This document shows, piece by piece, positions 1 to 64,000 of a DNA stretch of 64,000 nt. Origin of the DNA: a virus; IMG/VR virus record IMGVR_UViG_3300044712_000688, positions 32,001 to 96,000 of that record; one strand, written 5' to 3'. Both the position numbers and the translations under genes were made by a program. The notes under the pieces were generated by a model, which saw only the letters and a list, made by a program, of their open reading frames with translations, did not search any database and was not told the DNA's origin. Position 1 is the stretch's first letter. Each line of letters starts with the position of its first letter.

Positions 1-1626
1 GTACGAACCACCTTCCTTAGTTGTTACGGCAGTTCCCTGTGAGATGTTGCGGAAGTGGACGTTATTAACGTTGGCGGTTCCACGAACAATCCACAAAGCC
101 GAACCGCGTTGCCAGTCAGCTGCGTATGTGTTCTGGATGGTGACATTAGATAGGTTTAGCGTTAGAGAGCTATTTCTCATGTCAAACGCTGTGAACTGGC
201 CGTTTCCGTCAATAATCGAGGTTGCTCGGTTGGCAGAAGTGATTGTGATGTTCTGAGTAATCAGCGGTAGATTTGCGGTCAGAACAATTGGCTCTGTCGT
301 CTTAATAGTGATGAGATCGTAGATACCGCCAGCTTGTGCGTTAGCCTGTGCGATTGCCCAGCGGAGGGTTCCTTCAGCTGTAGTGTCAGCTGTAGAGGTA
401 ACTTCTAGGCTGGTAGGTGGCAAAGTAATGGCAGAAATCGCATCTGCAACTGCTTGTTTTGCAACTGTAGCAGTGTTTATTGCATTTGTGAGGGCAGTAA
501 GAGTGGCAGAAACTACCTGTTGTGCATTGTCACGGATTGTTTCTAGGTTCTGAAGGTAGCTTGGGGCAGACAAATTGGTGTAATTTTGCTGAGAACTCGC
601 AAGTGTAGCAGTCGCTGAAGTTACTGCATTGGTTGCTGAAGTGTAATTTGGAGTCAAAGCATCTAATGTTGCCTGTGCATCTAGGTAAGTCTGGTAGGCA
701 TTTGCGTTGTATGAGTTGCTGGTGAATGTGAACTTATCTAGATAAAGGATGTCAAAGTCGCCTGGAATGACATAAGACTTAATAACTTTGCCAGAAGGTG
801 CAGTGTAGGAAACGTTGCAGTAGTAGTTAGGGCAGTTATTGTTTCCGACACCATTAGGATTTGTGAAGGTGGCGGTGGTGTCATCAGTGAAGGTAACGGT
901 AATTAGCTGGTCGCCATTACGTGCGTAGGTCTCGAAGCCTAGGGCGGTAGGTGAGGAGTTTGTAGGTGGAATTATTGTCAGACCTTGGCCCCACTGGTTC
1001 ACAAAGATGCGTCCGCTTGTAAGCATTGGGTTGCCAGTGTTAGACGCAATAGGGGTTGTACCAGCTAGCAGGAAGCGAATACCTGATGTGATCTGGTTAC
1101 CGTCAAAGTTCTCGATGATGTTCGAGTTGACAACGGTTGATTGATAGTTATTGAAGGCAGTATTTCTAGCAGACAAAGCTGCAGAATAGCTTGGTTGTAG
1201 GGCTGTCAGGGAAGCGGTAGCTGAGTCATAGTTTGCTTGGGCAACATCTAACGAAGCCTGAGCTGTAGCGATCTGCCTTGGAACAGCGCTAACGTTTGTC
1301 TGCGCTGTTTGAAGTGAAGCTAGTGCGCTGTAGTAGTTCTGTAGGGCTGTAGACGCATTTGCAACTTCTGATGAAAAAGTACCTAGGGTTGATGCAAACG
1401 TATTAAGTTCGTTGATCCTAGAAGAAGCGTAGGTCTGGTAGTGCCCTGTATAAGTTGAATACTGCTGGGTGTAGCTCTGTAGGTCCTGCTGGAGCCCTGC
1501 AACCTGCTGAGCAGGGTCTTCGGACGCATATGAGATTGTAGAGCCAACTGTTAGCGGAAATAGGAAAGCAAGGCTTACCGCTAAATATGCACTTAATAGA
1601 GGTCTATTTCTTAGGCTTAGACGCAT
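1..1626 (-). CDS. Large secreted/surface protein, 3' end outside window (signal peptide, Ala/Ser/Thr/Gln coiled-coil segments, beta-helix-like region)
   Basis: Not in ORF track because it runs off the window. I read the frame from ATG at 1626 to base 1 with no stop (542 codons). It starts MRLSLRNRPLLSAYLAVSLAFLFPLTVGSTISYA (signal-peptide-like) and later reads STADTTAEGTLRWAIAQAN...NITITS...LSNVTIQN. Confidence 0.8.
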   Translation of the reverse strand, partial: MRLSLRNRPLLSAYLAVSLAFLFPLTVGSTISYASEDPAQQVAGLQQDLQSYTQQYSTYTGHYQTYASSRINELNTFASTLGTFSSEVANASTALQNYYSALASLQTAQTNVSAVPRQIATAQASLDVAQANYDSATASLTALQPSYSAALSARNTAFNNYQSTVVNSNIIENFDGNQITSGIRFLLAGTTPIASNTGNPMLTSGRIFVNQWGQGLTIIPPTNSSPTALGFETYARNGDQLITVTFTDDTTATFTNPNGVGNNNCPNYYCNVSYTAPSGKVIKSYVIPGDFDILYLDKFTFTSNSYNANAYQTYLDAQATLDALTPNYTSATNAVTSATATLASSQQNYTNLSAPSYLQNLETIRDNAQQVVSATLTALTNAINTATVAKQAVADAISAITLPPTSLEVTSTADTTAEGTLRWAIAQANAQAGGIYDLITIKTTEPIVLTANLPLITQNITITSANRATSIIDGNGQFTAFDMRNSSLTLNLSNVTIQNTYAADWQRGSALWIVRGTANVNNVHFRNISQGTAVTTKEGGSY

Positions 1627-1909
1627 TTGAGGAGTCTTCTCCAGCTTCTTTGAGGCGGACAACTTGAGAGAAAATCATGTTGACTTCACTTCGGCTGATC
1701 TTTCCGTCCTCTAAGAAAGCGAGAGCTAGCTTCTCAACAACCTTTGCAACTGCTAGCAGACCACCAAGCGCGGCAGACATCCATACATCTAAACCAATAA
1801 TTGAGCCAGCTCCGATTACGCCGAGTGCGCTGGCAATGAATGTGGCTATAACCCTGTACGTGATGTCGAGGGTTAGCCCGGCTTTGCTGTTCTTATTTTT
1901 TGTAGACAA
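1604..1909 (-). CDS. Small two-TM membrane protein (holin-like), C-terminal DGKISRSEVN EF-hand-like loop
   Basis: Two hydrophobic segments and a basic C-terminus; TTG start; overlaps start of the surface protein gene. Confidence 0.6.
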   Translation of the reverse strand: MSTKNKNSKAGLTLDITYRVIATFIASALGVIGAGSIIGLDVWMSAALGGLLAVAKVVEKLALAFLEDGKISRSEVNMIFSQVVRLKEAGEDSSNASKPKK

Positions 1910-2017
1910 AATGGAGGCTCCGATTAGGTGGCCTCTCCCCGATACCTATTTTACCATGTATAGCTTGCGCTGAATCGCCGTAGATGTTAGTATTTAGGGG
2001 ACCTTAAGGAGGTTACT

Positions 2018-2164
2018 GTGGTAATTTCATTCGTTCTAGATTGGGCTTCATTTGTTGCCGGAGTGGTGACAACCCTACTAGTCAGCTTCATTGGGCTGTT
2101 TGTTGTTGCTGGTATTCAGTACCGTAAGCACTCTCGTGGCACCGGACGCCGAGGCCGTATCTAA
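2018..2164 (+). CDS. 48-aa membrane protein
   Basis: AAGGAGG RBS at 2006-2012, GTG start, one TM followed by Arg-rich tail; below ORF-track cut-off. Confidence 0.65.
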   Translation: MVISFVLDWASFVAGVVTTLLVSFIGLFVVAGIQYRKHSRGTGRRGRI

Positions 2165-2178
2165 GTTATACTTAGAGC

Positions 2179-2358
2179 ATGGAAGATAGCTGGAGCTTAG
2201 TGTTGTTGGTGGTCGTTGTTATATGGCTACTATCAATACTAAGTTTTAGCATCTACTTCTGGCTTAGGGTTATGCCCGTTCTAAAGCAACTTCAGGAAGA
2301 GCCAGACGGAAACATGCAGCTGGTGAAGATCTTTTTCCCGCCTAAGTTCCACCGCTAA
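2179..2358 (+). CDS. 59-aa membrane protein
   Basis: MEDSWSLVLLVVVVIWLLSILSFSIYFWLR, single TM; below ORF-track cut-off. Confidence 0.55.
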   Translation: MEDSWSLVLLVVVVIWLLSILSFSIYFWLRVMPVLKQLQEEPDGNMQLVKIFFPPKFHR

Positions 2359-2576
2359 GAGAAACTCTCTTCTTCTTCCTCTGGCCCCCACGCATATAAC
2401 TTTGCAGTGCTTAGTAGATCTATAGCTTCATAAGCTAGGGCTTCTACTGCAAGTAGCAGGTCCGCCTTCTTCTCTGGGTCCGTAGGTTCTTCTACCTCGT
2501 AATGCGCCTCTTGGATGGCATAAGTACATAGCTCTATACGTTCTAGAGCTCGGCGCAGTGGATCCCTGGTTTCCAT
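2355..2576 (-). CDS. Acidic hypothetical protein
   Basis: ORF track; TAAAAT -10 element ends 6 nt before ATG (leaderless geometry). Confidence 0.7.
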   Translation of the reverse strand: METRDPLRRALERIELCTYAIQEAHYEVEEPTDPEKKADLLLAVEALAYEAIDLLSTAKLYAWGPEEEEESFS

Positions 2577-2605
2577 GAAACTATTTTAGCTTGGGATACT
2601 TTACC

Positions 2606-3619
2606 CTATTTAAGAAGTGCGTAAACCTTTTCGGTGACGTGTAGTGGTTTGTCTGCTGGACCCTTCACATATGAATCAATCCAGATGCGCTTGCGCTTCC
2701 ATTCCTTGTTGGCATCTTTATATGGTTGCCAGCGCCAGAATCCGTTTACAACCCAGCGGTGCGAATACTCTCGATCGCTTGATCCCCCGGAACTCGCAAC
2801 TGTTGCGTACTTACGTCGAATGTCAATGACCGTAACTTCGGTTGGCATCTTGCTTTTTGTAAGTCGAGCTGCTTTTTTCTTAGTAGCTTCGGCCTTAGAT
2901 AGATGGATTACCTCTGGTTCTTGGTTGAGCATGAGCATTAGAGCGTGAAAAACCTGCCTAGGATCTAGGTCAATTGCGTGCACGCTATACATTTCGCGAC
3001 TCTTAGCAGTGAACTCTTCGCGCTCTTCGGGGGTAACAGGAGAGAGTTGAGTTCCTTCGCGATATGAAAGGTTGAACCTAAATACCCAGCGTTCCCGTTT
3101 AATCTGGTCAAAGCCGTGGCGCTCTAGGTACTCTGTCCATGACCCCTTGGAGCCGTCCGCTTCGTTGAACTTATCATTCAGTCCGTAAACAAGAACGTTA
3201 CTAGGATCCTTAGGCTGTTCGCACCACAACAAAGCGTGAATAGTCATGCCCTCGGATACCTTAATACCCTGCGCAAAGTAGCAGAACCCGTACTTACTAG
3301 GTAGTAGCGTTAGATCTGTAAGGTCGGTATTGTCCATTGCTCCGGCGGATGCCTGGATAACTGCAGACATCTCTGGGTCGCAGTAGAAAACCTTTGGATT
3401 ACTATTGGCAACTGCAGCTACGCCGAACGCTAGGTAGTCGGCGCTTTCTTTAAGTTCCTTACCGTCAGTGCGCTTAGTTGGGTCAATCCCTTGAACAATA
3501 GAGTTGTTTACAAGGGTAGTAGCAAGGATCCTAAAGGAGCTTGCTTCAATGAACTGGTCATTCCTACTTACCTTAGCTAGGTCCGCGAGTAGTTCTAATG
3601 TATCTCGTGCATTAATCAT
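2606..3619 (-). CDS. Conserved phage hypothetical protein with C-terminal HRWVVNGFWRWQPY...RKRIWIDSYVKGP motif
   Basis: 337-aa ORF; C-terminal motif recognisable from other phage hypotheticals; leaderless promoter upstream. Confidence 0.75.
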   Translation of the reverse strand: MINARDTLELLADLAKVSRNDQFIEASSFRILATTLVNNSIVQGIDPTKRTDGKELKESADYLAFGVAAVANSNPKVFYCDPEMSAVIQASAGAMDNTDLTDLTLLPSKYGFCYFAQGIKVSEGMTIHALLWCEQPKDPSNVLVYGLNDKFNEADGSKGSWTEYLERHGFDQIKRERWVFRFNLSYREGTQLSPVTPEEREEFTAKSREMYSVHAIDLDPRQVFHALMLMLNQEPEVIHLSKAEATKKKAARLTKSKMPTEVTVIDIRRKYATVASSGGSSDREYSHRWVVNGFWRWQPYKDANKEWKRKRIWIDSYVKGPADKPLHVTEKVYALLK

Positions 3620-3625
3620 GCTCTG

Positions 3626-3654
3626 ACCCTACACCTCATATATAGATATGTCAA
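3626..3654 (-). promoter_or_regulatory. Sigma-70/HrdB-type promoter TTGACA-N17-TAGGGT, ATG 7 nt downstream (leaderless)
   Basis: Direct reading of minus strand. Confidence 0.7.
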
Positions 3655-3740
3655 CCCGCGGTGTGGGCCGCGCCGACGACGGGCTTAAAACTAGAGGGGG
3701 TGGCGGGGGCGGGAAGTCGTAGTAGGTATATGGGCAAAAT

Positions 3741-3905
3741 AAGTTCGAACGAAGGATTCGTTGGAAGTAAAAAATAATAGACGCCGGTATTTAGATTCCT
3801 GTATCTAGATTCCTGTATCTGGATTCCTGAAATGCAATGCAGGAAATAAAGTTCTGGTATTTGACTTAAGTTGCTGCAACTTCGAATGAAGGTTCGTTGG
3901 AAGTT
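3741..3905. promoter_or_regulatory. Two inverted pairs of the 13-bp motif TTCGTTNGAAGTT
   Basis: AAGTTCGAACGAA (3741) + TTCGTTGGAAGTA (3757); AACTTCGAATGAA (3878) + TTCGTTGGAAGTT (3893). Confidence 0.7.
3792..3829 (+). repeat. 14-bp tandem repeat (TAGATTCCTGTATC) x about 2.7
   Basis: tagattcctgtatc tagattcctgtatc tggattcctg. Confidence 0.85.
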
Positions 3906-4351
3906 TACCTGGGAGGAACGTTACCGTTCCGTTATAAAAGAAAAAGATGGAAGGGTTAGGGTGAAAATGATAGACGCCGATATACGGATATAAGAAGCAG
4001 AGGCAGAGGAAAAGAAGGGTGAAGTGTAGCAGGGTGGGTTGGAGTATAGAAGGGTATGGGATTTAAGGCAAATGATAAACGCCGTTATTTATTTTGATAA
4101 TATCCGAAGGATCGGAGCTAAGGTAGGGTGGGTTATTAGCAAGAAGGGAGAAAAAAGAAGTGGAAAATTTTGCTAATGAAACTATGGTATCTATCTACTA
4201 TTAAATTATTAGTGATTATATTTCCTATTCACGCGCGAGAGATTTTTCCTAGCGCTGAATGTAAACCATAGTCGTTGATAGATTTATAGAAAAGTGATAG
4301 TATGTAATTGCTTGTAATTTGACATTTGACTTTTGAGATTGGAGAAAGGTT

Positions 4352-4810
4352 ATGAGTGATGTTTTTGACTTCCTAGGTGTAGACGAAAACGAAGCCGAGG
4401 AATATCTGAAAGAGATCGAGAACGGCAAACATATTCAGGATCGACGAGTTTGTATTTGTGGACATCCGATGGTGCGCCACAAGTTGGAAGTTGACCTGGG
4501 ATACTTTGTTTGCAGTCCAAACGCAGCTGGTTGTTTGTGTAGGACACCAAGGGCAGTGTTGGAGACCGGAGACTTGCGTAAGTTCTTGCGGAGTACCAAA
4601 GGAATGGGTTCGTCTCATGCTTTGACCCAGGGAATGTTGGCAGCTAAGAAGGCTGATGTTGAGATGAACTGGATTGAACAACCAAGCTGTGACAAGTGTG
4701 GCGCAAGTGGAGTTAAAGTTATTCCAGCACCAGTAAGTCCAAATGGTCAGATCTTGGACAAAGCAAGTCGTTTGAACGTCTTCTTGTGTCAAGACTGTCT
4801 TTTGTTGTAG
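4352..4810 (+). CDS. Cys/His-rich zinc-finger protein
   Basis: CICGHPMVRH, CxxxxxxCLC, CDKC, CQDC; GAGAAAGG RBS. Confidence 0.75.
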   Translation: MSDVFDFLGVDENEAEEYLKEIENGKHIQDRRVCICGHPMVRHKLEVDLGYFVCSPNAAGCLCRTPRAVLETGDLRKFLRSTKGMGSSHALTQGMLAAKKADVEMNWIEQPSCDKCGASGVKVIPAPVSPNGQILDKASRLNVFLCQDCLLL

Positions 4811-4811
4811 G

Positions 4812-5036
4812 ATGGGGTTTAAGATGATGAAAGAAGAAGCTGCCCGATATCTTGAAGAACACATTCAAGTATTGGTAGACTACGATCTGATTGATTCAGG
4901 AGTAGCGGAAACGCTAACTGAATATATCTGGAAAGCTATCGGGGACATTGATCCGGTGGTTGACGTTGACTCACTAAACCAGATTTGGAAAAAATTTGGA
5001 GAAGAGGAAGAAGGACTAGGCCATGGGTCTATTTGA
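4812..5036 (+). CDS. Acidic hypothetical protein
   Basis: ORF track, operon-like spacing. Confidence 0.65.
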   Translation: MGFKMMKEEAARYLEEHIQVLVDYDLIDSGVAETLTEYIWKAIGDIDPVVDVDSLNQIWKKFGEEEEGLGHGSI

Positions 5037-5349
5037 TTGGTTCCGCAAGGACAAGAAGAACACGCCAGCTGGTGTTGAGCGTGACGATAATGGTCGCTGG
5101 GTTGAGATTGAGGTAGTCCCAGCAACCGTATCTGGCAAGATTGATTCAATCCCAGAAATCAAGATTGAAGACAAGACTAAGCCAAAGCCAAAGCCTAAGC
5201 CGAAGAAGGTTGTTGCACCTACAACAAAGACTAAGCCAGTGGCTAAGTCGGCGGAGAAGAAGGAAGCAATCAAGAAGGATCTTGCTGACACTCCAGTTGC
5301 TAAGGCAAAGCCAAAGCCAAAGCCAAAGACCACTCCTAAAAAGAAGTAG
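5023..5349 (+). CDS. Lys/Pro/Ala-rich low-complexity (histone-like) protein
   Basis: KPKPKPK repeats twice, basic C-terminal half; GAAGGA RBS. Confidence 0.7.
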   Translation: MGLFDWFRKDKKNTPAGVERDDNGRWVEIEVVPATVSGKIDSIPEIKIEDKTKPKPKPKPKKVVAPTTKTKPVAKSAEKKEAIKKDLADTPVAKAKPKPKPKTTPKKK

Positions 5350-5380
5350 GATGGATGTATAGGCGGGAGAGCCTGTACTC

Positions 5381-5418
5381 AAACGGGTCAGTTTTCGGAC
5401 TGGCCCGTTTTCTTTTTT
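5381..5418 (+). terminator. Intrinsic terminator
   Basis: aaacgggtcagt-tttcg-gactggcccgttt followed by T tract. Confidence 0.8.
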
Positions 5419-5435
5419 GTTGATAGAATTTAAAC

Positions 5436-6449
5436 ATGCTACCTACTTGGGACAAACCAGAATTCAACTCAGAGTACTACGAAGACCAGAGATATCTTTC
5501 CTTGAATGAACGAGGGATGTTTGTTGCGAACGAGACTAGTCGGATGAATGGTCACGGTGGCAAAATCATTGATTTGATTTCGGACGATAGGAAAGTCGTC
5601 ATTCCGATTCAGACCGCGTACTTCCATGTACTTACAGAGATTCTTCCTATCATCGTCAGCGAGATCAACGATGCTGAGTTAGACGGGAAGACGGTCCACT
5701 TTGTTTTGGGGATTGATGCCGGACAAGAGATGTTCCTAAGTACTCACGTGGCCCAGGTCTACGAGCATGTAAATAATCAGATAGTTCGTCATGGACACAA
5801 GGTTTCTTCGGTGGCATTGAGCAGTAATGACGAGCTGCTTATTGACAACTTTGCTATCTACAGGCAGTGCAATAGCAACTTGGCCTTGATTAGGAATGTT
5901 TCGGCATTCGTACTTGATGGCGTTGTTGATTTATCCAAGGTGGAACCAACTAGGAAGGTTTACCTGAGCCGAAGCAAGACTCTATCGAACAGTGTGTTTA
6001 GGGCAACGGATGAAGAATATCTAACACTGAGCATCGATGAGATTCGAGAGAAGTACAAGTACAAGATAAGCGATCGTGTTGATGACGAAGCTTTGTTGGA
6101 AGAATACTTTTCTGGGATGGGCTTCGAGATTATCTATCCAGAAGATATCAAGTCGTTTGAAGATCAGCTCAAGTTGGTTTCAGAAATCAAGACGGTTGTT
6201 TCAATCACCAGTGCAGGTCTAACTTCGATGATGTTCATGAAGCCAGGCGGAGTGGTCATCGAGTTGTCTACCCCACTAGACATCCTCATGGGTGAGGACA
6301 AGCACTTCATTTCTATCCACCCTCACTATCTCTACCTCGCTCACGAGTTCAAGCACATCTATGTTTCGCTACCGCACAGTAGGTCGGCCACCGAAATTGT
6401 TGAACGGATTACAAGCGATTCAAAAATCAAGAACCTATTTTCCAACTAG
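5436..6449 (+). CDS. Glycosyltransferase family 61 (DUF563)-like
   Basis: KVYLSRS...RVDDEALLEEYFSGMGFEIIYPE..SFEDQLKL......SITSAGLTSMMFMKPGGVVIEL, typical GT61 C-terminal motif; TAGAAT 6 nt before ATG. Confidence 0.8.
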   Translation: MLPTWDKPEFNSEYYEDQRYLSLNERGMFVANETSRMNGHGGKIIDLISDDRKVVIPIQTAYFHVLTEILPIIVSEINDAELDGKTVHFVLGIDAGQEMFLSTHVAQVYEHVNNQIVRHGHKVSSVALSSNDELLIDNFAIYRQCNSNLALIRNVSAFVLDGVVDLSKVEPTRKVYLSRSKTLSNSVFRATDEEYLTLSIDEIREKYKYKISDRVDDEALLEEYFSGMGFEIIYPEDIKSFEDQLKLVSEIKTVVSITSAGLTSMMFMKPGGVVIELSTPLDILMGEDKHFISIHPHYLYLAHEFKHIYVSLPHSRSATEIVERITSDSKIKNLFSN

Positions 6450-6455
6450 GACGAA

Positions 6456-7802
6456 ATGAACAAAGCACTTCTGTTCGATCTTGATGGAGTTCTGGTTGAT
6501 AGCCGAGAGCTTCACTTCGAAGCACTGAACTTGGCTTTGGCAGAGATTGACCCGAAGTATGTGATTAGTCTCGATGAGCAAGCAACAACTTACGAAGGAC
6601 TCACAACCAAAGTCAAGCTCGAGATTCTGAACAAGACCAGGGGATTTCCAGCCGATAGGTTCAAAGATGTTTGGCGGAGCAAGCAAAACCACACGGCTAA
6701 ACTATTTGAAAGTTTGAAAGAAGACCCAGAGCTCATCGAGATCTTTGAGCTTATTGAGAGCAGGGGTTTCAAGGTTGGTGTTGTCAGCAACAGCATCCGA
6801 CAAACTTTGGATGTGTGTCTTGAGAAACTAGGTATTGCTGAGTACATTGATTTGTCACTAAGTAACGAAGAAGTTTTGGAAGTCAAGCCATCCCCTAGCG
6901 GATACAAGATGGCAATGATTGGTTTGAAGTCCGACACCTTGACCACAGCCATCTTCGAAGATAGCATTGTAGGTAGACTTGCAGCTGAACAATCTGGTGC
7001 AAAGTTGGTGCCGGTAGACCAAAGAAAAGATCTAACGAAAGACTTGGTTGTAAAAGTGATGGATGACCTAGAGCAAAGTTCAGGGCCAGTCTTTAATATT
7101 CTTATCCCGATGGCTGGAGCCGGAAGCAGGTTCGCCGAGAAGGGATACGAGAAGCCAAAGTTTTTCATCGATGTTTGTGGCAAACCTATGATTCAACAGG
7201 TGGTGTCATCCTTGGGTATGAGTGGCCACTTCATTTATGTGACCCAATCAGAACACGCAAAGAAGTACGGGCTAAAAGATATTCTGCCGAGTTTAACTCC
7301 CGATGCTTCAGCGGTCACAGTTATCGAGGTCAACGAACTAACCTCGGGAGCTGCCACCACCACCCTCTTGGCTGAACCACTGATCGATAACGATGCTCCA
7401 CTAATCATTTGCAACTCAGACCAACTGGTCCAATGGGCGTCAAAAGATTTCTTGACCTATGCAGGGGACAATAACCTAGACGGATGTATTGCCATCTTTA
7501 GAAGCAACGAACCCCGATGGTCTTATGTAGAGACTTCGGACGGACAAGCCACTCGAGTTGCCGAGAAGGAAGTCATCAGTGATTTGGCAACGGTAGGTAT
7601 CTACTACTGGAAGCATGGCTCAGACTATGTGAAGTATGCCCACCAGATGGTCGCGAAACAGGTCACGACTAATGGCGAATTTTATGTCTGCCCTGTCTAT
7701 AATGAAGCTATCCAAGATGGTAAGAACATCGGTGTCTTTATGGTTGACAAGATGATCAGCCTAGGAACCCCAGAAGATTTGGAGGCATATGTCAACGGCT
7801 AA
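6456..7802 (+). CDS. HAD-family phosphatase fused to sugar-phosphate nucleotidyltransferase
   Basis: N-terminal LLFDLDGVLVD, KPSP, IFEDS; C-terminal ILIPMAGAGSRF...PK...V.GKPMI, NSDQ, TVGIYYW, LGTPEDL. Confidence 0.9.
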   Translation: MNKALLFDLDGVLVDSRELHFEALNLALAEIDPKYVISLDEQATTYEGLTTKVKLEILNKTRGFPADRFKDVWRSKQNHTAKLFESLKEDPELIEIFELIESRGFKVGVVSNSIRQTLDVCLEKLGIAEYIDLSLSNEEVLEVKPSPSGYKMAMIGLKSDTLTTAIFEDSIVGRLAAEQSGAKLVPVDQRKDLTKDLVVKVMDDLEQSSGPVFNILIPMAGAGSRFAEKGYEKPKFFIDVCGKPMIQQVVSSLGMSGHFIYVTQSEHAKKYGLKDILPSLTPDASAVTVIEVNELTSGAATTTLLAEPLIDNDAPLIICNSDQLVQWASKDFLTYAGDNNLDGCIAIFRSNEPRWSYVETSDGQATRVAEKEVISDLATVGIYYWKHGSDYVKYAHQMVAKQVTTNGEFYVCPVYNEAIQDGKNIGVFMVDKMISLGTPEDLEAYVNG

Positions 7803-8226
7803 GCTAATCTCACACCGAGGCAACATTGACGGCCCGAACCCAGAACTTGAGAACACCCCTTCGTATCTAGTTCAAGCTTTGAATGTAGGAGTCGAAGTCG
7901 AAGTTGATGTCTGGGTCATTGATGGGAAGATCTTCTTCGGACACGATGCCCCACAGCACGAAGTTGGTGAGACCTTCGTTGAGCTCATCCATCGTGATGC
8001 TTGGTTCCATTGTAAAAATCTAGGGGCCCTTGACTACTTCTCAAAGAAGGACCAAGGCTACAAGTTCTTCTGGCACCAGTCCGATGACTACACCCTAACC
8101 AGCCACGGACAGATTTGGGTCTATCCAGGCAAACCTTTCACGAAGGATTCGATTGTCGTTGACCTCCGCCCCGACCACAACTACGGCGAGGGTGAAGTCT
8201 ATGCCGTCTGTGTTGATTACGTCTAG
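7789..8226 (+). CDS. Glycerophosphodiester phosphodiesterase-like protein
   Basis: LISHRGN...ENT...VEVDVW...GHD...HCKN motifs. Confidence 0.75.
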   Translation: MSTAKLISHRGNIDGPNPELENTPSYLVQALNVGVEVEVDVWVIDGKIFFGHDAPQHEVGETFVELIHRDAWFHCKNLGALDYFSKKDQGYKFFWHQSDDYTLTSHGQIWVYPGKPFTKDSIVVDLRPDHNYGEGEVYAVCVDYV

Positions 8227-8234
8227 GAATCACT

Positions 8235-8510
8235 ATGGACGAAGACAAACTGATAAAGATTAAGTTAGCTGCCGAGTATGCTCAGGTCAGTGAAGGAACA
8301 ATCTATAACTGGATTAGGCAAGGTTTTCTGAAGTTAGGCTTCCCTGGATACGTCCTTGAATCCGATCTTCGGCGAGCAATCATTTTCGTCAGTGACCACA
8401 AAAAAGAACAAGCCAAGTCGCGTAGTGAGAAGTTCAAGCGTGATGAGAACGGCAAGTTCCGACTTCTATCGGGTGACCTGAACGGTAAAACCGAGGGCGG
8501 ATTACTATAG
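8235..8510 (+). CDS. Excisionase/MerR-like HTH DNA-binding protein
   Basis: IKLAAEYAQVSEGTIYNWIRQGFL. Confidence 0.7.
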   Translation: MDEDKLIKIKLAAEYAQVSEGTIYNWIRQGFLKLGFPGYVLESDLRRAIIFVSDHKKEQAKSRSEKFKRDENGKFRLLSGDLNGKTEGGLL

Positions 8511-8720
8511 CAGGGTGGTTAGATACCCCCAAAGATTTGTTAATAAAAGAGGGAAAAGGCAGCCGTCTCCCTCTCCACGCGCAAAATTTTCGTCCGACTT
8601 CGTCCGAAGATAAATCAACATTAGTGGCGTCGCGTAAAATTAATACAGCGGCGGCTCGTTTACAAGTCCTCTCCCCAGTTAAGCGGGCCGTCGCCCTAAC
8701 TTCGAACGAAAGTTCATGAG

Positions 8721-9662
8721 ATGTTTGATGACGAGATAGACAGCAAAAACTTAGCACCCGAATACATGATCGACGACCCGATCGACATGCGCGTTGACCT
8801 CAGCCAATACGGCATCGAGGAAGTGGACAAGGGCGTCTGCCAAGATACATTTGAGAACCGTGCTATTATTCGGCGAGCGCGTCTGATCTGGGACAGCGTT
8901 TATTCTATGAACGGAGTTCCAACGGGACTCATCCGCGTTCGTTCGAAGGAATCAATCGCCGAGAAGCGTCTACTATCTTTAGCCGAAAAGAAACCGATCC
9001 TTGCTGAACCGGACAACAAAAACTCCGACTTCATCACAGGCCTGGACCTCTTAGCGGAAACGGCGAGCGACTACTTGGTTCCTCCGTGGGTAGTTAATGC
9101 CACCCGTATGTACCTCAAGGAGCAAGAAGCCGGGGGACCTATGTCCCCGAAACGGAAACCGCTTGCCATGCCAGCTCGTTGCCGTCACATCAAGGATGAC
9201 GGTATACGTTGTATGCTTTGGTCTTCAGGACGTCCAAACGATGACGGCCTGTGCAGAGTACACCTCAGAAGCATCCAACATAAAACGACGGATGACATCG
9301 AACGAGCTCGTGCGAAGTTGATGCAGGCTGCACCGTATGCTGTAGACAAACTCGAAGAACTCATGGAGTATGCTGAGAGCGAGCCGGTAAGACTCAAAGC
9401 TGCAACGGAGATCCTAGATCGCGCTGGTGTAAGAGGCGGCGTGGAGATAGACACGAACGTCAACATTGATGTACGGCCAGCAGCTAGTGTCATTGCCGAG
9501 AGGTTGGACCGCCTAGCTCAAGGAGCGATCGCAACTGCTGCGAAGTTAGCGGATGCAGGTATTCACGTGTCTCCGGATAAAGAGATCATTGATGCTGATA
9601 TAGTCACGGATGAGAAAACGGAAGAGCGGCCTGCGCTTACTTCGGAGGAAGAAAAGAAATAA
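8721..9662 (+). CDS. Putative terminase small subunit-like protein (Zn finger plus VRLKAATEILDRAG)
   Basis: RCRHIKDDGIRC...GLCRVH finger and the helical A..VRL.AA..ILDRAG signature seen in TerS-like proteins. Confidence 0.45.
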   Translation: MFDDEIDSKNLAPEYMIDDPIDMRVDLSQYGIEEVDKGVCQDTFENRAIIRRARLIWDSVYSMNGVPTGLIRVRSKESIAEKRLLSLAEKKPILAEPDNKNSDFITGLDLLAETASDYLVPPWVVNATRMYLKEQEAGGPMSPKRKPLAMPARCRHIKDDGIRCMLWSSGRPNDDGLCRVHLRSIQHKTTDDIERARAKLMQAAPYAVDKLEELMEYAESEPVRLKAATEILDRAGVRGGVEIDTNVNIDVRPAASVIAERLDRLAQGAIATAAKLADAGIHVSPDKEIIDADIVTDEKTEERPALTSEEEKK

Positions 9663-9859
9663 TGAAAACTCAGGGAGAGATCCTCGAAGCGGCACGCGCT
9701 CTGTACGGGAACCTTAAAGCGGACATAGCAAATGCACATACACGGATCGAGCACATACGGATCACAACACTGACGCAGGAAGCTGCAAATCTTTTAACGG
9801 ATCTAGAAAATTTCTTTAGTGCGTCTACTGTGTTAGACTCAACGGGTGAGCAGATCTAA
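9662..9859 (+). CDS. Hypothetical protein
   Basis: ORF track, coupled start/stop. Confidence 0.65.
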   Translation: MKTQGEILEAARALYGNLKADIANAHTRIEHIRITTLTQEAANLLTDLENFFSASTVLDSTGEQI

Positions 9860-10679
9860 TAAAGCTTTAATAAGCGCGTTTATTGCGACGGCGAGGAAGT
9901 ACAACGGGTATACCTCCGAGCTCCTCGGACGTAACATCTTTGGCCAGCGGGTTGGCTATGACGCTCAGCCTTGGGCGGGTGCCTTCGTTGATGTTGTTGC
10001 CCGCGAGTCCGGCCTGCATCTACCATCTTTCACTTATGTGCCCGCGGGACTAGCGGCCTGCGTACGTACGGGGAACATCTCACGAACACCTCGAGCCGGT
10101 GACATTGCGGTATATGCATTCTCCAGCAACACGGCGAGCGCGTTCTCTTCCCCCCACTGCGGGATCGTAACCGACGCACGTAACTTCAAACGAACCGGTG
10201 AGTTCCTCGCGATCGAAGGGGACACCGTCGGGACGGGCGTCTACCAAAACAAGAACGGCGTGCACCAACGGATCCGATCTTTAAACGAAGTTGTTTTGTT
10301 TTGCCGGCCGACGGATCCAGGGAGAAGCGGCCTGCATCTTCTGACGAAGCTTGTTCAGAAGTTAACGGGGGGAGCTCCGGATCGAGTCGAGCTTCAAACA
10401 ATTAACGAAGCGGCGAGCGCACCTAAGGAGATCCGCCTTTCTAAGTTAACGACCGCACGTACCAAGAACACGGACATCGAACGGGTCCAGCTAGCGCTTT
10501 CACTTGTAACGGATCTCAAGGGAGCTGACCGCGGGAAGTGGGATGCAGCTACAGCAAGTGCATTCGCTAACTTCCAACGGACGATCGGCCGAGTTGGATC
10601 CGACGCATCCGGTGCTCCAGATCTTCCAACGTTGCAACGTCTATCAAAAGAAACGGGCCTGTTCACAGTCTCCGAGTAG
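9846..10679 (+). CDS. CHAP-like domain plus C-terminal peptidoglycan-binding domain (endolysin-like; catalytic Cys apparently replaced)
   Basis: QPWAGAFV, PRAGDIAVY, HCGIV, AIEGDT; C-terminal VQLAL...G.WD..T..A...FQR..G....G.PD..TL PG-binding helices. Confidence 0.75.
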   Translation: MSRSNKALISAFIATARKYNGYTSELLGRNIFGQRVGYDAQPWAGAFVDVVARESGLHLPSFTYVPAGLAACVRTGNISRTPRAGDIAVYAFSSNTASAFSSPHCGIVTDARNFKRTGEFLAIEGDTVGTGVYQNKNGVHQRIRSLNEVVLFCRPTDPGRSGLHLLTKLVQKLTGGAPDRVELQTINEAASAPKEIRLSKLTTARTKNTDIERVQLALSLVTDLKGADRGKWDAATASAFANFQRTIGRVGSDASGAPDLPTLQRLSKETGLFTVSE

Positions 10680-10697
10680 ATGAGATATAATTCACGT

Positions 10698-11351
10698 ATG
10701 ACGTCTGATCCATTGCTACTTACCAAGGAGAATTTCGCGCTCGCAGAATTCGAAGCTGAGGAGATCTATCCGAGGATCTTTGTTGTTCATGACTTTGTCC
10801 GGCCTGCAGAGATCGAGAAGCTCGAGCTCCAGTTCTCAACAATGAACGAAGAAGACTGGCGAGTCTCCTACACTGAAAGCTTGTACCGATTCATCGAGGA
10901 CCAGTACGGCGTGCGTACGTTTGAAGAAGCCCAGGCGCTAGGTCACCGGATCGAACTCGACGGCGAGTGGGTAGACAAGAATGCGATCATCCAGGATACG
11001 TCGTTGATGCAAACTTTAAACGAACGGCTTGCTAAGATCTTCGCCGGCCTCCCTGGCGTCGAGCTTCGCGGCGTGGGCTCCATCCAAAGACAATACGAAG
11101 GCGTGCGGCTTAACTACCACATCGACAGCGAGTCAAACCCGCGGGTCCTCTACGCATGCGTGCTTTACGTGAACGGAGACTTCGAAGGCGGCGAGCTGCA
11201 CTTCCCACGAATTGATGTGAAGATTAAGCCGGCTGCAGGAGATCTAATCATCTTCCCATCAGCGGATGACTATTTGCACGGCGTGCTTCCCGTAGAAGCA
11301 GGACCCACCCGATATGCTTTACCAGCGTTCGTCGACAAGCGAGAGGATTAA
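10698..11351 (+). CDS. 2OG-Fe(II) oxygenase (prolyl-4-hydroxylase-like)
   Basis: YHID...LYVNGDFEGGELHF...KP.AGDLIIFPS...HGV..V..G.RY; TATAAT at 10686-91 puts the start at ATG 10698. Confidence 0.9.
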   Translation: MTSDPLLLTKENFALAEFEAEEIYPRIFVVHDFVRPAEIEKLELQFSTMNEEDWRVSYTESLYRFIEDQYGVRTFEEAQALGHRIELDGEWVDKNAIIQDTSLMQTLNERLAKIFAGLPGVELRGVGSIQRQYEGVRLNYHIDSESNPRVLYACVLYVNGDFEGGELHFPRIDVKIKPAAGDLIIFPSADDYLHGVLPVEAGPTRYALPAFVDKRED

Positions 11352-11354
11352 CGG

Positions 11355-12053
11355 ATGTCACTAACCATCGAAGCTTTTACCCAAGCGGGTTATGAAGTTG
11401 AGGAGCTAGCTACAGAAGTCTGGGAAGTTAAGAACTTCATGAGCTCAGCGGACATCAAACTAATCATGGACTTCATTGAAACTTTGACGGAGGAGGACTG
11501 GATCGGTCATTACATGAACCACCTCCGCGACAAGGCGGAGAAAGAGTTCGGGACTCGCGACATCGAAACTCTTCAGAAGGAGGGCAAGATGGAGATCACT
11601 TTCGACTGGGCTGATAAGAACATCATGTTTCCTAATTCGGAAGTTGTTGGTCGTATCAACGAGGGCGTCAGCAAAATCATTTCGTACGACCCAAACCTTC
11701 ACTTCCCAGGATCTGGTACCATCCAACGTCAGTACGAGGGATCTGACCTCAAGGTCCATGTTGACAATCACGTAGACCCATACGTTGCGTACGCTGCTGT
11801 GATTTATCTGAACGACGACTACGTACATGGCGAGGTTATCTTCCCTGAGCAAGGCCTGGAGTTAAAACCAAAGCCTGGTTCGATGTTGATGTTCTCATCT
11901 GGAGAGACTCACCCTCATGGCGTTAATCCTCCTGGGCCTGGTCCTCTGCGTTACGTCCTCCCTTGTTTCATCAAGCAGCACGAGCTGCCTGAGGGATTCG
12001 TGCACAACCCAAGTCCAATGCACCTGAAGTACCAAACAACGAAGAAGTACTAG
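11355..12053 (+). CDS. 2OG-Fe(II) oxygenase, tandem paralogue
   Basis: VHVD...VIYLNDDYVHGEVIF...KPKPGSMLMF...HGV.....LRY. Confidence 0.9.
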   Translation: MSLTIEAFTQAGYEVEELATEVWEVKNFMSSADIKLIMDFIETLTEEDWIGHYMNHLRDKAEKEFGTRDIETLQKEGKMEITFDWADKNIMFPNSEVVGRINEGVSKIISYDPNLHFPGSGTIQRQYEGSDLKVHVDNHVDPYVAYAAVIYLNDDYVHGEVIFPEQGLELKPKPGSMLMFSSGETHPHGVNPPGPGPLRYVLPCFIKQHELPEGFVHNPSPMHLKYQTTKKY

Positions 12054-12163
12054 TGGCAGCTGTGACATGTGGCCACTGCAATGGCACTGGTTGGAACAAG
12101 GAAGACGCAGAGATCTGCAGGCATTGCTGGGGTTGTGGAGAAAGCTCTGCGCAGTTAACTTGA
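12053..12163 (+). CDS. 36-aa DnaJ-type zinc-finger peptide
   Basis: GTG start overlapping previous stop; CGHCNGTG...CRHCWGCG. Confidence 0.65.
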   Translation: MAAVTCGHCNGTGWNKEDAEICRHCWGCGESSAQLT

Positions 12164-12194
12164 CATTCGGCGAGCGCCGTGTTACAGTTACTCC

Positions 12195-12419
12195 ATGGGA
12201 AAATTAAAAGTTACTTCTTCGGAAGCCATGCGCTGGGTTAACCAGGCAGTTATCACTTTGAATGACGGGCGTACGGTGCCCATCGGGTTCCTCTCCGATG
12301 ACGAGGGGCCAGAGCTTGAGTCCTTGGTTATCTACGGAGCGGGCGTGCCCGAATCGGTCGAGAATGAAATCAAAGATATTCTCGCGGAGGTCGGCGCGGA
12401 TGCCAACAACGACTGGTAG
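12195..12419 (+). CDS. Hypothetical protein (leaderless)
   Basis: TTGACA-N17-TACAGT-N6-ATG. Confidence 0.7.
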   Translation: MGKLKVTSSEAMRWVNQAVITLNDGRTVPIGFLSDDEGPELESLVIYGAGVPESVENEIKDILAEVGADANNDW

Positions 12420-12681
12420 TTGCGGCGAGCCTTTCTGTGAGGTAGACTGTGAGCCGTTTGTCTGTAGGGACTGCGGCGAGAACACGCTACACATCGATGA
12501 GTACTACATGCTGACGGACACGGTCTGGGACTCGATCTACAAGAAGCGGCGTGGAATGCTCTGCATCGGATGTGTCGAGCAACGGCTTGGTAGGAAGTTG
12601 GTGCCCGCGGACTTCGCGGATGTCCCTCTGAACTACTTCCCAACTTTTTCAAAACGGCTTGCCTCCAGACGGATGAGCTAA
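12400..12681 (+). CDS. Zn-binding phage protein (CRDCG...YYM...VW...LCIGCVEQRLGR)
   Basis: Recognisable Cys motif family; ATG 12400 chosen over the ORF-track start. Confidence 0.7.
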   Translation: MPTTTGSCGEPFCEVDCEPFVCRDCGENTLHIDEYYMLTDTVWDSIYKKRRGMLCIGCVEQRLGRKLVPADFADVPLNYFPTFSKRLASRRMS

Positions 12682-12701
12682 ACTATTAACGAAAGAAACA
12701 A

Positions 12702-12884
12702 ATGTACGGATTTGAATACCTGGTAAAACCTTCAGCGGCGAGCTCTAACTTCGAACGAGTGATCGTCTTTGCTGAAGATGTAACGGATGCTGAGAAGCAA
12801 CTTGCAGCTGTAACTTTCAACGGACACCCCTTGGTGAGCTGGACCCTGAAAGAAAGTAAGATGCTTCTTGCGACAAAGAATTAA
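12702..12884 (+). CDS. Hypothetical protein
   Basis: GAAAG RBS, ORF track. Confidence 0.65.
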   Translation: MYGFEYLVKPSAASSNFERVIVFAEDVTDAEKQLAAVTFNGHPLVSWTLKESKMLLATKN

Positions 12885-13176
12885 AGACGGCCTGCGCCAG
12901 TACGTCGCGCAGTTCAAACGAGCCCCATGGTGGGTTAAAGTCATCGCGACTCTATGCATTGCTTATTTGGTTGTACCCATTGATCCGTTTGACATCATCT
13001 TTCCTTGGATGGCATTCAGTGATGACTTGTTCGTCGCGGGTCTGCTTCTTAAACTTCTTCACAAGTACGGTGCCATCCCAGGTGATGAGAAGCTAACGCC
13101 GGCGCAACTTCTAACGAAGATCTTGCCTCCCCGTAAGAAGAAGCTGCAGGATCGATCCGAATCATTCCGCGGGTAG
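12868..13176 (+). CDS. YkvA/DUF1232-family membrane protein
   Basis: AYLVVPIDPFDIIFPWMAFSDD motif. Confidence 0.75.
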   Translation: MRQRIKDGLRQYVAQFKRAPWWVKVIATLCIAYLVVPIDPFDIIFPWMAFSDDLFVAGLLLKLLHKYGAIPGDEKLTPAQLLTKILPPRKKKLQDRSESFRG

Positions 13177-13233
13177 TTGACATATCGGCATGCACATGCT
13201 ACGGTGGATACTACCTAGAGAAAGGGGTGTCCA

Positions 13234-13392
13234 ATGTATGGACTAGATTTCACCGACCCAGCTATCAAGAAGGCCTACCAACTGGGCTTCAATGACGGCC
13301 TGACCTGCGCGGTAGACAACGCGAAGGAATTCGAATACATCGACGACGAGCAAGCGGACGAGTTGCTGACTGAACTCGTAGACTTGAATTAA
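13234..13392 (+). CDS. 52-aa acidic protein
   Basis: GAAAGGGG RBS; MYGLDFTDPAIKKAYQLGFNDG... Confidence 0.7.
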   Translation: MYGLDFTDPAIKKAYQLGFNDGLTCAVDNAKEFEYIDDEQADELLTELVDLN

Positions 13393-13418
13393 CGGCGAGC
13401 ACCTGCTAAGGTATAGAT

Positions 13419-13619
13419 ATGACTACTAAACAACCATTCACTGTTTTATCGGGCGAGTCATTCACGGTGTTCGCCACTAGTGCTGATGAAGCGCTAGCCA
13501 AGTACTACGTATCCCAAGGGCACGTAGACGAGAACGAGTACGACGGCGAGCCGTTTGACTTCACGGACCTAGACAATGACGTCGAAGAATCAGAAACTAT
13601 GACGGAAGTGATTAACTAA
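13419..13619 (+). CDS. Acidic hypothetical protein (leaderless)
   Basis: TTGAAT-N17-TAAGGT-N6-ATG. Confidence 0.7.
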   Translation: MTTKQPFTVLSGESFTVFATSADEALAKYYVSQGHVDENEYDGEPFDFTDLDNDVEESETMTEVIN

Positions 13620-13855
13620 TGGAAACCAAGTTTGATGCAAAGAAGTACATCCAGAAGGAATACGGTTCCATCGTCGGTGCCAAGATTATCGGCGTGCGAC
13701 CGCTGTCGGCGAGCGAACTGGATGCCATGGGATGGTATGACGGTGCGTATGATGTCGCGTTTGTTATTCTCCTTGATAACGGGCAAGCACTCATCCCATC
13801 GATGGACCCAGAAGGTAACGGTGCTGGTCACGTGTTCTTGGAGCGTTGGAAGTAA
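13619..13855 (+). CDS. Conserved phage hypothetical protein (C-terminal PSMDPEGNGAG)
   Basis: ORF track; D.EGNG.G motif common in small phage proteins. Confidence 0.7.
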   Translation: METKFDAKKYIQKEYGSIVGAKIIGVRPLSASELDAMGWYDGAYDVAFVILLDNGQALIPSMDPEGNGAGHVFLERWK

Positions 13856-13876
13856 CTAACTAACGGGACAAGACTG

Positions 13877-13913
13877 AAACTTCCTACGAATTCGTTCGTG
13901 GGAAGTTTTCTTT
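13877..13913 (+). terminator. Terminator built from two inverted 13-bp motifs with UUCG loop
   Basis: aaacttcctacgaa-ttcg-ttcgtgggaagttt-tcttt. Confidence 0.75.
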
Positions 13914-13993
13914 TAAGCGGATCAATCGCCGGACCTGGCCCTAGCTAACTTCGAACGAATCACTATTTATTAACTGCAGTACGATTAGATTCC

Positions 13994-14281
13994 ATGAGAG
14001 CAATTGAACTCCACTTAATAGAGAACGAAGTCGACGCTGGTATGGCCATCGTGGCTGGACTAGTTACCCCTGAAGATCTAGCTGACATTGAATGCATAAG
14101 CTGCACTGAAGAAGTAGGTCAGTCGAGTGGTTCGTTCTATGCATATCTAATAGGCCTTGATGAGAAGTCACAATGGATAGTGTGCCTGGACTGTGCTCAG
14201 GATGCGATCAGTGCTGTACCTGTAAGTCCATTCTTAGATGAGGATCTTGATCCCCTAACTTTTGACGAAGACGATGACTAG
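13994..14281 (+). CDS. Acidic Cys-motif hypothetical protein
   Basis: CISC and CLDC pairs. Confidence 0.65.
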   Translation: MRAIELHLIENEVDAGMAIVAGLVTPEDLADIECISCTEEVGQSSGSFYAYLIGLDEKSQWIVCLDCAQDAISAVPVSPFLDEDLDPLTFDEDDD

Positions 14282-14408
14282 CTGCTGATCGATCTTCCGA
14301 AAAAAAAAATAAAAAAATCTTTGTTGGAAGAGTTGCGCTTTTGTCGCGACTTCGTGTAAAGTTGCTCTTGTCGGGAAAACGACACTCAACTACTGGAAAG
14401 GCACGAAA

Positions 14409-14915
14409 GTGAACCCAACAACATTCGGGGAAGTATCTTCCGAAATTGCTGACGCACTTGCCACTTCGCACGAAGAGGTAAGCAACAAGCCTCGCCTAAT
14501 GGGAATGGGCATTTACCTTGAGGCGCACGCAACCAACTCATACCCACGAACCACGCAAGTTCTGATTACCCCAAGTGGTAAGAATGAAAAGGGTGAGGTC
14601 GTAAGTATGGCTGTTATCTATCGCACCATTAGCGAGTTCTCACCTCGCGCTCAATGGCGCACTAACTTTGTTCGCACTCCAAAAGAGTTTGAGGCTATGT
14701 CGCCTGTTGATAAGGCTGTTCACCTCGCCTCGCGTGCTAACGAAACCACTGCGCGTATGTTCCCAGAGGGATTTACGCCACGACCACGACCAATCGTGTT
14801 CGAACTAACTGATGTTGATTTCAGCGACATTAGTTCTTGGAAAGCACCTGCGTCTGCGTTGCGCCGAATTACTAAAGCGCGTGCCGAAGTGGGCTACCCA
14901 GAAAACCTTTACTAG
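14409..14915 (+). CDS. Hypothetical protein
   Basis: GGAAAGG RBS, GTG start, own promoter. Confidence 0.75.
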   Translation: MNPTTFGEVSSEIADALATSHEEVSNKPRLMGMGIYLEAHATNSYPRTTQVLITPSGKNEKGEVVSMAVIYRTISEFSPRAQWRTNFVRTPKEFEAMSPVDKAVHLASRANETTARMFPEGFTPRPRPIVFELTDVDFSDISSWKAPASALRRITKARAEVGYPENLY

Positions 14916-14942
14916 GGAAATCGAAAAGGACGGAAAACTAAA

Positions 14943-15959
14943 ATGACTATCGAAACCAAAACCCACGAAGAAATCGTGGACGCAATCTACCCAGACCTGA
15001 CTTCACTGATTTTCGGTGTCGCTGTTCAGGGTGAGGACGAAACCAAAGTTCCTGCTGGTCTGACTTCGCTAATGCCGAAAAGTGGACGCGCAAATCTTCG
15101 CGCTAAGATTGGAACTGGAACTCCAAAACCAAAGGCAAAGGCAACTGTGAGCGTAGATGTAATTGAGGGCGCAGAGAAGTATCAGCGTCCAAATGGCGAT
15201 TTCTACTTCTCGCGCTCTTGGGGCGAACATTCAGATGTTGAGGTGCTACGCAAAGCACGCGCAAACAATCAGTATGTGCTTTTGTATGGTGCGCCCGGAA
15301 CTGGCAAAACTGCCCTAGTTGAGGGCGCGTTCCCTAACGAACTTTACACAATTCTTGGTTCAGGCGACACCGAACTTTCGGACTTCATTGGTGGCTATGT
15401 TCAGACCCCAAGTGGTTCGTTCGAATGGGTGGACGGCGTTCTGGTCAAGTCTGCCGAAGAGGGCAAAGTTCTTCTGATTGACGAGATTGGTCTGATTGAC
15501 CCAAAGGTTCTTTCGGCGGTCTATGGTCTAATGGACGGACGCAAGGAAATCGTAATCACTGCGAACCCAGAGCGCGGAACTGTAAAAGCAAAGGACGGCT
15601 TTTATGTGGTCGGCGCGACAAACCCCAATGCGCCGGGCGTGCGCCTAAGCGAGGCGTTGCTCTCACGCTTTTCCATTCAGGCTGAAATGACGACTGACTG
15701 GGCATTGGCTAAGAAGTTGGGCGTTCCTGCGTCTGCTGTTTCAGTCGCACAAAACTTGGCGAAAAAGCAAATGAATGGCGAAACTTCGTGGTCGCCACAA
15801 ATGCGTGAACTGTTGGCATACAAGTCAATCAGCGAAGTGTTTGGAACTAAGTTTGCGATTTCGAACTTGCTTGCGAGTGCGCCCGAACTTGACCGCCCTG
15901 TTGTGGCAGATGTTTTCACTCGCGTGTTCGGTGAAGAGTGTCGCCCTGCGAAGATTTAG
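14943..15959 (+). CDS. MoxR/CbbQ/CobS-like AAA+ ATPase
   Basis: Walker A LYGAPGTGKT, Walker B LLIDE, VVGATNP, ALLSRF. Confidence 0.9.
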   Translation: MTIETKTHEEIVDAIYPDLTSLIFGVAVQGEDETKVPAGLTSLMPKSGRANLRAKIGTGTPKPKAKATVSVDVIEGAEKYQRPNGDFYFSRSWGEHSDVEVLRKARANNQYVLLYGAPGTGKTALVEGAFPNELYTILGSGDTELSDFIGGYVQTPSGSFEWVDGVLVKSAEEGKVLLIDEIGLIDPKVLSAVYGLMDGRKEIVITANPERGTVKAKDGFYVVGATNPNAPGVRLSEALLSRFSIQAEMTTDWALAKKLGVPASAVSVAQNLAKKQMNGETSWSPQMRELLAYKSISEVFGTKFAISNLLASAPELDRPVVADVFTRVFGEECRPAKI

Positions 15960-15975
15960 TTTCCGTCCGAAACTG

Positions 15976-16015
15976 AAAAGCGAAGTGCCAGAGCAATCTG
16001 GCACTTTTGCTTTTT
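15976..16015 (+). terminator. Intrinsic terminator
   Basis: aaaagcgaagtgccaga-gcaa-tctggcacttttgctttt. Confidence 0.85.
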
Positions 16016-16244
16016 CGGGGGTCGCAGCTTTGGGGATCGTACGCATTACTTCCCACGAAGAATTAACAAAGCTTTGCCCCTGATCGACCATGGCCCAGGG
16101 TTCACCCGGGCACTAGTAATTAGGGATAGAGCTGCGCCGGACTTGGGATCGAAACTGGCCGAAATCTTTTTGGGAAATGGGGTTGCGCTCAATCGCAAAA
16201 GTGCGCTATCCTAAATGGGTAATCAGTTTTGGAAAGGACTGGAA

Positions 16245-18035
16245 ATGACGCACTACAAACCAACTTCGCGCCTCGCTACTCGCGCTGGCGCAACTCCGTC
16301 TGAATGGTTAGCAACTTGCGCCCAGATTGGTCAAGTCGCTAATGAGTGGGCTGGTCGTAATGACTTGGCTGTCTATGCTGGTGAGGACGCTGGTATGGGT
16401 CAAGCGATTGCTTGCTTTATTGGCGACACTGCTGAAATCGAAATCAACTTGGCTGGCGCGTTTGGAAAAGCAACCACGCCTGAAATGGTTGGCGACTTTA
16501 CACTTCGCGCAACCCAATACGAATGGGCAGAACCAACTGGCGTGATTTACCACGAGGCTCTTCACGCGCGTTCGTCTGATAAGTGGGATTACTCGCTCTT
16601 CGAAAGTGAACACAACAAGGGCAACCAAAATGTTCTTGACGCTTTCTGGTTGCTAGAGGAAAGTCGCATTGAGCGCATTGGCGTTTTGACTTACCCAAAG
16701 AATAGGCTCTTCCTGCGTGCGTCTGCTCTTGGTCTGGCTCTTGGCGAGATTGACGAAGAGGCATTGGCAAAGGCAAGCGAGGTTCGCGTAATGGCGCAAA
16801 TGTCTGGACTTGCTCTCGCTCGCGTGGACGCTGGCGTTGTTGGTCTGGCAGATGTTCAGAAGATTTACGAGCGTGCGCTTGATGTTCTTGGCGAAGAGTT
16901 GTTTGAGAAGTTGCGTTCTGTTTGGGTGCGTTTCCACGCTCTTCCAAATGGCGCGACTGTCGCTGGTCTGGACTTGGCACGCGAGTGGGTTGAGTTGCTA
17001 CGCGAGGCTGACCCAGAGGGCGAGAATGGTCAAGGTGCTGGAATGGCTTTCGTTCTCGCGACCAAAGGCGACTTGGAAGAGGACGCTGGTGGCACTGCGA
17101 TTTCTGTTTCGATTGACTTGGCTGACCAACAGACTGACGAAGAGTGGGCAGAAGAGGCAAAGGGTCGCGCAACCCAGAGCAAGAAGAAGAGCGAAGAGCG
17201 CAAGGTCGCTGAAATTATTTTCGACAAGCGCGAAGAGGGTTCTACTGGAACTAAGTCGCGTTCAGCACTTCGCGAAAAGCGTGCGCCAAAATCAGGTGAG
17301 CGTGCGAGTGCTGTGAAGATTGCCGAAATGTTGGACAAGGCGAAGTATCGTGAGCGTTCAGTTCACATTCGCAAAACCCACGAACCACTTGGCAAACTCA
17401 ATACTCGCAACGCTGTTCAGAATAGTGCTATGAAGTCAATGGGATTGCGTGGCGAACTTCCTGCTTGGAAGTCGAAGTCGCGCAAACACACTGACGACCC
17501 AACGCTGACCATTGGCGTAATGGTGGACATTTCAGGTTCTATGGGTTCGGCTATGGACGCTATGGCGACAACTGCTTGGGTGCTAAGTGAGGCTGGTCGT
17601 AGGGTTCAGGCGAAAACCGCTATGGTCTATTTCGGCGAAGATGTATTCGCAACTCTCAAGGTTGGGCAGAAGTTGGAAGAGGTTTCGGTCTGGTCTGCGC
17701 CTGACGGAACAGAGGTCTTTGATAAAGGGTTCTCGGCTCTCAATGGTGCGCTCGGTCTGACCTACTCGGACGGCGTGCGTTTGTTGGTCGTTGTGTCGGA
17801 CGGAAACTACACCCCGAAAGAAACCGCCAACGCGAAACGGATTGTGAAAGAGTGCGAACAGGCTGGCGTGGCTGTGCTGTTCATTACCCCAAAGGATTGC
17901 TACGGCACTGGCGCACGCGACATTACTAACGGCACGCACGCGGTTCACCTAGACGGAATGGCTGTCGAAAGTATCGCGCTGGAAATCGGCAAGTCTGCGT
18001 CTGACGCTCTCGCGAAAATCGGGGGTGGCGTGTAA
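16245..18035 (+). CDS. VWA-domain protein with N-terminal HExxH metallopeptidase-like region (CobT-like MoxR partner)
   Basis: IYHEALH, LEESRIE; MIDAS DISGSM, DGTE, VVSDG; start reassigned to 16245 from RBS and promoter position. Confidence 0.85.
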   Translation: MTHYKPTSRLATRAGATPSEWLATCAQIGQVANEWAGRNDLAVYAGEDAGMGQAIACFIGDTAEIEINLAGAFGKATTPEMVGDFTLRATQYEWAEPTGVIYHEALHARSSDKWDYSLFESEHNKGNQNVLDAFWLLEESRIERIGVLTYPKNRLFLRASALGLALGEIDEEALAKASEVRVMAQMSGLALARVDAGVVGLADVQKIYERALDVLGEELFEKLRSVWVRFHALPNGATVAGLDLAREWVELLREADPEGENGQGAGMAFVLATKGDLEEDAGGTAISVSIDLADQQTDEEWAEEAKGRATQSKKKSEERKVAEIIFDKREEGSTGTKSRSALREKRAPKSGERASAVKIAEMLDKAKYRERSVHIRKTHEPLGKLNTRNAVQNSAMKSMGLRGELPAWKSKSRKHTDDPTLTIGVMVDISGSMGSAMDAMATTAWVLSEAGRRVQAKTAMVYFGEDVFATLKVGQKLEEVSVWSAPDGTEVFDKGFSALNGALGLTYSDGVRLLVVVSDGNYTPKETANAKRIVKECEQAGVAVLFITPKDCYGTGARDITNGTHAVHLDGMAVESIALEIGKSASDALAKIGGGV

Positions 18036-18423
18036 GTCGGCGTGCCTAAGAAGTCCATTAGCGGATTGAGCAAACTCGTTTCCCCCCTTTCCAAAATCGC
18101 TCTCCGCTAACGGATTAGGAATTCCTATCAGTTCCCCCACTGGTAGGGATTTCGCTTTGCCCGGACTAGACGGATACGCGCAAGAGCTGCGAGCGCGTGA
18201 AGATCGATCTGGACTTTCCACGGATATGTGCCCGGGTCTTAATCAGGATCACGATCACTGGAACTTACCAAAGCTTCGGGGATCGTTAGCTGTGCCCGGG
18301 GCTGATCGATCAGAGAGCAAGGCCGGACCTGGCGAGAGCTGCTACGAAACTTCCAACGAAGATGTTTGTTTTGTCGCTGATGTGTGCTACTATTTACTTG
18401 TTGCCAAAAGAAGGGAAACGACA

Positions 18424-18711
18424 ATGTGCGACAACTGTGGAAACGACACCCCAAACTTCGCTGAAATGGAGTTGGACGAGAGGGACATTGCTGGCATTGC
18501 TCTTACTGCCATTGGTGTCTTTGTCGAGGACTACTGTAAGCAGGGATACGCTGACCCAAGGATGTATCGCTTGCTGGAACTTGCGACTGAACTTGGTAAG
18601 AAGTTTGGTAGCGAGGGATTGCTGAACTACTTGGAAACCACCAAGATTTACGCTGGTATGACCATTGACCATTTGATTGAGGAACACAACCTAACTGGAG
18701 AGGAGAACTAA
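18424..18711 (+). CDS. Hypothetical protein (N-terminal CDNC)
   Basis: GAAGGGAAAC RBS; the ORF-track extension to 18157 runs through spacer DNA. Confidence 0.75.
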   Translation: MCDNCGNDTPNFAEMELDERDIAGIALTAIGVFVEDYCKQGYADPRMYRLLELATELGKKFGSEGLLNYLETTKIYAGMTIDHLIEEHNLTGEEN

Positions 18712-18713
18712 AA

Positions 18714-19571
18714 ATGCCAAACTGGGTTTACAACACCCTGAGCGTTTCAGGTTCAAAGGAAAAGATTGCTGAGTTCAAGGAACTGGCAGGACGCAAAGCA
18801 CCAACTGGATTCGATAGCGAAACTGGCGTGCTGACTTACGATAACAAGGAGGAGGTCTTGTCGTTCTGGAACTTCAAAGAGCCAAAGGACAAGGCTGTTT
18901 ACTTTGGGGCGAGCGACTACAAGCCAGAGGGCTACGACTCTTGGACTATGGAAGAGCGTATGGCTCACTCTATGAAGTTCTCATCTGATGGCTGGTATGA
19001 CTGGAACATTCGTGAGTGGGGCACTAAGTGGGACGCTTGTGATGTGGACTTGAATGACGACAGCGAAACCTCGCTGGGCTACTCGTTCAATACGGCGTGG
19101 AGTATTCCCGAGCCTGTGTTCGTGGCTATGGTTCAGAAGTTCCCGACTTTGGACTTCGAGTTCTGGAGTGAGGAAGAGCAGGGCTGGGGTGCGGAGTTCA
19201 CTTCTTCGGACGGCGACGAGGACGGCGAGCGTTCCTTGATTATGACTAAGGAATGGGACATCCCCGACAGCCACCAAGACTATGTGGACAGGGACAGGGA
19301 GGATTCCTGTAATTGTGCGAGCGACCCTGACGACGACGAGTATTGGTATGACGACTGCCCTCGTCCCGAAAAGGAGTTCGAGGTTGTAGTTCGGCAAGTC
19401 ATTCGCATTACGGCGAAGTCGGCTGAATCGGCGTGGGAGATTGCGAACGGCGTGCTGGAAAACTTCACCAACGCCGAGCAACCAGACGGCGTGCGTATTA
19501 GCGAGGACAGCGTGGCGTGGGTTGAGGAAGACGGAGTGCGTGTCTATCCGACCTTGACCGAGGTTGCCTAA
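18714..19571 (+). CDS. YubB/DUF1281 ferredoxin-like domain protein
   Basis: MPNWVYNTL...WYDWNIREWGTKWDA...FNTAWSIPEP. Confidence 0.8.
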   Translation: MPNWVYNTLSVSGSKEKIAEFKELAGRKAPTGFDSETGVLTYDNKEEVLSFWNFKEPKDKAVYFGASDYKPEGYDSWTMEERMAHSMKFSSDGWYDWNIREWGTKWDACDVDLNDDSETSLGYSFNTAWSIPEPVFVAMVQKFPTLDFEFWSEEEQGWGAEFTSSDGDEDGERSLIMTKEWDIPDSHQDYVDRDREDSCNCASDPDDDEYWYDDCPRPEKEFEVVVRQVIRITAKSAESAWEIANGVLENFTNAEQPDGVRISEDSVAWVEEDGVRVYPTLTEVA

Positions 19572-19658
19572 CCCCTAACGGACAGAGAACACCAGTGGCG
19601 AGAGAGCTGCTGGTGTTTTTTGTTTGACGGATAGGCGTGCGTGGACTACGCTGATCGT

Positions 19659-19961
19659 ATGAAAAATGAAATGCTTTACCGCGAAGCCCTCGGACACATT
19701 GTTCGAGAGGAACGGATCGATCAGGGACTGACTCTACGCCAGGTCGCAGCTCGTGCGAACATCGCACTCGGATACCTAAGCGAGGTCGAGCGCGGACAGA
19801 AAGAGCCGTCCTCTGTAATTGTGGAATGCCTAGCAACCGGACTTGGTCTAAGTACAGGCGAGCTGATTATTCGCGCCGGGATCCTGGTGGGTGGATACAA
19901 CATTCCAGATACTGTCGAAGAGCTGCTGGTCGATCTAGGCCAAAAAACTTTCGCCAAATAG
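19659..19961 (+). CDS. XRE-family HTH regulator, ClgR-like
   Basis: LYREALGHIVREER..QGLTLRQVA..ANIALGYLSEVERGQKEPSS; TTGACG-N17-TACGCT-N6-ATG (leaderless). Confidence 0.85.
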   Translation: MKNEMLYREALGHIVREERIDQGLTLRQVAARANIALGYLSEVERGQKEPSSVIVECLATGLGLSTGELIIRAGILVGGYNIPDTVEELLVDLGQKTFAK

Positions 19962-20036
19962 TTTGTATTTTCTCTGACTTAGTGTAAACTGGGGGCGTGC
20001 CTGAAAAAGAGTAGGGCGTAGGGAAAGGGAAGTCCA

Positions 20037-20510
20037 ATGGGACTAGATATGTATCTATCTGCTCGCAAGTACGTGAGTGGTTACGATTTCAACAAAGAGC
20101 CAGAAAAGCAGGCGTACGCTGAAGTTCTATCTGCTAGTGGCTTGACCAAGTCAGACTTGGAATATGGGAACCCAAGTGCCAACATCGTGATTAGCGTGGG
20201 GTACTGGCGCAAGGCGAACCAAATCCACAACTGGTTTGTTCAGAATGTTCAGGGTGGGGTTGATGAGTGCCAAAGGGCTTGGGTATCTCGTGAGCAACTG
20301 GCTGAACTTCTTCAGGCGTGCGAAACTGTTTTGGCTGATGCCACGAAGGCCGAAGAGTTGTTGCCACCACAGAGTGGGTTCTTCTTCGGAAGTACTGACC
20401 TTGATGAGTGGTACTACGAAGATGTGAAGTACACCGCCAAAATGCTGAACCACCTTTTGACTTCGGAAAATCTGAAGGAGTACGATTTCGAATACCAATC
20501 CAGTTGGTAG
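20037..20510 (+). CDS. Conserved phage protein (MGLDMY...YWRKANQIHNWF...SGFFFGST)
   Basis: Widely recurring phage hypothetical motifs; strong RBS. Confidence 0.85.
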   Translation: MGLDMYLSARKYVSGYDFNKEPEKQAYAEVLSASGLTKSDLEYGNPSANIVISVGYWRKANQIHNWFVQNVQGGVDECQRAWVSREQLAELLQACETVLADATKAEELLPPQSGFFFGSTDLDEWYYEDVKYTAKMLNHLLTSENLKEYDFEYQSSW

Positions 20511-20748
20511 TCGTTTCCCTAAAAAGCAAGAACCCTCGCCTTCGGGCGGGGGTTCTTGTTTGGCGTGAGCGCAGCTGAACCGGATCAATGGATTACGCGC
20601 TCGCGGTTTGGGTGATCCAGGCTGGGGGCTACCGTCGGAACTTCCAACGAAAAAAATTTCTCGTATGAAGTTGCGTATTATCGGCGTATCCTGCTAAACT
20701 CTAAGGGTGGACGAAAAAGTTCACTTGGAAACTATCAAAGGGAAACAA

Positions 20749-21138
20749 ATGGAAACCGTATCAGTCACTGGTCTAGTAGCAACCACACCTCGCCACATCG
20801 TAACTCAGGACGGCTTGCCGATTACTTCATTCCGTCTCGCGAGTTCTTACCGTCGGTTTGACCTCAACCAAGGCAAGTGGGTGGACGGCGAGACGAATTG
20901 GTTCACCGTCACTTCGTTCAAGCAACTCGCTATCAACGCGTCTCAGTCTGTAAGCAAGGGCGACCGTATCACCGTCACTGGCACTCTTCGCGTTCGCGAC
21001 TGGGACACTGGCGACCGTTCAGGAACTTCGGTTGAACTTGAGGCTACCTCAATGGGACACGACCTCGCTTGGGGAACTTCGGTTTTCACTCGCACCGTTT
21101 TGGTTCGCGAGGTTGAGCCTGAGGAGGAGTTAGTCTAA
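20749..21138 (+). CDS. ssb: Single-stranded DNA-binding protein (short actinobacterial type)
   Basis: VTGLVATTP...SFRLAS..RRFD...WVDGET.WFTV..F..LA.N...SV.KGDR.TVTG.LRVRDW. Confidence 0.9.
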   Translation: METVSVTGLVATTPRHIVTQDGLPITSFRLASSYRRFDLNQGKWVDGETNWFTVTSFKQLAINASQSVSKGDRITVTGTLRVRDWDTGDRSGTSVELEATSMGHDLAWGTSVFTRTVLVREVEPEEELV

Positions 21139-21297
21139 CCGCCAACTCAACCCGACAACCTGAGCAAGTTGTAAAACTGCTCGCCACTTATTTCTGGCTG
21201 GTCCAGGCGCGATCGATCTGCAGCTGGAGATCAAGGCTCGAAAAAAAGTTTCTGGCGTGTCGTTGAAAATGTCAGTGGGTGGTGCTACATTTGAAGT

Positions 21298-21504
21298 ATG
21301 TCAAACAGAAAAGAATTCAAGCAGATAGTCAAGGTCGCCGAGTCCAAGGGCTGGGTCGTGACTCTGACTAAGGGGGGACACTTGAAGTGGACTTCGCCAA
21401 CTGGGCAAATAGTTTTTTCCGCGTCCACGCCGTCAGACGGGCGTGCCGTCAAAAACCTAGTGTCGGAACTTCGCCGACACGGAATCACAATCGAGAGGAA
21501 ATAA
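21298..21504 (+). CDS. HicA-like toxin (mRNA interferase fold)
   Basis: GWVVTLTKGGHLKWTSPTG...STPSD...NL..ELRR; leaderless promoter TTGAAA-N17-TACATT. Confidence 0.7.
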   Translation: MSNRKEFKQIVKVAESKGWVVTLTKGGHLKWTSPTGQIVFSASTPSDGRAVKNLVSELRRHGITIERK

Positions 21505-21505
21505 A

Positions 21506-21709
21506 TTGAGCAAGCAGGTATTTTTTGTCATTGGCGTTGATTTAGATGATAAAGAGGTTTTTATCGCAGATGACACTTATTCAGCGCGGTTTAGTGAAGA
21601 TGAGCAAGTTTGGGATACAGACGCAAACGAGTGGATTGAAGATGACGATAGGAAATACTATCTCGATGCGTTAGACCTTTTGAACACGAAGCGTCTAGCA
21701 AAAGACTAG
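21506..21709 (+). CDS. Acidic hypothetical protein
   Basis: TTG start directly after HicA-like gene. Confidence 0.6.
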   Translation: MSKQVFFVIGVDLDDKEVFIADDTYSARFSEDEQVWDTDANEWIEDDDRKYYLDALDLLNTKRLAKD

Positions 21710-21822
21710 GGGCGCGGCGCTCGCCGGATCGCTGGAAAAAAACTTTCGTTGAAAGTTGCCAAAATGTCGGCATAGTATGCTAAAGTTCTATTAGTTGGGA
21801 AATGCCCAACAGTTAGGGAGAC

Positions 21823-22032
21823 ATGGAACCTCAAGTTCTAACTGACGCACTAGCGTCAATCGCAGATGCCAACTCGAAGTTGGATGCCATTCAACCACTA
21901 TCCGAGGCTGTTTCTAGCCTTATGGTCGTGGCTAACCTTTTGACTGACCTCAAGATGTTTGAGCAGGTCAATTCGGTTCTCGAAGTATCAAACTCACTTC
22001 TGGAAATCGTGAACTCACGCCTAAACGCTTAG
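21823..22032 (+). CDS. Helical hypothetical protein
   Basis: Own promoter, RBS and terminator (22045-22083). Confidence 0.75.
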   Translation: MEPQVLTDALASIADANSKLDAIQPLSEAVSSLMVVANLLTDLKMFEQVNSVLEVSNSLLEIVNSRLNA

Positions 22033-22233
22033 GCTAGGTTCGAGAGCGAACGCTCACCCTTCGGGGTGGGCGTTTTCTCTTTGTCCGGTGAGTGGAGAGC
22101 TGCAACTCAGATCGATCTAACCCTGGCCGGCCGATCCCGAGCTGGTGAAAAGTTTTCTTCGTTGGTTGTTGCGTTTTTTATCAGTTGATGGTAATTTTGT
22201 TGTGTAGCGAGTTGCTACGGAAAGTAGGGAAAA

Positions 22234-22464
22234 TTGAAGTTTTACATTCGCAGGGCAGTTGTTGGAATTATCTCAATTCCATTCGTGGCTGGTGCTTGGT
22301 GCTTTTTCTATTTGTTGTTGTTGCTGGCTGGTGGCGAGAGTAATCAAACCATTACCGAAACTTTTCAGAATGGTATTTTGATTGGAGTTGTTTTGGCATT
22401 GGTTTTCACTTTTGCCCCGCAGGTGAATGCTTTCGTGGAAAAGTTCACTGGCTCACCTGACTAA
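22234..22464 (+). CDS. Two-TM membrane protein
   Basis: GTAGGGA RBS, TTG start, two hydrophobic segments. Confidence 0.7.
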   Translation: MKFYIRRAVVGIISIPFVAGAWCFFYLLLLLAGGESNQTITETFQNGILIGVVLALVFTFAPQVNAFVEKFTGSPD

Positions 22465-22667
22465 CATTCGTTCGAAGTCAACCCCGCAGCTCTCGCAGCT
22501 CGTGGGGTTTTCTTCTGCCCTGGCTGGTTGATTGATCGCCGGAGATCCTGCAGCTGAAAAGTTTGAAGATCTTAGGGCTGAAAAAGTCTGGGCGAGTTGT
22601 TGCAAAATGTCAGGGGTCTATGCAATAATTAGGTGTGGTCAAGTTGACCACCTACGAAGGGAAACTA

Positions 22668-23192
22668 ATGGGAACTCGAAACCTAACCGCAGTAATCAAG
22701 AATGGCTCACCTGTAATCGCGCAGTATGGCCAATGGGATGGCTACCCCGAAGGTCAGGGAGCAACTGTCTATGAATTTATCAAGGGCGCTGGCGTTGCGA
22801 AACTTGAAGCGAACTTGGACAAGGCTTACTGGGCAGACGAAGCCGAACTCAAGGCGATTGACTTGAAGTATGCTGGCCCCGATGGCTGGATGACTATGGA
22901 ACAAGCCGAAGCATTTGGCAAGGATTATCCAAGTCTCTCGCGCAACACTTGTGCCGAAATCCTAAGCGTGGTTGCCAACGCAACCGAGCGTGTGCCATTG
23001 GTCAACGAAATGGAATTCTTACAGGACACTCTGTTTTGCGAGTGGGCGTATGTGCTTGACCTTGACGTTCACACTCTCAAGGTCTACGCTGGGTCAACCG
23101 AGCCTTGTGCCGAGTTTGACCTTTACAGTATGCCAAGCACTCTTGCCGAGTTTGTGAAGGGTTGCTACAGCGCGAGCGAGTCTCGCGTCTAG
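22668..23192 (+). CDS. Conserved phage/plasmid protein (MGTR...YGQWDGYPEGQG...EWAY..D)
   Basis: GAAGGGAAAC RBS; recurring motif family. Confidence 0.8.
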   Translation: MGTRNLTAVIKNGSPVIAQYGQWDGYPEGQGATVYEFIKGAGVAKLEANLDKAYWADEAELKAIDLKYAGPDGWMTMEQAEAFGKDYPSLSRNTCAEILSVVANATERVPLVNEMEFLQDTLFCEWAYVLDLDVHTLKVYAGSTEPCAEFDLYSMPSTLAEFVKGCYSASESRV

Positions 23193-23423
23193 TCGCAACA
23201 AAAGAATGCCCCCGCAGAAATGCGGGGGTTTTCTTTTGTCTGGAGATCTTCGAACTAGCTGACCCGCCGGACCGCCTGGACTGCAGCTCGAGAGTGGAAA
23301 ATTTTCGTTACAAATCTGTTACCAAAAAAGTTGCCTCTGGACTTGACTTGCGAAATGTATGCCACTAGGCTTGGTATTACAAGCGAACACAAGGTTGGCT
23401 TGTTTTCTAGGGAAAGGACGAAA

Positions 23424-23723
23424 ATGGCTAAGGCTGTTGTCGTTGATGTTGTGGCACTGATTGACGAACTGATTGAGGTTCGTGAAGCAAAGGCTGAACT
23501 GTCTGCTCGTGAGAGCGTAATCCGCAAGTCGGTTCTTGGAGCGACTGGCAACACTGCTGTTCAGATTGCTGACGAGGCTGGCGTGATTATCGCTGAGGTC
23601 ACTGAGAGCGTTCGCCGTTCAGTCGGGGACTGGGACGAGTTCGAAGCGACCTATCCAGAGGCTTACGAGGCTCTGGTCAAGTTCACTGATGTGCTGACTC
23701 TCAACACTCTCAAAAAGAAGTAA
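23424..23723 (+). CDS. Coiled-coil small protein, paralogue of 30149-30451
   Basis: Near-identical C-terminus IAEVTESVRRSV.DW.EFEATYPEAYEALVKFTDVLTLNT. Confidence 0.8.
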   Translation: MAKAVVVDVVALIDELIEVREAKAELSARESVIRKSVLGATGNTAVQIADEAGVIIAEVTESVRRSVGDWDEFEATYPEAYEALVKFTDVLTLNTLKKK

Positions 23724-23972
23724 GTCGAGAAATCGCAAACCCCTCAGTCGAGAGACTGGGGGGTTTTGCTTTATCCCGAAATCTGGTCAATCCGCCGGAC
23801 CGCCTGGACTCTCGCCGAGATCGCTGTTCGTTCGTTCGTTCGAAGTTATGAAGCAGCTTAGTGGCAGCTCGTGGCAGCTCGTGAGCGTTACAAATTCGTT
23901 ATCAAAAAATACTTGACACGCTTTGGGTTGGGTAGTATATTTGAAGTTAGAAAGGGAGATAGGGGGTGTGAG

Positions 23973-24029
23973 ATGTGTGAGGACTTTCCTTGCTGTGGCC
24001 ATGACCATGGCGACTGCCCAAGACGGTAG
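23973..24029 (+). CDS. 18-aa Cys/His micropeptide MCEDFPCCGHDHGDCPRR
   Basis: Own promoter TTGACA-N17-TATATT, AGGGGGTG RBS, terminator 24035-24068. Confidence 0.7.
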   Translation: MCEDFPCCGHDHGDCPRR

Positions 24030-24189
24030 TTGATAAAGAGCCCTGGCTTCGGCCAGGGTTTCTTTTTGCCCGGACCGGACCGGAGCTGATCTTGCAGCTT
24101 GTCAATCTGCCAGAAATTCCGTTATCTTTTTGTTATGGAAATTTGTACAAACTGACTTGCGCTAAGTGGCAAAGTGTGGTTTACTATTA

Positions 24190-24368
24190 CTAACAATTCA
24201 ATAGTGTTCTTAGTCGCAACATCTAATGGCTATGGATTACCAACTTGGGCTTGATACTAGTAAGAGTCGCTCGTTTGTAAATACGGTTTCAGATTTCCCT
24301 TCGACAAGAAATGAGAATTGGTCTCTGCAGAGACAGAACCCCCTAGGCGACGGTCTGGGGGGTTTTCT
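24190..24368 (+). ncRNA. Candidate small RNA cassette (promoter to terminator, no RBS-led ORF)
   Basis: TTGCGC...TACTAT (24157-24187) and terminator 24337-24368; only ORF lacks an RBS and runs through the terminator. Confidence 0.4.
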
Positions 24369-24521
24369 CATTTCTGGGGTGGTCGATCCGGCGTGATGCG
24401 TTTCGATCGGATTCAAAGCTGCAGCTCGCCAGGGCCGGATCGATCGACACGCAGCGAAAACATTCGTTGAAAGTTTTCCTTATGTATGGTAAGTTTGTAG
24501 TGGATAGAAAGGGGTAGCCAA

Positions 24522-24839
24522 ATGGCTCGAATTCCAAATTACAAGATTGAAGAAAAACTGAAGAACTTTGAAAGTTTTGAGAACTACAACCGAACCATTA
24601 CCGCGGTTCGTGACGGTTCTCGCTATTCGATTGTTCACTGGAACACACCGATTCTTGAGTATGACGTGGACAAGTCTGAGATTGTCATGTTTCGCAGTTA
24701 CCACATTTCTCAAACAACTAGCACGCTGGTCGGCCGTATCTTGCGCTCGCTACCGCCCGAAGTTGTGCTTGAGATGTCGCGCAAGTTTTCGGAGCGCCGA
24801 GAGCAGTATCGCATTTTGAAAATGGCTCGCTTGATTTGA
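24522..24839 (+). CDS. Hypothetical protein
   Basis: GAAAGGGG RBS; terminator 24849-24884. Confidence 0.75.
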   Translation: MARIPNYKIEEKLKNFESFENYNRTITAVRDGSRYSIVHWNTPILEYDVDKSEIVMFRSYHISQTTSTLVGRILRSLPPEVVLEMSRKFSERREQYRILKMARLI

Positions 24840-25031
24840 AAGTGAGCAAACCGGAACCCCGCCCAAGTGGCGGGGTTTTGTTTTGATCGGATCTAGTGCC
24901 GAGAGCTCGCCCCGGGTTCGCAGCTGATCGATCTGAAGACACGAAAGAAAATGTTCGTTGGAAGTTGCGTGTTGTTTCGAAATGCGGTATCTTTTTATTA
25001 GGCGAAAACGCCTAAACGAAAGGGAAACGAA

Positions 25032-25349
25032 ATGGCAATGACCAAGAGAACAGCACACCTTTTGACTAGTGACTTTTGCCTAAAGGGTCACGACATTCGG
25101 GATAAAGAAGTTGCTCTCACTAGACACAATAGGCGCAACGGTGACGGCGAAATTGTTGGCGTGACGATTAGGTGTCGTGTCTGCTGGAACGATACCAGTA
25201 GGGAGCAGATGTATAAATTCAGGAAAACCGCTGGAACACCTGCTCTACAAATCAAGCGCTTACTAATCAAGCACCCAGAACTCGCACCTGCTCTACTGGA
25301 ACACGCTAAAAACCTGCTGTTGGCGCAGGCTATGAGCGTCAAGTCTTAG
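25032..25349 (+). CDS. Zn-finger protein (CLKGH...CRVC)
   Basis: AAACGAAAGGGAAACGAAATG start motif. Confidence 0.75.
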   Translation: MAMTKRTAHLLTSDFCLKGHDIRDKEVALTRHNRRNGDGEIVGVTIRCRVCWNDTSREQMYKFRKTAGTPALQIKRLLIKHPELAPALLEHAKNLLLAQAMSVKS

Positions 25350-25396
25350 CAACTATCTCTGTAACAACTACCAACCAAAAACGAAAGGGAAACAAA

Positions 25397-25777
25397 ATGG
25401 CAAACTTTGATTTGATCGAGGAACGCGTTGAAGACGCAAAGGCAATTGCTTGGGACACTTGCCACAAGATTTATGTTCTTATGGATGATGAACAAGTCTC
25501 ACTTATGCGTAAGTATGAGTATGACCCGATTATCACCAAAGACGAAATGACCGCAACTGAAATGGCAGAGACTATCAAGAAGTGGTATGACGAAAGTTGT
25601 GGTTTGCGTTTCGTGAGCGCGGTCTCAACTATGCCCGAAGGTCAAGACGCTAACGAAGGTTTCGAAACCCTAATCGGGCAATTCGAAGAAGACGATTGTG
25701 AAGATTGTGGTGAGCGCGGTTGCGCTGGTGTCTGTAATGACTACGAAGACGAAGACGAAGAAGAAGAAGAAGACTAG
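25397..25777 (+). CDS. Acidic protein (WDTCHKIY..MD) with C-terminal CxxC-CxxxC and D/E tail
   Basis: Start motif; ORF track. Confidence 0.8.
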   Translation: MANFDLIEERVEDAKAIAWDTCHKIYVLMDDEQVSLMRKYEYDPIITKDEMTATEMAETIKKWYDESCGLRFVSAVSTMPEGQDANEGFETLIGQFEEDDCEDCGERGCAGVCNDYEDEDEEEEED

Positions 25778-25934
25778 GGGGTGAGCTAAGCTTCGGCCGC
25801 GCTCGCGGATCGAAGTGGTCGCCCTGGTCGATCGATCGCCGGACACGAAAATAATCTTCGTTAGAAGTTGCGCTAACAACCAAAATACAGTATCTTTGTA
25901 GTAGGCAAATTGCCTAGAAAGTAGGGAAAGAAAA

Positions 25935-26144
25935 ATGAGTTTCGGAGAGCCGAAGTATCCAGATGTTCAGGTTCAGTTGGTCGGGGAAGACGGAAACGCT
26001 TTCGCGATTATGGGGCGTGTGGCTAGCGCACTAAAGAGCGCAGGTGTGTCTCAGTCTGAGATTGACGAATACTATGCCGAGAGCACAAGTGGCGATTATG
26101 ACCACTTGCTACGCACCGCAGTCAAATGGGTGGCGGTGGCATAA
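25935..26144 (+). CDS. Conserved small phage protein (LVGEDGNAFAIMGRV...GDYDHLL)
   Basis: Recurring motif family. Confidence 0.8.
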   Translation: MSFGEPKYPDVQVQLVGEDGNAFAIMGRVASALKSAGVSQSEIDEYYAESTSGDYDHLLRTAVKWVAVA

Positions 26145-26491
26145 TGGGAGACCGCTCGCTGATTCAGATTGAGAGCAAGTCTTTCAAGACCCCGATTACC
26201 CTTTATGGACACTGGTCGGGTGGAGATAACCTAATCGCTGTTCGCAATGTGCTGACTCGCACTGACCGAATCGGAGACCCAAATTACCTAACCGCGCAGC
26301 TGTTCTATGAGTTCGCGGTGGCTTTGGGTGGCTACGCCGGAGAGTTGTCTTTCGGGATTGACGCCTATGGTGCTAGCGAGAGCGATGTCTGGGTTGATAA
26401 CGACACAGTGGTTGTGAACGCCGACACTGGAGAGTATTCAGTCGGTGGAGAATTGTTTACCGAATTTGCGAAAGTCGCAGATAGCGTGTAA
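26144..26491 (+). CDS. Conserved phage protein (MGDRS...LYGHWSG...DP.YL)
   Basis: Coupled to upstream gene; ATG 26144. Confidence 0.75.
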   Translation: MGDRSLIQIESKSFKTPITLYGHWSGGDNLIAVRNVLTRTDRIGDPNYLTAQLFYEFAVALGGYAGELSFGIDAYGASESDVWVDNDTVVVNADTGEYSVGGELFTEFAKVADSV

Positions 26492-26500
26492 ACTGATAGA

Positions 26501-26616
26501 AGTCACTTGGGCTTGAGATTACTCGCTCGGGTGATTATGCGGAAGGAGTTATCCCCCTTTCACCTTCCGCAAAGAGAGCGGTAGCAATTCCCCCCAATTG
26601 CTACCGTTTTTCTTTT
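26501..26616 (+). ncRNA. Candidate three-hairpin small RNA with C-rich loops
   Basis: Promoter TTGCGA-N17-TAAACT (26466-94); stems 26503-12/26525-34, 26539-46/26563-70, terminator 26579-26616; no ORF. Confidence 0.6.
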
Positions 26617-26774
26617 GTCTGGATTAGGGCCGCGCTCGCGGTGATCGATCAGAGCTGCACCCTGGCCGGACCGGAGCTTGCCGGGATCGAAACGCGCTCG
26701 CGGAATTCGTTTGAAGTTGCTTGCTTTTCTTGTTGTTGTGGAGTAACCTGTTGGTATCCAAAGAAAGGGAAACA

Positions 26775-26915
26775 ATGGAAACCAAAGAGATTACCGAGTG
26801 CTACAAATGCCAAACCGAGATTGAAGCATTCGTTGGGCAAGTTCATCCGTTGTGTGATGAGTGTCAAGAAAGTTTTGACGATTGGTTCGCACAACAATTG
26901 CGGATGTTCAAGTAA
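26775..26915 (+). CDS. 46-aa Zn-ribbon protein (CYKC...CDEC)
   Basis: GAAAGGGAAAC RBS. Confidence 0.75.
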   Translation: METKEITECYKCQTEIEAFVGQVHPLCDECQESFDDWFAQQLRMFK

Positions 26916-26992
26916 TCGCACGACACGACTAACCTAGTTGCGTGTTTGAGCAAACTAGGCTAATCTGGAATTACCTAGAAAGGGGAAACGAA

Positions 26993-27142
26993 ATGGCAAA
27001 GCAAGACACGATTTGGATTGGTTGCTGGGATTGTGGTAAGACTATTGAAGTGCCTTGGATTGGGGACTATTCAAGTCGCCAGATTTGTGCCGAGTGTAAA
27101 GCAGAAAGGGCTGAAAAATGGGCAGTAATCTCGAAGGGCTAA
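26993..27142 (+). CDS. 49-aa Zn-ribbon protein (CWDC...CAEC)
   Basis: GAAAGGGGAAACGAAATG start motif, own promoter. Confidence 0.75.
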   Translation: MAKQDTIWIGCWDCGKTIEVPWIGDYSSRQICAECKAERAEKWAVISKG

Positions 27143-27168
27143 GTCGCTACAAAAGGCGCAAGGAAATT

Positions 27169-27342
27169 ATGAACGCACGAAAGACCGCACTAGAAGTCTT
27201 TGGGGCGCTCGCCGAGTATGACGCAAAGCCAGAAGTCTTTTCGATTTTCGATGGAATGGAATTCGAAGTCGTGAACGAAACTGGAATGGCGTTGGATGTT
27301 GAGTTCGTTGGTCGCACCATTACAATTAGGAATTGGAAATAA
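27169..27342 (+). CDS. 57-aa hypothetical protein
   Basis: AAGGA RBS. Confidence 0.65.
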   Translation: MNARKTALEVFGALAEYDAKPEVFSIFDGMEFEVVNETGMALDVEFVGRTITIRNWK

Positions 27343-27365
27343 TCGTGATTGGATTTCACCGTTTT

Positions 27366-27539
27366 ATGGAAAAGTTTTGGCGAGTGATTAGCGCGATTGC
27401 CTTTCGCACTTTTCACACTACGCAGACGCTCGCGCATAAGTCTTATGTAAAGGGTGGTCGCCACGGTCGCCGTCGTCAGGAACGCAAACCCCTAACCGCA
27501 ATCTGGAAGTGGTGGCAGAATGTCAAAGCGCAATTCTGA
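27366..27539 (+). CDS. Basic hypothetical protein
   Basis: ATG 27366 in ORF-track frame. Confidence 0.5.
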   Translation: MEKFWRVISAIAFRTFHTTQTLAHKSYVKGGRHGRRRQERKPLTAIWKWWQNVKAQF

Positions 27540-27681
27540 GTTCGCGATTATTTGGCGTGGCCTTGCTGTTGGGCTAGGGTTTGTCTTTATTATGGGGTTC
27601 GCGATCGGTTATCGTGACGGGCTTACCCCCTGGTTTTTGCTTGGCGCAGCTACTGTTTGTTGGTGGCTATCAAGAAATTGA
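27520..27681 (+). CDS. 53-aa two-TM membrane protein
   Basis: MSKRNSEFAIIWRGLAVGLGFVFIMGFAIG...; not in ORF track. Confidence 0.55.
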   Translation: MSKRNSEFAIIWRGLAVGLGFVFIMGFAIGYRDGLTPWFLLGAATVCWWLSRN

Positions 27682-27752
27682 TTTGACTTTTTAGGGAAAC
27701 GCAGTAAACTGATTCTGTTAGCAAATGCTGACACTTACGAAAGGGAAACAAA

Positions 27753-28124
27753 ATGGGAACAAAGGTATTCGCAATTCGTATCAATGAAGATGGCGGATTT
27801 GTTTTCGGGGACGAAACTCACGAAGTAATTTCACTTGACTTTCTACAGTCATTCGTTGGCGGTTGGGTTCAGGTTGTGCCACTATCTGGTTCACTCTCTG
27901 GCTTGTCAATGTGGCTAAACGAAGAAGGCAAGTTTTCAGACCTTCCGCTAAATGAGTTGGCAACCGCAATTTGGGAAGACTCATACGGCAAGACTGATTT
28001 TATCGTTGGCAATGTTCTAATCACTGGTGGCGAAGACTACGATGGTGAGATTGAAACTCTCACTAGTGAAGAAACTGATAAGATTATGGAAGTTGTTCTG
28101 AAAGCAATGGAACACTCTCACTAA
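27753..28124 (+). CDS. DUF3846-family protein
   Basis: LQSFVGGWVQVV...WLNEEGK...LP.N..AT...DFIVGNVLITG. Confidence 0.85.
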   Translation: MGTKVFAIRINEDGGFVFGDETHEVISLDFLQSFVGGWVQVVPLSGSLSGLSMWLNEEGKFSDLPLNELATAIWEDSYGKTDFIVGNVLITGGEDYDGEIETLTSEETDKIMEVVLKAMEHSH

Positions 28125-28396
28125 GTTTCGTTTCCCTACGAAAAAAGACCTAGGCTAAGTCTCTAAACTGGCCTTTTATCACGCCTAGATTATGGAAGCT
28201 CGCGCTCGCAGTTTTGATCAAAATTGTTCGCAGCTTGGCCCGGCCCTGGCCTAGTTGGTCGATCCGCGCTCGCCGGCCTTGGTCGATCCGCGCAGCTCGA
28301 CACGCTCGCAAACATTCGTTGGAAGTTGCTTGACTTTTACTCGCGCAGTGTGGCAAGATTGAGTTAGCCGAAAGGCACTAAGGAAAGGGAAACAAA

Positions 28397-28825
28397 ATGG
28401 AAACTGTAGTAATGGCATTCGAAACTTTCGAGATTACCAATTCTTGTATCTGTGAAGATTACGATGAAGACACCGAGATGTCGTCACCTAGCAACGAATG
28501 TTGGGGTTGCTATGACGATGAAGTTAGCAACTTGTGGTATGAAGTCATCAAGCCTTGGATGAACGCGAATGGCTACGATGAAGCCACTAACCTAATCATT
28601 CGCGGAAGTGGAATGACTTGGCAACGCTTGAGCGGATACGCTTACGCGACACCGAAGACGCTTGTTGAGAAGTTGTCTATCAACGGCGATTGGACACTAA
28701 GGTTCAAGATTACAGACGGCGCGAAGACACTCACCGCTGTTCGCTACTCTCACGATGAGCCAGTTGGCACTGGCGAGTTTACTTTCGAAGTTGCCGAAGA
28801 AGAAGACGAAGACGAATTGTTCTAG
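28397..28825 (+). CDS. Acidic protein with CxC...CxxC
   Basis: Start motif, own promoter. Confidence 0.8.
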   Translation: METVVMAFETFEITNSCICEDYDEDTEMSSPSNECWGCYDDEVSNLWYEVIKPWMNANGYDEATNLIIRGSGMTWQRLSGYAYATPKTLVEKLSINGDWTLRFKITDGAKTLTAVRYSHDEPVGTGEFTFEVAEEEDEDELF

Positions 28826-28936
28826 CGCGACACGCTCGCGACACGCAACCGCCCGATGTGGCGGTTGTTGTGTTTTTGGCAGATGTGTGGCATACTTTTG
28901 TTATCGGCAGAAAGCCGAAAAACGAAAGGGAAACAA

Positions 28937-29107
28937 ATGGCACTAGACGCACAGACCGCAAACACCGTTCGACACTTGCTAATGCGCTTGTCGGCAGAGA
29001 CAACCGTAGACGCTTGGTTGCTCGCAGAGAATGAAGAATTGGCAGAAATGTGGAAAGACGGCGCAACCTATGAGCAAATGCTCGAATGGGTAAACGAAAA
29101 CTTTTAG
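28937..29107 (+). CDS. 56-aa hypothetical protein
   Basis: AAAACGAAAGGGAAACAAATG; terminator 29120-29151. Confidence 0.75.
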   Translation: MALDAQTANTVRHLLMRLSAETTVDAWLLAENEELAEMWKDGATYEQMLEWVNENF

Positions 29108-29389
29108 CCCGAAGAAATGGAAAGCCCTCGCGAAAGCGGGGGTTTTCTTTTTACGCGCTCGCGGGTTTTTGATTCTGATCGATCACCGGCCAGGACCGCG
29201 CAGCTTGTTCGTTCGAAGTTGGCAGCTTGTTCGCCGGATACCGCCGGGCTTAGGCAGCTTGTTCGCCGGGGCAAGGCCGGAAGCCGTTATCAATTTGTTA
29301 CAAAAATTATTTGGAAATTGACTTGTATTTTCGAAAAATAGAGTATGCTTATTACATAAGCCGAAAGGCAAAAACGAAAGGGAAACGAA

Positions 29390-29722
29390 ATGCTACTAAA
29401 CACTAAGACCGAGATTGCTTTCACTACTGGCGAGATTGACGGCAAGAAGTTCATCGGCGCAACCAAAGCAGACGCAAGCGCAGTTTTCACCGCTTGGCTA
29501 AACGACAACCTAGATTGGGTTTCGGCAGGGCGTGAGAACAACGCGGTTGAGATTGTTGGCGTATCTTATGACTTGGTTTCGTTCAACAATTCTGTTTATG
29601 TCGCTTGGTTGTGCAATGAATGCGAGAGCAACGATTGCGAGAGCGATGGCGAACCGCACGAAGAAGAGATTGGCAATTGCCGATTCGAAGATTTGGAATT
29701 GGTTAGCGAGTATCGGCGCTAA
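29390..29722 (+). CDS. Hypothetical protein with CNEC...C...C
   Basis: Start motif; terminator 29735-29768. Confidence 0.8.
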   Translation: MLLNTKTEIAFTTGEIDGKKFIGATKADASAVFTAWLNDNLDWVSAGRENNAVEIVGVSYDLVSFNNSVYVAWLCNECESNDCESDGEPHEEEIGNCRFEDLELVSEYRR

Positions 29723-30148
29723 CCCCAAACCCGAAAGCCCCTAGCAGAGATGCTAGGGGTTTCTTTTTGTGTGGATTGTTTCGCGCTCGCGGTCTCTAAT
29801 TTTGATCGAAATTGCTCGCAGCTTGTTGGTCGATCGACCGAAGTTTTTGGCAGCTCGCGCCGGGTTGTTCGCAGCTCATACCCCAAACCTTGCCGGGTTG
29901 TTCGTTAGAAGTTTGCCGGATTGCTCGCAGCTCATAGTCGGATTGCGCCGGGCCTTGCCGGGTTAGAAGCAGCTCGCGCTCGCCGGATTGGTTGGAAGTT
30001 GGTTAGCAGTCTGCCGGGGCGAGTGCTAATTTCCCGTTATCAAACTGTGATAAAAATTTTCTCGAATTGACTTGACAAAAGAAAAAATACCGCTTATGCT
30101 TATTCCATAAGCCAAACGGCTTAGATACAAAAACGAAAGGGAAACAAA

Positions 30149-30451
30149 ATGACCGCAAAGACCGCAACCGTAGCAGTAGACCTAGTTTCACTCATCGCCG
30201 AGTTGGTAGATGTGAAGAAGGCAAAGGCAGACCTAGCAAACCGCGAGAGCGCAATTCGCAAGGTTGTCTTGGCAGAAACTGGAAATACCGCAACCGTAAT
30301 CGCAGACCCAAAAACTGGCGAAGTGATTGCCGAAGTGACCGAGAGCGTTCGCCGTTCGGTAAACGATTGGGAAGAGTTCGAAGCAACTTACCCAGAAGCA
30401 TACGAAGCCTTGGTGAAGTTCACCGATGTTTTGACCCTGAACACAAAGTAA
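30149..30451 (+). CDS. Coiled-coil small protein, paralogue of 23424-23723
   Basis: See paralogue; terminator 30461-30498. Confidence 0.8.
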   Translation: MTAKTATVAVDLVSLIAELVDVKKAKADLANRESAIRKVVLAETGNTATVIADPKTGEVIAEVTESVRRSVNDWEEFEATYPEAYEALVKFTDVLTLNTK

Positions 30452-30644
30452 AGGGAAAGCGAAAGCCCCTAGCCCGAAAGGGTTAGGGGTTTTCTTTTGC
30501 GCTCGCCAGGATTTGCCTTGGTCGATCCGCGCAACACGCTGAAGAAAAAAAGTTTTGGAATTGACTTGACAAATAAATTAGACCCTGTATGCTTATTACA
30601 TAAGCCAAAAGGGCTTGAGAAAAAAACGAAAGGGAAACAGAAAA

Positions 30645-30938
30645 ATGACTTACACGAAGCACGAAGTAGCGCAGGGTATCGCAGCTTGGTTCGCAATTCT
30701 ATCGGCAGGAATTGTCGCGCCGTTTAGCCTAGAGTTCGTTGGCGTTATCAACTCGATTGGATACGCAGACCTAGCCGAGAAGCAGGCCGACATTGCGCCT
30801 TACCTATTCGGTTCGCTCGCCGTCTTGGTTGTGGCTATGGCGGTTCTGATTGGTTCGTATGTGGCCGAGAACAGGTTCTGGCTACGCCGTAGCCTTGCCG
30901 ACAAACTGGAAAGGCTCGCGCTCGCCGTTCGTGGCTAA
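30645..30938 (+). CDS. Two-TM membrane protein
   Basis: Start motif; terminator 30953-30987. Confidence 0.75.
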   Translation: MTYTKHEVAQGIAAWFAILSAGIVAPFSLEFVGVINSIGYADLAEKQADIAPYLFGSLAVLVVAMAVLIGSYVAENRFWLRRSLADKLERLALAVRG

Positions 30939-31097
30939 CCCCCTAGCCGAGAAGCCCCTAGCCGATTGTGGCTAGGGGTTTTTCTTTACCGCGACACGCT
31001 CGAAAAAAAAGTTTGCGGAAACCCTTGACAATTGGTTTAGGGTTGGTAAATTAGAAGTGTTAGGTGATACCGCCTAGCAAAACGAAAGGGAAATGAA

Positions 31098-31331
31098 ATG
31101 AACATTCAGAAGTTTGAGAAGGCACAAGACAGACTAACCGCGGTTGTATTCGTTGCGGGTATGGTTGCTTGGTTCTTTGGCGCGGATTACTACGGCTTGG
31201 CTATGGCTAATGACCTAAGCGGATTCGGTGAAGTTGCTTACCCGATTATTCTTGCCGTTAGCGCGGTTGTGGCTATTACCGCGCTCGCGGTGAAAGCCTA
31301 CGGATACCGCCTAGCAAAGACTTACCGCTAA
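31098..31331 (+). CDS. Two-TM membrane protein
   Basis: Start motif; terminator 31351-31383. Confidence 0.75.
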   Translation: MNIQKFEKAQDRLTAVVFVAGMVAWFFGADYYGLAMANDLSGFGEVAYPIILAVSAVVAITALAVKAYGYRLAKTYR

Positions 31332-32272
31332 CCCCCTAAGCGGTAAACCGAAAGCCCCCTAGCCCCCTAGGGGGTTTTCTTTTGCCGTTGCCGTCTAGGA
31401 TTGCTCGCAGCTTGGGCTTGCCGTTGCTTGGTTGTTGGGTTGGTTGTTGGTCGATCCGCGCGTGAGTATCGCGCCCCCGGAAATGGCTCGCCAGTTTTGC
31501 TCGCGTGTTGCTTGGCTAGGCACACACACACACAAACACGCAGGGCTAGGTTTGCTCGAAGCAAAGCTCGAAGACTTGGCAGAAGTTTGCCTAGGCTCGC
31601 CAGGATTAGGCTAACCCCTAAACCCTAGCCCCCTAGGTTCGTTGATAGGTTGTTAGCCCCTAGGCAGACTTATGATGACCCCCAAAGGTTCGTGAGAAGG
31701 CTCGCACACACACAAGACACAAAGACCTAGGCACTTAGTCTTGACCCTTTCGAAGTTGTATCACTATGACCCCCTAGAAAAAAACTTTTTTTATTTTTGG
31801 CAGGAAAAAGGCACTAACTATCAACGAAGAAAAAAGGAAGGCATACCCCCTACTTTTAGGAAACAATTTCGGGGGCGGCCACGATCAACGACTGCCGTCT
31901 CACCCGCCAAAAGCACCTAGCGGTCAATATAGCATAGTACCCCCCTTCTGCAAATTCCTCGGCCAAATAGACGCCCCTATTTACAAAATCCAGCTCCACA
32001 AATTTTCAAAAAAATCGTCCAGGGGTACCATACTTCAACAAAAAGTCAAGCCCCACGCCAAATAATAGACGCCCCTACGGGTGTAAAATAGATCATACGG
32101 AGAGCACATCCGAGCAATAAAAGCTCAGGGTGTGCTTTTTTGCATCTCTGGATATTTGGAGTTGCATTGGGTATTTGCTTATGCTAGGCTCTCCGTTTAT
32201 AACTGAATATTGAAACAAACACCAAGACAATAAACGCCGAGAAATTACTCTCAAAGGAAAGGTAGGCGCTAA

Positions 32273-32872
32273 ATGAAATGGTTAACATTTCTACTGACTG
32301 CATCCACAACGGCAGCCACCGCAACAAATGCGGGGGTGCTGCCCCCAGGATCAGAAGTAACAAACGCCCCTACGGCCGTAGTCTCATTCCAAGAGCACGA
32401 GCCGGAGGATCTGATGAAGACAATCTTCGCTATGCAAGTAGAGAAGACTCTTCTAGAAGAACAAGTAGCTCGTGCAGAGCAACTTGAGGCAAACCGAACA
32501 AAACTAGACGCTATGGTTTCCAAACTCCAAAAGACGGTTGGAAAAACATGGTACGTCTTCTCCGGAGCCACCCCACAAGGTTGGGATTGCTCTGGCCTAG
32601 TGCTTTGGGCCTACGAACAAGTAGGGATCACCCTGGAGCACCGTGCATCACTCCAAGCCACGGCAGGAAAAGTAACAGACGCCCCTACTCCAGGTGACAT
32701 CGTTGTATTCACCTACAAGGGATATAAGTCCGCTTACCACACTGCAATTTACATTGGTAATGGATTGATGATTCATGCTCCACGCAGGGGTGAGGTGACT
32801 CGAATCGAGTCCGTTGAGCAATTCGCAGGAAACTATTCCAAAATTACGTATCGAAACCTGCTTGACAACTAA
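32273..32872 (+). CDS. Secreted NlpC/P60 peptidase
   Basis: Signal peptide; YVFSG.TP.GWDCSGLV, PGDIVVF, HTAIYIGNGLMIHA with catalytic Cys and His intact. Confidence 0.9.
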   Translation: MKWLTFLLTASTTAATATNAGVLPPGSEVTNAPTAVVSFQEHEPEDLMKTIFAMQVEKTLLEEQVARAEQLEANRTKLDAMVSKLQKTVGKTWYVFSGATPQGWDCSGLVLWAYEQVGITLEHRASLQATAGKVTDAPTPGDIVVFTYKGYKSAYHTAIYIGNGLMIHAPRRGEVTRIESVEQFAGNYSKITYRNLLDN

Positions 32873-32895
32873 ACCATAAGGTGTATGCTTGTTGT

Positions 32896-33093
32896 ATGGC
32901 AAATACGAACCCAACAAGCGACACCGTAACGGTAGTAAGTGCCGACCCTTTTGCAATCCTATTTTTTGCTGGGGTCGGCATTTACTTTCTCGTGCGTCTA
33001 TTCCACCTCTACAAGCTCTACCGTAAGCACAAGAAAAACAACGAACCTTCGGCGCTCTTAGGCGTCGTCTACCCGCATAAGGACGTCCATTAA
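32896..33093 (+). CDS. Single-TM protein (leaderless)
   Basis: TTGACA-N16-TATGCT-N6-ATG. Confidence 0.65.
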   Translation: MANTNPTSDTVTVVSADPFAILFFAGVGIYFLVRLFHLYKLYRKHKKNNEPSALLGVVYPHKDVH

Positions 33094-33303
33094 ATGACAC
33101 GCTTCATTCTTTTCCTTCGCCAGATTGCCTGGATCCCCACACTCTCCATTATTTCGGCTCTGACGGCTCTGCTAATCACAATAACGGCGTCTATTACTAC
33201 GACTCCCGCCACCCCCGCCACAAGCATCCTTGCCGTCGCAATGCTCGCAATAACCCTTAGCCTGATCTCTATTGCACTGGCAATTTTGAGCGATAAGGAA
33301 TGA
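33094..33303 (+). CDS. Two-TM membrane protein
   Basis: Hydrophobic ORF. Confidence 0.65.
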   Translation: MTRFILFLRQIAWIPTLSIISALTALLITITASITTTPATPATSILAVAMLAITLSLISIALAILSDKE

Positions 33304-33485
33304 AAATGACATCTCCACTGATTGTTATTTTGACAATTGCAGGTTTTGCAGCTACTCTTCTAGCAGTTCTGTTTTTGACTGTAAAAACGCTCTACACGGC
33401 ACTATCAGAAGATGACGGATCTATTCACGACTTAGGAGACGGAGAGAACTTTGCGAGACAAACCAGTAGTAATCGAAACAACTAG
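33300..33485 (+). CDS. Single-TM protein
   Basis: Overlapping start/stop. Confidence 0.6.
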   Translation: MKMTSPLIVILTIAGFAATLLAVLFLTVKTLYTALSEDDGSIHDLGDGENFARQTSSNRNN

Positions 33486-33723
33486 TTACGAGGAGTTTCG
33501 CGACAACATTCATCTGACCCAGCTGTTTGACATGCTCGACTGCACGGTAGAGATTGTTGCCAGCCCGATTGGACCTGTAGAGGACATCGAGCGAATTGTT
33601 GCACTGATTGAATCAATGATCAACGTTGTTGACGTACGAATTACGTCTCACGTTGACAGTGAGGATTATGTGATAACTTTAACCCCTGTTGTAATGACCG
33701 CAATTAAGCGACCACGAAAGTAA
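33451..33723 (+). CDS. Hypothetical protein
   Basis: GGAG RBS, TTG start. Confidence 0.55.
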   Translation: MRDKPVVIETTSYEEFRDNIHLTQLFDMLDCTVEIVASPIGPVEDIERIVALIESMINVVDVRITSHVDSEDYVITLTPVVMTAIKRPRK

Positions 33724-34277
33724 TGACAAACATGAACGAGTACATCAAGAAGAATCAGAAGCTGCCAAAGGTTATTTACGACATCTTTGCTGAATCTGTA
33801 TCAACCGATTTCCGAGATCAGCTGATCCGCGAGCTACGCGATAAGGGCTGGACTCTCGAGGCGATCTCAGGAGCGTCTGGGCTAACCCGTGAGCGCGTCC
33901 GCCAGATTGCAAAGACCAGCATTCCAGGCTTCCACACCCGCCTAGAGCTCCCAGAGCCTCCGCTAAAGCCAGAGAAGCCAAAGCCTGTTTACGTAGAGCC
34001 TTCTGCAGCTACGCTTGAGCGTCTACTAGAGCTTCAGCCATACGCCCAGCAGGTCCGCTCTAACGGCAAGAAGTACCGCGAGGAGGCCGAGGAATACACA
34101 CGCCTACTAAATCACGCACACACCGTAGAAGGCGTTACTCTGTACCGTCTTGCTAAGCGTCTTGGCGTTACTCACGGAGCCCTGCGCTTCCGTCTTGCAC
34201 GCTACGGCTACAAGAAGCCAGTAACGGCGACCTCTAAGGTTTACACTCCGATCTCGGCAGAGAACCGTATTAAGTAA
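33723..34277 (+). CDS. Double-HTH DNA-binding protein (sigma-70 region-4-like)
   Basis: WTLEAISGASGLTRERVRQI and VTLYRLAKRLGVTHGALRFRL. Confidence 0.75.
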   Translation: MTNMNEYIKKNQKLPKVIYDIFAESVSTDFRDQLIRELRDKGWTLEAISGASGLTRERVRQIAKTSIPGFHTRLELPEPPLKPEKPKPVYVEPSAATLERLLELQPYAQQVRSNGKKYREEAEEYTRLLNHAHTVEGVTLYRLAKRLGVTHGALRFRLARYGYKKPVTATSKVYTPISAENRIK

Positions 34278-34286
34278 GGACAATAA

Positions 34287-34607
34287 ATGAGTTTCACAGT
34301 TAAGAGCAGGCTAGAAGATCTAGTAGGCAAAAGGGTACGAATCACACTAGACAAGCGTGCTAAGGCATTTCACAACGATCTTTGGATTGGTGACCGCTTT
34401 GAGCAGGACGGACTTATCTTGTCTGGATTACTTACCGAAGTCAACAAGCACGGAGTTTTCTTCCATCACTTCTCAGAGGGTCTTGTAGCGTGGTCACAAG
34501 CCAAGCAGGCTTTCGAAGAGGGCAAGCTAGACGAAGAGCGTTTCTGGGAAGAGCAGACTGAACCTATGTTCTTCCCGTGGCACTCGATTGTTGCAATCGG
34601 CGTCTAA
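34287..34607 (+). CDS. Hypothetical protein
   Basis: AAGGA RBS. Confidence 0.65.
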   Translation: MSFTVKSRLEDLVGKRVRITLDKRAKAFHNDLWIGDRFEQDGLILSGLLTEVNKHGVFFHHFSEGLVAWSQAKQAFEEGKLDEERFWEEQTEPMFFPWHSIVAIGV

Positions 34608-34608
34608 A

Positions 34609-34896
34609 ATGTCTGGATTTCTATACAAGTCTTTTCACGAGGTGCCACTAGAGCGCCCGGAACGCTACATCAAGCAGCTGAATACGCACTTGTCTAAGAA
34701 GGGAGCCCTCCAAGAGGGCTTCCTTCTATTTCCAAACTTAGGAGCAGCCCTAGCCTACGAGGGCCCTAATACGGTTTACCTGAAAGCCTACGCGGATGAC
34801 GAAACATCCCTAGAGAAGATTCAAGATATTCTAGTTAAGCATTTATACAAGTTTGCTAAACTTAACGAAGACGCACACTGGAAAAGAATCGAGTAA
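34609..34896 (+). CDS. DUF2218-family protein
   Basis: ERPERYIKQLNTHLSKK...L.KIQDILVKHL.KFA. Confidence 0.7.
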   Translation: MSGFLYKSFHEVPLERPERYIKQLNTHLSKKGALQEGFLLFPNLGAALAYEGPNTVYLKAYADDETSLEKIQDILVKHLYKFAKLNEDAHWKRIE

Positions 34897-34898
34897 TT

Positions 34899-35504
34899 AT
34901 GCTTTCTAAAATAGTTAAAGAAGCTTCACAAGATGCTCACACTTCTGCCGAGCGTAGCCCGTTTATGACTGCGCTTATGCGCGGTCAGGTAGGAGCTGAC
35001 GCTTACGCGGATTACCTAACCCAGCTTGCTCCAATTTACGAAGCCCTTGAAGGCTGGGACGACCGTAGTAACCCGTGGCCGATGTTTGACCGCAGACTAG
35101 ACCGCTTCCAGCGAATCGTTTGCGACATAGAATCCCTAGGCGGATCCAAGATAGTTTGCAACAGCACGCTAGAGTACGTAGACCACATCAACAAGCTGGT
35201 CCGCACTAAGGACTGGACGCGCCTACTAGCTCACCACTACACCCGCTATCTCGGAGATCTCTCAGGTGGGCAGGCTATTGCATCTCTTGTTATGCGCAAC
35301 CTGATGATTCCCCCAAACTTCCTCTCTTTCTACGAGTTTGACGAGATCGAGGACAAGGTCCGCTACAAGGAAACCTACCGCGAGGGCCTAGATAGTCTGA
35401 ACCTTTCTACCGCTGACACGAAGATCTTTATTGACGAAGTCATCCTTGCCTTCAGGTTCAATCAGTACATCTTTGCTGAACTAGAAAAGCGCTGGCTAGC
35501 GTAA
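34899..35504 (+). CDS. Heme oxygenase (biliverdin-producing, HmuO-like)
   Basis: AHTSAE..PFM..L..G, IYEALE, LLAHHYTRYLGDLSGGQ. Confidence 0.9.
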   Translation: MLSKIVKEASQDAHTSAERSPFMTALMRGQVGADAYADYLTQLAPIYEALEGWDDRSNPWPMFDRRLDRFQRIVCDIESLGGSKIVCNSTLEYVDHINKLVRTKDWTRLLAHHYTRYLGDLSGGQAIASLVMRNLMIPPNFLSFYEFDEIEDKVRYKETYREGLDSLNLSTADTKIFIDEVILAFRFNQYIFAELEKRWLA

Positions 35505-35584
35505 TGACTGCTTTGCTTAGAATTCTTAGAAACCTTTTCAAGGGAAAGAAGAATAAGCAAAAGCGTAGAGACTTCATCTACTGA
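35504..35584 (+). CDS. 26-aa basic micro-ORF ending KRRDFIY
   Basis: Fills the gap exactly with coupled start/stop before the carbamoyltransferase. Confidence 0.55.
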   Translation: MTALLRILRNLFKGKKNKQKRRDFIY

Positions 35585-35586
35585 CC

Positions 35587-37026
35587 ATGAAAATACTAGG
35601 CATTAACGAGACCTCTCACGATGCTGCTGTATGTCTAATAGAAGACGGGGATATTCTCTACGCATCTCACGCAGAACGCTTCAGCGGTGTAAAGAATGAC
35701 GTTTCTCTAAACTCAGCAATTCTTCAAGAAGCACTGTCTTACGGAACCCCGGATCGAGTGGCGTATTTCGAGAACAGCGCACTAAAGCGACTGCGTCTAC
35801 TAACTCGCGGTGGCCTACAACCAGCCAAGCCCTACTACAAAACTTATGCGCCCCTACAGGGCATACCAGTCACGTCCGTTTCACATCACAGGTCCCACGC
35901 GTCTGCGGGCTACTACACATCTGGCTTTGATGACGCTGTAGTTATTGTTCTTGATGCGATTGGCGAGTTCACCACTAGTTCCGTTTGGGCGGGCGAAGGT
36001 GACAAGTTGACACGAATCAAGAGCTGGAGCTACCCATACAGCTTCGGATTGTTCTACTCAGCGTTTACCCAGTTGATCGGGCTGAAGCCGAACGAGGAAG
36101 AATACATTTTGATGGGAATGTCTGCTTACGGAGATCCAGAGAAATACTTAGACAAAGTTTCCGAGTACTTCCCTTCTGTTTACAAGCAGAGCTACAACTT
36201 TCACCGAGGCATCAATAACTGGGGGCAAGAGATCTCGGAAGAAGATAGGTTCCACATTGCAGCTTCAGTGCAGAAAGTCTATGAAGACCGCTTATGGGAT
36301 TTTGTCTACATTGCTAGACAAGAATCGGACAGTTCCAATTTAGTTTTCATGGGCGGATGCGCACTAAACAGTAAAGCCAACACATTACTTCACGACATCT
36401 TTCCTAACGTATGGATCATGCCAAACCCTGGCGATGCCGGATCATCTCTCGGCGCTGCGGCTTCCGTCTACGGAGCACATTTAAACTGGCAGACGCCGTA
36501 TCTAGGTTCGGATATCGCTGGTGACTACCCAGTGCAGAAAATTGTTGACGGCATTCTGTCTGACGGAATCGTAGCTGTAGCATCAGGACGCGCTGAGTTC
36601 GGTCCTAGGGCATTAGGCAACAGGAGCCTTCTTGCCGATGCTCGCGATCCTCTAGTCAAACTTCGACTGAACGAAATCAAGGGCCGAGAAGATTTTAGGC
36701 CCGTAGCTCCTGTAATTATGGAAGAGTACGCTCACGAGTGGTTTGATATGGACTACACCTCTCCGTACATGCAATTTACGCCTCGATGCCTAAAGCCAGA
36801 ACTGATTCCAGCTGCCGTGCATGTAGACGGCACCTCTAGGGTTCAGACAGTCAATAGGAGCCAACACCAAGGTCTCTATGACACCCTTTCTGAATACCGA
36901 AAGCTCACGGGCATTCCTGTTCTACTGAACACCAGCTTGAACATCAAAGGCCAGCCACTTGTAAACACAGCAGAGGACGCACGGAAGTGGTCTCTTGTAA
37001 ACAAGATGGAGGTTCTCGGTGCGTAG
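35587..37026 (+). CDS. Carbamoyltransferase (NodU/CmcH family)
   Basis: ILGI..HDAA, HHRSHA, DAIGE, GGCALN, PGDAG, GRAEFGPRALGNRS, FRPVAP, HVDGTSRVQTV, LNTSLN. Confidence 0.95.
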   Translation: MKILGINETSHDAAVCLIEDGDILYASHAERFSGVKNDVSLNSAILQEALSYGTPDRVAYFENSALKRLRLLTRGGLQPAKPYYKTYAPLQGIPVTSVSHHRSHASAGYYTSGFDDAVVIVLDAIGEFTTSSVWAGEGDKLTRIKSWSYPYSFGLFYSAFTQLIGLKPNEEEYILMGMSAYGDPEKYLDKVSEYFPSVYKQSYNFHRGINNWGQEISEEDRFHIAASVQKVYEDRLWDFVYIARQESDSSNLVFMGGCALNSKANTLLHDIFPNVWIMPNPGDAGSSLGAAASVYGAHLNWQTPYLGSDIAGDYPVQKIVDGILSDGIVAVASGRAEFGPRALGNRSLLADARDPLVKLRLNEIKGREDFRPVAPVIMEEYAHEWFDMDYTSPYMQFTPRCLKPELIPAAVHVDGTSRVQTVNRSQHQGLYDTLSEYRKLTGIPVLLNTSLNIKGQPLVNTAEDARKWSLVNKMEVLGA

Positions 37027-37936
37027 GTGGGTAGATACTCCGGGAATTAGAGAATCCATAGAATCATTTAGGGCCGAGAATGTCGAACCCACAAAGACTA
37101 TTCCACTAGGGTCCGAGCTTTATAAGTTCAATACGACAACTTCAAGATTTAAGACTGTCTGCAAAAATGCATCCAAGATTGACAAAGCCTTTGATCCAAG
37201 CCAGCTTTACGTTCTAAATTCTGACGGGCTCAGGTCTGATGAATTCACCAGCGAGCATGACGGTAAGCACGTTCTTTTTGCTGGATGCTCAGTTACCGCA
37301 GGTGAGGGACTTTTACTGGAACACACATGGGCATATAAGGTCTACCAAGAGCTAGCTCAGACAGAGAAACTGTCTGGCTATTTCAACATTGCTTTTCCAG
37401 GGGCATCTATTGCAGAGATAATCTCTCAAATATTTAGATACATAAATCTGTACGGCAACCCTTCAACTATTTTTGTCAACTTCCCCGACCCTGACCGAGA
37501 GTACTACTACGCATCAGCTATGGATTTCAGGGAGAGCGACTCCGTCCATGGCATAGACGATCCGATGAAACTAGTAGACACCAAGCAAATTGACTCACTT
37601 GTTTTTGCTTTGTATCTAGCGTTGAATGTCTACTGTAGGGCGCAGGGGATAACTCTGATAGCGACTACGTGGGCATCTTTAGAGTGGCGCACAGATCTAG
37701 AACACTACTCAGGGGATGTTCGAGAGAGCCTTCTAGGTCTCGACTTGACTAATCAGGAAAGTGCGATAGAAGCCCACTGTCAGAACTATGAGCTAGAATA
37801 TAAACACAGTAAATACAAAAAGTTTTTTCGCGATGCTCTTGACGAAGATCACCAAGGTCTAGCGATACATGATTACTATTCTAAATATTTTATGAATCGG
37901 TATCATGACAGTAGAGATGCAGAGATTGGATTCTAA
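37019..37936 (+). CDS. SGNH-like hypothetical protein
   Basis: NSDGLRSDEF, FAGCSVTAGEG, NIAFPGAS, DEDHQG. Confidence 0.6.
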   Translation: MRRWVDTPGIRESIESFRAENVEPTKTIPLGSELYKFNTTTSRFKTVCKNASKIDKAFDPSQLYVLNSDGLRSDEFTSEHDGKHVLFAGCSVTAGEGLLLEHTWAYKVYQELAQTEKLSGYFNIAFPGASIAEIISQIFRYINLYGNPSTIFVNFPDPDREYYYASAMDFRESDSVHGIDDPMKLVDTKQIDSLVFALYLALNVYCRAQGITLIATTWASLEWRTDLEHYSGDVRESLLGLDLTNQESAIEAHCQNYELEYKHSKYKKFFRDALDEDHQGLAIHDYYSKYFMNRYHDSRDAEIGF

Positions 37937-39339
37937 TGGGTAAAAGCATTATGGAGCAGATTGCGCTCCTGCCCCCAGAAGAACAGCGTGCAGCATTGGC
38001 AGGTCTGGACCCAGAGCAATTGATGTGGGACTGGTCCGTATGGGGGCGTCCAGAACAGCAAGCTCCTGAAGGCGACTGGAATATCTGGCTTGTACTAGCA
38101 GGTCGTGGTTTCGGTAAGACTCGCCTTGCGTCCGAATGGGTGCGCGAAGAAGCGAAATACACCAACACCGGCCAGCGTCGTTTCGGTCTGGTTGCCCGTA
38201 CCGCAGCCGACGTGCGTGACGTTATCGTTGAAGGTGAGTCAGGAATCCTGAACGTCACTCCTCCGAGCGAGCGTCCACTCTACGAGCCTTCGAAACGTCG
38301 TCTAACTTGGCCTAACGGAAATACCGCCACACTCTTCACCGCGGATGAGCCTGACTCGCTCCGTGGTCCTCAGTTCACTCACGCATGGGGCGATGAGATC
38401 GCGGCTTGGCGTCAAACCCCAGACGCTGCAGGCATGACTGCGTTTGACAACTTACGCGTTGGTACTCGTCTTGGTGCACACCCAAAGATTCTGGTTACCA
38501 CTACCCCGAAGCGCACACCGCTTCTTTACAAACTTATCGAAGAGTCCATGAAGGGCGACATCGTAAAGATCACTCGCGGTTCAACAATGGACAACGCAGG
38601 TAACCTGTCTGGCGCGTATCTTGACACAATGCTTGGCGTTTACGAGGGAACATCTCTTGCCCGTCAGGAACTCTACGGTGAAATGCTTGAGGCCATGGAA
38701 GGCGCTCTTTGGACCGAGGAAATGATTGAAGCTGGTAGAGAAAGCTACTACCCGCTCTCTACACCACTAAGAGTGATTGGAGTTGATCCATCTGTTGCGG
38801 AAAATCCGAGAGATGAGTGCGGCATTGTTGTTTGCGCTTCTACTTCTGAGCATGATCTTTATAAGCGCCAAGCCTGGGTATTGGAAGACGCGTCAGTCCA
38901 CGGTTCCCCGGACGTTTGGGCCAATCAGGTTGTTAAAATGGCTCGCAAATGGGGTTGTCCTGTTGTTGCGGAAGTTAATCAGGGCGGTGCACTTGTACGC
39001 AACGCGATTAACACCATCGACCCAACTATTAAAGTCCTCGAAGTCCACTCTAAGCAAGGAAAAGCTCTCCGAGCAGAGCCAATTACACTAGCCTACGAGC
39101 AACAGCGTGTCCACCACGTCGGATATCTTGCTGATTTGGAGTCACAGATGATCTCTTGGGTGCCTGGAGAGGGTAAATCGCCTGACCGTGTTGACGCTTT
39201 GGTGCATGCAATGACTGCACTGCTCATTAAACCGCCTGCAGGCTTCTCTGGAGGCAAAATTCGCGCTAAATCGCTATCTGATCGCCGAATTCCGAATACT
39301 AGACCAGGAAATAACGGAAAAATCTTCCGAGTACGCTAA
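37936..39339 (+). CDS. terL: Terminase large subunit
   Basis: LAGRGFGKTR, SLRGPQF..AWGDE, TTTP, IGVDP, SPDRVDA. Confidence 0.95.
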   Translation: MGKSIMEQIALLPPEEQRAALAGLDPEQLMWDWSVWGRPEQQAPEGDWNIWLVLAGRGFGKTRLASEWVREEAKYTNTGQRRFGLVARTAADVRDVIVEGESGILNVTPPSERPLYEPSKRRLTWPNGNTATLFTADEPDSLRGPQFTHAWGDEIAAWRQTPDAAGMTAFDNLRVGTRLGAHPKILVTTTPKRTPLLYKLIEESMKGDIVKITRGSTMDNAGNLSGAYLDTMLGVYEGTSLARQELYGEMLEAMEGALWTEEMIEAGRESYYPLSTPLRVIGVDPSVAENPRDECGIVVCASTSEHDLYKRQAWVLEDASVHGSPDVWANQVVKMARKWGCPVVAEVNQGGALVRNAINTIDPTIKVLEVHSKQGKALRAEPITLAYEQQRVHHVGYLADLESQMISWVPGEGKSPDRVDALVHAMTALLIKPPAGFSGGKIRAKSLSDRRIPNTRPGNNGKIFRVR

Positions 39340-39704
39340 TGAAAGTTTTACTAGACGTGTTTCCGGCTCACCTAGCGGTGGTTCCAGCTGGCACTTTTGA
39401 TGATGTTTACTCTTTAAAGTCGAATCCGGCTACCCCCGACGCGTTTTATAGGGCAACTACCCGCGTTGTTGTCACTGAAGAGGCTATTTTTGTTGCTCAG
39501 GACTCTCCAAATGGTGCTCAGATCATTTTTCAGGAGAAATATGACCTTTTACTGCCTGCTGCAGACAAAAAAAGTGATTACAGGGTTGTAACCAAGTCTG
39601 GAAAGATGCTAGCATTCCAAAAAGACACCAATTGCGGGTGCGGATCACGCCTTCGCAGTTGGAATGCGTATAAAACTATTACGGCACTGAAGGACGGACT
39701 ATGA
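39339..39704 (+). CDS. Hypothetical protein with C-terminal CGCGS
   Basis: Position after terL. Confidence 0.7.
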   Translation: MKVLLDVFPAHLAVVPAGTFDDVYSLKSNPATPDAFYRATTRVVVTEEAIFVAQDSPNGAQIIFQEKYDLLLPAADKKSDYRVVTKSGKMLAFQKDTNCGCGSRLRSWNAYKTITALKDGL

Positions 39705-39988
39705 GTATTGACTGGTTTTCGTACTTGCTATTAGTTTTAGCTGCTTATAGAGTTACTCGAGCAATAACTACGGACACAATCTTTGAATTTGCTCGAGAAA
39801 AAGTGTGGAAAAGGTTTCCACCAGATACAAAACTTGGATATTTGATCACTTGCAACTGGTGTACTGGTTTCTGGGTGTCAATTGTCTTTGTCGTGGCTTA
39901 TATTTTAGTGCCAGATATCGTTTTTGTGGTATCATTAGTCTTATCAACGTCTGCATTAGTGGGTATCATTTCTTCTAAGGCTGAATAA
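39701..39988 (+). CDS. DUF1360-like membrane protein
   Basis: LAAYRVTRAITTDTIF...LGYLITCNWCTGFWVS. Confidence 0.8.
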   Translation: MSIDWFSYLLLVLAAYRVTRAITTDTIFEFAREKVWKRFPPDTKLGYLITCNWCTGFWVSIVFVVAYILVPDIVFVVSLVLSTSALVGIISSKAE

Positions 39989-40000
39989 CAGGGAGTACCC

Positions 40001-41761
40001 TTGGGAATTTTTAAAAAGAACAACAAAAATGCTCGCGGTAGAGCATTGGCTGCTGGGTTGCGTGCATCTACTCCCCGAAGTGCAACCCCTATCGCTCCAG
40101 GCATCTCTGTAGACTCGTTCGGTCTGGTATATGCAGAGCCTGCATCCTACAATGCACCTCGCCCTCTTACTGCTGCCGCTGCTCAGATCCGAATCGGCGA
40201 CAAAACTGAAGCGGAAATGTTTAAGAATCGTCGTCAGTCAGCTGCGACTGCATGGCAAGCCGAAGCATGGGAGTACTACGATGCAATTGGTGAAATTAAA
40301 TATGCGTTTAATCTTGTGGCGTCTGTCGTATCACGTATCCGCCTTTACGCTGCTGCTGTAGATGACCCATCGGAAGCTCCAGTACCAGTTGATCTCTCAA
40401 AGATTGTTGATCCTCAGCTGGCATCTGCTGCTCAGCGTGCGCTATCTCGTCTTGACTCAGCTTATGGTGGTCAGGCAGGTCTTCTAAAGGACGCAGCCCT
40501 AAACTTGCAGGTCACTGGTGAGTGCTACCTAGTTCAGGTTCCAGAGCGTATTGGTTCACAGATTCCAGAGTCGTGGGATATCCGTTCCGTAGACGAACTA
40601 CAGCTTGACTCACGTGGAAACTACACCATCAACCCGATTCGTGACGCTAGCGGTTCTTCTTCAGGTCAAGCTGGTAAGAATGCAATCCGTCTACCGTCCG
40701 ATGCGTTTATCGGACGTATCTGGAAAGCACACCCACGCTACTCAATGGAGTCTGACAGCTCGCTACGCGGACTTTTAGATCTCTGTGCGGAATTGTTGCT
40801 ACTTAACCGTACTTTCCGCGCTACGGCCCGTTCTCGCCTCAATGCGGGTGCTTTGTACCTGCCTGACGGTTTGTCTGTTGCAGCTAGCCCTGACCCAGAC
40901 TACCCATACGACGAAGATGGCGAGTACAACGAGCTCTACAACACCGAAGAAGCTGCCGACGACTTTGAGGATCAGCTCATTGACGCGATGACCACTCCGA
41001 TCAAGGACGAGGACTCTGCTTCTGCTGTTGTTCCACTGATCATTCGTGGTCCGGCTGAACTTGGCGACAAGATCAAGCAGTTCAAGTTCGAGCGTTCATT
41101 CGACGCATCGCTAGTTGCTCGTGCTGATCGTGTACTAGAGCGCATCATGCAGGGTCTAGACGTCCCTAAAGACGTTGTGACGGGACTTGCGAACGTTAAG
41201 TACTCCAACGCACTACAAATCGATGAAGCCCTCTACAAGGCGCACATCGAGCCTCTGATGCTACTTATTGCTGACGCACTAACTGTTGTGTACCTGCGTC
41301 CATACCTAATCGCCAACGGCTACGACAAAGATGAAGTAGACCGTATTCAGGTTTGGTATGACCCGAGCCAAGTTGCTACTCGTAATGACCGCGCAGCCGA
41401 TGCTGACTCTGGTTTCGAAAAGATGGCAGTGTCTTTCAACACTTGGCGTCGTGCGCATGGCTTCTCTGAGGCAGATGCACCGAGTCCAGAAGAGTTGGCG
41501 CTACGTCTTGTTGTCGAGAAGGGTATGATCACTCCAGAGTTGACTCAGTCAATGCTAGAAGCGGTTGCACCAGAGCTTAAGGACCTGATCAATGCAGCCA
41601 GCCAAGCAAACTCTGTTGCTCCGATGACACCAGAGATTGAAAACATTCTCGAAGGTGGTCCAGGCACCCCTACCCCAGAGCCATCGGCTGAAACCGCTCC
41701 AGCCGAAGCACCACCTACATCAGCAGCCCCAACTACAGAACCTGAGGTACCAACACCATGA
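40001..41761 (+). CDS. Portal protein
   Basis: Follows terL; WQ.EAWEYYD.IGE, SR.RL, G.IWK.HP, LYKAHIEP. Confidence 0.9.
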   Translation: MGIFKKNNKNARGRALAAGLRASTPRSATPIAPGISVDSFGLVYAEPASYNAPRPLTAAAAQIRIGDKTEAEMFKNRRQSAATAWQAEAWEYYDAIGEIKYAFNLVASVVSRIRLYAAAVDDPSEAPVPVDLSKIVDPQLASAAQRALSRLDSAYGGQAGLLKDAALNLQVTGECYLVQVPERIGSQIPESWDIRSVDELQLDSRGNYTINPIRDASGSSSGQAGKNAIRLPSDAFIGRIWKAHPRYSMESDSSLRGLLDLCAELLLLNRTFRATARSRLNAGALYLPDGLSVAASPDPDYPYDEDGEYNELYNTEEAADDFEDQLIDAMTTPIKDEDSASAVVPLIIRGPAELGDKIKQFKFERSFDASLVARADRVLERIMQGLDVPKDVVTGLANVKYSNALQIDEALYKAHIEPLMLLIADALTVVYLRPYLIANGYDKDEVDRIQVWYDPSQVATRNDRAADADSGFEKMAVSFNTWRRAHGFSEADAPSPEELALRLVVEKGMITPELTQSMLEAVAPELKDLINAASQANSVAPMTPEIENILEGGPGTPTPEPSAETAPAEAPPTSAAPTTEPEVPTP

Positions 41762-42213
41762 CCTACGAAAAAAACGGTCTAGCAAAACATTTAGCACACT
41801 TGCTAGCCGATGTAGTTACTCTTGGATTCCTGACTCAGGGATATCACTGGAATGTAAAGGGACTCAACTTCTCTCAGTTCCATGAGTTTTTTGCAGAGAT
41901 TTATGGAGATGTTGATAGCGCGATTGATCCGCTTGCTGAGAACATCCGCAAACTCGGGTATGACTCTCCTTACTTGCTCACTGACTTTGCTGAGCTGACT
42001 TGTATTGTCCGCCAAGAGCGCGAACTCGGTGACGCGGTTTCAATGGTAGAGTCTCTGGCTCGTGTAAACCAGTCAGTGCTTATGTGCTACGAACAGGCCT
42101 TCACCATGGCCAGTGCTTGCAATGAGCAGGGAATTGCTGATTTTGTTGCTGGACGTATTGACATGCACCAGAAGTGGCAGTGGCAGTTGAAATCAACTCT
42201 AGGGGTTCAGTAA
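41758..42213 (+). CDS. dps: Dps/ferritin-like protein
   Basis: GYHWNVKG..F...HEFF.EIY....D.LAE.IRKLG...H.KW.WQL. Confidence 0.9.
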   Translation: MTYEKNGLAKHLAHLLADVVTLGFLTQGYHWNVKGLNFSQFHEFFAEIYGDVDSAIDPLAENIRKLGYDSPYLLTDFAELTCIVRQERELGDAVSMVESLARVNQSVLMCYEQAFTMASACNEQGIADFVAGRIDMHQKWQWQLKSTLGVQ

Positions 42214-42896
42214 TGTCATACGTTGACGACATCTTCAAAAAGAATAATGGCGAGTACGTATTAGTTCCCGAAGAGGAAGAGCTAGCTAATGCTCTTCAGT
42301 TGATTGCCAACAAGTACGGCAAGTTCAACGATGACAACACCGGAATCTGGGCAGGATACACTCCTGCATCAGAGAACGAAGAGAACGCAGCCATTGGCGT
42401 CAAGTGTGGTAACTGCGTTTTCTTTAATGCACCTAACGGCTGCTCAATCATTGCAGCTGAAGTTGAAGATGGCGGGCTATGCCGTTTCGCAGTTCTGCCA
42501 GATGGTGCAGTGACCGCGACTGCCGGGTCTAAGCCAGCTCCCAAGAAAGACCGAATCAAGGGCTCTGACAAGAACAAAAAGGGATCGGCTGCCGAAGGCA
42601 AGTCTGTGAACTTCACCGAAGAGATTATTACAGCTCTAAAGAACAAACTAGAAACTCACAACAAGAAGGCACCAGACGGTAGGAAAGCTACTATGGCGGC
42701 CCTCAAGGCTGTGTATCGTCGTGGTGCAGGCGCATTCTCTACCTCACACCGACCAGACCAAAACCGCAACTCGTGGGCCATGGCTCGTGTAAATGCATAT
42801 TTGCACTTACTACGCTCTGGTTCTCCTAAAAATTCAAAATATACAACTGACAACGACCTGCTTCCAAAAGCACATCCGAAGTCAACTAGAAAATAA
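42213..42896 (+). CDS. Two-domain head-module protein (Cys cluster CGNCVFF...C...C plus LKAVYRRGAGAFSTSHRP...WAMARVNA domain)
   Basis: ATG 42213 coupled to dps stop; both motifs recur in phage head modules. Confidence 0.75.
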   Translation: MSYVDDIFKKNNGEYVLVPEEEELANALQLIANKYGKFNDDNTGIWAGYTPASENEENAAIGVKCGNCVFFNAPNGCSIIAAEVEDGGLCRFAVLPDGAVTATAGSKPAPKKDRIKGSDKNKKGSAAEGKSVNFTEEIITALKNKLETHNKKAPDGRKATMAALKAVYRRGAGAFSTSHRPDQNRNSWAMARVNAYLHLLRSGSPKNSKYTTDNDLLPKAHPKSTRK

Positions 42897-42968
42897 ATTG
42901 TCCAGTAATACGGTAAAATTCTAGTATCATAGCTTAAGCAAATATTGCCCTGCTCAGGAAGGCCTAAA

Positions 42969-45900
42969 GTGAGCTCAGCATTCACTACTCTCATCAGCAA
43001 GATTGAAAACTACTACGCTGATCACGACTACACTACCGAGGATGCCGAGTATCTTTCTCGACTAGCCATCGTTGAGTACGCTAAGGAAAAGAACGCGCTG
43101 GTTGCTTCAGCTCGTCAGGTTCCAGAGACTTCGATTGACAACATCATCGAGACAGCAATCCACTTCAACCTAGATGCTGACCCGAGCGAGTGGATGCTAT
43201 TTGCAGCTAACGCTGTTGACAACGTCCTCAACTACTCCCACCACGGAATCATCGCCTCTGGCCTTGGCGAATACACCGACTTCCTACCTCTAGGACACCC
43301 TTCACGTACTAACCGCGGTGCTATGACCGCATCTGCTCTATCTCAGTTGACTGCCCTCTGGGTGGCCGGAGATCCTCGCATTGCTTCGGAGCAGGCTCGT
43401 CTTGACGTTTACAGTGCATATGCGACCAAGCCTGGGTCAGTAGAAGCCGACTACGCTAGCGCAAAGCTAGGTGCTTTAGTTGCTGCTGGCTATGTCCCAG
43501 AAGACGTAGTACTTCCTGTTACTGCAGCTTTCAAGATGAGCTTCGCTATGCGTTCTGCAATGGCAAAGGCGCTGGCCGCTGTTCGTCGTCGTCACCGTGA
43601 CGGTCGATTCGCGGAAGAGTTCGGACGTCTACGTGGGTTCTTCAAGCGCGGAGACGGAAGCATCTTCTCCGAGGATGGCCGTATTGTTGGTGCGCCAGCT
43701 GGAACTAATAACTTCCAGATTGAGATTAAAGACAGTCCAGAAATTCCTGATGGCATCTACACCATTGACGCTGCAAAGACTGCGCCAGTAAAAGCTATTC
43801 TTTCTAAGCGTGCGCTTTCTAAGGTAAAGGGTCTTAAGGCTAACCGCTCCATCACAAACCCGAGCAAGGCAGATATTGCTTCTGCAATTCCTCTAGAAGA
43901 CTTCCTAAAGACCCGTGCAGATGCTCCAGAGGGCTGGACCAAAAACGAAGACGGTTCTTTCACCTCTAAGACTGGTCAGACCGTAAAGGCAATTACCACC
44001 CAGCCTAAGGGCGACTATATGGTTGAGGGCGCAGGCGAGAGCGGTGCCATTGACCCTAACACCCCGATGTTTGAGATTCGCGATAAGAATGGCGAGCTTC
44101 TAGGTGTTGGTCAGAACTGGGCAGGTCTTAACAAGATTGCTATGACCTATGACGCCCTAAGTGGCGAAGGTAGCAACACTCCAGACGAGCCAGGGCTAGA
44201 CCAGAAGGCTGGTGGCTCTAATCTTGACTCGCTAGTTAAGGAGCTAAAAGACGCTTCGTCTAAGTGGATGGATGAACAGCGCTTCAGCCCAGACGAGTAT
44301 GACGAGGCCACGGATGCAATGCCAGACCCTGCCGTTACTGCTGACTTTATTCTCCAAGCTGAGAAGTCGGGGGACACCTCGGAACTCAAAGGGCTACTTG
44401 ATGCTTATGAGGAAAGGCCATATGCTGAAGTCCTTAAGAAGGCAATTGAGCGTATTGATGGTGAAAAGGGTCTAGACCAGAAGCCGGGAGAAGGCAAGAA
44501 CTGGTATGACAACACCATTGACTTTGACCACCTATCTGATCCAGCTAACTGGAAGGGCTTTAAGGAAGGTACCCATGAGTACGTCTCTCCAGATGGAAAG
44601 CTAGAGCTAACTTGGGAGCCAGACGGTGAGCCAGACATGGGCGATGGCGCTACAGATCTGTCTGGAATTAGTGTTACCTATGATGGTCAGCCAATTGGCT
44701 CTTACTTGGCAAGTTACCGTGATTTAGAAGACGGCGACATCGCAGATGGCCTAAAGGATCTTTTCAAGAAGGAAAGCTGGTTCAGCCCAGACAACCTTGT
44801 TAAGTTCGGCCAGTATGGCAGTGCAGAATACAACAGCCCTGACGGTGGTGGCGTATACGTTGAACCTAAGGGCTCTAAGTATGAAGTTACTAAGTCGATT
44901 CCTCAGGGTATGATTGACGAAAACGTCGAACACTCCTATGAAAAAGTCGAGACCTACAACACCAAGGAAGAGGCCCACAAAGCGGCCGAAGACTTTGCAA
45001 GGTTGCTTGAGGACCCTTCGAAGAAGTATGACCTTCTATACGGGGACTGGAGTGACAGTGACGGTGGCTTTGATCAAGCTCCGGGCGAACCTACAAAACT
45101 AAGCGCAGCTGGTAAGAAGATTGCCAAGGACCTAGGTGACCACAAGTTCTTCCTCGAAGAGGATGCAGACGGAAACTTTACTGGAGGAGAATCAACTTAC
45201 ACTTCTCCAGATGGTCGTGTAGAAGTTAAGTACCGTGACGGCTCTTGGTTTGATGACGAGAAGGGCTACGTTGCTTGGGACGAGATGCAGGTCTCTGTAG
45301 ACGGCAAGCCAGTTGACAGCGTACTTCGCAACAAGCGAGAGTCTTGGCCTGACTTTCTTGACCGTGTTGCTGCTATGGCAGAGAACGGTCTAGAGAACCC
45401 TAACTATGCAGAAGAGAAGAAGGCTAAGCGCGAAGCCGACCGCAAGGCTCAGGAAGACTTCTATAACTCTCCAGAGCAGGTAGAAAAGCGTGCCCGCGCT
45501 AAGTGGGAAAAGGAGCAGGAAGAAGCTGCTCAGGCTCAGGCTCGTGATGCAGCTGACAAAGAAGGTCTACTTAAGAAGGTAGATGATCTAGCAAACAAGA
45601 TCTTCAATGGTGAAAGCGACGACAGCATCTGGGTTGGCGACGAGGACGAAGAAGGCTTCCGCAACTGGGGCGTCTATAACGAAGATGGCGAAGAGGTTGC
45701 GACCGGAAACGCTGGACCAAACTGGGACGCTACTGATATTGCTTCCGAAATTCGTGATGGCGTTAACTCGTACCTAGACAAGAAGATGGAAGAAGAGGCT
45801 GACTTCCAGTCGGGCTTTGACCAGAAGGCTGGCGAAGACAAGGCGGAGGCACCAGCTAAGCCACTATCTGAAAAGCAGATGGAACCAGCTACTGACAAGC

Positions 45901-48392
45901 AGTACGCACTTCTTGAGGAGCTTAACTCAGAGCGTGATGGTATTGACCCAGTCACTCAGAAGGCTATTGACGATGCACTAGCCAACAAGAACCTGACAAA
46001 GGCTCAGATGGCGTCTCTGTTTGGCGACCTTACTAAGAAGCCTTTCAAGCCAAACGTAGACCCTACCAAGCCAACCGAGCGCCAGATCAACTCGCTTCAG
46101 GGCTACCTAACCACCAAAGAACTAACTCCTGACGAGATGAACGACATTCTTGCTCAGCTTGATGCGGGACTAGATCGCGACTCAATCGAAAAGATTACTG
46201 CCAAGCTACGTCGTCGTCCAGACCGTCAGCCGACTGAAGGATTTGACCAAGCTGCCGGAATTGACAGCGAGTTCGATGACGAATACGACTCGGCTCACGC
46301 TGATGTAGAGTCTGCAATTGACCAAGCTCTGGAGGACTACCAGAACTCGCTGGAGGCTGACGGACTATCTGAGGCAGAGATTTCTGACAAGATGGACGAG
46401 GCAAACCAGATTGCCGAGCGTCTGCGTGATTCGTCCAATGTTGCTGACGCACAGGGAGCCGAGCGTGACATTGCTAACGACACCACTGGTGGAATCTTTG
46501 ACAAGATTGTTGAAGACATTCGCACTAACGCAGAGGCTCTAGACTCACGTAAACAGAAGAACCTTGCTGACGCTGATCAGGCGAAGGCAGACGAGGTTCA
46601 GGCTGCGATTGACGGAGACGACTCTAGCTTCCTCGAAGACATCGTAAATGACCCGAGCTACAGCGAGTATCAGTCTCAGATTGAGGATGCTCTCGCTGAC
46701 ATCAACGCACGTAAGGGCGAAGAAGAGCCTGGATTTGATCAGGCTTCTGGTAAGACCATTGCTGATGCATGGGAAGGTCTAGACCAAGATACCAAGGACA
46801 GCGTAGTCGAGTCAATGAGCGACTACCTACTTAAGTTACGTCAAACTAACCCAGACGAGTTCTACGACATGGTTTATGACGTAGCTGTAGATCACCCAGA
46901 TGGCAAGCGTGTGATGCAAAAGCCTCAGAACTATGCCGAGGACTTCATTGACTTCTATGCTAATGAAGACCCAGAGCTGATTGCAGACATGCTTGAAAAT
47001 GCTGGAGTTGATCTTGACGGCTTTGACCAAGCTCCAGGCAAGACTCTATCTCCAAAGATGATGGAGCCAGCTACTGACGCTCAGTACAACTACTTGCAGA
47101 GTCTTTTCGACAGCAAGACTGGAATTGATGACGAGACTGCTCAGGCTGTTAAGGAAGCTCTTGACTCAAAGAACTTGACTAAGGCTCAGGCTGGTGGATT
47201 CATCGGTAAGCTCCGTGACCTTGGTGACAAGGAGAACATGGGCCAGTACGGCAAGCCTTCTCAGAAGATGATTGACTCTGTAAAGCGTGACGTCTACGCT
47301 AAGGGCCTATCTGACGCAGACCGCGAAGAAATTCTTAAGGGTCTAGAGGACAAGTCAAAGGGCGATGTCTCATTTATTATCAGCATGCTGAAAGAAATGG
47401 ATGACGTCGAGGGTGGTATTCCAAAGTACATTGACAGCCTAGTTCAGAGTGGCGACGTAGATGCATTGAAGCGTCTACGTGCTGACGATCGCTATGGTCG
47501 TTGGTCAAGCCAGATGGATGACGCTCTAGCAAAGATGGACTCTGGTAATCAGGGTTTTGACCAAGCTCCCGGGGAGCGCTCTAGCAGCGACCGAGGTCAG
47601 ATGAAGTCAGATCTATCTTCTCTAGCTGAAGAGGTAGAGAACAGCAATGAAATCGGCTACGCATTTCTAAACAAGAACTTCGTTGACGGTCTTGATCTGA
47701 ATGACCCTGACGACGCTTACTACCTACACGCTGAGTTGATGGATGCATACAAAGCAATGCGTCCTAACTCAGAAGAAGGTAAGGCATTGGAAGCTCGTCT
47801 TAAGAAGGCTGCTGATGACCTGCTCAACAGCATCGAGTCAGACCTAGGCCCTATTGAAGCAGCTAAGCGCGACCCAGAAGACATGGGAAGCAGTTTTGAA
47901 TTTGATAGTGCTGTAGATGACCTACCTGACTTCTTTGACTACTACTTCCCGACTGATGCATCATCGGATATGAGAAATGATCCAGATGGTGGTTCAGTTG
48001 GTGATGTTCGAGGTGGTGGCTGGGAAGCTTCTGTACGCTTCAACGAGGAAACTCAGAAGTGGGAAGCCGACATGACTTCGCCAGGATTTGCTTCCGAGAA
48101 CTACAGCGAGTCTTTCGATGACCAAGATGAAGCAGCCGACTGGGTAGCAAATGAGCTTGATCGCCAGAACACTTCAACACGTAATCGTGACACTAATATT
48201 CTTGCTGAAGATGGTCTTGCCGGACTCATCGAGGAGTATGGAGATGATCCAGCAGAACTAGCTGGCGTTCTAGAAGGTGTCATTGGATGGCTTCGAGGTA
48301 CTAACCGTGGACAAGCACAGAAGATTGCAAGTACTCTAGATGACTATGTTACTCGCCTACGCGAGCAGCTGGCCAAAAACCCAAAAGCCTAG
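42969..48392 (+). CDS. Giant acidic multi-module head-associated (polyvalent-like) protein
   Basis: About 1,807 aa from GTG 42969 (AGGAAGG upstream); eight G(F/L)DQ motifs; duplicated EPATDxQ...LTKAQ modules. Confidence 0.85.
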   Translation: MSSAFTTLISKIENYYADHDYTTEDAEYLSRLAIVEYAKEKNALVASARQVPETSIDNIIETAIHFNLDADPSEWMLFAANAVDNVLNYSHHGIIASGLGEYTDFLPLGHPSRTNRGAMTASALSQLTALWVAGDPRIASEQARLDVYSAYATKPGSVEADYASAKLGALVAAGYVPEDVVLPVTAAFKMSFAMRSAMAKALAAVRRRHRDGRFAEEFGRLRGFFKRGDGSIFSEDGRIVGAPAGTNNFQIEIKDSPEIPDGIYTIDAAKTAPVKAILSKRALSKVKGLKANRSITNPSKADIASAIPLEDFLKTRADAPEGWTKNEDGSFTSKTGQTVKAITTQPKGDYMVEGAGESGAIDPNTPMFEIRDKNGELLGVGQNWAGLNKIAMTYDALSGEGSNTPDEPGLDQKAGGSNLDSLVKELKDASSKWMDEQRFSPDEYDEATDAMPDPAVTADFILQAEKSGDTSELKGLLDAYEERPYAEVLKKAIERIDGEKGLDQKPGEGKNWYDNTIDFDHLSDPANWKGFKEGTHEYVSPDGKLELTWEPDGEPDMGDGATDLSGISVTYDGQPIGSYLASYRDLEDGDIADGLKDLFKKESWFSPDNLVKFGQYGSAEYNSPDGGGVYVEPKGSKYEVTKSIPQGMIDENVEHSYEKVETYNTKEEAHKAAEDFARLLEDPSKKYDLLYGDWSDSDGGFDQAPGEPTKLSAAGKKIAKDLGDHKFFLEEDADGNFTGGESTYTSPDGRVEVKYRDGSWFDDEKGYVAWDEMQVSVDGKPVDSVLRNKRESWPDFLDRVAAMAENGLENPNYAEEKKAKREADRKAQEDFYNSPEQVEKRARAKWEKEQEEAAQAQARDAADKEGLLKKVDDLANKIFNGESDDSIWVGDEDEEGFRNWGVYNEDGEEVATGNAGPNWDATDIASEIRDGVNSYLDKKMEEEADFQSGFDQKAGEDKAEAPAKPLSEKQMEPATDKQYALLEELNSERDGIDPVTQKAIDDALANKNLTKAQMASLFGDLTKKPFKPNVDPTKPTERQINSLQGYLTTKELTPDEMNDILAQLDAGLDRDSIEKITAKLRRRPDRQPTEGFDQAAGIDSEFDDEYDSAHADVESAIDQALEDYQNSLEADGLSEAEISDKMDEANQIAERLRDSSNVADAQGAERDIANDTTGGIFDKIVEDIRTNAEALDSRKQKNLADADQAKADEVQAAIDGDDSSFLEDIVNDPSYSEYQSQIEDALADINARKGEEEPGFDQASGKTIADAWEGLDQDTKDSVVESMSDYLLKLRQTNPDEFYDMVYDVAVDHPDGKRVMQKPQNYAEDFIDFYANEDPELIADMLENAGVDLDGFDQAPGKTLSPKMMEPATDAQYNYLQSLFDSKTGIDDETAQAVKEALDSKNLTKAQAGGFIGKLRDLGDKENMGQYGKPSQKMIDSVKRDVYAKGLSDADREEILKGLEDKSKGDVSFIISMLKEMDDVEGGIPKYIDSLVQSGDVDALKRLRADDRYGRWSSQMDDALAKMDSGNQGFDQAPGERSSSDRGQMKSDLSSLAEEVENSNEIGYAFLNKNFVDGLDLNDPDDAYYLHAELMDAYKAMRPNSEEGKALEARLKKAADDLLNSIESDLGPIEAAKRDPEDMGSSFEFDSAVDDLPDFFDYYFPTDASSDMRNDPDGGSVGDVRGGGWEASVRFNEETQKWEADMTSPGFASENYSESFDDQDEAADWVANELDRQNTSTRNRDTNILAEDGLAGLIEEYGDDPAELAGVLEGVIGWLRGTNRGQAQKIASTLDDYVTRLREQLAKNPKA

Positions 48393-48409
48393 CCCCCAAT
48401 GAGGGGGCT
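48380..48409 (+). other. Predicted programmed -1 ribosomal frameshift signal
   Basis: C_CCA_AAA heptamer 48380-86, 4-nt spacer, hairpin agccccc-aatga-gggggct 48391-48409; -1 frame open from 48344 to 50692. Confidence 0.8.
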
Positions 48410-50692
48410 GAGCCTGGATTAGATCAGGACGCTCCAGATTTAGACCGAATCAAGAGCATCCTAGATAAGTACCGTACTAAGCCAACTGCCACAGAGACTG
48501 TACGTCCATCTGTAGCCGAAGGCGAGCCGGGATCTAGAACTAATCCACTCGAACTTACTCAGGAGCAACTTGATGAAAAGCTTGCCTCTGTAACCGAGAC
48601 TAACAAGGCTGCGGCTTCCAGTGTTTTGTCTAGCGTACTAGACAAACTGCGCAATCCTAGAAGCATCAAAGATTGGGTACAAAAGTGGAAGAGAGACGGT
48701 AACCGACCTCTCCCAGTCAACCCTGCAAGTGAGACCCACTACACCGGCCCCAACCTATTGGTCTTGGAAAACGCAGCTTCAGAAAACGGATTCAGCGACC
48801 CTAGATGGATGAGTGCGTCTCAGGTTGCTCAGGCTGGAGGAACAATCCCAGCTGGAACCAAGGGTACTCAGATTCTTGTACCTAGCTTCTTTGTAACCAC
48901 CCGTGACGGCAAGGTTGTCGAGCACTTTGAGTTTAGAAAAGTCACTGTTTTTAATGGTGATCAGATTCAAGGAATCGCTCCATACAACGCTGACGAAAAC
49001 AAGTCCTACACCGCAAAAGAGGCTGTAGATATCATCCTTGACAGAATGCGTGAAGCAGCCGAGCTTCGAGGTGTCAAGGCTCCTGAAATGTTTGGTATTC
49101 AGCTAGATGAAAACCAGAATCCACGCTGGATGCCTAACTATCGCGGAGAAGTTGATAGGATCCGACTACCACTCCGAGCAAACTTTGATAGCGATGAGTC
49201 TTGGTTTAATGCCATTACCCACGAACTAATTCACAGCACGGGTAGAACCAACCGACTTAACCGAGAAGAAGTTAAGAAGGCACTAGATGGAAACAGCAAT
49301 GCCTACGCAGAAGAAGAGCTAACTGCCGAGCTAGGCTCCATGCTTCTATCAAAGATGTTTGGTCTTGACGCTGACCAAGATAACTCAATCAGCTACTTGC
49401 TCACTCACATTAGAAACCTAGATGGCATTGACGCGGATAAGGCCGTGACTGATGCCATGACTAGGGCACAGCTAGCTGCCGACTACCTGCTTGGTAACGA
49501 TGTTCTTCCTCAGTGGAACCCGCTGAAGACTAAGGTTGCCCCGACCCCACAGTCGGTAAGAATGGCGTCTACTACTCCAGAAGACTCGAGCCTGAACCCA
49601 GACACTAATCCTGATTCAGTTGATGCTCCTCTAGTAGGACTTGACCAAGCCCCGGGCAAGAAGCCTTTCAACCGCGCTAAGTCCGTGTCTGACAGCAAGG
49701 ATGCTAAAGAGCGAGTTCTATCTGGACTACTGGAAAAGATTAAAGAAGGTAAGGCTCCTTGGCGTAAGCCATTTAAGGATGACGCTAACTATGCTGGTGC
49801 ATTCGTTCCGCGTAACCCAGCATCGAAGCACATTTACAGCGGTATTAACTCGATTGTTCTTAAGCTGTACCAGCAGTTGTCTGGGTATGACGATCCTCGC
49901 TGGATGACCTACAACCAAGCCACAGAATTAGGTGGTCAGGTTCGTAAGGGCGAGAAAGGTGTACAAATCCTTGTTCCTTATAAGAGGGTCAAGAAAGAGA
50001 AGGATTCCTCAACTGGAGAAGAGAAGGTAACTGGTAGTTACGTAACATTTGGTGTAAAGACCGTGTTCAATGTTGAGCAGATTGATGGTCTAAACCTGCC
50101 TACCGTCAAGGCCGAGGCTGGAGAGCCTAAGACCCCGCTCGAGGCACAAGACTTCATTCTTGAGCGCTACCAAAAGTCAATGGAGGCCAAGGGTCTAAAG
50201 GCTCCTGAAATTTCATATACATATGTAGGTCAGTACGGTAGCCACTCATCTTCTCCAAACTGGGACCCAAGTTTCGACATGATTACCCTCCCAACCAAGG
50301 AGCAGTTCAATAGCCCAGAGGATATGTTTGACACCATTGCCCATGAGCTTGCTCACTCGACCGGACACAGGGATCGCCTTGACCGCACCGAGCTAACCAA
50401 GAACTATGGAACAAGCAATGCAGCCCGAGGTGAGGAAGAGCTTATTGCAGAAATCTCTGCAGCAATCCTAGCCAGCATGTTCGGTGTTAACAGCGACTTT
50501 GACAATACCGCGGCCTATGTAAAGAGTTGGCTAAAAGCACTACAGGATAACCCTGATATGGTTATGAAAGCCTCTTCTGAAGCTCAGAAGGTAGTAGACT
50601 ATTTGCTAGGTATGGATCTGGGAGACTGGAGCCCTATCGAGGGTTACCGAGCATCAAACAAATCTAAATCAGATGGAGACTCAGATGAGTAA
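48386..50692 (+). CDS. Tandem ArdC-like modules (ssDNA-binding N-domain plus zincin metallopeptidase) x2, probably expressed as -1 frameshift extension
   Basis: P.NP.S...Y.G.N...L, DPRWM...Q....GG....G.KG..I, VFN..QI.G; THELIHSTG and AHELAHSTG; EEL.AE; ORF-track TTG 48626 has no RBS. Confidence 0.85.
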   Translation, partial: SLAPNEGAEPGLDQDAPDLDRIKSILDKYRTKPTATETVRPSVAEGEPGSRTNPLELTQEQLDEKLASVTETNKAAASSVLSSVLDKLRNPRSIKDWVQKWKRDGNRPLPVNPASETHYTGPNLLVLENAASENGFSDPRWMSASQVAQAGGTIPAGTKGTQILVPSFFVTTRDGKVVEHFEFRKVTVFNGDQIQGIAPYNADENKSYTAKEAVDIILDRMREAAELRGVKAPEMFGIQLDENQNPRWMPNYRGEVDRIRLPLRANFDSDESWFNAITHELIHSTGRTNRLNREEVKKALDGNSNAYAEEELTAELGSMLLSKMFGLDADQDNSISYLLTHIRNLDGIDADKAVTDAMTRAQLAADYLLGNDVLPQWNPLKTKVAPTPQSVRMASTTPEDSSLNPDTNPDSVDAPLVGLDQAPGKKPFNRAKSVSDSKDAKERVLSGLLEKIKEGKAPWRKPFKDDANYAGAFVPRNPASKHIYSGINSIVLKLYQQLSGYDDPRWMTYNQATELGGQVRKGEKGVQILVPYKRVKKEKDSSTGEEKVTGSYVTFGVKTVFNVEQIDGLNLPTVKAEAGEPKTPLEAQDFILERYQKSMEAKGLKAPEISYTYVGQYGSHSSSPNWDPSFDMITLPTKEQFNSPEDMFDTIAHELAHSTGHRDRLDRTELTKNYGTSNAARGEEELIAEISAAILASMFGVNSDFDNTAAYVKSWLKALQDNPDMVMKASSEAQKVVDYLLGMDLGDWSPIEGYRASNKSKSDGDSDE

Positions 50693-50852
50693 AGAAAAGC
50701 CTGACATGCTAGGCGGATATACTGAGAATGATCCTGAGTATTGGACTCTTTTAGCCAAAATTATTGGTAATCCAGTACCAGATTACGAAGATGACAGTGA
50801 ATTCGTTGACGAAAACGGCGTTGTTATCAAAGATATCACACCTGATAAATAA
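50685..50852 (+). CDS. 55-aa acidic protein
   Basis: GGAG RBS, overlaps ArdC stop; not in ORF track. Confidence 0.55.
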   Translation: MSKEKPDMLGGYTENDPEYWTLLAKIIGNPVPDYEDDSEFVDENGVVIKDITPDK

Positions 50853-50913
50853 ATCACTTTGATAAATAACGGGTAAAATTAGTCTAGGGTTTCTGACTTT
50901 ATAGGATTGATGG

Positions 50914-53028
50914 ATGAACCACCTAATCGGCCGCTCTGGCGAACTAGCATTCTATGCTAACAATACACACGGTGTAGTGATCAACACTGCCGTAGGAGCT
51001 GTCGTCGCTAGCGGTGTAGCCCTCGACATTTTCGCAGAAAACAAATGGGAAACCTCGGGTACCCCCCTTACTCCGGCTGAAAAACTGCTTGCCGATAAGG
51101 TTCTAGCCAACCTAGAAGAAGAAGCCATCGTTGCTTCTGCAGACAGAATGTACACCATTCCTAAGTCTGTAGAGGCAGAGGCAAAGAAAGCTTTAGAGTG
51201 GCGTAAGGAAGAAGGCCGAGGAGGGACTCCTGTTGGCCTAAACACTGCTCGCACGCTTGCTAAGGGCGGTCAGATCGGTATCCGCAAGATTCGCCACATT
51301 GCTAAGTACTTCCCTCGTCACGAAGTTGATAAGAAGGGTAAAGGCTGGAAGCCTGGCCAAGATAACTTCCCATCTAACGGTCGTATCGCATGGGCACTTT
51401 GGGGTGGAGACGCCGCTTGGCGTTGGGCACGTGCAATCGTTGAGCGCGAAGATAAGAAAGAGAAGTCAGTCACTGCTGGTGGTGGCTACACTGTCTCTAA
51501 CTATGTAGATCAGGTCAACTACCCTAAGCAGAACGAAGAGCTAAACCCGTTCAAGTACGCTCATGAGCTTGATGAAAACTACGGCCCAGAATTCTTGGCT
51601 CGAGTTTGCCTAGATGGTTCTGGTATTGACCGACTTTACATGATAGACATAGACGGCTCGGTCTACGTCTGGGACGACGCTTGCTGGGACAACCTAGGTC
51701 ACGTTGATGGTGACATCTGGACATACGACCGTATGTTGGATGATGTCTATGATCTAGAGGAAAAGTCTCACGTAATTATTGACCCTCAGTCTGCTCTTAT
51801 GATTGCAGCTCGTATGGCTGTAGACCCATACTGCAAGACTTCTGTCTTTGATCTAGATGCTGATGAAGCTTCTTTAATGGAGGCTGGTATTGGTGGCGAA
51901 GACTGGGAGTTTATTGACCAAGTAATTACTGCCGCAGCCCCTACCAACCAAGACGGCAACTACACTCCAGAAGAGCGTTCAGCAAACGCTGGTAACCAGC
52001 CTCGAGACGCTATGGGCCAGTTTGCTAAGGTAGGCCAGAAGGTAGCTATCGGTGGAGACGCTGCTAGAGGTTCTGGCACAATCCGCGACATTGATGGTGC
52101 TACTGGTATTGTTACCGTTGACCTTGCTGATGGACGAACTGTAAAGGTTGGTTCTAAGTACCTAGTCCCTGCAGAAAAGGCAAGTAGTCGTCCAAACTCT
52201 TTGCGTGTTGATGATGCAAATAAAGCTCCTATGGACTTCTCTGGGATCATTGGCGAGCCTCGTACTCCTCAGAACAGCAAGAAGGCCCACCTTCCGGGAA
52301 CTCTACCAAAGCTAGATGTCAATGAATTTATCAACAACTACGCTTCTTGGGTGGAGAAGGAACGCTACAAGCCAAGGAGCGCAGCTGACAAGGCTGCGGT
52401 CAAGAAGCGTTGGCCAAATGCCAAGTTCACAGATGCATCTATCATTGCCTCTGCCGAAGAGAAGATTCTCACTCCTTCAACTTCTGACGTAACCCCTAGG
52501 TACCTAGCTATCGTTGCTCAGGAAGACCCTGAAGCAATGGTTGATCTAGTAGCAATTATTCCTAAGACCGCTACTTCCACTTCTCCAATTGCCTACAAGC
52601 GTGAGGGAGATAAGTGGGTTCAGGATGACCAGACCCTAGCAGACCTTCGTTCAGCAACTAAGCCTCCAGTAGTAGAGCTAGATAAAGAATCCCTAAAGGA
52701 TGTTCTATCTCAGATGTCTGAGAACAAGCCTACAGAAGAGACTGCTCCAGAAGCGGTTATGGCTAGCTTGCTTACTGTCCTCGATGCTTTTGTGGCAGCA
52801 GGTGGAGCTGATAAGAACCGTGGCAACGCAGAAAAACTTCGTCGCTACTGGGTATATGGAGAAGGTGCTGCCAAGATCCGCTGGGGCCAGCCTGGAGACT
52901 GGAAGCGTTGTGTACGCTACCTAGCTAAGCACCTAGGCCCACGTGCAAAGGGATACTGCCAACTTCGTCACAAGGATGCCCTTGGCTACTACACCGCAAC
53001 CCATGCGAAAAGAGACCGTAATGGCTAA
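50914..53028 (+). CDS. Multi-domain head-associated protein
   Basis: EAKKALEWR...GRIAWALWGGD domain; QPRD..GQF; C-terminal RGNAEKLRRYW...AAKIRWG.PGD..RC domain. Confidence 0.8.
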   Translation: MNHLIGRSGELAFYANNTHGVVINTAVGAVVASGVALDIFAENKWETSGTPLTPAEKLLADKVLANLEEEAIVASADRMYTIPKSVEAEAKKALEWRKEEGRGGTPVGLNTARTLAKGGQIGIRKIRHIAKYFPRHEVDKKGKGWKPGQDNFPSNGRIAWALWGGDAAWRWARAIVEREDKKEKSVTAGGGYTVSNYVDQVNYPKQNEELNPFKYAHELDENYGPEFLARVCLDGSGIDRLYMIDIDGSVYVWDDACWDNLGHVDGDIWTYDRMLDDVYDLEEKSHVIIDPQSALMIAARMAVDPYCKTSVFDLDADEASLMEAGIGGEDWEFIDQVITAAAPTNQDGNYTPEERSANAGNQPRDAMGQFAKVGQKVAIGGDAARGSGTIRDIDGATGIVTVDLADGRTVKVGSKYLVPAEKASSRPNSLRVDDANKAPMDFSGIIGEPRTPQNSKKAHLPGTLPKLDVNEFINNYASWVEKERYKPRSAADKAAVKKRWPNAKFTDASIIASAEEKILTPSTSDVTPRYLAIVAQEDPEAMVDLVAIIPKTATSTSPIAYKREGDKWVQDDQTLADLRSATKPPVVELDKESLKDVLSQMSENKPTEETAPEAVMASLLTVLDAFVAAGGADKNRGNAEKLRRYWVYGEGAAKIRWGQPGDWKRCVRYLAKHLGPRAKGYCQLRHKDALGYYTATHAKRDRNG

Positions 53029-55861
53029 CGAACAAGAATTCCTTATGGAAGAGATTTTGACCAAGAATTACGGTGTTCCTACGGAGATCACCGATGAAGA
53101 TCTATTGATGCCTATCGAAGACATCATGTTTGAAGATGATGACATCTACGATGACTCTTGGGAGCCAGACGAGGAAACTTGCCGTCAGCTAGCCGAGCTA
53201 GCGGATTGCGATGACGAAGAATATGCGTCCCTTATTGCTGCTGGTGGCCTAGACCGTAACCGTGGTAACGCAGAGGAGCTTCGCCAGTACTGGACTCGCG
53301 GTAAGGGCGCTGCCAAGATTCGCTGGGGTACCCCTGGCGATTGGACTCGTTGCGTTCGTCAGCTTTCAAAGTACATGGGCCCACGCGCTAAGGGCTATTG
53401 CCAGCTACGCCACAAGGACGCGACTGGTATCTACACTGGTAGCCGATTCAACCCGGGCCGTCGTAATGAAACCTCTAGCCTATATGCAAGCGAAGCTGAG
53501 TTTACCCAGTCGGTTATCGCTCAGGCAGAACTTACTGCTAGAGCGAACCACGCTAGAGAGCGTTTCGGTCTAGTTGCAAGTGCTGGTATGCAACACGGTG
53601 CAAAGTTCAACATTCCTCTACTGATCCCAGAAGACTTGGAGTCAGGAGATGGCCGTAAGTTTGTGAAGGACTCTCTATCAGTTCGAGAGCTTCCACTTCC
53701 ACTTCTATGGCAGATCAAGACCGGCGACGGTCACATGGGGTCTGTGGTGGTTGGACGTATTGATTACGTAGAAAGAACCGAAAACGGTATTGGAAATGCC
53801 TATGGTGTTTTTGATACAGGAGCATATGGTCAAGAAGCAGAGCGTCTAGTACGTAACGGATTTATCCGTGGTGTTTCTGCAGATCTTGACCAGTTCGAAG
53901 CAGAAGAAGATAAGACTGAAAATGCTGAGGACACCGAAGACGTAGGTAAGAAGAAGTTAACCATAAATCACGCCCGTGTAATGGCTGCTACAATTGTAGC
54001 TAAGCCTGCATTCCAAGAATGCACTATCTCTATTGAAGAAAAACCAGCGGGAGACCAGGAGGATGAAGTGATTCCAGTTGACGGAATATATGAAGAATCC
54101 GTCGAACAAGAATTCTCTGGCACATCGCTAGTTGCTTCAGGATTCATTGACGGCGAGATTCCTATGACACCACCAGCAGAGTGGTTCAAGGATCCTAAGC
54201 TAACTAAGCCAACCCCAATCACCGTTGACCCTTCTGGTCGTATCTACGGTCACATTGCAGCTTGGCACGTAAACCACATTGGCATGCCTCGCTCTACCCG
54301 CCCACCTCGCTCAAAGAGCAAGTACGCATACTTCCACACTGGTGTAGTCCGCTGTGCTGACGGAACTGACATGCCAGTGGGACAGTTAACTCTTGCTGGT
54401 GGACACGCACCTCTAACTGCTAACGCTGCTTCTGCAGCTAAGCACTACGACGACACCGCTTCTGCGATTGCAGATGTTCACATGGGTGAAGACGAGTATG
54501 GAATCTGGTGTGCTGGCTCGGTACGTCCAGACGCAACCGAGATGCAGATTCGCGCACTTCGCGCTTCTGCTCCTTCTGGCGACTGGCGTCCAATTAATGG
54601 CTCGCTCGAGCTTGTTGCAGTTTGTCAGGTAAACGTTCCAGGCTTCCCGATTGCTCGCGCAATGGTTGCTTCAGGTAAGGTTATGGCTCTAGTTGCAGCT
54701 GGTGCAAGCATGATGGCAATCATGAAGAGTCAGCACGTAGCAACCCTATCTGAGCGTGCATACAACCTAGCTGAACTTTCAGCTAGCGCCCCAGACCTAC
54801 GTTCTCGTGTAAAGTCTGCAAAGAAGGCTGTAAAGAAGCAGGCTCTAGTTGCTGCTGCTGCTAAGGCAGAAGAACTAAAGACCCGTGCTCTAGTTGCTGC
54901 TGCCGTTGCCGAGCTAGCTAAGTTCTCTGACGAAGAGAGAATGAAGCTTGCTGACAAGGGTCAGGCTCTACCAGATGGTTCGTTCCCAGTGCGCAACGAA
55001 CAGGATCTCCGTAATGCTATCCAAGCATATGGACGTGCAAAGCGAGAGAACCGAGTAGCTGTCCGCAAGCACATTATCAAGCGAGCTAAGGCTCTAGGTA
55101 AGGCATACCTGATTCCAGATGAGTGGAAGTCAGCTGGTTCTACCGAGGCCGCGACAATCGTTGCTTCGATGCGTTCTCGTATCGCAGAATTTGCAGAAGC
55201 CCCGATCAAGGAGATTTCTGACGCAGACCTAAAGAAGCTGAAGGATGTAAAGGCCGAAGCTGACAAGCAGACTGCAGAAGAGATCAAGCTCGCTGAGGAT
55301 ATTCGTACTGGTAAGACTACTGCCAAGGAAGTCTATGACAAAGAAGGTCGTAGCAAGTACACCCCAAAAACCCAACCCCGTGACGCTAAAGGTAAGTACC
55401 GCAAGGTTCTTGCTCGACTAAAGCAGAACCTAGGTGTGGCGGGGCTTCAGAAGGCTTTGGAAAAGGTAGAAAAGGCAGAAAACCTAGAGTTTGCTGGCGA
55501 CTACGTAAACTCAGCCAAGGCTAGTAGCGAGCTACTAGGAATGATTGATCGTCTAGATACTAAGGCCCTAAACCCTAAGTCTCTAGAAAACGTCCGCTCA
55601 ACAGCGGCCGAACTAGGCAAGACAATTGCCAACCTTCCATTGCCATTCGGCAAGGAAGCTCAGAAAGTTAGATTTAGCGATCTACCTGCCGGACTAAAGA
55701 CACTCATCGATGGGATGATTTCTCGAGTCGAAGCAAAGATCGGTAAAGAGGACGCAGATATTGCAACCGCAAATCTGAAGTCCTTCATGTCTGGTGCAGA
55801 TGTCTATTCTCAGGCTGAAATTCAGTCAGAGATGAACACCCTGCTCCGACTCCTTACCTAA
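53021..55861 (+). CDS. Capsid maturation protease-containing multidomain protein
   Basis: SGDGRKF...PLPLLWQ...GH..SVVVGRI, GVSADLD, G.IYGHIAAW, SGDWR; ALPDGSFP.RN..DL.NAI domain; start 53021 coupled to upstream stop. Confidence 0.8.
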   Translation: MANEQEFLMEEILTKNYGVPTEITDEDLLMPIEDIMFEDDDIYDDSWEPDEETCRQLAELADCDDEEYASLIAAGGLDRNRGNAEELRQYWTRGKGAAKIRWGTPGDWTRCVRQLSKYMGPRAKGYCQLRHKDATGIYTGSRFNPGRRNETSSLYASEAEFTQSVIAQAELTARANHARERFGLVASAGMQHGAKFNIPLLIPEDLESGDGRKFVKDSLSVRELPLPLLWQIKTGDGHMGSVVVGRIDYVERTENGIGNAYGVFDTGAYGQEAERLVRNGFIRGVSADLDQFEAEEDKTENAEDTEDVGKKKLTINHARVMAATIVAKPAFQECTISIEEKPAGDQEDEVIPVDGIYEESVEQEFSGTSLVASGFIDGEIPMTPPAEWFKDPKLTKPTPITVDPSGRIYGHIAAWHVNHIGMPRSTRPPRSKSKYAYFHTGVVRCADGTDMPVGQLTLAGGHAPLTANAASAAKHYDDTASAIADVHMGEDEYGIWCAGSVRPDATEMQIRALRASAPSGDWRPINGSLELVAVCQVNVPGFPIARAMVASGKVMALVAAGASMMAIMKSQHVATLSERAYNLAELSASAPDLRSRVKSAKKAVKKQALVAAAAKAEELKTRALVAAAVAELAKFSDEERMKLADKGQALPDGSFPVRNEQDLRNAIQAYGRAKRENRVAVRKHIIKRAKALGKAYLIPDEWKSAGSTEAATIVASMRSRIAEFAEAPIKEISDADLKKLKDVKAEADKQTAEEIKLAEDIRTGKTTAKEVYDKEGRSKYTPKTQPRDAKGKYRKVLARLKQNLGVAGLQKALEKVEKAENLEFAGDYVNSAKASSELLGMIDRLDTKALNPKSLENVRSTAAELGKTIANLPLPFGKEAQKVRFSDLPAGLKTLIDGMISRVEAKIGKEDADIATANLKSFMSGADVYSQAEIQSEMNTLLRLLT

Positions 55862-55882
55862 AAAATAAGGTACAATTAGTGA

Positions 55883-55937
55883 TAGGTGGAGCGCCTCGCA
55901 CATTCCGTGCTGAGTCCCTCAGCCTTGACTGTTCACC
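55883..55937 (+). promoter_or_regulatory. Structured 5' leader of capsid transcript (multi-stem RNA)
   Basis: GGTACAAT -10 at 55869; ggtgga/ttcacc closing stem enclosing gcac/gtgc and gctgag/ctcagc hairpins. Confidence 0.45.
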
Positions 55938-55987
55938 ATGAATGGGATCTTCCTATTCATAAAACCAATACTGGCCTAGGAGGTACA

Positions 55988-58009
55988 GTGTACGACCAGA
56001 TTAAAACACAGCTAGACACCCTGGCTGATCTTAGCGATGAACAACTCGCTGAGCTTCAGACCCAGATTGTCGGCGAGTTTGAATCGATCGATGCTGATGA
56101 ACCAACTTCCGAGTCAGTTGATGCGATGACATCCCTAGCGGATTCCCTTGACATCGTACGTGGTGAGCTTTCTCGTCGCGAGGCCCTCGCTGAAGAGTTA
56201 GCTGCTCGTGCGGCTGAGGCTACTGCCCGTATTAAGGGTGGAGCCGAAGAAGGAGAGGAAATGGCTATGGAAGACATGCCAATCGTAGAAGAGGCCCCTG
56301 TAGAAGAGGCCCCTGTTGAGGAAGCCCCAGTAGAAGAAGCAGAGGAAACTCCTGCTGACGAAGTTACTGAGACTCCTGAAGAGGAAAAGAAGGAAGAGGA
56401 AGAGGACAAGGAAGAGCCTATGAAGGCATCTGCCGAGACCGAAACCACTCCTGAAACTTCAGCATCAATTGACCAGGAATCAGGTTCTGAACTATCGACC
56501 GAATCGGTTGAGACTGTTGACGAGACCATTACTGCAGACGGTTCTGCCGAGGAAGTAGTTGCTGATGAAGCTCCTGCTACCGAAGCTGCCGTAGAAGCAA
56601 CCGAAGCTCCGGCTGAAGTTGTTGTAGAAGCAGTAGAGGGTTCGGAAGCATCAGCCGAAGAAACCACTTTAGAAACATCAACCGCTCTCGTAGAAGAGCA
56701 GAAAGAGCAGGCACTAGTGAGCGCCGCAGCAGAACAGCCTTTCGAGGCTCCAGCTGACCGTCAGCCTGTAGTTCAGGTAACCGAGGCTCCAGTGGCAATC
56801 ACCGCTGGCGCAGACATCCCTGGCTACACCGCAGGCAGCACCATCAACGATATGAACGAAGTAGCTCAGGCTATGGAGAAGCGTATCCACTCGCTACGCC
56901 GTGTAAACGGCGGCGACGGAGAGCAGCACATCGTTGCATCTATCACCACTCAGTACCCAGAAGAGCGTACTCTTACTGCTAACGCAGAAGAGAATGCCCT
57001 CAAGATTGGTAACGTTGTAGGTCAGGACGCACTTGTTGCTTCTGGTGGCCACGCAGCTCCATTCGAGGTCAAGTACGACATCTTCGCAATCGGTTCAACC
57101 ACTGTACGCCCAGTTCGCGATGCACTGCCTCGCTTCCAGGCTGACCGTGGCGGTATCCGCTTTGTGACCCCACCTAGCTTCGCATCTGGTGACTACGCTA
57201 GCGCAGTTGGCGTATGGACCGCAGCTGTTGACGCTGACCCACAGAGCGCTACTAAGACCAGCTTGACCGTTACCGCTGCTCAGGAGCAGACTGTTTCGAC
57301 TGACGCTGTTACCTTGCAGCTACAGTTCGGTAACCTCATGACTCGTGCTTACCCAGAGTTGATTGCTCGCCACAACGAGCTAGCTCTTGTACAGCACGCT
57401 CGCGAGGCAGAGCAGAACCTGCTAAGCAAGATTGGTGACGCTTCGACTGCTGTTACTACCACCAACCTAATCGGTTTTGGTCGTGACTTCCTAGTTCAGA
57501 TCCGTCGTGCAGCTGTTGCTTACCGCTCACGTCACCGCATTGACCCACAGACCCGTCTGAAGGCTATCGTTCCTTCATGGATCTACGAGGCAATGGCAGC
57601 TGACCTAACCCTATCAATGCCTGGTGACGGCACCCTTGCTGTCTCACGCGCTGAGATTGATGGTTACCTTGCAACCGTTAACGTTGACCTAGTGGCTTCG
57701 CTAGACCAGAACGTCTTCGGTGCACAGGGTGCTTCGGCTCTTCTAGAGTTCCCAGACAGCTTCGTTTGGTACCTCTTCGCAGAAGGCACCTTCCTGTTCC
57801 TTGATGGCGGTACTCTTGACCTTGGTATCATCCGTGACTCGTCACTGGTTGGCACCAACGACTACAAGATGTTCACCGAAACCTTCGAGAACGTTGCTAA
57901 GGTCGGTATCGAGGCTCTTAAGATCACCTCGACCATCTCAATCAACGGTGTTGCTGCAGCTCTGCGCGACACCACTGGTGGCACCGCTGCAGCCACCATC
58001 GAGCTCTAA
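55988..58009 (+). CDS. Major capsid protein with acidic N-terminal scaffold-like region
   Basis: AGGAGG RBS, GTG 55988; EEAPV repeats; ALVASGGHAAP start of capsid domain; DLG..RDS.L..TNDY..F.ETFE. Confidence 0.9.
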   Translation: MYDQIKTQLDTLADLSDEQLAELQTQIVGEFESIDADEPTSESVDAMTSLADSLDIVRGELSRREALAEELAARAAEATARIKGGAEEGEEMAMEDMPIVEEAPVEEAPVEEAPVEEAEETPADEVTETPEEEKKEEEEDKEEPMKASAETETTPETSASIDQESGSELSTESVETVDETITADGSAEEVVADEAPATEAAVEATEAPAEVVVEAVEGSEASAEETTLETSTALVEEQKEQALVSAAAEQPFEAPADRQPVVQVTEAPVAITAGADIPGYTAGSTINDMNEVAQAMEKRIHSLRRVNGGDGEQHIVASITTQYPEERTLTANAEENALKIGNVVGQDALVASGGHAAPFEVKYDIFAIGSTTVRPVRDALPRFQADRGGIRFVTPPSFASGDYASAVGVWTAAVDADPQSATKTSLTVTAAQEQTVSTDAVTLQLQFGNLMTRAYPELIARHNELALVQHAREAEQNLLSKIGDASTAVTTTNLIGFGRDFLVQIRRAAVAYRSRHRIDPQTRLKAIVPSWIYEAMAADLTLSMPGDGTLAVSRAEIDGYLATVNVDLVASLDQNVFGAQGASALLEFPDSFVWYLFAEGTFLFLDGGTLDLGIIRDSSLVGTNDYKMFTETFENVAKVGIEALKITSTISINGVAAALRDTTGGTAAATIEL

Positions 58010-58035
58010 TAGTTCGATAAGGCAGTTATCGTTGC

Positions 58036-58059
58036 GGGAGGGTCCTTCGGGGCCCTCCC
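58036..58059 (+). terminator. GC hairpin with UUCG loop after capsid gene
   Basis: gggagggtcc-ttcg-gggccctccc; no U tract, so possibly a stabiliser. Confidence 0.6.
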
Positions 58060-58099
58060 AATACGAGTAAAAATATAGACTTTATTTAGAGGATTTTAA

Positions 58100-59185
58100 A
58101 TGGCCTTCCCAAAGAATGGTGTTATAGCGGCCCCTAAAATTGTGCCGTCAGCGTTCGGCCTACTCGCTGTAGTTGATGTAGAAAACTCAGCTGATGAAGA
58201 CCACTGGATCCGCGGTTTCTCGCAGGAGTGGGAGACGGACCTCTACGCTCTTTACAATGTAGATGAGACCAACAGCCACGAAACTCAGATTGCTGGCGCT
58301 GGCAACGTAAACTACTACGACGAGATCAAGCCTTTCTTCATTGAAGTACAGGAAGATCGTTCAACTCTAGGATTTCTTGGCATTGACCGAATTGCCCGCA
58401 TCTCTCGCCAACTTGAGGCAACTAGCCAGCGTGCAATTGAAGAAGAACTCTGGGACGGTGCAATCCGAATAACCTCTGGCCACGCAAACCGCGCTCTAGT
58501 TTCTTCGGCCTTGACAGTTGTTGATGGCGAGGGCTTATCAGCTAAGCGCTCACTTGCTGCTCTGGAGCATGGAATTGCTCAGGCTTCGCACGCTGGCGAG
58601 CAGGGAATCATCCACGCTACTCGCGATGTTGTTGCTGCTCTTTCAAGCAACAGCCAGATGCTTTTCCACAACAAGATCAAAGACCACCTGCAGACTATGG
58701 GTGGAACTCCGGTTGTTACTGGTTCTGGTTACTCGGGTAATGGTCCTAAGTGGGATGTCCTTACTGCTTCTGTAAATGGCAACAAGTTGATTCTTGTTAC
58801 CAACGGTCGCCACTACTTCCAGAACGGTGACCGTATCTCGCTATCAATTACTAGCGATACTTTAGGCACCGTAACTCTTACTAATGTTGAAGTTACTACC
58901 AACACTGGAACTGAATTTAAAGTTGACTACACTCACGCTAACGTGACTGCAGAAGACGCCACTGGTTATGCTCAGCAACTGGGCACTACCACTGACAAAT
59001 GGATTTACGCCACCGGCACTGTCAAGGTCTACCTAGGCAATGTTGATGTCGTGAACGACAATCTAAGCCAAGCTTACGACGTGTCGGGTAATGCGAATGA
59101 CATGCGTCTCAAAGCAATCCGCCCAGCTGCGGCTTACTTTGATACATCAATCCACCTTGCTGTTCGAGTAGATCTAACAGCCTAA
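58100..59185 (+). CDS. Minor capsid/head protein
   Basis: Position after MCP; FGLL...HW.RG, LWDG, GIIHA, WIYATG.V. Confidence 0.7.
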   Translation: MAFPKNGVIAAPKIVPSAFGLLAVVDVENSADEDHWIRGFSQEWETDLYALYNVDETNSHETQIAGAGNVNYYDEIKPFFIEVQEDRSTLGFLGIDRIARISRQLEATSQRAIEEELWDGAIRITSGHANRALVSSALTVVDGEGLSAKRSLAALEHGIAQASHAGEQGIIHATRDVVAALSSNSQMLFHNKIKDHLQTMGGTPVVTGSGYSGNGPKWDVLTASVNGNKLILVTNGRHYFQNGDRISLSITSDTLGTVTLTNVEVTTNTGTEFKVDYTHANVTAEDATGYAQQLGTTTDKWIYATGTVKVYLGNVDVVNDNLSQAYDVSGNANDMRLKAIRPAAAYFDTSIHLAVRVDLTA

Positions 59186-59204
59186 ACCTAAGGAGAATAG
59201 CTAA

Positions 59205-60353
59205 ATGGCTACTCAAGAATATGCAGCTAGCATCCAGGGTGTGTCTATTCGCGTCACCCGTCTGGATTCTGCTGGAAACTTGATGACTGGTCCAGGAGAC
59301 AGCTATACCACCTCTGCATTCATGCGTATTTCGTTCACCCCAGAATATGAAGAGGGCGACGAAATTACTGAGAAGGGTGCAAACGGTGTTGTATGTGTAA
59401 CCTACAAGGCACCAGACACACTAAAGCGTATCACCATGGAGCTCGCTATCTGTGAGCCAGACCCAGAGCTTTCGGCTCTATTGTCTGGTGGTCTACTGCT
59501 TCGTAAGAACATCGGAACTGCAAATGACCCTAACCTGAAGTCAGTCGGTTGGGCTGCTCCTGGTGTTGGCGATGACCCTGCTGGTAACGGTGTTGCCATC
59601 GAGGCTTGGTCACACGCTGTGAAGGATGGAAAGCGTGCAGGCGTTCTTCCTTACTTCCACTGGGTCTTCCCATACGTGAAGATGCGTCAGTCAGGTGACC
59701 GCGTTATTGAAAACGGTCTACTTGCAAACACCTTCGAAGGCTTCGGTCTTGGTAACCCATCATTCCAGTCTGGTATTGACGGCCGCTGGGAGTTCCCGGT
59801 TGCTGCAGAGCGTCCATACGCTTACGCACGCGCAAGCTGGGCTCCAACTGGTCTGAACGGTTTCTACACTTGGACCGATGGATCTGGACCAGTAGTCTTC
59901 ACTTCGCCTAGCGCCAAGTCGCCTACTACCATCACCCTCAACAGTGCTGCAGGAACTTACGCTGACTCAACTGGTACCGCAACTCTTACCTTCAGCGCTG
60001 CTCACGGTATTTCAAGTGGCGATGTCATTTATGTTCAGAATGTTGGCGCAGCCTTCAATGGTACTTACACTGTAACTACTAGCACTGGAGCCACTGGTTC
60101 TGGCGGTACATACACTGTTAGCTATGTAAGCACTGGCATAACTGAAGCTATCAACAGCTTCACCGTTGGATCTGGTGCCCGCGTAACTGTCACTGACTCT
60201 TTGACAGAGACTAACCCAGCCCCTATCGCTGTGACCAGCGCACAGCTTGGTGCTTCTGTTGGTGACGCAAGCTACAACGTACCTGGTAACATCAACTACA
60301 ACGCCGACAATAACATCGACAACATCATCGTTTCGAACGAATCAGCTGAGTAG
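59205..60353 (+). CDS. Major tail protein
   Basis: SIQG..IRVTRLD..G, ISFTPEYEEG.EI..K.ANG..C, DPEL..LL.G. Confidence 0.85.
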   Translation: MATQEYAASIQGVSIRVTRLDSAGNLMTGPGDSYTTSAFMRISFTPEYEEGDEITEKGANGVVCVTYKAPDTLKRITMELAICEPDPELSALLSGGLLLRKNIGTANDPNLKSVGWAAPGVGDDPAGNGVAIEAWSHAVKDGKRAGVLPYFHWVFPYVKMRQSGDRVIENGLLANTFEGFGLGNPSFQSGIDGRWEFPVAAERPYAYARASWAPTGLNGFYTWTDGSGPVVFTSPSAKSPTTITLNSAAGTYADSTGTATLTFSAAHGISSGDVIYVQNVGAAFNGTYTVTTSTGATGSGGTYTVSYVSTGITEAINSFTVGSGARVTVTDSLTETNPAPIAVTSAQLGASVGDASYNVPGNINYNADNNIDNIIVSNESAE

Positions 60354-60365
60354 TAACTTAAAGTA

Positions 60366-60408
60366 AACGGGTGGCGCACTGGTCTAATGAACTGGTACGC
60401 CACCCGTT
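60366..60408 (+). terminator. Hairpin after major tail gene
   Basis: aacgggtggcg ... cgccacccgtt. Confidence 0.65.
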
Positions 60409-60429
60409 AAACTTATAAGAGAGGTTTAT

Positions 60430-61533
60430 ATGACAAATAACTTTTGGATCCAGCCCGAAGAGCTTGGTGACTACTCTTATACGGAGTTCACAGAGGAAGC
60501 TGTTCACACTGCGTCATACCTTCTCTGGGCCATGTCTGGCCGTAAGTACACTGGTGAAACCACTGTAACTGAGCGTTATACCTGTACCCTGCGTAACAAC
60601 CGTATTGGCCCCTCGACCAAAACCAACTCTCCAGTATTGTTTGGTGGAGACGTTTACAATATTCCTTCTGGCGACTACGACGAGTACTCGGAGCTAACCT
60701 CTGACGGTATGTCACCTGACTCACGCATCCGCTTGCGCGGGCGTCCAGTAACTAAAATTCATGCCATTCGTAACCGACTTGGTAGCATAATTGATCCGTC
60801 GAATTATTACCTTGTAGACCACTCTACAATTCACGTAAAAGCTGGAACTCCTTGGACCCCGTGCAATACTGAGGTCACATACTCATACGGCACCCCTGTT
60901 CCTGCTGTTGGAAAAATGGCAGCTAGAACCCTTGCTATCGAATTCATTAAACTCTGGTCTGATGACGATACATGTCAGCTCCCTCAGCGTGTGACCTCTG
61001 TATCTCGTCAAGGCGTTTCTTACACGATTCTTGATAATCAAGAGTTCATCGAAGAGCTTCGTACTGGCCTTTACGTTATTGATCTTTTCCTAAAGACCGT
61101 AAACCCAGACAATGCTCGACGCAAGTCAAAGGTATTCTCTCCAGACCAACCTCGAGCTAGACGTTACTCTCCGAAAGCCCTTGTACTTACTGCTGATGCC
61201 GACTTTGATTTGGCTCTAGTCAAGGGTGCTTCTGCAAGCTGGACATCTGCCGGACTTGACGTTGATTTAAGTAACTTCCAAGAAGACTGGGACCCGCTAG
61301 TTCAGATCAACAGCTATAGTGGAGTTCGCTCTAGCAATCTAGACAGCTCTGATATCACACTGTCTTCTAACAACACTGTTCTAAGTTTCACCGTTCCATA
61401 CTCAAAAGCTAATTCAACGCTGGGAATGGTTGATCCAGGTTATTGGACTCTTTATGCCACCAAAACAATTGATGGTGTAGAGAACCTAGTAGAGCTTGCT
61501 TCTGGAAACCTCCAGATCAAGATGTATAGCTAA
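60430..61533 (+). CDS. Head-to-tail adaptor
   Basis: AS..LWAMSGRKY, LA.E..K....D.C.LP.RVTSVSRQGVS...LD, TG...IDLFL..VNP. Confidence 0.8.
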   Translation: MTNNFWIQPEELGDYSYTEFTEEAVHTASYLLWAMSGRKYTGETTVTERYTCTLRNNRIGPSTKTNSPVLFGGDVYNIPSGDYDEYSELTSDGMSPDSRIRLRGRPVTKIHAIRNRLGSIIDPSNYYLVDHSTIHVKAGTPWTPCNTEVTYSYGTPVPAVGKMAARTLAIEFIKLWSDDDTCQLPQRVTSVSRQGVSYTILDNQEFIEELRTGLYVIDLFLKTVNPDNARRKSKVFSPDQPRARRYSPKALVLTADADFDLALVKGASASWTSAGLDVDLSNFQEDWDPLVQINSYSGVRSSNLDSSDITLSSNNTVLSFTVPYSKANSTLGMVDPGYWTLYATKTIDGVENLVELASGNLQIKMYS

Positions 61534-61544
61534 GAGAGGTAAAT

Positions 61545-61730
61545 ATGTCAATTCAGACTAATTTCCGTGCTCAGGACATGCTTGGTACTGCTAAGCCTGA
61601 ACCTGTGGTTGCTCCTGCTAAGAAGGTGGCTCCTAAGCCAGCTCCTAAGGTAGAAGCTCCTAAGGTAGAGGAGCCAGTAGTAGAGGTTGTAGCTGAGGCA
61701 GAACCTGTTATTGACGTTGTAGAGGAGTAA
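61545..61730 (+). CDS. Small P/E/V/K-rich protein
   Basis: Low-complexity ORF with RBS. Confidence 0.65.
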   Translation: MSIQTNFRAQDMLGTAKPEPVVAPAKKVAPKPAPKVEAPKVEEPVVEVVAEAEPVIDVVEE

Positions 61731-61732
61731 AA

Positions 61733-62242
61733 ATGACGACGACCGCTATTGACTTTACTGGTGTCGCTGAGGATGCAACAAATCTTCGCGACATGATGGA
61801 AGGTGTACTTGAGCGCGTCCAGTCTATTTTTCAGTCATACAACGTAAATCTTCCTGAACGAAGATATTGGACGATGGGTCAACCAGCTATTGATTGCGAA
61901 CAGCTGGTTGTCTCATTCGTTCAGATGTATTTGGGTGCTCCGGGGGCTCAGGTGGGTGAGCCTCAGCGTTGTCACGTGCCGAGAAGCGCAACCCTAAACA
62001 TAATGATTTCTAGAGCTACACCTATTGTCGGTCAGAATGGTAGGCCACCATCACCACAGAAGATTCAGATAGCTTCTGAAACCTTGGCTTACGATTCATG
62101 GGTTCTAATGGAGTCGGTAAATCTACTGGATCAGTGGGATGAGACTGGCTACGGTATCGGTGTCATTGCTACCTTAGAGGTTGGCGCACCTGAAGGTGGA
62201 TTCCAGACCACAACCATGAGCGTCACAATGGCGGTTCCATAA
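61733..62242 (+). CDS. Tail terminator/head-tail joining protein
   Basis: Position; PAIDCEQL.V, GP.GG-like C-terminal motif. Confidence 0.65.
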   Translation: MTTTAIDFTGVAEDATNLRDMMEGVLERVQSIFQSYNVNLPERRYWTMGQPAIDCEQLVVSFVQMYLGAPGAQVGEPQRCHVPRSATLNIMISRATPIVGQNGRPPSPQKIQIASETLAYDSWVLMESVNLLDQWDETGYGIGVIATLEVGAPEGGFQTTTMSVTMAVP

Positions 62243-62243
62243 A

Positions 62244-62768
62244 ATGCCAGCTTGGGGATTAGTACCAGACAGCCCTTGGATATACGCGGCTCAAAAACTA
62301 GCTCGTAAGGGATCTGTCAGCTATAGGCCTTCTGGTCCTCGAAAAACTGGGCTATCTACATCATTCCGATACAGTAGCTCTAGGGTAATAATTTATAAAT
62401 CAGCCCTGAATTTCGAGACACATGACTCGGCTGGAATGGTCGGTAAGTACTTAAACAAAATTGGCCAGCGCATAGTTAGAGGCGCAAGGCGACAAGTCGG
62501 GGTCCGTACTGGAAATCTGCGTAGAAGTATAGAACTTCAGCATATTGTGTTTAGAGAGGGTGCGGCCATAAAAGTCGGATCGCGACTAAATTATGCATAT
62601 ATGCACCATGAGGGAACTAAGCCTCACGTTATTACACCTAATCCACCTAACACAGTTTTAGTGTTTGGTAAGGGAACTAGGGTTATACACGCAAGGGCAG
62701 TTAACCACCCAGGTGCCAAACCAAATAGATATCTCTCTGATCAACTCAGAATCCATATAAGAGGGTAA
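62244..62768 (+). CDS. HK97 gp10-like tail/neck component
   Basis: ARRQVGVRTGNLRRSI...YA..HHEGTKPH.I.P...VNHPG..PN.YL. Confidence 0.75.
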   Translation: MPAWGLVPDSPWIYAAQKLARKGSVSYRPSGPRKTGLSTSFRYSSSRVIIYKSALNFETHDSAGMVGKYLNKIGQRIVRGARRQVGVRTGNLRRSIELQHIVFREGAAIKVGSRLNYAYMHHEGTKPHVITPNPPNTVLVFGKGTRVIHARAVNHPGAKPNRYLSDQLRIHIRG

Positions 62769-62819
62769 AATAGAAGTACTGCTATTTGGCAGGAACAAGA
62801 AAGAAAGACATAAAATAAT

Positions 62820-63155
62820 ATGACTAAATTCAAGGACTTTGGTAGTGGTCCAGACCTTACCAACGTAGAGCCAATTACCTTCGCAATTCACGGTGAAAAT
62901 TTTGAATGCAAGAAGGCCGTGCCTGGAAAGCTTTTGCTTGATTTGGTGGCTAAGTCAAAGTCAGCTGACCCAGCTGAAGCAGCCGGAACTATTGATCAGT
63001 TCTTCTCAAAGGTGCTTGTAGCGGAAAGCTACGAGCGGTTCAATGCACTTCTCGAAGATGCTGACCGAATTGTCACAGTAGAGCAGCTTGGTGACATCAC
63101 TGGTTGGGTTGTGGAGCAGTTCAGCGAACGCCCGGAAGAGCAGCCAGAGGCTTAG
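62820..63155 (+). CDS. Tail assembly chaperone
   Basis: Upstream of tape measure; KFKDFG, ends ERPEEQPEA. Confidence 0.8.
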   Translation: MTKFKDFGSGPDLTNVEPITFAIHGENFECKKAVPGKLLLDLVAKSKSADPAEAAGTIDQFFSKVLVAESYERFNALLEDADRIVTVEQLGDITGWVVEQFSERPEEQPEA

Positions 63156-63511
63156 CAGAATGGGCTATTGACCTCTGGCCCTACGTGAATGGAAAAGCTT
63201 TGATTTCGGGAATCAACCTAAAGGAGATGAATATGTCAGACATGCTAGACGTTATTCATTTCATGTTCGAGGAAGATTCTCGTTATCTATCTCAGGAGGA
63301 AGTCGAATCCGTGAGTGCTACTCGTACTCAGGTATACGAAACCTTATATGGGGTAACTTACAACTATAAAGTGAAGGCTCGTAGTAAGACAAACTCTACT
63401 TCTACGGGTGTTCCTGATCTAGATGAAGTTAAACCATATGTTCCTCCAACAGAGTTTGATCCTGAATCATCTAACCCATTCGGCAGTCTTTTAGAAGCTC
63501 CGCTTCGCTAA
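63104..63511 (+). CDS. Second tail assembly chaperone reading frame (probable -1 frameshift product)
   Basis: In the -1 frame overlapping the TAC end (CGC CCG), no good independent start; typical G/GT arrangement. Confidence 0.6.
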   Translation: MGCGAVQRTPGRAARGLAEWAIDLWPYVNGKALISGINLKEMNMSDMLDVIHFMFEEDSRYLSQEEVESVSATRTQVYETLYGVTYNYKVKARSKTNSTSTGVPDLDEVKPYVPPTEFDPESSNPFGSLLEAPLR

Positions 63512-63527
63512 TTAAGTAGGTGAAAAA

Positions 63528-64000
63528 GTGGCCCTAGTCGGTGAAGCGCATATCCTCGTTCGTGCTATTACAACGAACGTTGAAAAAGATATTCGCAAGG
63601 CATTTAGCAACGTCAATGGTAACGCTGCTAGTAATGCTGGTGCATCCCTAGGTGCCTCTTTTTCCCGCGGACTACGAAACAACATAGATGGTAACGTCTT
63701 TTCTAGACTTGCGAGTAACATAGCAGAATTAGCCCCTAATGCTGATGGTGCTAGAGAAGCATTTCAAGGAATGGTTCGCTCTTCCTATGTAGCTGGTACC
63801 GCTATTTCTGTACTGCTAGGTGCTATCTCTTCTCTAATTGGTGGTCTTGGTGCACTGGTCGGTGCTGCTGGTCAAGCTGCTGTTGGCTTGGTTGCTGTTG
63901 CTGGTGCTGCGGTCGCCCTTAAAGTTGGATTTAGCGTTGCTGGTATGGCTTTCAAGGGAATTAGCCAAGCTGTATCTGCAGCTACCAGCGCAAATAAGAA
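63528..64000 (+). CDS. Tape measure protein, N-terminal part (continues beyond window)
   Basis: TAGGTG RBS, GTG 63528; VGEAHILVRAIT start and Ala/Gly-rich helices; open to window end. Confidence 0.85.
   Translation, partial: MALVGEAHILVRAITTNVEKDIRKAFSNVNGNAASNAGASLGASFSRGLRNNIDGNVFSRLASNIAELAPNADGAREAFQGMVRSSYVAGTAISVLLGAISSLIGGLGALVGAAGQAAVGLVAVAGAAVALKVGFSVAGMAFKGISQAVSAATSANK

Follow-up and report, generated by a model that had tools for sequence, protein, structure and literature searches.

A 136-kb genome of an uncultured actinobacterial phage carries a block of early genes whose units have lost most short palindromic words, and the gaps between these units are crowded with several of the same words. 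The question raised by this locus is what removes such sites from the units and collects them in the gaps. Positions given below are those of the window, i.e. the whole stretch of 64,000 nucleotides that was analysed.

The tally of the block coding sequences covers 11.6 kb and leaves out one gene encoding an HTH protein. It holds only two GATC (25414 and 27603) and three AGCT (26298, 27648 and 30683), at the very positions listed in the original prediction, together with three CCGG, one CCWGG and three GCWGC. The VWA-like gene and the segment 18424-19571, previously described as free of sites, indeed lack GATC, AGCT, GGCC, CCGG, GTAC, CATG and TGCA, and four further tetramers (ACGT, TTAA, TATA and ATAT) are absent as well. 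When synonymous codons are shuffled within each block gene to obtain a codon-corrected expectation, 11 of the 16 palindromic tetramers appear down 4- to 40-fold, including AGCT (3 observed vs 41.9 expected, z -7.8), GATC (2 vs 29.2, z -6.5), TGCA (1 vs 36.4), ACGT (3 vs 31.1), GTAC (7, all in a single gene, vs 35.3), TTAA (0 vs 23.9), GGCC (8 vs 28.8), CATG (3 vs 19.9) and CCGG (3 vs 18.2). The ten most depleted 4-mers are nearly all palindromic, and several interrupted palindromes are also down (CGWCG 5 vs 29, GCSGC 0 vs 13, CCWGG 1 vs 12 and GGWCC 0 vs 7 expected).

Codon usage as a cause of the depletion is ruled out by these within-gene shuffles. As had been suspected, the avoidance is synonymous and is achieved by context-dependent codon choice: before a C, Asp is written GAC 30 times and never GAT (132:78 at other positions), Ile after a G is written ATT 68 times and ATC twice (59:53 at other positions), and the pair GAG-ATC does not occur in the block genes. 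Promoters, leaders and terminators are purged too, with 6 occurrences vs 75 expected for the sum of ACGT, GTAC, TGCA, CATG, TTAA, TATA and ATAT (hereafter the seven palindromes) and 6 vs 42 for the sum of GATC, AGCT, CCGG and GGCC. As CCWGG is avoided in both orientations, the constraint bears on DNA and not on RNA. Judged from these counts and from 13 related genomes with lineage-specific lists of purged words, the units present an extreme case of classical restriction-site avoidance.

The borders of the block are sharp: the summed density of the seven palindromes falls from 25/kb to 0-7/kb at 14.3 kb and is back to 20/kb at 32 kb. No second purged block is found in the 136-kb genome, and GATC, AGCT, CCGG, CCWGG and the other purged words occur at ordinary rates across the rest of it, as had been noticed for the head and tail genes. 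A shared ribosome-binding site, GAAAGGGAAAC, occurs nine times in the block. The HTH gene, inside the block, contains 4 GATC, 3 AGCT and 2 CCGG; its 10 GATC, AGCT, CCGG and GGCC sites, vs 7.0 expected from its own codons, indicate an ordinary content without enrichment, and its transcript is probably leaderless.

The block probably sits in a long direct terminal repeat, of which the assembly would contain one collapsed copy. It is syntenic with the exact 15.5-kb terminal repeat of A3Wally, which is a Microbacterium phage. Furthermore, positions 8721-9662 are homologous to the first gene of this 15,503-bp repeat (E 2e-53), the endolysin is homologous to its gene 4, and copies of the polar word GCTCGC/GCGAGC cluster in the putative repeat, switching orientation midway along it. 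Both the terminal repeat and the early entry of the block are deduced from A3Wally, a relative at 60% portal identity. The analogy with early-injected DNA made in the original prediction fits both the sharp borders and the probable long repeat.

To avoid preselected zones, all the intergenic DNA of the block (5.2 kb) was compared with dinucleotide shuffles. GATC, expected 13.9 times, is found 50 times, which is the number previously estimated, and is the top-ranked 4-mer (z 10.5), an excess beyond dinucleotide bias. AGCT (41 vs 21.5), CCGG (38 vs 23) and GCAGC (24 vs 3.7) are also in excess, and 16 CCWGG are present. Among the words thought to be enriched, GATC, AGCT, CCGG, CCWGG and GCWGC are therefore retained, but GGCC is not (18 vs 12-23 expected). 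The islands proper (Table 1) make up 1,645 nt of untranscribed gap DNA, of which sites take up about 45% of the bases. They contain 46 GATC vs 11.3 expected, 40 AGCT vs 8.2, 37 CCGG vs 11.4, 16 CCWGG vs 4.1 and 9 GATCGATC vs 0.1, and GCAGCT is enriched as well; the seven palindromes are near expectation there (12 vs 18.7). The excess of AGCT is largely strand-biased (GCAGCT 28 vs AGCTGC 8, with a flip near 20 kb), as is that of CCGG (GCCGGR 24 vs YCCGGC 2).

Table 1. Features of the window; site counts refer to the gap-enriched set GATC, AGCT, CCGG, GGCC, CCWGG and GCWGC.
Feature	Position	Strand	Remarks
Long direct terminal repeat, one collapsed copy in assembly	8650..31950	.	probable, inferred
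Purged early-gene block	14282..31900	+	32 rightward genes, ~20 promoter-leader-gene-terminator units
GATCGATC at left border of block, ahead of first early promoter	14287..14294	.
MoxR-like AAA ATPase gene, site-free	14943..15959	+	PF07728, E 1e-20
Site island 1, terminator to next promoter	16024..16160	.	13 sites
VWA-like gene, family marker	16245..18035	+	0 of 11 purged tetramers; homologues in 13 phage contigs
Site island 2	18161..18342	.	19 sites
XRE-type HTH gene, unpurged, inside block	19659..19961	+	PF01381, E 3e-9
Site island	20571..20621	.
SSB gene, site-free early unit	20749..21138	+	PF00436, E 2e-17
Site island	21203..21232	.
Site island	22085..22143	.
Site island, 5' part overlapping terminator stem	22486..22571	.
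Site island	23245..23288	.	unrelated, equally site-rich sequence in L007 and L008
Site island with repeated GCAGCT words	23795..23879	.
Site island	24042..24100	.
Site island, GATCGATC 1 nt ahead of ACACG box	24385..24455	.
Site island	24851..24933	.
Site island	25784..25842	.
Site island with CGCGCTCGCGG word on each side	26628..26688	.
Site island	28170..28297	.
Site island	29177..29280	.
Site island, largest	29804..30017	.	20 sites
Site island, small	30506..30527	.
Non-coding block end, CTAG- and CACA-rich	31332..32270	.	like non-coding right end of A3Wally terminal repeat

The purged block is present in 13 of 13 related genomes, with lists of purged words that vary by lineage, and islands are present in six only. 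The partition between purged units and site-rich gaps is kept in four close genomes with 75-88% identity at 4-fold sites. In the islands, identity of the site letters (0.90/0.82/0.82) exceeds that of 4-fold sites (0.875/0.767/0.744), and that of the filler is lower (0.79/0.69/0.67); core tetramers are also better kept than the words overlapping them (e.g. GATC 0.62 vs GGAT 0.31). The arrangement of the islands turns over fast, some being wholly replaced and still site-rich. Island 1 cannot be aligned by blastn to L006 or L007, yet the gap is site-rich in both, and the gap of island 2 carries in these two relatives an additional small ORF that is itself site-rich. According to these identities, the site content of the islands is kept by selection, which agrees with the concentration of sites having been considered as deliberate.

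This conservation bears on two alternatives. The first, which is unlikely, sees the islands as a functionless by-product: selection on the gaps would have been relaxed by the methylase or by a change of host, and sites would have accrued by biased mutation, possibly through GATC cutting, fill-in and actinobacterial end-joining giving GATCGATC, plus slippage of short words. Indeed, besides the excess of GATCGATC in the islands, all its 12 copies in the genome lie within 13,150-29,184 of the window, L007 has GATCGATCGATC at a position where others have GATCGATC, and the islands of L029 consist of degenerate repeats of AGATCT, CCTGG and GCAGCT words. Mycobacterial Ku/LigD reportedly fills in 5' overhangs (Gong, 2005, and Aniukwu, 2008, as cited in PMC3102665), which counts for the same reading. 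However, other cuts leaving 5' overhangs have few or no matching fill-in products (CCGCGG 0, TCGCGA 3), the islands of the window are not tandem repeats, the rest of the genome displays no such drift, and site letters are better kept than synonymous sites and filler.

The second alternative, rated as very improbable, gives no part to methylation or restriction: the islands would be operator arrays to which one or a few DNA-binding proteins of the phage or its host dock, such as the HTH protein, with the tetramers as half-sites. An ACACG box precedes many promoters, both in the window and in the relative G001, and at five promoters a GATC is found 1-11 nt ahead of this box, so that an ordinary operator may account for some of the signal; the strand bias of GCAGCT, GCCGGR and CGCTCGC points in the same direction. 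Nevertheless, operators would account for at most about 10 of the 50 GATC, the contexts of the cores vary and flanking letters are conserved far less well than the core words, entire islands have given way to unrelated arrangements, and G001, which lacks islands, has the ACACG box without any GATC.

Relatives devoid of the methylase described below, which have the same unit architecture, bear on two other models. Their gaps contain 0-1 GATC vs 6-10 expected, 0-4 AGCT vs 8-15 and 0-1 GGCC vs 10-11; they purge gaps with the same strictness as genes, which implies that unprotected sites between units are selected against and not harmless. This result goes against the sacrificial or decoy zones put forward in the original prediction, according to which host enzymes would cut the gaps only and leave intact, expressible promoter-gene-terminator fragments. 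Such a role, now quite unlikely, would agree with the confinement of sites to untranscribed DNA, with the presence of at least one GATC in nearly every gap, and with the seven depleted but not gap-enriched palindromes being near expectation in the islands. In silico, digestion at GATC, AGCT or CCGG leaves in each case 21 fragments that are 300 bp or longer and together span some 16.2 of the 17.6 kb, and cuts just two or three genes besides the HTH gene; if the block lies in a terminal repeat, a second copy would preserve the information. However, tolerance alone predicts a neutral density, not conserved sites enriched 3- to 5-fold, and co-occurrence with a phage methylase would be left unexplained. 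Moreover, in T5-type phages, restriction acts only through sites in the first-entering repeat, which make these phages sensitive (PMC10644984).

The purged gaps of the methylase-less relatives are equally adverse to natural cloning sites. In the broader form of this idea, linkers would be the places where DNA breaks and rejoins as units are gained, lost or exchanged, made joinable by shared short palindromes and repeated promoter and terminator sequences, as in the PeSL elements of T4-type phages (PMC2839356, PMC4122927). Blastn alignments among relatives are interrupted at islands, one gap holds an additional ORF in L006 and L007 as seen above, and L007 and L008 lack the unit region 24.1-24.9 kb, with breakpoints within islands, one of them beside a GATC, and a promoter remnant in the fused gap. 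Linkers nonetheless seem a very doubtful explanation: given the share of island bases taken up by sites, breakpoints near sites are expected by chance, the methylase-less relatives are equally modular without islands, and evolvability, a weak selection, does not explain the conservation of core tetramers above synonymous sites.

The preferred reading involves a C5 cytosine DNA methylase of the phage itself. Its coding sequence consists of two ORFs that overlap and are conserved across five genomes; the second ORF matches the C-terminal halves of C5 methylases of 560-780 aa (E 6e-50). This PF00145 methylase is present in G000, G002, G004, G005 and G006, i.e. every contig with islands that spans its position, and is missing from all eight contigs without islands, among which G007 (153.7 kb) is complete and G008 spans the position. 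Site packing being found only in methylase-encoding relatives, islands of methylation targets are a more likely reading of the gaps than bait for host enzymes. The variable region of the enzyme varies by modules of about 35 aa, with two extra modules in the window type, one in G005 and none in G006. GATC, CCWGG and GCWGC are gap-enriched with each of the three types; CCGG is in excess in the window type, with z +1.7 to +4.3 across gaps and +7.9 within islands, and also in G005 (z +2.8), but not in G006 (z -0.5), and AGCT is enriched in the window type only (z +3.5 to +5.6 vs +1.3 and +0.4). Across these three enzyme variants, the gain and loss of modules thus seems to track roughly the enriched words.

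Several observations count against methylase targets. G006, with the smallest variable region, still has three enriched words; the units of the window type are nearly free of words that methylation would protect, and those of G005 and G006 are partly repopulated with sites. The occurrence of CCGG and AGCT mostly in GCCGGR (24:2) and GCAGCT (28:8) argues against a purely palindromic target and hints that other DNA-binding factors are involved. Furthermore, all genomes with islands belong to a single clade, so that common descent alone may link islands and methylase.

The whole scheme, to which we give about an even chance, can be stated as follows. The block would be an early module of the host-takeover type, with about 20 autonomous units read by the host RNA polymerase, which in a probable terminal repeat would meet host nucleases ahead of any protection; its genes, promoters, leaders and terminators have been cleared of most short palindromes. 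The site-dense gaps would be a later addition in one clade and consist of target words (GATC, CCWGG/GCWGC, CCGG, AGCT) of the phage's own modular, multispecific-type methylase. They would be marked by 5-methylcytosine in virion DNA, which would explain that sites are tolerated where unprotected ones are otherwise eliminated. Our best guess is that the islands are methyl marks beside each early promoter, which would tell parental, methylated early modules from newly replicated, unmethylated ones, or would otherwise control protein access to these promoters. Of the sinks for restriction enzymes or methylases originally considered, the bait for host enzymes is the less likely one; an altered form, targets of the phage's own methylase, is suggested by the co-occurrence of islands with a modular enzyme and by words that follow module content.

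The purged block resembles the pre-early or first-step-transfer DNA that T5/BF23-type phages carry in their terminal repeat, and the leading region of Autographiviridae. In these phages, an early block lacks restriction sites that the rest of the genome has, and restriction sensitivity is set by sites in the first-entering DNA (PMC10644984; PMC12455610). The purge is far broader here, since it affects several 5-mers in addition to 11 of the 16 palindromic tetramers and depends on the lineage in 13 relatives; T5 has no counterpart of the site-dense islands found here in one clade, and the block shares no homologous sequence with T5.

The takeover genes of SPO1 form short operons with strong early promoters and ribosome sites, and its DNA is protected by hydroxymethyluracil; to our knowledge, site-free units with site-dense gaps have never been described in this phage. 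Its host-takeover module, in which about 24 small genes fill most of a 13-kb terminal redundancy (PMC10531801), recalls the clustered small early genes and probable terminal repeat described here, although the host phylum differs and there is no homology. In T4-type phages, small variable genes lie between PeSLs, which are repeated elements made of a promoter and a stem-loop (PMC2839356, PMC4122927). Gain and loss of units at PeSLs is comparable to the indel at 24.1-24.9 kb, but PeSLs are conserved sequence elements and not arrays of restriction-type words. We know of no tie between them and a methylase or site avoidance.

At P1 pac, oriC/SeqA, pap and Mu mom, several GATC lie in a short non-coding stretch and their methylation gates protein access; P1 encodes its own methylase. 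Each of these is a single locus where adenine is methylated in one type of site, whereas about 20 islands with three to five cytosine-type words adjoin every early unit here, and their gating role is putative. Finally, the C5 methylases of the Bacillus phages SPR, phi3T and rho11s, reportedly studied by the Trautner laboratory, are said to carry tandem modules in their variable region. Each module is thought to read one target, among GGCC, CCGG, CCWGG and GCNGC, and we know of no Bacillus phage in which these targets form intergenic islands beside purged genes. The enzyme considered here, predicted from the genome, differs in being split over two overlapping ORFs, and resembles them in a variable region that differs between relatives by modules of about 35 aa.

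Depletion of short palindromes is limited to a single block of rightward early genes, arranged in about 20 promoter-gene-terminator units, with borders at about 14.28 and 31.9 kb; the remainder of the 136-kb genome is ordinary and holds no second such region. The 32 genes of this block represent 11.6 kb of coding sequence, excluding an XRE-type HTH gene that is not an enriched element but is simply unpurged. As originally predicted, this coding sequence contains only two GATC and three AGCT, at the very positions that had been reported, with three CCGG, one CCWGG and three GCWGC in addition. The VWA gene, which is the marker of the family, and a second stretch that had also been described as site-free are devoid of all eleven palindromic tetramers examined. 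Shuffling synonymous codons within each gene, which keeps the codon usage of that gene, predicts 42 AGCT, 36 TGCA, 35 GTAC, 31 ACGT, 29 GATC, 29 GGCC, 24 TTAA, 20 CATG and 18 CCGG, whereas only 0-8 copies of each are observed. Codon usage, which is close to that seen elsewhere in the genome, is therefore rejected as the cause, since shuffles that preserve it still predict 18-42 copies per purged word.

Palindromes make up nearly all of the most depleted 4-mers of the block coding sequence. The avoidance is synonymous, as had been proposed, and is visible at codon junctions: Asp before C is encoded 30 times by GAC and never by GAT, and Ile after G 68 times by ATT and twice by ATC. Interrupted palindromes are also purged (5 CGWCG versus 29 expected, 0 GCSGC versus 13, 1 CCWGG versus 12 and 0 GGWCC versus 7). 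CTAG, CGCG and GCGC are not avoided, and TCGA and AATT are just mildly low. One gene carries all 7 GTAC of the block coding sequence with no GATC or AGCT, as if it had been purged under another word list or recently acquired.

The functional non-coding DNA of the block, i.e. 3.6 kb of terminators, promoters and leaders, is as clean as the genes. Indeed, ACGT, GTAC, TGCA, CATG, TTAA, TATA and ATAT together total 6 copies there versus 75 expected, and GATC, AGCT, CCGG and GGCC 6 versus 42. Avoidance at the RNA level is rejected because the depleted words are palindromic, CCWGG is avoided in both orientations and ATC is freely used (30% of Ile codons). The depletion of the block is selected, acts on DNA and extends beyond genes.

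The 5.2 kb lying between the block genes carry 50 GATC (about 50 had been claimed), 41 AGCT, 38 CCGG and 16 CCWGG. All the gap-enriched sites follow the T-run of a terminator and stop 15-30 bp short of the next -35 box, in untranscribed stretches that form seventeen islands (1,645 nt in total, 59% GC). Compared with dinucleotide-preserving shuffles, these islands contain 46 GATC versus 11.3 expected, 40 AGCT versus 8.2, 37 CCGG versus 11.4, 28 TCGA versus 10.5, 16 CCWGG versus 4.1 and 9 GATCGATC versus 0.1, with no enrichment of GGCC, CGCG or GCGC. When all intergenic DNA is considered, regardless of zone, GATC ranks first of the 256 tetramers (z 10.5). Local GC content or dinucleotide bias, which had been named as an explanation that would undermine the claim, is rejected by these shuffles whether or not zones are selected; the gaps form islands of positive enrichment. 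The list of enriched sites originally given holds for GATC, AGCT, CCGG and CCWGG and fails for GGCC. More generally, not all avoided words are enriched in gaps: seven depleted palindromes total 12 copies in islands versus 18.7 expected, i.e. near expectation, ACGT and CATG still being low.

The letters surrounding the core tetramers of the islands are variable. GATC displays no strand bias; CCGG and AGCT mostly belong to oriented words (GCCGGR, 24:2; GCAGCT, 28:8). At five promoters, GATC lies 1-11 nt from an ACACG box. The islands of the window are not simple tandem repeats, although those of the related locus L029 do include degenerate repeats, and fill-in scars are rejected as a general mechanism since GATC alone shows the expected doublet.

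The comparison with related phages that had been suggested bears out the contrast between site-free genes and site-rich gaps: three IMG/VR contigs sharing 85-95% nucleotide identity with the window (L006-L008) keep the same split, with 1-3 GATC within genes and 57-59 between genes. Blastn alignments with relatives break at islands, and certain islands are replaced in relatives by unrelated, equally site-rich sequence. In a four-genome alignment, where the alignment of short words could inflate the figures somewhat, identity reaches 0.90/0.82/0.82 for island site letters, 0.875/0.767/0.744 for 4-fold synonymous positions and 0.79/0.69/0.67 for island filler. Core tetramers lead the conservation ranking of island 4-mers (GATC 0.62 and AGCT 0.61 versus GGAT 0.31 and CGGG 0.24). 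Judging from these alignments, close relatives show selection on island site content. The gap following the VWA gene harbours, in L006 and L007, an extra small cysteine-rich ORF full of GATC, AGCT, CCGG, CATG and GTAC; in the window and L008, it consists of island sequence only, with faint remnants of this ORF.

The units are bounded by sigma-70-like promoters and by strong + strand terminators made of a hairpin and a T-run, and nine of them share the ribosome-site word GAAAGGGAAAC. This is a layout of the host-takeover type, in which many small genes are present and every unit is equipped with a promoter, a strong ribosome site and a terminator of its own. According to PHROG and Pfam annotation, the block proteins are mostly of unknown function and include no recognised anti-restriction protein. 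One unit region is missing from L007 and L008, the junctions being located in gaps and bounded by repeated promoter/terminator elements. A promoter-to-terminator unit, possibly encoding a small RNA, has no convincing ORF: its sole frame lacks a ribosome site and runs past the terminator. Outside the block, a 1,815-aa head-module ORF is followed by a 688-aa ORF with a match (E 1e-119) to a PHROG annotated as 'anti-restriction protein'. A relative with 92-95% identity lacks, through a clean indel immediately upstream of the terminase gene, a Nol-like carbamoyltransferase gene and the one following it.

Coordinates of the main features (window positions unless stated otherwise)
Feature	Position	Remark
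Putative terminal repeat	~8.65-31.95 kb	
Homologue of first gene of A3Wally repeat	8721-9662	E 2e-53
Span of GCTCGC/GCGAGC counts	8870-31700	
Endolysin gene and following gene	9700-11400	rich in palindromic tetramers
Homologue of A3Wally endolysin	9846-10679	E 8e-29
Purged block	14,282-31,900	+ strand
Block gene set	14,409-31,331	rightward
VWA gene	16245-18035	
Second site-free stretch	18424-19571	
HTH gene	19659-19961	
Gene with all block GTAC	20037-20510	
Unit without convincing ORF	24100-24380	
Unit region missing from L007 and L008	24.1-24.9 kb	
GATC in block coding sequence	25414, 27603	
AGCT in block coding sequence	26298, 27648, 30683	
Stretch resembling end of A3Wally repeat	31.4-31.9 kb	
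Carbamoyltransferase gene and next gene	35498-37936	missing at L012:9648-9664
688-aa ORF	48344-50692	
C5 methylase	genome 24395-25700	L010:1492-2812
Extra cysteine-rich ORF	L006:7330-7720, L007:11880-12240	
DSL-LC01 locus (L005)	OQ999401, 8313-50139	

A profile of the VWA protein retrieved 13 contigs. All of them (13/13) carry a purged block, the start of which precedes the VWA gene by about 1.9 kb, and their lists of forbidden words differ. For example, AATT, ACGT, AGCT, ATAT, CATG, GATC, GGCC, GTAC, TGCA and TTAA are missing across about 24 kb of the related genome G001; L021, L022 and L025 retain CATG; GATC and CCGG are absent from the whole of L024, and GATC and AGCT from the whole 15-22-kb loci L026-L028. 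Each of the 13 phages (loci L020-L029 and L016/L017) thus has its own list, as would be expected of selection exerted by distinct host restriction repertoires. In G001, a conserved 18-mer, GTGTATTTATTTTTTCTG, precedes every early promoter.

Among the family contigs, islands are confined to the window, L006-L008, L020 and L029. G001, L021 and L022 display the same terminator-gap-promoter layout with gaps as clean as genes (GATC 0-1 versus 6-10 expected, AGCT 0-4 versus 8-15, GGCC 0-1 versus 10-11). Therefore, sites between units are not intrinsically harmless. This weighs on the attractive idea, put forward in the original prediction, that the gaps are zones of sacrificial or decoy sites where cutting does no harm: the main argument against it is that unprotected gap sites are purged in these sister lineages. 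The same purge, in phages sharing the layout, is the main argument against the proposal that the gap sites act as natural cloning sites. The initial observation stands, and its interpretation is supported in part only.

The only C5 cytosine methylase of the genome is encoded 22 kb upstream of the block, about 7.6 kb before the window start, and the genome has no member of the Dam-type and N6/N4 methylase families. The methylase consists of two overlapping ORFs in different frames (188 and 320 aa). The first carries motifs I-VIII (PF00145, E 2e-35, model positions 2-164). The second, with GNGVCP at its end, is similar to the C-terminal halves of single-chain C5 (PF00145) methylases of 560-780 aa (E 6e-50); alone, it has no Pfam match, and a PDB search found nothing. 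Catalytic motifs I-VIII and IX-X are present across the two ORFs. As this split is kept in five genomes, it is not an assembly error, and it may correspond to a two-subunit enzyme or to a programmed frameshift. A tRNA-like sequence follows the gene.

PF00145 was found in all five island-bearing contigs that cover this position (G000, G002, G004, G005 and G006) and in none of the eight island-less contigs, among which G007 is complete (153.7 kb) and G008 spans the position. The variable region of the enzyme differs by clean modules of about 35 aa, each with a T-P motif; compared with G006, one module is added in G005 and two in the window type. Gaps of the window type, G005 and G006 are all enriched in GATC, CCWGG and GCWGC. 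Enrichment in CCGG is seen for the window type and G005, not for G006, and that in AGCT for the window type only. These three variants within one clade suggest that gap enrichment roughly follows module content, and any assignment of modules to target words would derive from them. The enzyme presumably resembles the multispecific enzymes of Bacillus phages. Units of G005 and G006 are partly repopulated with sites; window-type units are still purged of words that the methylase would protect, possibly owing to incomplete methylation or to methyl-dependent restriction.

The window corresponds to bases 32,001-96,000 of an IMG/VR virus record of 136,298 bp; the two ends of this record share an overlap of <50 bp, so that the assembly is circular. 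The virus is an actinobacterial phage whose portal protein shares 74% identity with that of Actinomycetia phage DSL-LC01 and 60-65% with the portals of Microbacterium phages Pumpernickel and A3Wally; a megablast search of the phage collection gave no match. DSL-LC01, the nearest named phage, lacks the pattern. It has zero TTAA and zero ATAT in 42 kb, few AATT and CTAG, an ordinary level of GATC and no purge limited to one block; its palindrome avoidance is genome-wide and is a strategy separate from the block purge. A3Wally is likewise rejected as a carrier, its terminal repeat being unpurged.

This exact direct repeat of A3Wally spans 15,503 bp, consists of about 41 small rightward genes and terminates in a CTAG- and CACA-rich non-coding stretch. 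Its first gene and the A3Wally endolysin gene have homologues upstream of the block, and the right end of the block resembles the CTAG/CACA-rich end. These similarities point to a probable terminal repeat collapsed in the circular assembly, of which the purged block would be the right 17.6 kb. GCTCGC (often as CGCGCTCGCGG) is concentrated in this putative repeat; its 39 + strand copies lie almost exclusively right of 20.06 kb, and the 19 copies of its complement GCGAGC almost exclusively left of 19.86 kb. The polarity is the same in genes and gaps and flips at the centre of the putative repeat, where GCAGCT flips too. This would be consistent with a repeat present in two copies, each turned towards one physical end, and a Chi-like signal directed at both physical ends would require such an orientation. 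In G001, GCTCGC is not clearly polar.

Upstream of the block, every kind of palindromic tetramer is overrepresented in the endolysin gene and the following one, where the density is the highest of the genome. Compared with synonymous shuffles, the endolysin gene has 33 GATC, AGCT, CCGG and GGCC versus 17.7 expected, and 25 ACGT, GTAC, TGCA, CATG, TTAA, TATA and ATAT versus 16.3. In most relatives, including those without methylase, the purged block is immediately preceded by a matching site-rich zone.

Avoidance of restriction sites in first-entering phage DNA is already known; this family displays a sharper and more informative form, an extreme and lineage-specific avoidance of palindromes in every functional part of the early module. 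The thirteen purged blocks, with their own word lists, are a readable record of the restriction systems that each lineage faced. One clade reverses this in the gaps, where some forbidden words are concentrated, conserved and selected, and the reversal coincides with the gain of a modular cytosine methylase, the enriched words being roughly in line with its module content. No description of target islands between purged units was found in the literature.

The block probably meets host nucleases before protection is in place, and islands would be tolerated owing to their predicted methylation in the virion. Our preferred guess is that the islands beside each early promoter act as a methylation-dependent mark or switch, because they adjoin early promoters and GATC lies near the ACACG box at five of these. 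A more specific and distinctly tentative version is a rewritable "methyl barcode" of each early unit, in which island arrays would be the co-evolving targets of the modular methylase, gain of a recognition module being followed by gain of an island word type. 5-methylcytosine would then distinguish the methylated infecting module from its unmethylated replicated copies, for example to switch off early promoters after replication, and would hide the sole palindromes of the first-entering DNA from host enzymes. In that case, phage genome sequences could directly reveal methylase specificities. If the methylase link holds, these phages would offer a natural case of co-evolution between a multispecific methylase and its targets, a sequence-only means of guessing methylase specificity and a candidate epigenetic control of early phage genes in Actinobacteria.

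Several known systems share parts of this organization. In T5/BF23, only sites in the first-entering repeat confer restriction sensitivity (PMC10644984; compare PMC12455610). Block-limited depletion is shared with the FST of T5, and the purge described here is a broad form of T5-type avoidance. The likeness to methylation-gated clusters of the P1 pac/pap/mom type lies in island position alone, near -35 boxes and with GATC beside the ACACG box. The unit architecture matches that of the SPO1 host-takeover module (PMC10531801) and that of PeSL-type cassettes (PMC2839356), the unit indel junctions lying here in gaps; the PeSL family belongs to T4-type phages, another phage group, and the likeness concerns architecture.

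Follow-up and report, generated by a model that had tools for sequence, protein, structure and literature searches.

The giant head-module gene ORF1 in this 64-kb window (the whole stretch of viral DNA analysed, 64,000 nucleotides) very probably ends in a phage A2-type site for programmed −1 ribosomal frameshifting, as its sequence matches what is expected of such a site: an in-frame slippery heptamer, a downstream structure, a −1 open reading frame without a start codon, and conservation in diverged relatives. The initial annotation had predicted that a −1 frameshift fuses ORF1 to ArdC-like anti-restriction modules, and the comparative evidence strongly supports this prediction.

A slippery heptamer and a predicted hairpin at the end of ORF1

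ORF1 (42969–48392, + strand), identified from the ORF list and its translation as a giant acidic polyprotein and the short, 0-frame product of the locus, ends in AAC CCA AAA GCC TAG, with the stop at 48390–48392. The heptamer C_CCA_AAA (48380–48386, + strand) lies in the 0 frame three codons from the end, where it had been annotated just before GCC TAG; the 1807 codons of ORF1 contain just one further X_XXY_YYZ heptamer (Y = A/T) in frame. The Ala codon GCC and the TAG stop (48387–48392, + strand) are represented as GCN plus TAG or TAA at this place in every family member. All 30 (25 + 5) sampled homologues of the ORF1 tail, which range from 100% down to ~31% identity and whose flanks have diverged to about 31–44%, terminate in -PKA or -KKA. 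No upstream Shine-Dalgarno-like stimulator is conserved across the relatives' sites.

Folding and conservation place a predicted stimulatory hairpin at 48390–48410 (+ strand), with a GCCCCC/GGGGGC core at 48392–48408 and a 5-nt loop. The 7-bp stem reported in the annotation (A-GCCCCC / AAUGA / GGGGGC-U, 48391–48409, four nucleotides past the heptamer) is recovered by folding, and a U.G pair with two further G-C pairs lengthens it to 48387–48413. Its minimum free energy is −18.5 kcal/mol (z = −3.46; equally good folds in 0 of 200 shuffles), and GCCCCC-N5-GGGGGC occurs once in the 64-kb window against 0.01 expected. Typical −1 frameshift signals carry a stable RNA structure ~5–9 nt downstream of the heptamer; here the first G-C pair is 5 nt away, and the spacer of 4–5 nt is near the lower limit of usual spacer lengths. 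Across 12 distinct sequences the position of the hairpin is constant and five C-G pairs, three codon third positions among them, are unchanged, while the loop differs through substitutions that alter the encoded residues; read from the alignment, this pattern is one of RNA-level constraint. Because the core is invariant, support within it takes the form of conservation without covariation, and among close relatives, in which the entire downstream block is highly conserved, the argument is weaker. In L021 and L028, two of the five distinct sequences that stop with TAA, the G-C pair involving the stop codon is replaced by A-U, although an ungapped alignment scores the change in L028 only, as the 3′ arm of L021 is one column off there.

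The same cassette stands in the same place in 14 further metagenomic contigs, which together with the window come from many datasets in three different collections and are 37–96% identical. Among these 15 contigs, nine carry C_CCA_AAA-GCN-TAG, three C_CCA_AAA-GCG-TAA and three A_AAA_AAA-GCG-TAA, so that C_CCA_AAA is invariant in 12 and its sole replacement is another slippery heptamer. In each contig the heptamer is followed by CCCCC..GGGGG and then a −1 frame of between at least 432 codons (where the contig ends) and >1365 codons. Conservation of heptamer and hairpin in related phages, proposed in the initial annotation as a check, thus extends to all 15 contigs and down to 37% protein identity. 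The underlying DNA pattern scan left the three bases preceding AAAA free; these were homopolymeric in every match within a long ORF and not so in four matches outside long ORFs.

The ORF1 polyprotein and its probable ArdC extension

Read after the slip, the −1 frame extension (48386–50692, + strand) comprises 768 codons and encodes 85 kDa, which gives a fusion of 1806 + 768 = 2574 aa, the length previously estimated, with the predicted junction peptide ...NPK-SLAPNEGAEPGLDQ at the border of ORF1 and the −1 frame. Pfam identifies two ArdC-N plus two MPTase-PolyVal domains in the extension (E = 6e-48 and 1e-47). The first ArdC-like module (48626–49636, + strand; Pfam, HExxH scan) pairs ArdC-N with a zincin domain containing HELIH at 49220–49234, and the second (49649–50692, + strand; Pfam, structure match) has the same composition with HELAH at 50342–50356; the solved ArdC structures 6I89 and 6SNA match P0002 residues 453–754 (E = 2.4e-41). 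The two modules annotated earlier as ArdC-N plus MPTase are therefore borne out by Pfam and by intact HExxH motifs, and in domain order, ArdC-N and then zincin, their sequences fit the ArdC anti-restriction family. The cargo of relatives always includes ArdC, to which some clades add an ADP-ribosyltransferase (ART) domain, found by Pfam in the extension, or a ParB-like stretch, whose ParB_N match is weak (E = 9e-4, under Pfam's cut-off). If the frameshift product is made, and only then, these proteins would combine several unrelated effector domains with an MPTase hub, as polyvalent proteins do.

The 0-frame product itself, 1807 aa and 199 kDa with a pI of 4.35 computed from composition, starts at GTG 42969, the start of the database gene call P0003, which lists ORF1 alone. 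Its most conserved block in our alignments A2 and A3 is an N-terminal domain of ~410 aa (42969–44201, + strand; alignments of homologues), which by this measure is the family-defining part of ORF1 and a candidate capsid-targeting anchor. Phage DSL-LC01 has a 3289-aa protein that shares this domain alone (32% identity, E = 1e-27); the structure prediction for the domain had a pLDDT of 63, and a fold search returned no match.

Beyond this domain, nine G[LF]DQ motifs found in a six-frame scan (starting at 44193, 44469, 45066, 45813, 46239, 46731, 46776, 47019 and 47553; span 44193–47564, + strand) split ORF1 into modules. The −1 ORF contains two more. One GLDQ (48416–48427, + strand) lies 10 residues past the junction, inside the apparent intergenic gap; the initial annotation correctly noticed it but counted it as the ninth, whereas it is the tenth, since ORF1 has nine. 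The eleventh, GLDQ-APG (49637–49648, + strand), separates the two ArdC modules. All eleven are limited to this locus, and the six-frame scan found none in the capsid, portal or protease-like head genes. Four of the motif sites are unchanged across 14 homologues, and L012, L013, L018, L027 and L028 have a counterpart of the tenth motif at the same distance from the junction. By clade, the linker variant agrees between the 0-frame and −1 ORFs: G[LF]DQ (9 + 2), GF[ASDG]Q-xPG (11 + 6) and DLGQD (4 + 1). It is roughly a toss-up whether these linkers are proteolytic cleavage sites that free the modules; a protease for them might be the extension's own zincin or the S78-like head protease.

We lean towards packaging of ORF1 or its long form in the virion. 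The window and DSL-LC01 share one gene order (portal, giant gene, protease-like gene, major capsid gene), and this placement, together with the analogy to polyvalent proteins, suggests a virion location for ORF1. ORF1 has no match to known head protein families in Pfam or PHROG and its N-terminal domain has no fold match, as might be expected if the frameshift were real but the protein stayed out of the particle, for example as a scaffold-like or cytoplasmic assembly factor whose zincin acts in the producing cell. We consider this unlikely, given the position of the gene between the portal and the prohead protease and major capsid genes in both genomes. Moreover, ArdC-N/MPTase, ADP-ribosyltransferase and ParB are hub domains of polyvalent proteins, for which packaging and injection have been predicted (PMC5512222), and an anti-restriction protein is of use only when already present at DNA entry.

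Coding constraint and the absence of a conserved start in the −1 frame

The −1 frame is open from 48344 to 50692, as had been annotated, and reads K-SLAPNEGAEPGLDQDAPDLDRIK... after the slip. In comparison with relatives, differences in the gap (48393–48625) fall on the three codon positions as 157/63/313, which indicates that the gap is coding in the −1 frame and agrees with its earlier description as protein-like; 216 codon differences are synonymous and 165 non-synonymous. Purifying selection acts in both frames, each on its own side of the site. No promoter or terminator was predicted in the gap. The −1 frame of L006 has a stop immediately 5′ of the heptamer, and the 0 frame has one 10 nt past the first base of the heptamer, which leaves 13 nt, the heptamer among them, for any frame switch.

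These data bear on the possibility of two independent genes, in which ArdC would be translated alone, whether by termination-reinitiation or from a start codon that is non-canonical or lies far downstream, and the hairpin would be an RNA-processing or stability element. Gene callers divide the locus in this way, the TTG at 48626 coincides with the beginning of the first ArdC-N domain, and other phages commonly have stand-alone ArdC genes. However, no ATG, GTG or TTG precedes TTG 48626 in the window's −1 frame (80 codons), and purifying selection acts on this start-less stretch, which contains a linker motif also found in ORF1. The 18 nt 5′ of the TTG (GCTGCGGCTTCCAGTGTT) hold no Shine-Dalgarno-like run, in keeping with the annotation's view that it lacks a ribosome-binding site, and relatives have CTT or CTA in its place. 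The first −1-frame start codon (ATG, GTG or TTG) lies at +80, +42, +41 or +142 codons depending on the relative, the last being L006, where it falls within ArdC-N. We found no conserved start codon or ribosome-binding site in the −1 frame among relatives, an outcome of the kind opposite to that named beforehand as refuting a frameshift. The family-wide -PKA/-KKA ending before the stop, encoded by slippery heptamers only, also argues against separate genes, as does the distant lineage of L015 and L023 (39–41% identity), where one uninterrupted reading frame (1430 or 1317 aa) that lacks the heptamer encodes the N-terminal domain, middle modules and one ArdC-N/MPTase. Taken with these observations, two separate genes appear quite improbable.

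Transcriptional slippage, in which RNA polymerase would insert one A in the A run and so place the −1 frame in the mRNA, is very improbable here. Slippage is known to occur at runs of A (reviewed in PMC5009743), and seven consecutive A residues are present in the three A_AAA_AAA members, but 12 of the 15 contigs, including the window, have A4 only, far under the run length usually required, and a hairpin at fixed spacing with a heptamer that allows in-frame tRNA re-pairing is characteristic of ribosomal shifting. The chance that an assembly or sequencing indel beside the short homopolymer runs at the site (A5, C3, A4, C5) has broken one continuous ORF, or that the gene is a pseudogene, is negligible: independent assemblies in practice refute it, as all 15 contigs have the same frame arrangement, in which exactly one codon lies between the heptamer and the TAG or TAA stop, and each frame is under purifying selection on its side, and the continuous ORF in close relatives that had been named as refuting the frameshift was not seen, 14 contigs keeping stop, heptamer and hairpin.

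Comparison with known systems

The closest match to the predicted frameshift site is in Lactobacillus phage A2, where gp5A/gp5B (major head) and gp10A/gp10B (major tail) have the identical C_CCA_AAA-Ala-stop cassette at the end of a virion-module gene. Gene orf5 ends in ACC CCA AAA GCG TAA followed by an 87-codon −1 extension, and orf10 in GCC CCA AAA GCG TAG followed by an 82-codon one; the CCCAAAA that the original prediction attributed to A2 capsid genes is thus borne out by their sequences, and −1 frameshifting in both genes is reported in published titles (references 145, 146). Both systems have a downstream structure and an open −1 frame, with a short plus a C-terminally extended product in A2 and, by prediction, here. 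The A2 extension, however, is an Ig-like decoration domain of 82–87 residues on a major structural protein, whereas here 768 to >1365 residues of enzyme and effector modules would be added to a giant non-capsid polyprotein, and the hairpin is a compact G/C stem immediately past the stop.

The arrangement also resembles, by analogy and without homology, retroviral Gag/Gag-Pol, in which a −1 shift at the end of a packaged polyprotein adds sub-stoichiometric enzymes including a protease, the enzymes reach the particle through linkage to a packaging-competent part, and cleavage-type linkers recur between modules. The protease here is a zincin where the retroviral one is aspartic, and packaging, cleavage and ratio are inferred for the phage.

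Like polyvalent proteins (Iyer et al. 2017, PMC5512222), the predicted fusion is large and multidomain and lies in a virion gene context. The MPTase hub of polyvalent proteins often occurs together with ArdC-N, and with ART and ParB; here it is joined to ArdC-N, and in relatives also to ART or a weakly matched ParB-like stretch. Polyvalent proteins are described there as single ORFs, and frameshifting has 0 mentions in that paper; here, by contrast, the effector domains are encoded in the −1 frame, no known domain is recognised in the 0-frame part, and a clade-specific short motif sets the modules apart. The ArdC of IncW plasmids (6I89, 6SNA) has the same ssDNA-binding ArdC-N domain and HExxH zincin domain but is a free protein of ~300 aa exported in conjugation, while the two diverged tandem copies here would end a 2574-aa frameshift product. 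T4 Alt and IPs and P1 DarA/DdrB, which serve anti-defence or host takeover, have a targeting part, are packaged into the head, undergo processing and are injected along with the DNA (PMC5512222). The ORF1 cargo may be likened to such capsid-targeted, protease-processed internal proteins, with the difference that those are separate genes with their own targeting sequences, whereas here many modules would share one anchor and recoding would set the dosage of some.

Proposed mechanism and biological implications

We propose that, when a ribosome translating ORF1 arrives at C_CCA_AAA, its P site would be occupied by tRNA-Pro and its A site by tRNA-Lys, while the GC hairpin, whose first G-C pair is 5 nt downstream, would be at the mRNA entry channel and stall the ribosome. 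The majority of ribosomes would terminate two codons on and yield the 199-kDa ORF1 polyprotein; a fraction would slip one base back (CCA to CCC, AAA to AAA), continue for 768 codons in the −1 frame and yield the 2574-aa fusion with its two ArdC-N/zincin modules. ORF1 would then be a capsid-targeted cargo polyprotein held by its conserved N-terminal domain. A frameshift would suit such a protein, following the logic of Gag and Gag-Pol, if packaging needs the cargo joined to the anchor at a copy number below that of ORF1, and we infer that the virion holds short and long forms at a fixed ratio. Freed ArdC, with the ADP-ribosyltransferase or ParB-like parts in relatives, would accompany the DNA into the host and weaken restriction there, and the frameshift product may thereby be tied to the restriction-avoidance block among the early genes.

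In these uncultured lake phages, a giant head-module gene ends in a classic ribosome-slipping signal, and part of its product is probably extended. Since the lake-phage family retains the slippage signal, a fraction of the giant protein probably bears ArdC modules.

Genomic context of the giant head-module gene

The source record is an IMG/VR virus of 136,298 bp with direct terminal repeats. Its capsid protein shares 69% identity with that of the Actinomycetia phage DSL-LC01, assembled from a lake metagenome, and 47–57% with those of large Microbacterium, Arthrobacter and Gordonia phages; the window phage is thus, most likely, an actinobacterial phage of fresh water. The head module opens with genes for the large terminase (37936–39339) and portal (40001–41761), followed by a ferritin/Dps-like gene (41758–42213; PF00210, E = 5 × 10−16), a DUF5824 gene (42174–42896), the giant gene ORF1 (42969–48392) and an ArdC reading frame that runs to 50692. 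Downstream lie a 704-aa gene (50914–53028), a 972-aa gene (52943–55861) with head-maturation-protease PHROG matches and a weak Peptidase_S78 match (E = 0.009), and the major capsid (55886–58009) and major tail (59205–60353) protein genes. The ferritin/Dps-like and DUF5824 genes (41758–42896) thus separate the portal gene from the giant gene; the DSL-LC01 head module holds an annotated ‘high potential iron-sulfur protein’, but after its giant gene. The 704-aa ORF, as listed, overlaps the 972-aa ORF by 86 nt, both have a phrog_6439 domain, and at their place DSL-LC01 carries two consecutive genes annotated ‘capsid maturation protease’. Upstream of the terminase gene lies a Nol-like carbamoyltransferase gene (35587–37026; phrog_1601, E = 5 × 10−101), separated from it by a 305-aa ORF (37019–37936).

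ORF1 encodes a very acidic protein of 1807 aa (199 kDa, pI 4.35). Searched whole and module by module, it matched no significant Pfam or PHROG family, the weak hints being DUF3072 (E = 0.002) and AP2 (E = 0.007), and a protein atlas search gave no usable match. Two of its modules (45825–46250 and 47031–47564) are paralogous, both beginning LS-x-K-x-MEPATD-x-QY right after a linker, and the second is the one with the DUF3072 match. For the N-terminal domain, AlphaFold gave a poor model (pLDDT 63, pTM 0.36) that had no Foldseek match among viral models at E ≤ 0.001. We infer that this domain directs ORF1 and its longer form to the procapsid.

A candidate −1 frameshift cassette ends ORF1

The 3′ end of ORF1 reads AAC CCA AAA GCC TAG, with the slippery heptamer C_CCA_AAA (48380–48386) in frame. 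Among its 1807 codons, the only other in-frame X_XXY_YYZ (Y = A/T) is G_GGT_TTT at 47552–47558, within the codons of a GFDQ linker. A hairpin, A-GCCCCC/AAUGA/GGGGGC-U (48391–48409; −18.5 kcal/mol, z = −3.46), follows the heptamer, and its pattern occurs once in 64 kb against 0.01 expected. Rfam holds no family for this site. Considered as an intrinsic terminator, the hairpin was rejected, as a T-run is absent and the terminator scan makes no call; an upstream Shine-Dalgarno-like stimulator was likewise rejected, none being conserved. When CCA and AAA occupy the ribosomal P and A sites, a stem spaced in this way has its base at the mRNA entry channel, and in the window, where the first G-C pair lies 5 nt past the heptamer, the stem base would sit there too. 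Across the 136-kb genome, AAAAGCNTAR recurs just once (35559–35568), with neither heptamer nor hairpin, and this is a chance match.

The −1 frame is open from 48344 to 50692, and its 768 codons after the slip would extend ORF1 to a fusion of 1806 + 768 = 2574 aa. The predicted tryptic junction peptide of this fusion is SLAPNEGAEPGLDQDAPDLDR, following the K of ...NPK, whereas the 0-frame product ends ...NPKA. The extension holds two ArdC-N and two MPTase-PolyVal domains (Pfam) with HExxH intact in both, and the second ArdC module matches the solved ArdC structures 6I89 and 6SNA (E = 2.4 × 10−41). The heptamer, TAG, hairpin, open −1 frame and ArdC domains described in the initial annotation were thus all re-found on the window.

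Phage A2 reportedly shifts frame at a C_CCA_AAA heptamer in its head and tail genes. The A2 genome (NC_004112) agrees with the A2 parallel drawn in the initial annotation: the major head gene orf5 ends ACC CCA AAA GCG TAA and the major tail gene orf10 ends GCC CCA AAA GCG TAG, with −1 extensions of 87 and 82 codons, respectively, of Ig-like character. By their titles, two papers (refs 145 and 146 in PMC5009743) report −1 ribosomal frameshifting for exactly these head and tail genes. C_CCA_AAA, an Ala codon and a stop are thus a known working type.

The cassette is conserved across diverged relatives

Queried with the junction at the nucleotide level, the phage collection returned no match, near or distant, and no cultured or deposited phage. 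Using tblastn, the extension recovered only distant stand-alone ArdC genes, and IMG/VR searches with the database protein P0026 and with the protein of contig L021 found nothing. Scans of IMG/VR and JGI metagenomes, guided by protein or by pattern, recovered 14 further contigs with the same arrangement, whose ORF1 is 96% down to 37% identical to that of the window. The heptamer and hairpin that the initial annotation proposed to look for in relatives are therefore present far beyond close kin. The cassette takes the form C_CCA_AAA GCN TAG CCCCC-N5-GGGGG in the window, L002, L003, L004, L006, L012, L013, L017 and L018; C_CCA_AAA GCG TAA CCCCC-GAAAA-GGGGG in L027, L030 and L033; and A_AAA_AAA GCG TAA CCCCC..GGGGG in L021, L028 and L034. 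In every contig the long 0-frame ORF stops one codon past the heptamer, and the −1 frame spans from at least 432 to more than 1365 codons. Among the closer five aligned, the cassette is identical while the sequence 5′ of the heptamer has freely diverged.

Although the DNA pattern scan left the three bases before AAAA unconstrained, these are CCC or AAA in all family members; four pattern matches outside any long ORF have AGG, CAA, AAT and ACT instead. A search of 5.8 billion proteins yielded 25 homologues of the ORF1 C-terminal domain, every one terminating in -PKA or -KKA; 5 extra members from an exhaustive HMMER search of 1.8 billion cluster representatives have these endings too, and none of the 25 + 5 has the length of an annotated fusion. 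Taken together, these comparisons show conservation of a putative frameshift cassette of the A2 type.

The five C-G pairs of the hairpin are invariant across 12 distinct sequences at a point where the 0 frame has already ended, and three of the paired bases fall at third codon positions of the −1 frame; the loop varies, changing the encoded residues (N-E, E-E, S-E, E-A, K-K). The third stop-codon base pairs as G-C in all TAG members and as A-U in two of five distinct TAA members (L021 and L028), of which the pair count scores L028 alone as a double change because the 3′ arm of L021 is one column off in the ungapped alignment. This pattern of conservation with minimal covariation makes a persuasive case for selection on the RNA, short of covariation proof.

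Related sites occur elsewhere. On the minus strand of L035, an unrelated ORF of at least 558 aa (4216–5889), matching no Pfam or PHROG family, ends G_GGA_AAA GCG TAA; next come a CCCCC..GGGGG hairpin and a −1 frame of 81 codons (3977–4219). This type of cassette seems to serve another gene family as well. DSL-LC01 (OQ999401) has an in-frame C_CCA_AAA in the middle of a single ORF of 3289 aa (L041:18630–18665, approximately record position 59438), of which the N-terminal domain is the only part in common with ORF1, and AGCCCC-UUCG-GGGGCU begins 6 nt after this heptamer. There the 0 frame stays open and the −1 frame meets TGA at once, so a slip would yield a truncated product, a dnaX-like arrangement reversed relative to the window cassette. 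This site could be functional or a relic.

Alternative routes to the ArdC frame

Among alternatives to ribosomal frameshifting, slippage of the RNA polymerase is conceivable for the A7 variants of the heptamer, but not for the A4 of the window. The comparisons also speak against translation of the ArdC frame from a start of its own. In the −1 frame, the window and L002 have no ATG, GTG or TTG until +80 codons, L003 until +42, L004 until +41 and L006 until +142, by which point L006 is already within ArdC-N, and none of these differently placed starts is preceded by a Shine-Dalgarno-like run. As the initial annotation had it, TTG 48626 in the window has no ribosome-binding site; it is also CTT or CTA in relatives. 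No promoter was predicted in the gap between the ORF1 stop and this TTG (48393–48625). The start-less stretch nevertheless evolves as −1 frame coding sequence, with differences by codon position of 157/63/313, and holds conserved peptide blocks and a linker motif, which by comparative evidence shows the −1 frame to be coding. In L006, the −1 frame has a stop directly 5′ of the heptamer and the 0 frame has its own 10 nt past the heptamer's first base, and any frame switch is therefore confined to the 13 nt holding the heptamer.

The independent assemblies, all 14 of which keep the ORF1 stop after the heptamer, are numerous and diverse enough to exclude a sequencing or assembly error, for which the initial annotation had expected one continuous ORF in relatives. 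Stop readthrough or TAG reassignment was rejected because the 0 frame meets another TAG nine codons later.

Linkers common to both frames

Short repeated motifs at module borders recur on both sides of the junction. G[LF]DQ occurs 9 times in ORF1 and twice in the extension, at 10 residues past the junction and between the ArdC units, and is absent from the portal, protease-like and capsid genes. Four of these sites are invariant among 14 homologues, with variable flanks. The motif differs between phages, yet a given phage uses the identical variant in both frames: G[LF]DQ in the window clade (9 in the 0 frame, 2 in the −1 frame), GF[ASDG]Q-xPG in L027/L030 (11 and 6) and DLGQD in L021 (4 and 1). 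Linkers common to the two frames are evident in these sequences, and their co-variation ties the two ORFs into one system.

This behavior fits linkers that would serve as cleavage sites of a co-evolving protease, and we infer that they are cut. Since the motif is absent from the capsid protein, the zincin (the MPTase/HExxH domain) of the extension is mildly favored over the head maturation protease as the candidate enzyme. L034 has zincins and no obvious repeated motif, so the link between zincin and linker is not clean. We also observed an in-frame TGA within the giant ORF of L012 (L012:11668–11670) with same-frame GLDQ linkers on both sides, which may reflect misassembly, a pseudogene or a further recoding event.

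Cargo varies behind a constant cassette

The predicted effector cargo differs among phages while the cassette is constant. Two ArdC-N/MPTase units are present in the window, L012, L013, L021, L028 and L034; the L027 and L030 extensions hold an ADP-ribosyltransferase (PF03496, E = 1 × 10−10 to 5 × 10−12), that of L021 a weak ParB_N match (E = 9 × 10−4, below Pfam's cut-off), and that of L018 an extra module of ~370 aa without family assignment. Even near-identical phages differ in this block: L027 (2673–5243, minus strand) and L030 (2–4096, minus strand) are identical through the cassette and first ~850 codons, after which the −1 frame of L027 ends following the ADP-ribosyltransferase (857 codons) and that of L030 continues through ArdC-N/MPTase (>1365 codons). 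Sequence identity also shifts abruptly at the cassette, from 63–78% upstream to ~90% downstream. This shift and the different cargo found behind one cassette suggest a recombination joint at which counter-defense modules may be exchanged.

The distant relatives L015 and L023 (39–41% identity) carry an in-frame fusion, a continuous ORF of 1430 or 1317 aa that has no heptamer and joins the conserved N-terminal domain and middle modules to an ORF1-like C-terminal domain and a single ArdC-N/MPTase unit. As judged from these genomes, physical fusion of ArdC to an ORF1-type carrier shows itself to be a selected architecture.

Implications for anti-defense cargo

Frameshifting in phage virion genes is known from tail chaperones and from small decoration domains on capsid and tail proteins, and the −1 mechanism itself is not new. 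ArdC-N/MPTase, ADP-ribosyltransferase and ParB are hub domains of phage ‘polyvalent proteins’, for which packaging and injection are predicted (PMC5512222); that paper has no mention of frameshift, and a literature search of incomplete coverage found no paper linking polyvalent proteins to frameshifting. A family-wide frameshift appending a large anti-defense block to a giant head polyprotein is absent from the literature searched, and given that incomplete coverage its novelty is a matter of absence of evidence only. The frameshift probably sets the dosage of the cargo, and the ArdC modules would act on entry.

A more speculative scheme, which we consider possible though rather doubtful, is a Gag-Pol-like economy in a tailed phage. 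Here, only the ArdC zincin would cut the clade-specific G[LF]DQ-type linkers, and it would exist in the frameshift product alone, such that one recoding event would set the ratios of both protease to substrate and anti-defense cargo to carrier. The polyprotein would be capsid-delivered, and its cargo block (ArdC, ADP-ribosyltransferase, ParB-like) would be exchanged between phages at the conserved cassette.

If the frameshift operates as proposed, a known signal would govern the dosage of a large block of anti-defense enzymes tied to a giant head polyprotein. Gene callers break such loci in two, a ‘hypothetical protein’ and an ‘anti-restriction protein’ that lacks a start, and X_XXA_AAA-GCN-stop-CCCCC..GGGGG offers a simple rule to find and join them. 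The packaging, dosing and processing of polyvalent proteins become testable by mass spectrometry through the predicted junction peptide and eleven predicted cleavage sites.

What the first reader, a model, noticed from the sequence alone, without database searches (positions are those of the whole stretch)
44193..49650. Ten G(F/L)DQ(A/K)xG delimiter motifs divide the polyprotein into modules
Seen: motif codons start at 44193 (GLDQKAG), 44469 (GLDQKPG), 45066 (GFDQAPG), 45813 (GFDQKAG), 46239 (GFDQAAG), 46731 (GFDQASG), 47019 (GFDQAPG), 47553 (GFDQAPG), 48416 (GLDQDAP) and 49637 (GLDQAPG). The intervening 90-400 aa segments are mostly unrelated. Two share EPATDxQY...KNLTKAQ, and each ArdC module is preceded by one motif. 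Inference: a protease cleavage or ejection/linker signal that releases a set of small acidic effectors (possible DNA mimics or defence inhibitors) after packaging. It could also mark recombination junctions for module accretion.
Basis: partly seen in the sequence, partly recalled or inferred. Interest (0 to 1): 0.75.

Follow-up and report, generated by a model that had tools for sequence, protein, structure and literature searches.

The report
Delimiter motif in phage head polyprotein
A giant phage head-operon protein is divided into about eleven modules by a short conserved peptide that sits in the flexible linkers and looks like a set of protease cutting sites, which gives a first testable target for the unexplained protease domain of ArdC anti-restriction proteins.

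Summary
All ten G-[FL]-D-Q sites are at the stated codons. Eight lie in ORF1 (42969-48392). Two lie in the -1 frame, reached through a conserved C_CCA_AAA heptamer plus hairpin (48380-48409). The count is 11 where 0.08 are expected, and only 1 occurs in the other 37,857 aa of this 136-kb phage genome.

An AlphaFold2 model places all eight modelled sites in low-confidence coil between folded domains. An eleventh match (46776) lies inside a helix and is not a delimiter.

In 23 related metagenomic polyproteins, modules appear and disappear exactly at these sites. Sister clades use concerted variants (D-L-D-Q, G-L-G-Q, G-F-x-Q; up to about 23 copies in about 5,100 aa). Only [FL] and Q are invariant. 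Codons differ between copies, so selection acts on the peptide.

A different motif, [LIVM]-[VI]-A-[SA], marks the other head proteins and stays constant across clades. It probably marks the prohead-protease sites.

My best reading is that these are processing sites of a polyvalent protein with a Gag-Pol-like layout, most likely cut by its own two ArdC-type zincin domains. Cleavage itself is untested.

The scan's first-stage readers had already noted the motif and the frameshift on this same DNA. Follow-up reports on overlapping stretches exist but were withheld.

I rate it a new variant of a known kind.

The parts
42969..48392 (+). Polyprotein ORF1 (1,807 aa). It starts at a GTG behind an AGGAAGG Shine-Dalgarno sequence and ends ..N-P-K-A, TAG.
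   Evidence: P0003 is identical, 1,807 aa
42969..44192 (+). Module D (408 aa), the N-terminal module conserved across the whole family. It has a helical domain and a beta domain with no assignable fold. It carries three [LIVM]-[VI]-A-[SA] sites at 43098, 43248 and 43476.
44193..44213 (+). Delimiter 1 (G-L-D-Q-K-A-G)
   Evidence: model residue 11 in a pLDDT<50 segment
44469..44489 (+). Delimiter 2
   Evidence: model residue 103 in low-confidence segment 100-110
45066..45086 (+). Delimiter 3
   Evidence: model residue 302 in segment 300-311
45813..45833 (+). Delimiter 4
   Evidence: model residue 551 in segment 547-571
46239..46259 (+). Delimiter 5
   Evidence: model residue 693 in segment 689-703
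46731..46751 (+). Delimiter 6
   Evidence: model residue 857 in segment 832-864
46776..46796 (+). Eleventh G-L-D-Q match, not a delimiter. It lies inside a helix (pLDDT about 80) and is not conserved in L003.
47019..47039 (+). Delimiter 7
   Evidence: model residue 953 in segment 953-964
47553..47573 (+). Delimiter 8
   Evidence: model residue 1131 in segment 1128-1147
45813..46238 (+). Module A, copy 1 (142 aa, helical)
47019..47552 (+). Module A, copy 2 (178 aa), 38% identical to copy 1. The module family occurs almost only in giant phage polyproteins.
48380..48386 (+). Slippery heptamer C_CCA_AAA in the ORF1 frame, the -1 programmed frameshift site
   Evidence: It is conserved in L003, L004, L005, L007, L009 and L075. 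The D-L-D-Q clade has A_AAA_AAA instead.
48391..48409 (+). Seven-bp G+C hairpin with a 5-nt loop, 4 nt after the heptamer, with no U-tract
   Evidence: -21.6 kcal/mol, z -3.1; the stem is conserved and the loop varies in relatives
48386..50692 (+). The -1 frame extension (768 aa). It has no start codon before TTG 48626. The transframe product is about 2,574 aa.
48416..48436 (+). Delimiter 9, 10 codons after the slip site. The same arrangement is seen in all three clades whose frameshift site could be read.
48416..49636 (+). Module B1: an ArdC-like unit (ArdC-N plus MPTase zincin), with H-E-x-x-H at 49220-49234
49637..49657 (+). Delimiter 10, in the P/S/T-rich stretch between the two ArdC units
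49637..50689 (+). Module B2: an ArdC-like unit, with H-E-x-x-H at 50342-50356. Residues 22-323 align to residues 8-284 of the 297-aa R388 ArdC.

Best explanation
The window is the head-morphogenesis module of an actinophage-like virus. Between the portal gene and the protease, scaffold and capsid genes it encodes a polyvalent protein. Two forms are made: ORF1 alone (1,807 aa) and, through a -1 ribosomal frameshift, a form of about 2,574 aa that adds two ArdC-like units, each with an intact zincin (MPTase) site. The G-[FL]-x-Q peptides are exposed linker signals between independently folding modules. I infer that they are proteolytic processing sites. I also infer that the enzyme is the polyprotein's own MPTase, supplied in sub-stoichiometric amount by the frameshift, as protease is in retroviral Gag-Pol. 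The scissile bond is unknown. It could follow Q, or lie between G and F/L; the latter would suit the hydrophobic S1' preference usual for zincins (my own knowledge, not tested here). Cutting would release about nine acidic modules and two free ArdC proteins. By analogy with T4 internal proteins and P1 Dar proteins, this would happen in the capsid or after ejection into the host. Shown here: motif, linker location, modularity, family-wide concerted variants, frameshift cassette, and intact zincins. Inferred: cleavage, the identity of the protease, packaging, and function of the modules.
For: Enrichment is 11 observed against 0.076 expected, and 1 match in 37,857 aa elsewhere in the genome. Eight of eight modelled sites lie in pLDDT<50 coil, which covers 20.6% of the model. 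Modules are gained and lost exactly at the sites in 6 loci and 23 protein clusters. Each clade has its own uniform variant: G-[FL]-D-Q; D-L-[DN]-Q; G-L-G-Q; and G-F-x-Q with clade-specific downstream residues, at 13-17 copies against about 1 expected. Concerted variants of this kind are what co-evolution with one reader predicts. Codons are not conserved between copies. Module B2 equals a whole stand-alone ArdC. MPTase units are present downstream in the three clades whose DNA I could read, and in-frame in the fused forms P0039, P0042 and P0043. A second motif, [LIVM]-[VI]-A-[SA], occurs 22 times in head genes and not at all in the 45 window ORFs outside the portal-to-58100 head block. It is kept in the D-L-D-Q clade. 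This suggests the prohead protease reads a different site. The prohead-protease core is 73-80% identical across clades, whereas the ArdC units are 34-56% identical. Iyer et al. 2017 (PMC5512222) predicted MPTase autoprocessing of polyvalent proteins.
Against: There is no direct evidence of cleavage. R388 ArdC showed no protease substrate, and its E229A mutant still worked (PMC7213743). N4 vRNAP, pSa ArdC and RP4 TraC1 are delivered uncut. A pattern of hydrophobic residue, any residue, then Q also resembles the L/I-x-E sites of T4-type prohead proteases (my own knowledge). Low pLDDT at the sites could partly reflect gappy alignment at module junctions. The [LIVM]-[VI]-A-[SA] motif also occurs inside the folded capsid domain, so its reading as the prohead-protease site is itself unproven.
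Confidence: 0.4

Rival explanations
1. The sites are cut by the prohead (capsid maturation) protease encoded at 52943-55861 during head maturation, as T4 gp21 trims internal proteins.
For: The gene lies in the head operon beside the protease. The P3-hydrophobic, P2-free, fixed-P1 pattern seen in G-F-x-Q clades resembles T4 L/I-x-E sites (my own knowledge). Module D carries the same [LIVM]-[VI]-A-[SA] sites as other head proteins, which suggests the polyprotein enters the procapsid.
Against: No G-[FL]-D-Q occurs in the scaffold/protease ORFs, the capsid protein or the portal, and none in the protease ORF of L075. A different motif is enriched there instead. That motif and the protease core stay constant across clades while the delimiter changes.
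Confidence: 0.2
2. The sites are not cut. The motif is a conserved linker or docking peptide of a beads-on-a-string protein, for example one bound repeatedly by a capsid, portal or host partner, or needed for ordered unfolding and passage through the tail.
For: The sites lie in linkers. Some MPTase-bearing polyvalent proteins are delivered uncut. The protease activity of ArdC is dispensable in conjugation.
Against: A plain flexible linker does not need two invariant residues and clade-wide concerted variants. No candidate binding partner is evident. The motif bounds units that elsewhere are separate genes, as ArdC is.
Confidence: 0.25
3. The sites are cut by a host protease after ejection, so that the host itself releases the modules.
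For: The sites are exposed linkers. Nothing else points to this.
Against: Motif variants differ between closely related phage clades that have 73-80% identical head proteins. A conserved host enzyme would hardly drive such differences. The phage carries its own proteases.
Confidence: 0.1
4. The motif is a DNA-level recombination junction or scar used for cassette exchange, with no role as a peptide.
For: Modules are inserted, deleted and swapped exactly at the motif.
Against: Synonymous codons differ between copies, and the longest shared exact word is 14 nt. The constraint is on amino acids. Exchange at linkers is expected anyway, because only such junctions keep domains intact.
Confidence: 0.03

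Closest known systems
Polyvalent proteins of phages and conjugative elements (Iyer, Burroughs, Anand, de Souza, Aravind 2017, PMC5512222), including phage P1 DdrB/DarB
   Same: A giant multi-module protein in a phage late or structural operon. ArdC-N plus MPTase-PolyVal is the commonest hub pair. Autoproteolytic release of modules was predicted. P1 DdrB is known to be processed before packaging.
   Different: That paper defines no cleavage or delimiter motif (the word 'linker' does not occur in it) and no frameshift. Here there is a family-wide delimiter at every module border and a conserved -1 frameshift in front of the protease-bearing part. Most modules here match no described polyvalent-protein domain.
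ArdC of plasmid R388 (PDB 6I89/6SNA; PMC7213743)
   Same: Both B modules align end to end with it, with H-E-x-x-H and the downstream glutamate helix intact.
   Different: ArdC is a stand-alone 297-aa plasmid protein whose protease substrate is unknown. Here two copies sit in tandem at the C-terminus of a head-operon polyprotein, each preceded by the delimiter.
Retroviral Gag / Gag-Pol and coronavirus pp1a / pp1ab
   Same: A -1 frameshift at an X_XXY_YYZ heptamer plus downstream structure sets the ratio of a short product to a long product. The long product carries the protease. Short conserved inter-domain sites are cut by that protease.
   Different: No homology. This is a DNA phage. The enzyme is a zincin, not an aspartic or 3C-like protease. 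Cleavage is not demonstrated.
T4 internal proteins / Alt with gp21 L/I-x-E sites, and phiKZ inner-body proteins cut by gp175
   Same: Head-packaged, ejected cargo proteins trimmed at short consensus sites. Some act against restriction (T4 IPI*). This is my own knowledge.
   Different: Those are separate small genes cut once by the prohead protease. Here the delimiter is absent from the other head proteins, which carry a different motif.
Phage tail chaperone G/GT-type -1 frameshifts
   Same: A canonical heptamer in a structural operon yields two products with a shared N-terminus.
   Different: Different genes and scale. Here the extension is 768 to about 1,770 aa and carries enzymes.

Membership tests
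Polyvalent protein (Iyer et al. 2017) | Several unrelated modules, including conflict-related domains, in one polypeptide | tested here: met
   Two ArdC-N plus two MPTase-PolyVal domains above Pfam cut-offs, plus nine further modules falling in eight blastp families (D, I, C, F, A twice, H, G, E)
Polyvalent protein (Iyer et al. 2017) | Phage-type context: late or virion structural genes | tested here: met
   Terminase, portal, head protease and major head protein flank it
Polyvalent protein (Iyer et al. 2017) | Delivered into the host with the DNA | not testable with these tools
   Needs virion proteomics or infection assays
ArdC (PF08401 + PF18818) | ArdC-N ssDNA-binding domain followed by a gluzincin domain with H-E-x-x-H and a third-ligand Glu | tested here: met
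   E 6e-48 and 1e-47. Alignment to 6I89 covers residues 8-284 (B2) and 28-287 (B1), with the motifs aligned.
Programmed -1 ribosomal frameshift cassette | X_XXY_YYZ heptamer in the zero frame just before the stop | tested here: met
   C_CCA_AAA at 48380-48386
Programmed -1 ribosomal frameshift cassette | Stable downstream structure at short spacing | tested here: met
   Hairpin 48391-48409, -21.6 kcal/mol, z -3.1. For the L074 counterpart z is only -1.3.
Programmed -1 ribosomal frameshift cassette | Conservation in relatives, and a -1 ORF without its own start | tested here: met
   In-frame fused forms exist in a sister clade.
Programmed -1 ribosomal frameshift cassette | Transframe protein observed | not testable with these tools
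   Needs a reporter assay or mass spectrometry
Prohead-protease substrate sites (T4 gp21 / phiKZ gp175 type) | The same consensus recurs in scaffold, capsid and other head proteins | tested here: not met
   No G-[FL]-D-Q in any other head ORF. A different motif is enriched there.
Viral polyprotein with 3C-like (Gln-specific) protease | A chymotrypsin-like protease domain encoded in the polyprotein | tested here: inconclusive
   No such Pfam or PHROG hit. Fold searches of the multi-domain model were uninformative.

The most novel reading that the evidence does not exclude
G-[FL]-x-Q is the natural substrate site of ArdC-type MPTase zincins. This phage family would then run a Gag-Pol-like programme: a frameshift doses a protease-bearing long form, which dices a head-packaged polyprotein of up to about 5,100 aa and about 23 sites into a cocktail of ejected, mostly unknown acidic anti-defence proteins. 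That would be the first defined self-processing polyprotein system in a tailed DNA phage.
Probability: 0.35. Interest if true: 0.85.

Novelty: new variant of a known kind. Interest (0 to 1): 0.7.

Why it matters
Polyvalent proteins are widespread in phages and plasmids. How, or whether, they are taken apart has only been guessed at. The substrate of the ArdC metalloprotease domain is an open question: the R388 study found none (PMC7213743). A conserved, clade-variable delimiter at every module border gives a concrete peptide to test against that protease. It also gives clean boundaries for about 20 families of unknown small acidic modules that can be expressed singly and screened for anti-defence activity. 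Finally, it provides a rare example of frameshift-dosed polyprotein logic in a DNA phage.

Tried and rejected
- Megablast of the locus against 50,697 phage records found no match.
- tblastn found only the N-terminal module in Actinomycetia phage DSL-LC01. Its 3,289-aa counterpart has no such motif.
- Pfam and PHROGs on every inter-motif segment gave nothing below E 0.001.
- The ESM Atlas gave no usable hit for module D or module A.
- Foldseek PDB and BFVD searches with the 1,147-aa model gave only low TM-scores. That search was a poor test, because the model is multi-domain.
- For module D, VIA-align gave Z <= 7.5 (generic helical bundles) and Foldseek gave E > 0.1. Its fold stays unassigned, and I could not test a MuF or portal-binding relationship.
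Viral-contig scans with P0027 and P0045 found nothing.
- A de novo gapped-motif search in more distant giant proteins (P0037, P0038, P0061-64, DSL-LC01) found no comparable delimiter.
- A candidate I-D-Q site in the capsid protein's N-terminal extension is not conserved in L007's genome, so I dropped it.
- The D-L-D-Q in the protease ORF sits beside the G-V-S motif, which may hold the catalytic Ser (my own knowledge, not tested), inside the weak Peptidase_S78 match. It is kept in both clades, and I read it as coincidence.
- I considered a resemblance between a C-terminal ..G-x-x-Q left after cutting and the Pup C-terminus. I dropped it for lack of any evidence.
Full report
**Context**

The window is bases 32001-96000 of a 136,298-bp virus record. 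The region holds, in order:
- large terminase, 37936-39339;
- portal, 40001-41761;
- a ferritin/Dps-like gene, 41758-42213;
- a DUF5824 gene, 42174-42896;
- the giant ORF;
- a 704-aa ORF;
- a 972-aa head-maturation-protease/scaffold ORF, 52943-55861;
- the major head protein, 55886-58009;
- connector and tail genes.

The head protein is 68.6% identical to that of Actinomycetia phage DSL-LC01. It is about 50% identical to Microbacterium, Arthrobacter, Gordonia and Mycobacterium phage capsids. So this is an actinophage-like virus, and the finding lies in its head-morphogenesis module.

**The observation**

All ten listed sites exist at the stated codon starts. Eight are in the frame of ORF1. ORF1 most plausibly starts at GTG 42969 behind an AGGAAGG Shine-Dalgarno sequence and ends at TAG 48390-48392. 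Sites 9 and 10 are in the -1 frame.

There is an eleventh in-frame match at 46776. Composition predicts 0.076 G-[FL]-D-Q tetrapeptides in the fused protein. The rest of the genome's ORFs (37,857 aa) contain one.

**The frameshift**

ORF1 ends with codons A-A-C, C-C-A, A-A-A, G-C-C, T-A-G. C_CCA_AAA (48380-48386) is an in-frame X_XXY_YYZ heptamer. Four nt later comes a 7-bp G+C hairpin with a 5-nt loop (48391-48409; -21.6 kcal/mol, z -3.1).

The -1 frame is open from 48344 to 50692. It has no ATG, GTG or TTG before 48626.

Heptamer, stop and hairpin stem are conserved in five relatives even where the upstream sequence has diverged, and the loop varies. All 23 closer protein clusters end ..P-K-A.

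A distant clade has A_AAA_AAA plus a C5/G5 hairpin instead. A third clade again has C_CCA_AAA. In each, a delimiter follows about 10 to 15 codons after the slip site. A sister clade has in-frame fusions without the cassette (P0039, P0042, P0043).

I found this cassette before consulting the scan's notes. Two first-reader notes describe the same cassette.

The transframe product is about 2,574 aa. The extension is two ArdC-like units, each ArdC-N plus MPTase-PolyVal, with intact H-E-x-x-H and downstream glutamate helix.

**Where the motif sits**

An AlphaFold2 model of ORF1 residues 399-1545 (23-row alignment, mean pLDDT 68.8) shows confident helical or mixed domains separated by low-confidence coil. 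All eight delimiters in the model (residues 11, 103, 302, 551, 693, 857, 953, 1131) fall in the pLDDT<50 segments. Those segments make up 20.6% of the model.

The extra match at 46776 (residue 872) is in a helix at pLDDT about 80 and is missing in L003, so it is not a delimiter.

Delimiter 10 lies in the P/S/T-rich stretch between the end of ArdC homology in unit 1 and its start in unit 2. Module D ends in a low-confidence tail just before delimiter 1.

One caveat applies: alignments are gappy at module borders, and that alone can lower pLDDT.

**Modules**

Cutting at the motif gives D | I | C | F | A | H | G | A | E | B | B, with lengths of 92-424 aa. All are acidic, with pI 4.05-5.74.

Relatives show the following orders:
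- L003: D|C|F|A|H|G|A|E|B-B. The last junction is mutated to G-F-N-Q.
- L007: D|J|C|C|x+A|G|A|E|B|B. It has an internal Y-F-E-Q variant.
- L009: ..D|C|F|A|C'|A|E|B|B.

Across 23 protein clusters there are 22 module families. The N-terminal D module and the C-terminal A-E pair are fixed, and the interior is variable. Every gain, loss or swap is bounded by the motif.

Module B2 corresponds to a whole stand-alone ArdC: residues 22-323 align to residues 8-284 of 297. So at least this motif-bounded unit is the equivalent of a separate gene.

A profile of module A finds only 35 proteins among 1.84 billion representatives. Nearly all are giant polyproteins of 1,300-4,885 aa.

**Family-wide variants**

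The pooled logo over 194 sites reads: acidic or Pro, G, L/F (about equal), D, Q, D/A/K, A, P/G.

More distant clades with the same N-terminal module use uniform variants of their own:
- G-L-G-Q, 3-5 copies;
- [PV]-D-L-[DN]-Q-D, 4-8 copies;
- S-F-[DN]-Q;
- G-F-x-Q with a free second-last position and clade-specific downstream residues, at 13-17 copies against about 1 expected.

In L075, ORF1 (3,341 aa, 16 sites) plus the -1 ORF2 (1,779 aa, 7 sites, two H-E-x-x-H) would give about 5,100 aa and 23 sites.

Only the F/L and the Q are invariant. Codons differ among copies in the window, and the longest shared exact DNA word is 14 nt. The conserved object is therefore a peptide read by something that co-evolves with it. 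It is not a DNA repeat.

**Which reader?**

The motif is absent from every other head protein.

It occurs:
- 3 times in the first 180 residues of module D;
- 4 times in the 704-aa ORF;
- 8 times in the protease/scaffold ORF;
- 3 times in the capsid protein;
- 2 times in the next ORF;
- once each in the portal and the DUF5824 ORF.

It does not occur in any of the 45 window ORFs outside the portal-to-58100 head block, where the per-ORF expectations sum to roughly 3-4.

The motif resembles the (V/L/I)-x-A|S sites of assemblin-type proteases (my own knowledge). It persists at homologous places in the D-L-D-Q clade.

The prohead-protease core is 73-80% identical across clades. The ArdC units are only 34-56% identical.

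So there appear to be two independent site systems. One is stable and shared by the head proteins. The other is variable and confined to the polyprotein that carries its own zincins. This favours the MPTase as reader, as Iyer et al. predicted in general terms (PMC5512222).

The argument is circumstantial. R388 ArdC has no known substrate, and its catalytic mutant is functional (PMC7213743). Some MPTase-bearing proteins are delivered uncut.

**Known or new**

Polyvalent proteins, ArdC and -1 frameshifting are all known. I found no paper describing a delimiter motif or a frameshift in a polyvalent protein. The held library is incomplete, so this does not prove none exists.

I class the finding as a new variant of a known kind.

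The first-stage readers of this scan had already noted both the motif and the frameshift on this same DNA. Follow-up reports overlapping this stretch were withheld.

**Limits**

Noticed in passing
window 43098-43487 and 50914-59185: [LIVM]-[VI]-A-[SA] occurs 22 times in head-module proteins and not at all in the 45 window ORFs outside that block. It is conserved in relatives. It is probably the prohead-protease site motif and resembles assemblin V/L-x-A|S sites.
   Followed up: partly
window 50914-53028 and 52943-55861: These two overlapping ORFs are a single ORF of about 1,500 aa in relatives G001-G003. The window carries a duplicated copy of a roughly 70-aa Cys-containing domain (phrog_6439) at the end of the first ORF and the start of the second, with a frame change between them.
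   Followed up: partly
window 41758-42213 and 42174-42896: A ferritin/Dps-like gene (PF00210, E 5e-16) and a DUF5824 protein with a conserved Cys cluster sit between the portal and the polyprotein. Both are conserved in relatives.
   Followed up: partly
window 55886-56800: The major head protein has an acidic N-terminal extension of about 270-350 aa with tandem E-E-A-P-V repeats. Similarity to distant phage capsids starts only near residue 272-291.
   Followed up: no
L075:10001-25338: A sister-clade polyprotein: ORF1 of 3,341 aa plus a -1 ORF2 of 1,779 aa, with the same heptamer and hairpin, 23 G-F-x-Q sites and two MPTases. At about 5,100 aa it is among the largest phage proteins.
   Followed up: partly
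window 44469-45812: Modules C and F share a Y-x-S-P-D-G beta-rich domain that recurs many times in related polyproteins (S-P-D-G seven times in P0050).
   Followed up: no
window 35587-37026: A Nol-like carbamoyltransferase (phrog_1601, E 5e-101) lies just upstream of the packaging genes. It may act in DNA or glycan modification.
   Followed up: no
window 39701-39988: A small DUF1360 membrane-type protein lies between terminase and portal.
   Followed up: no
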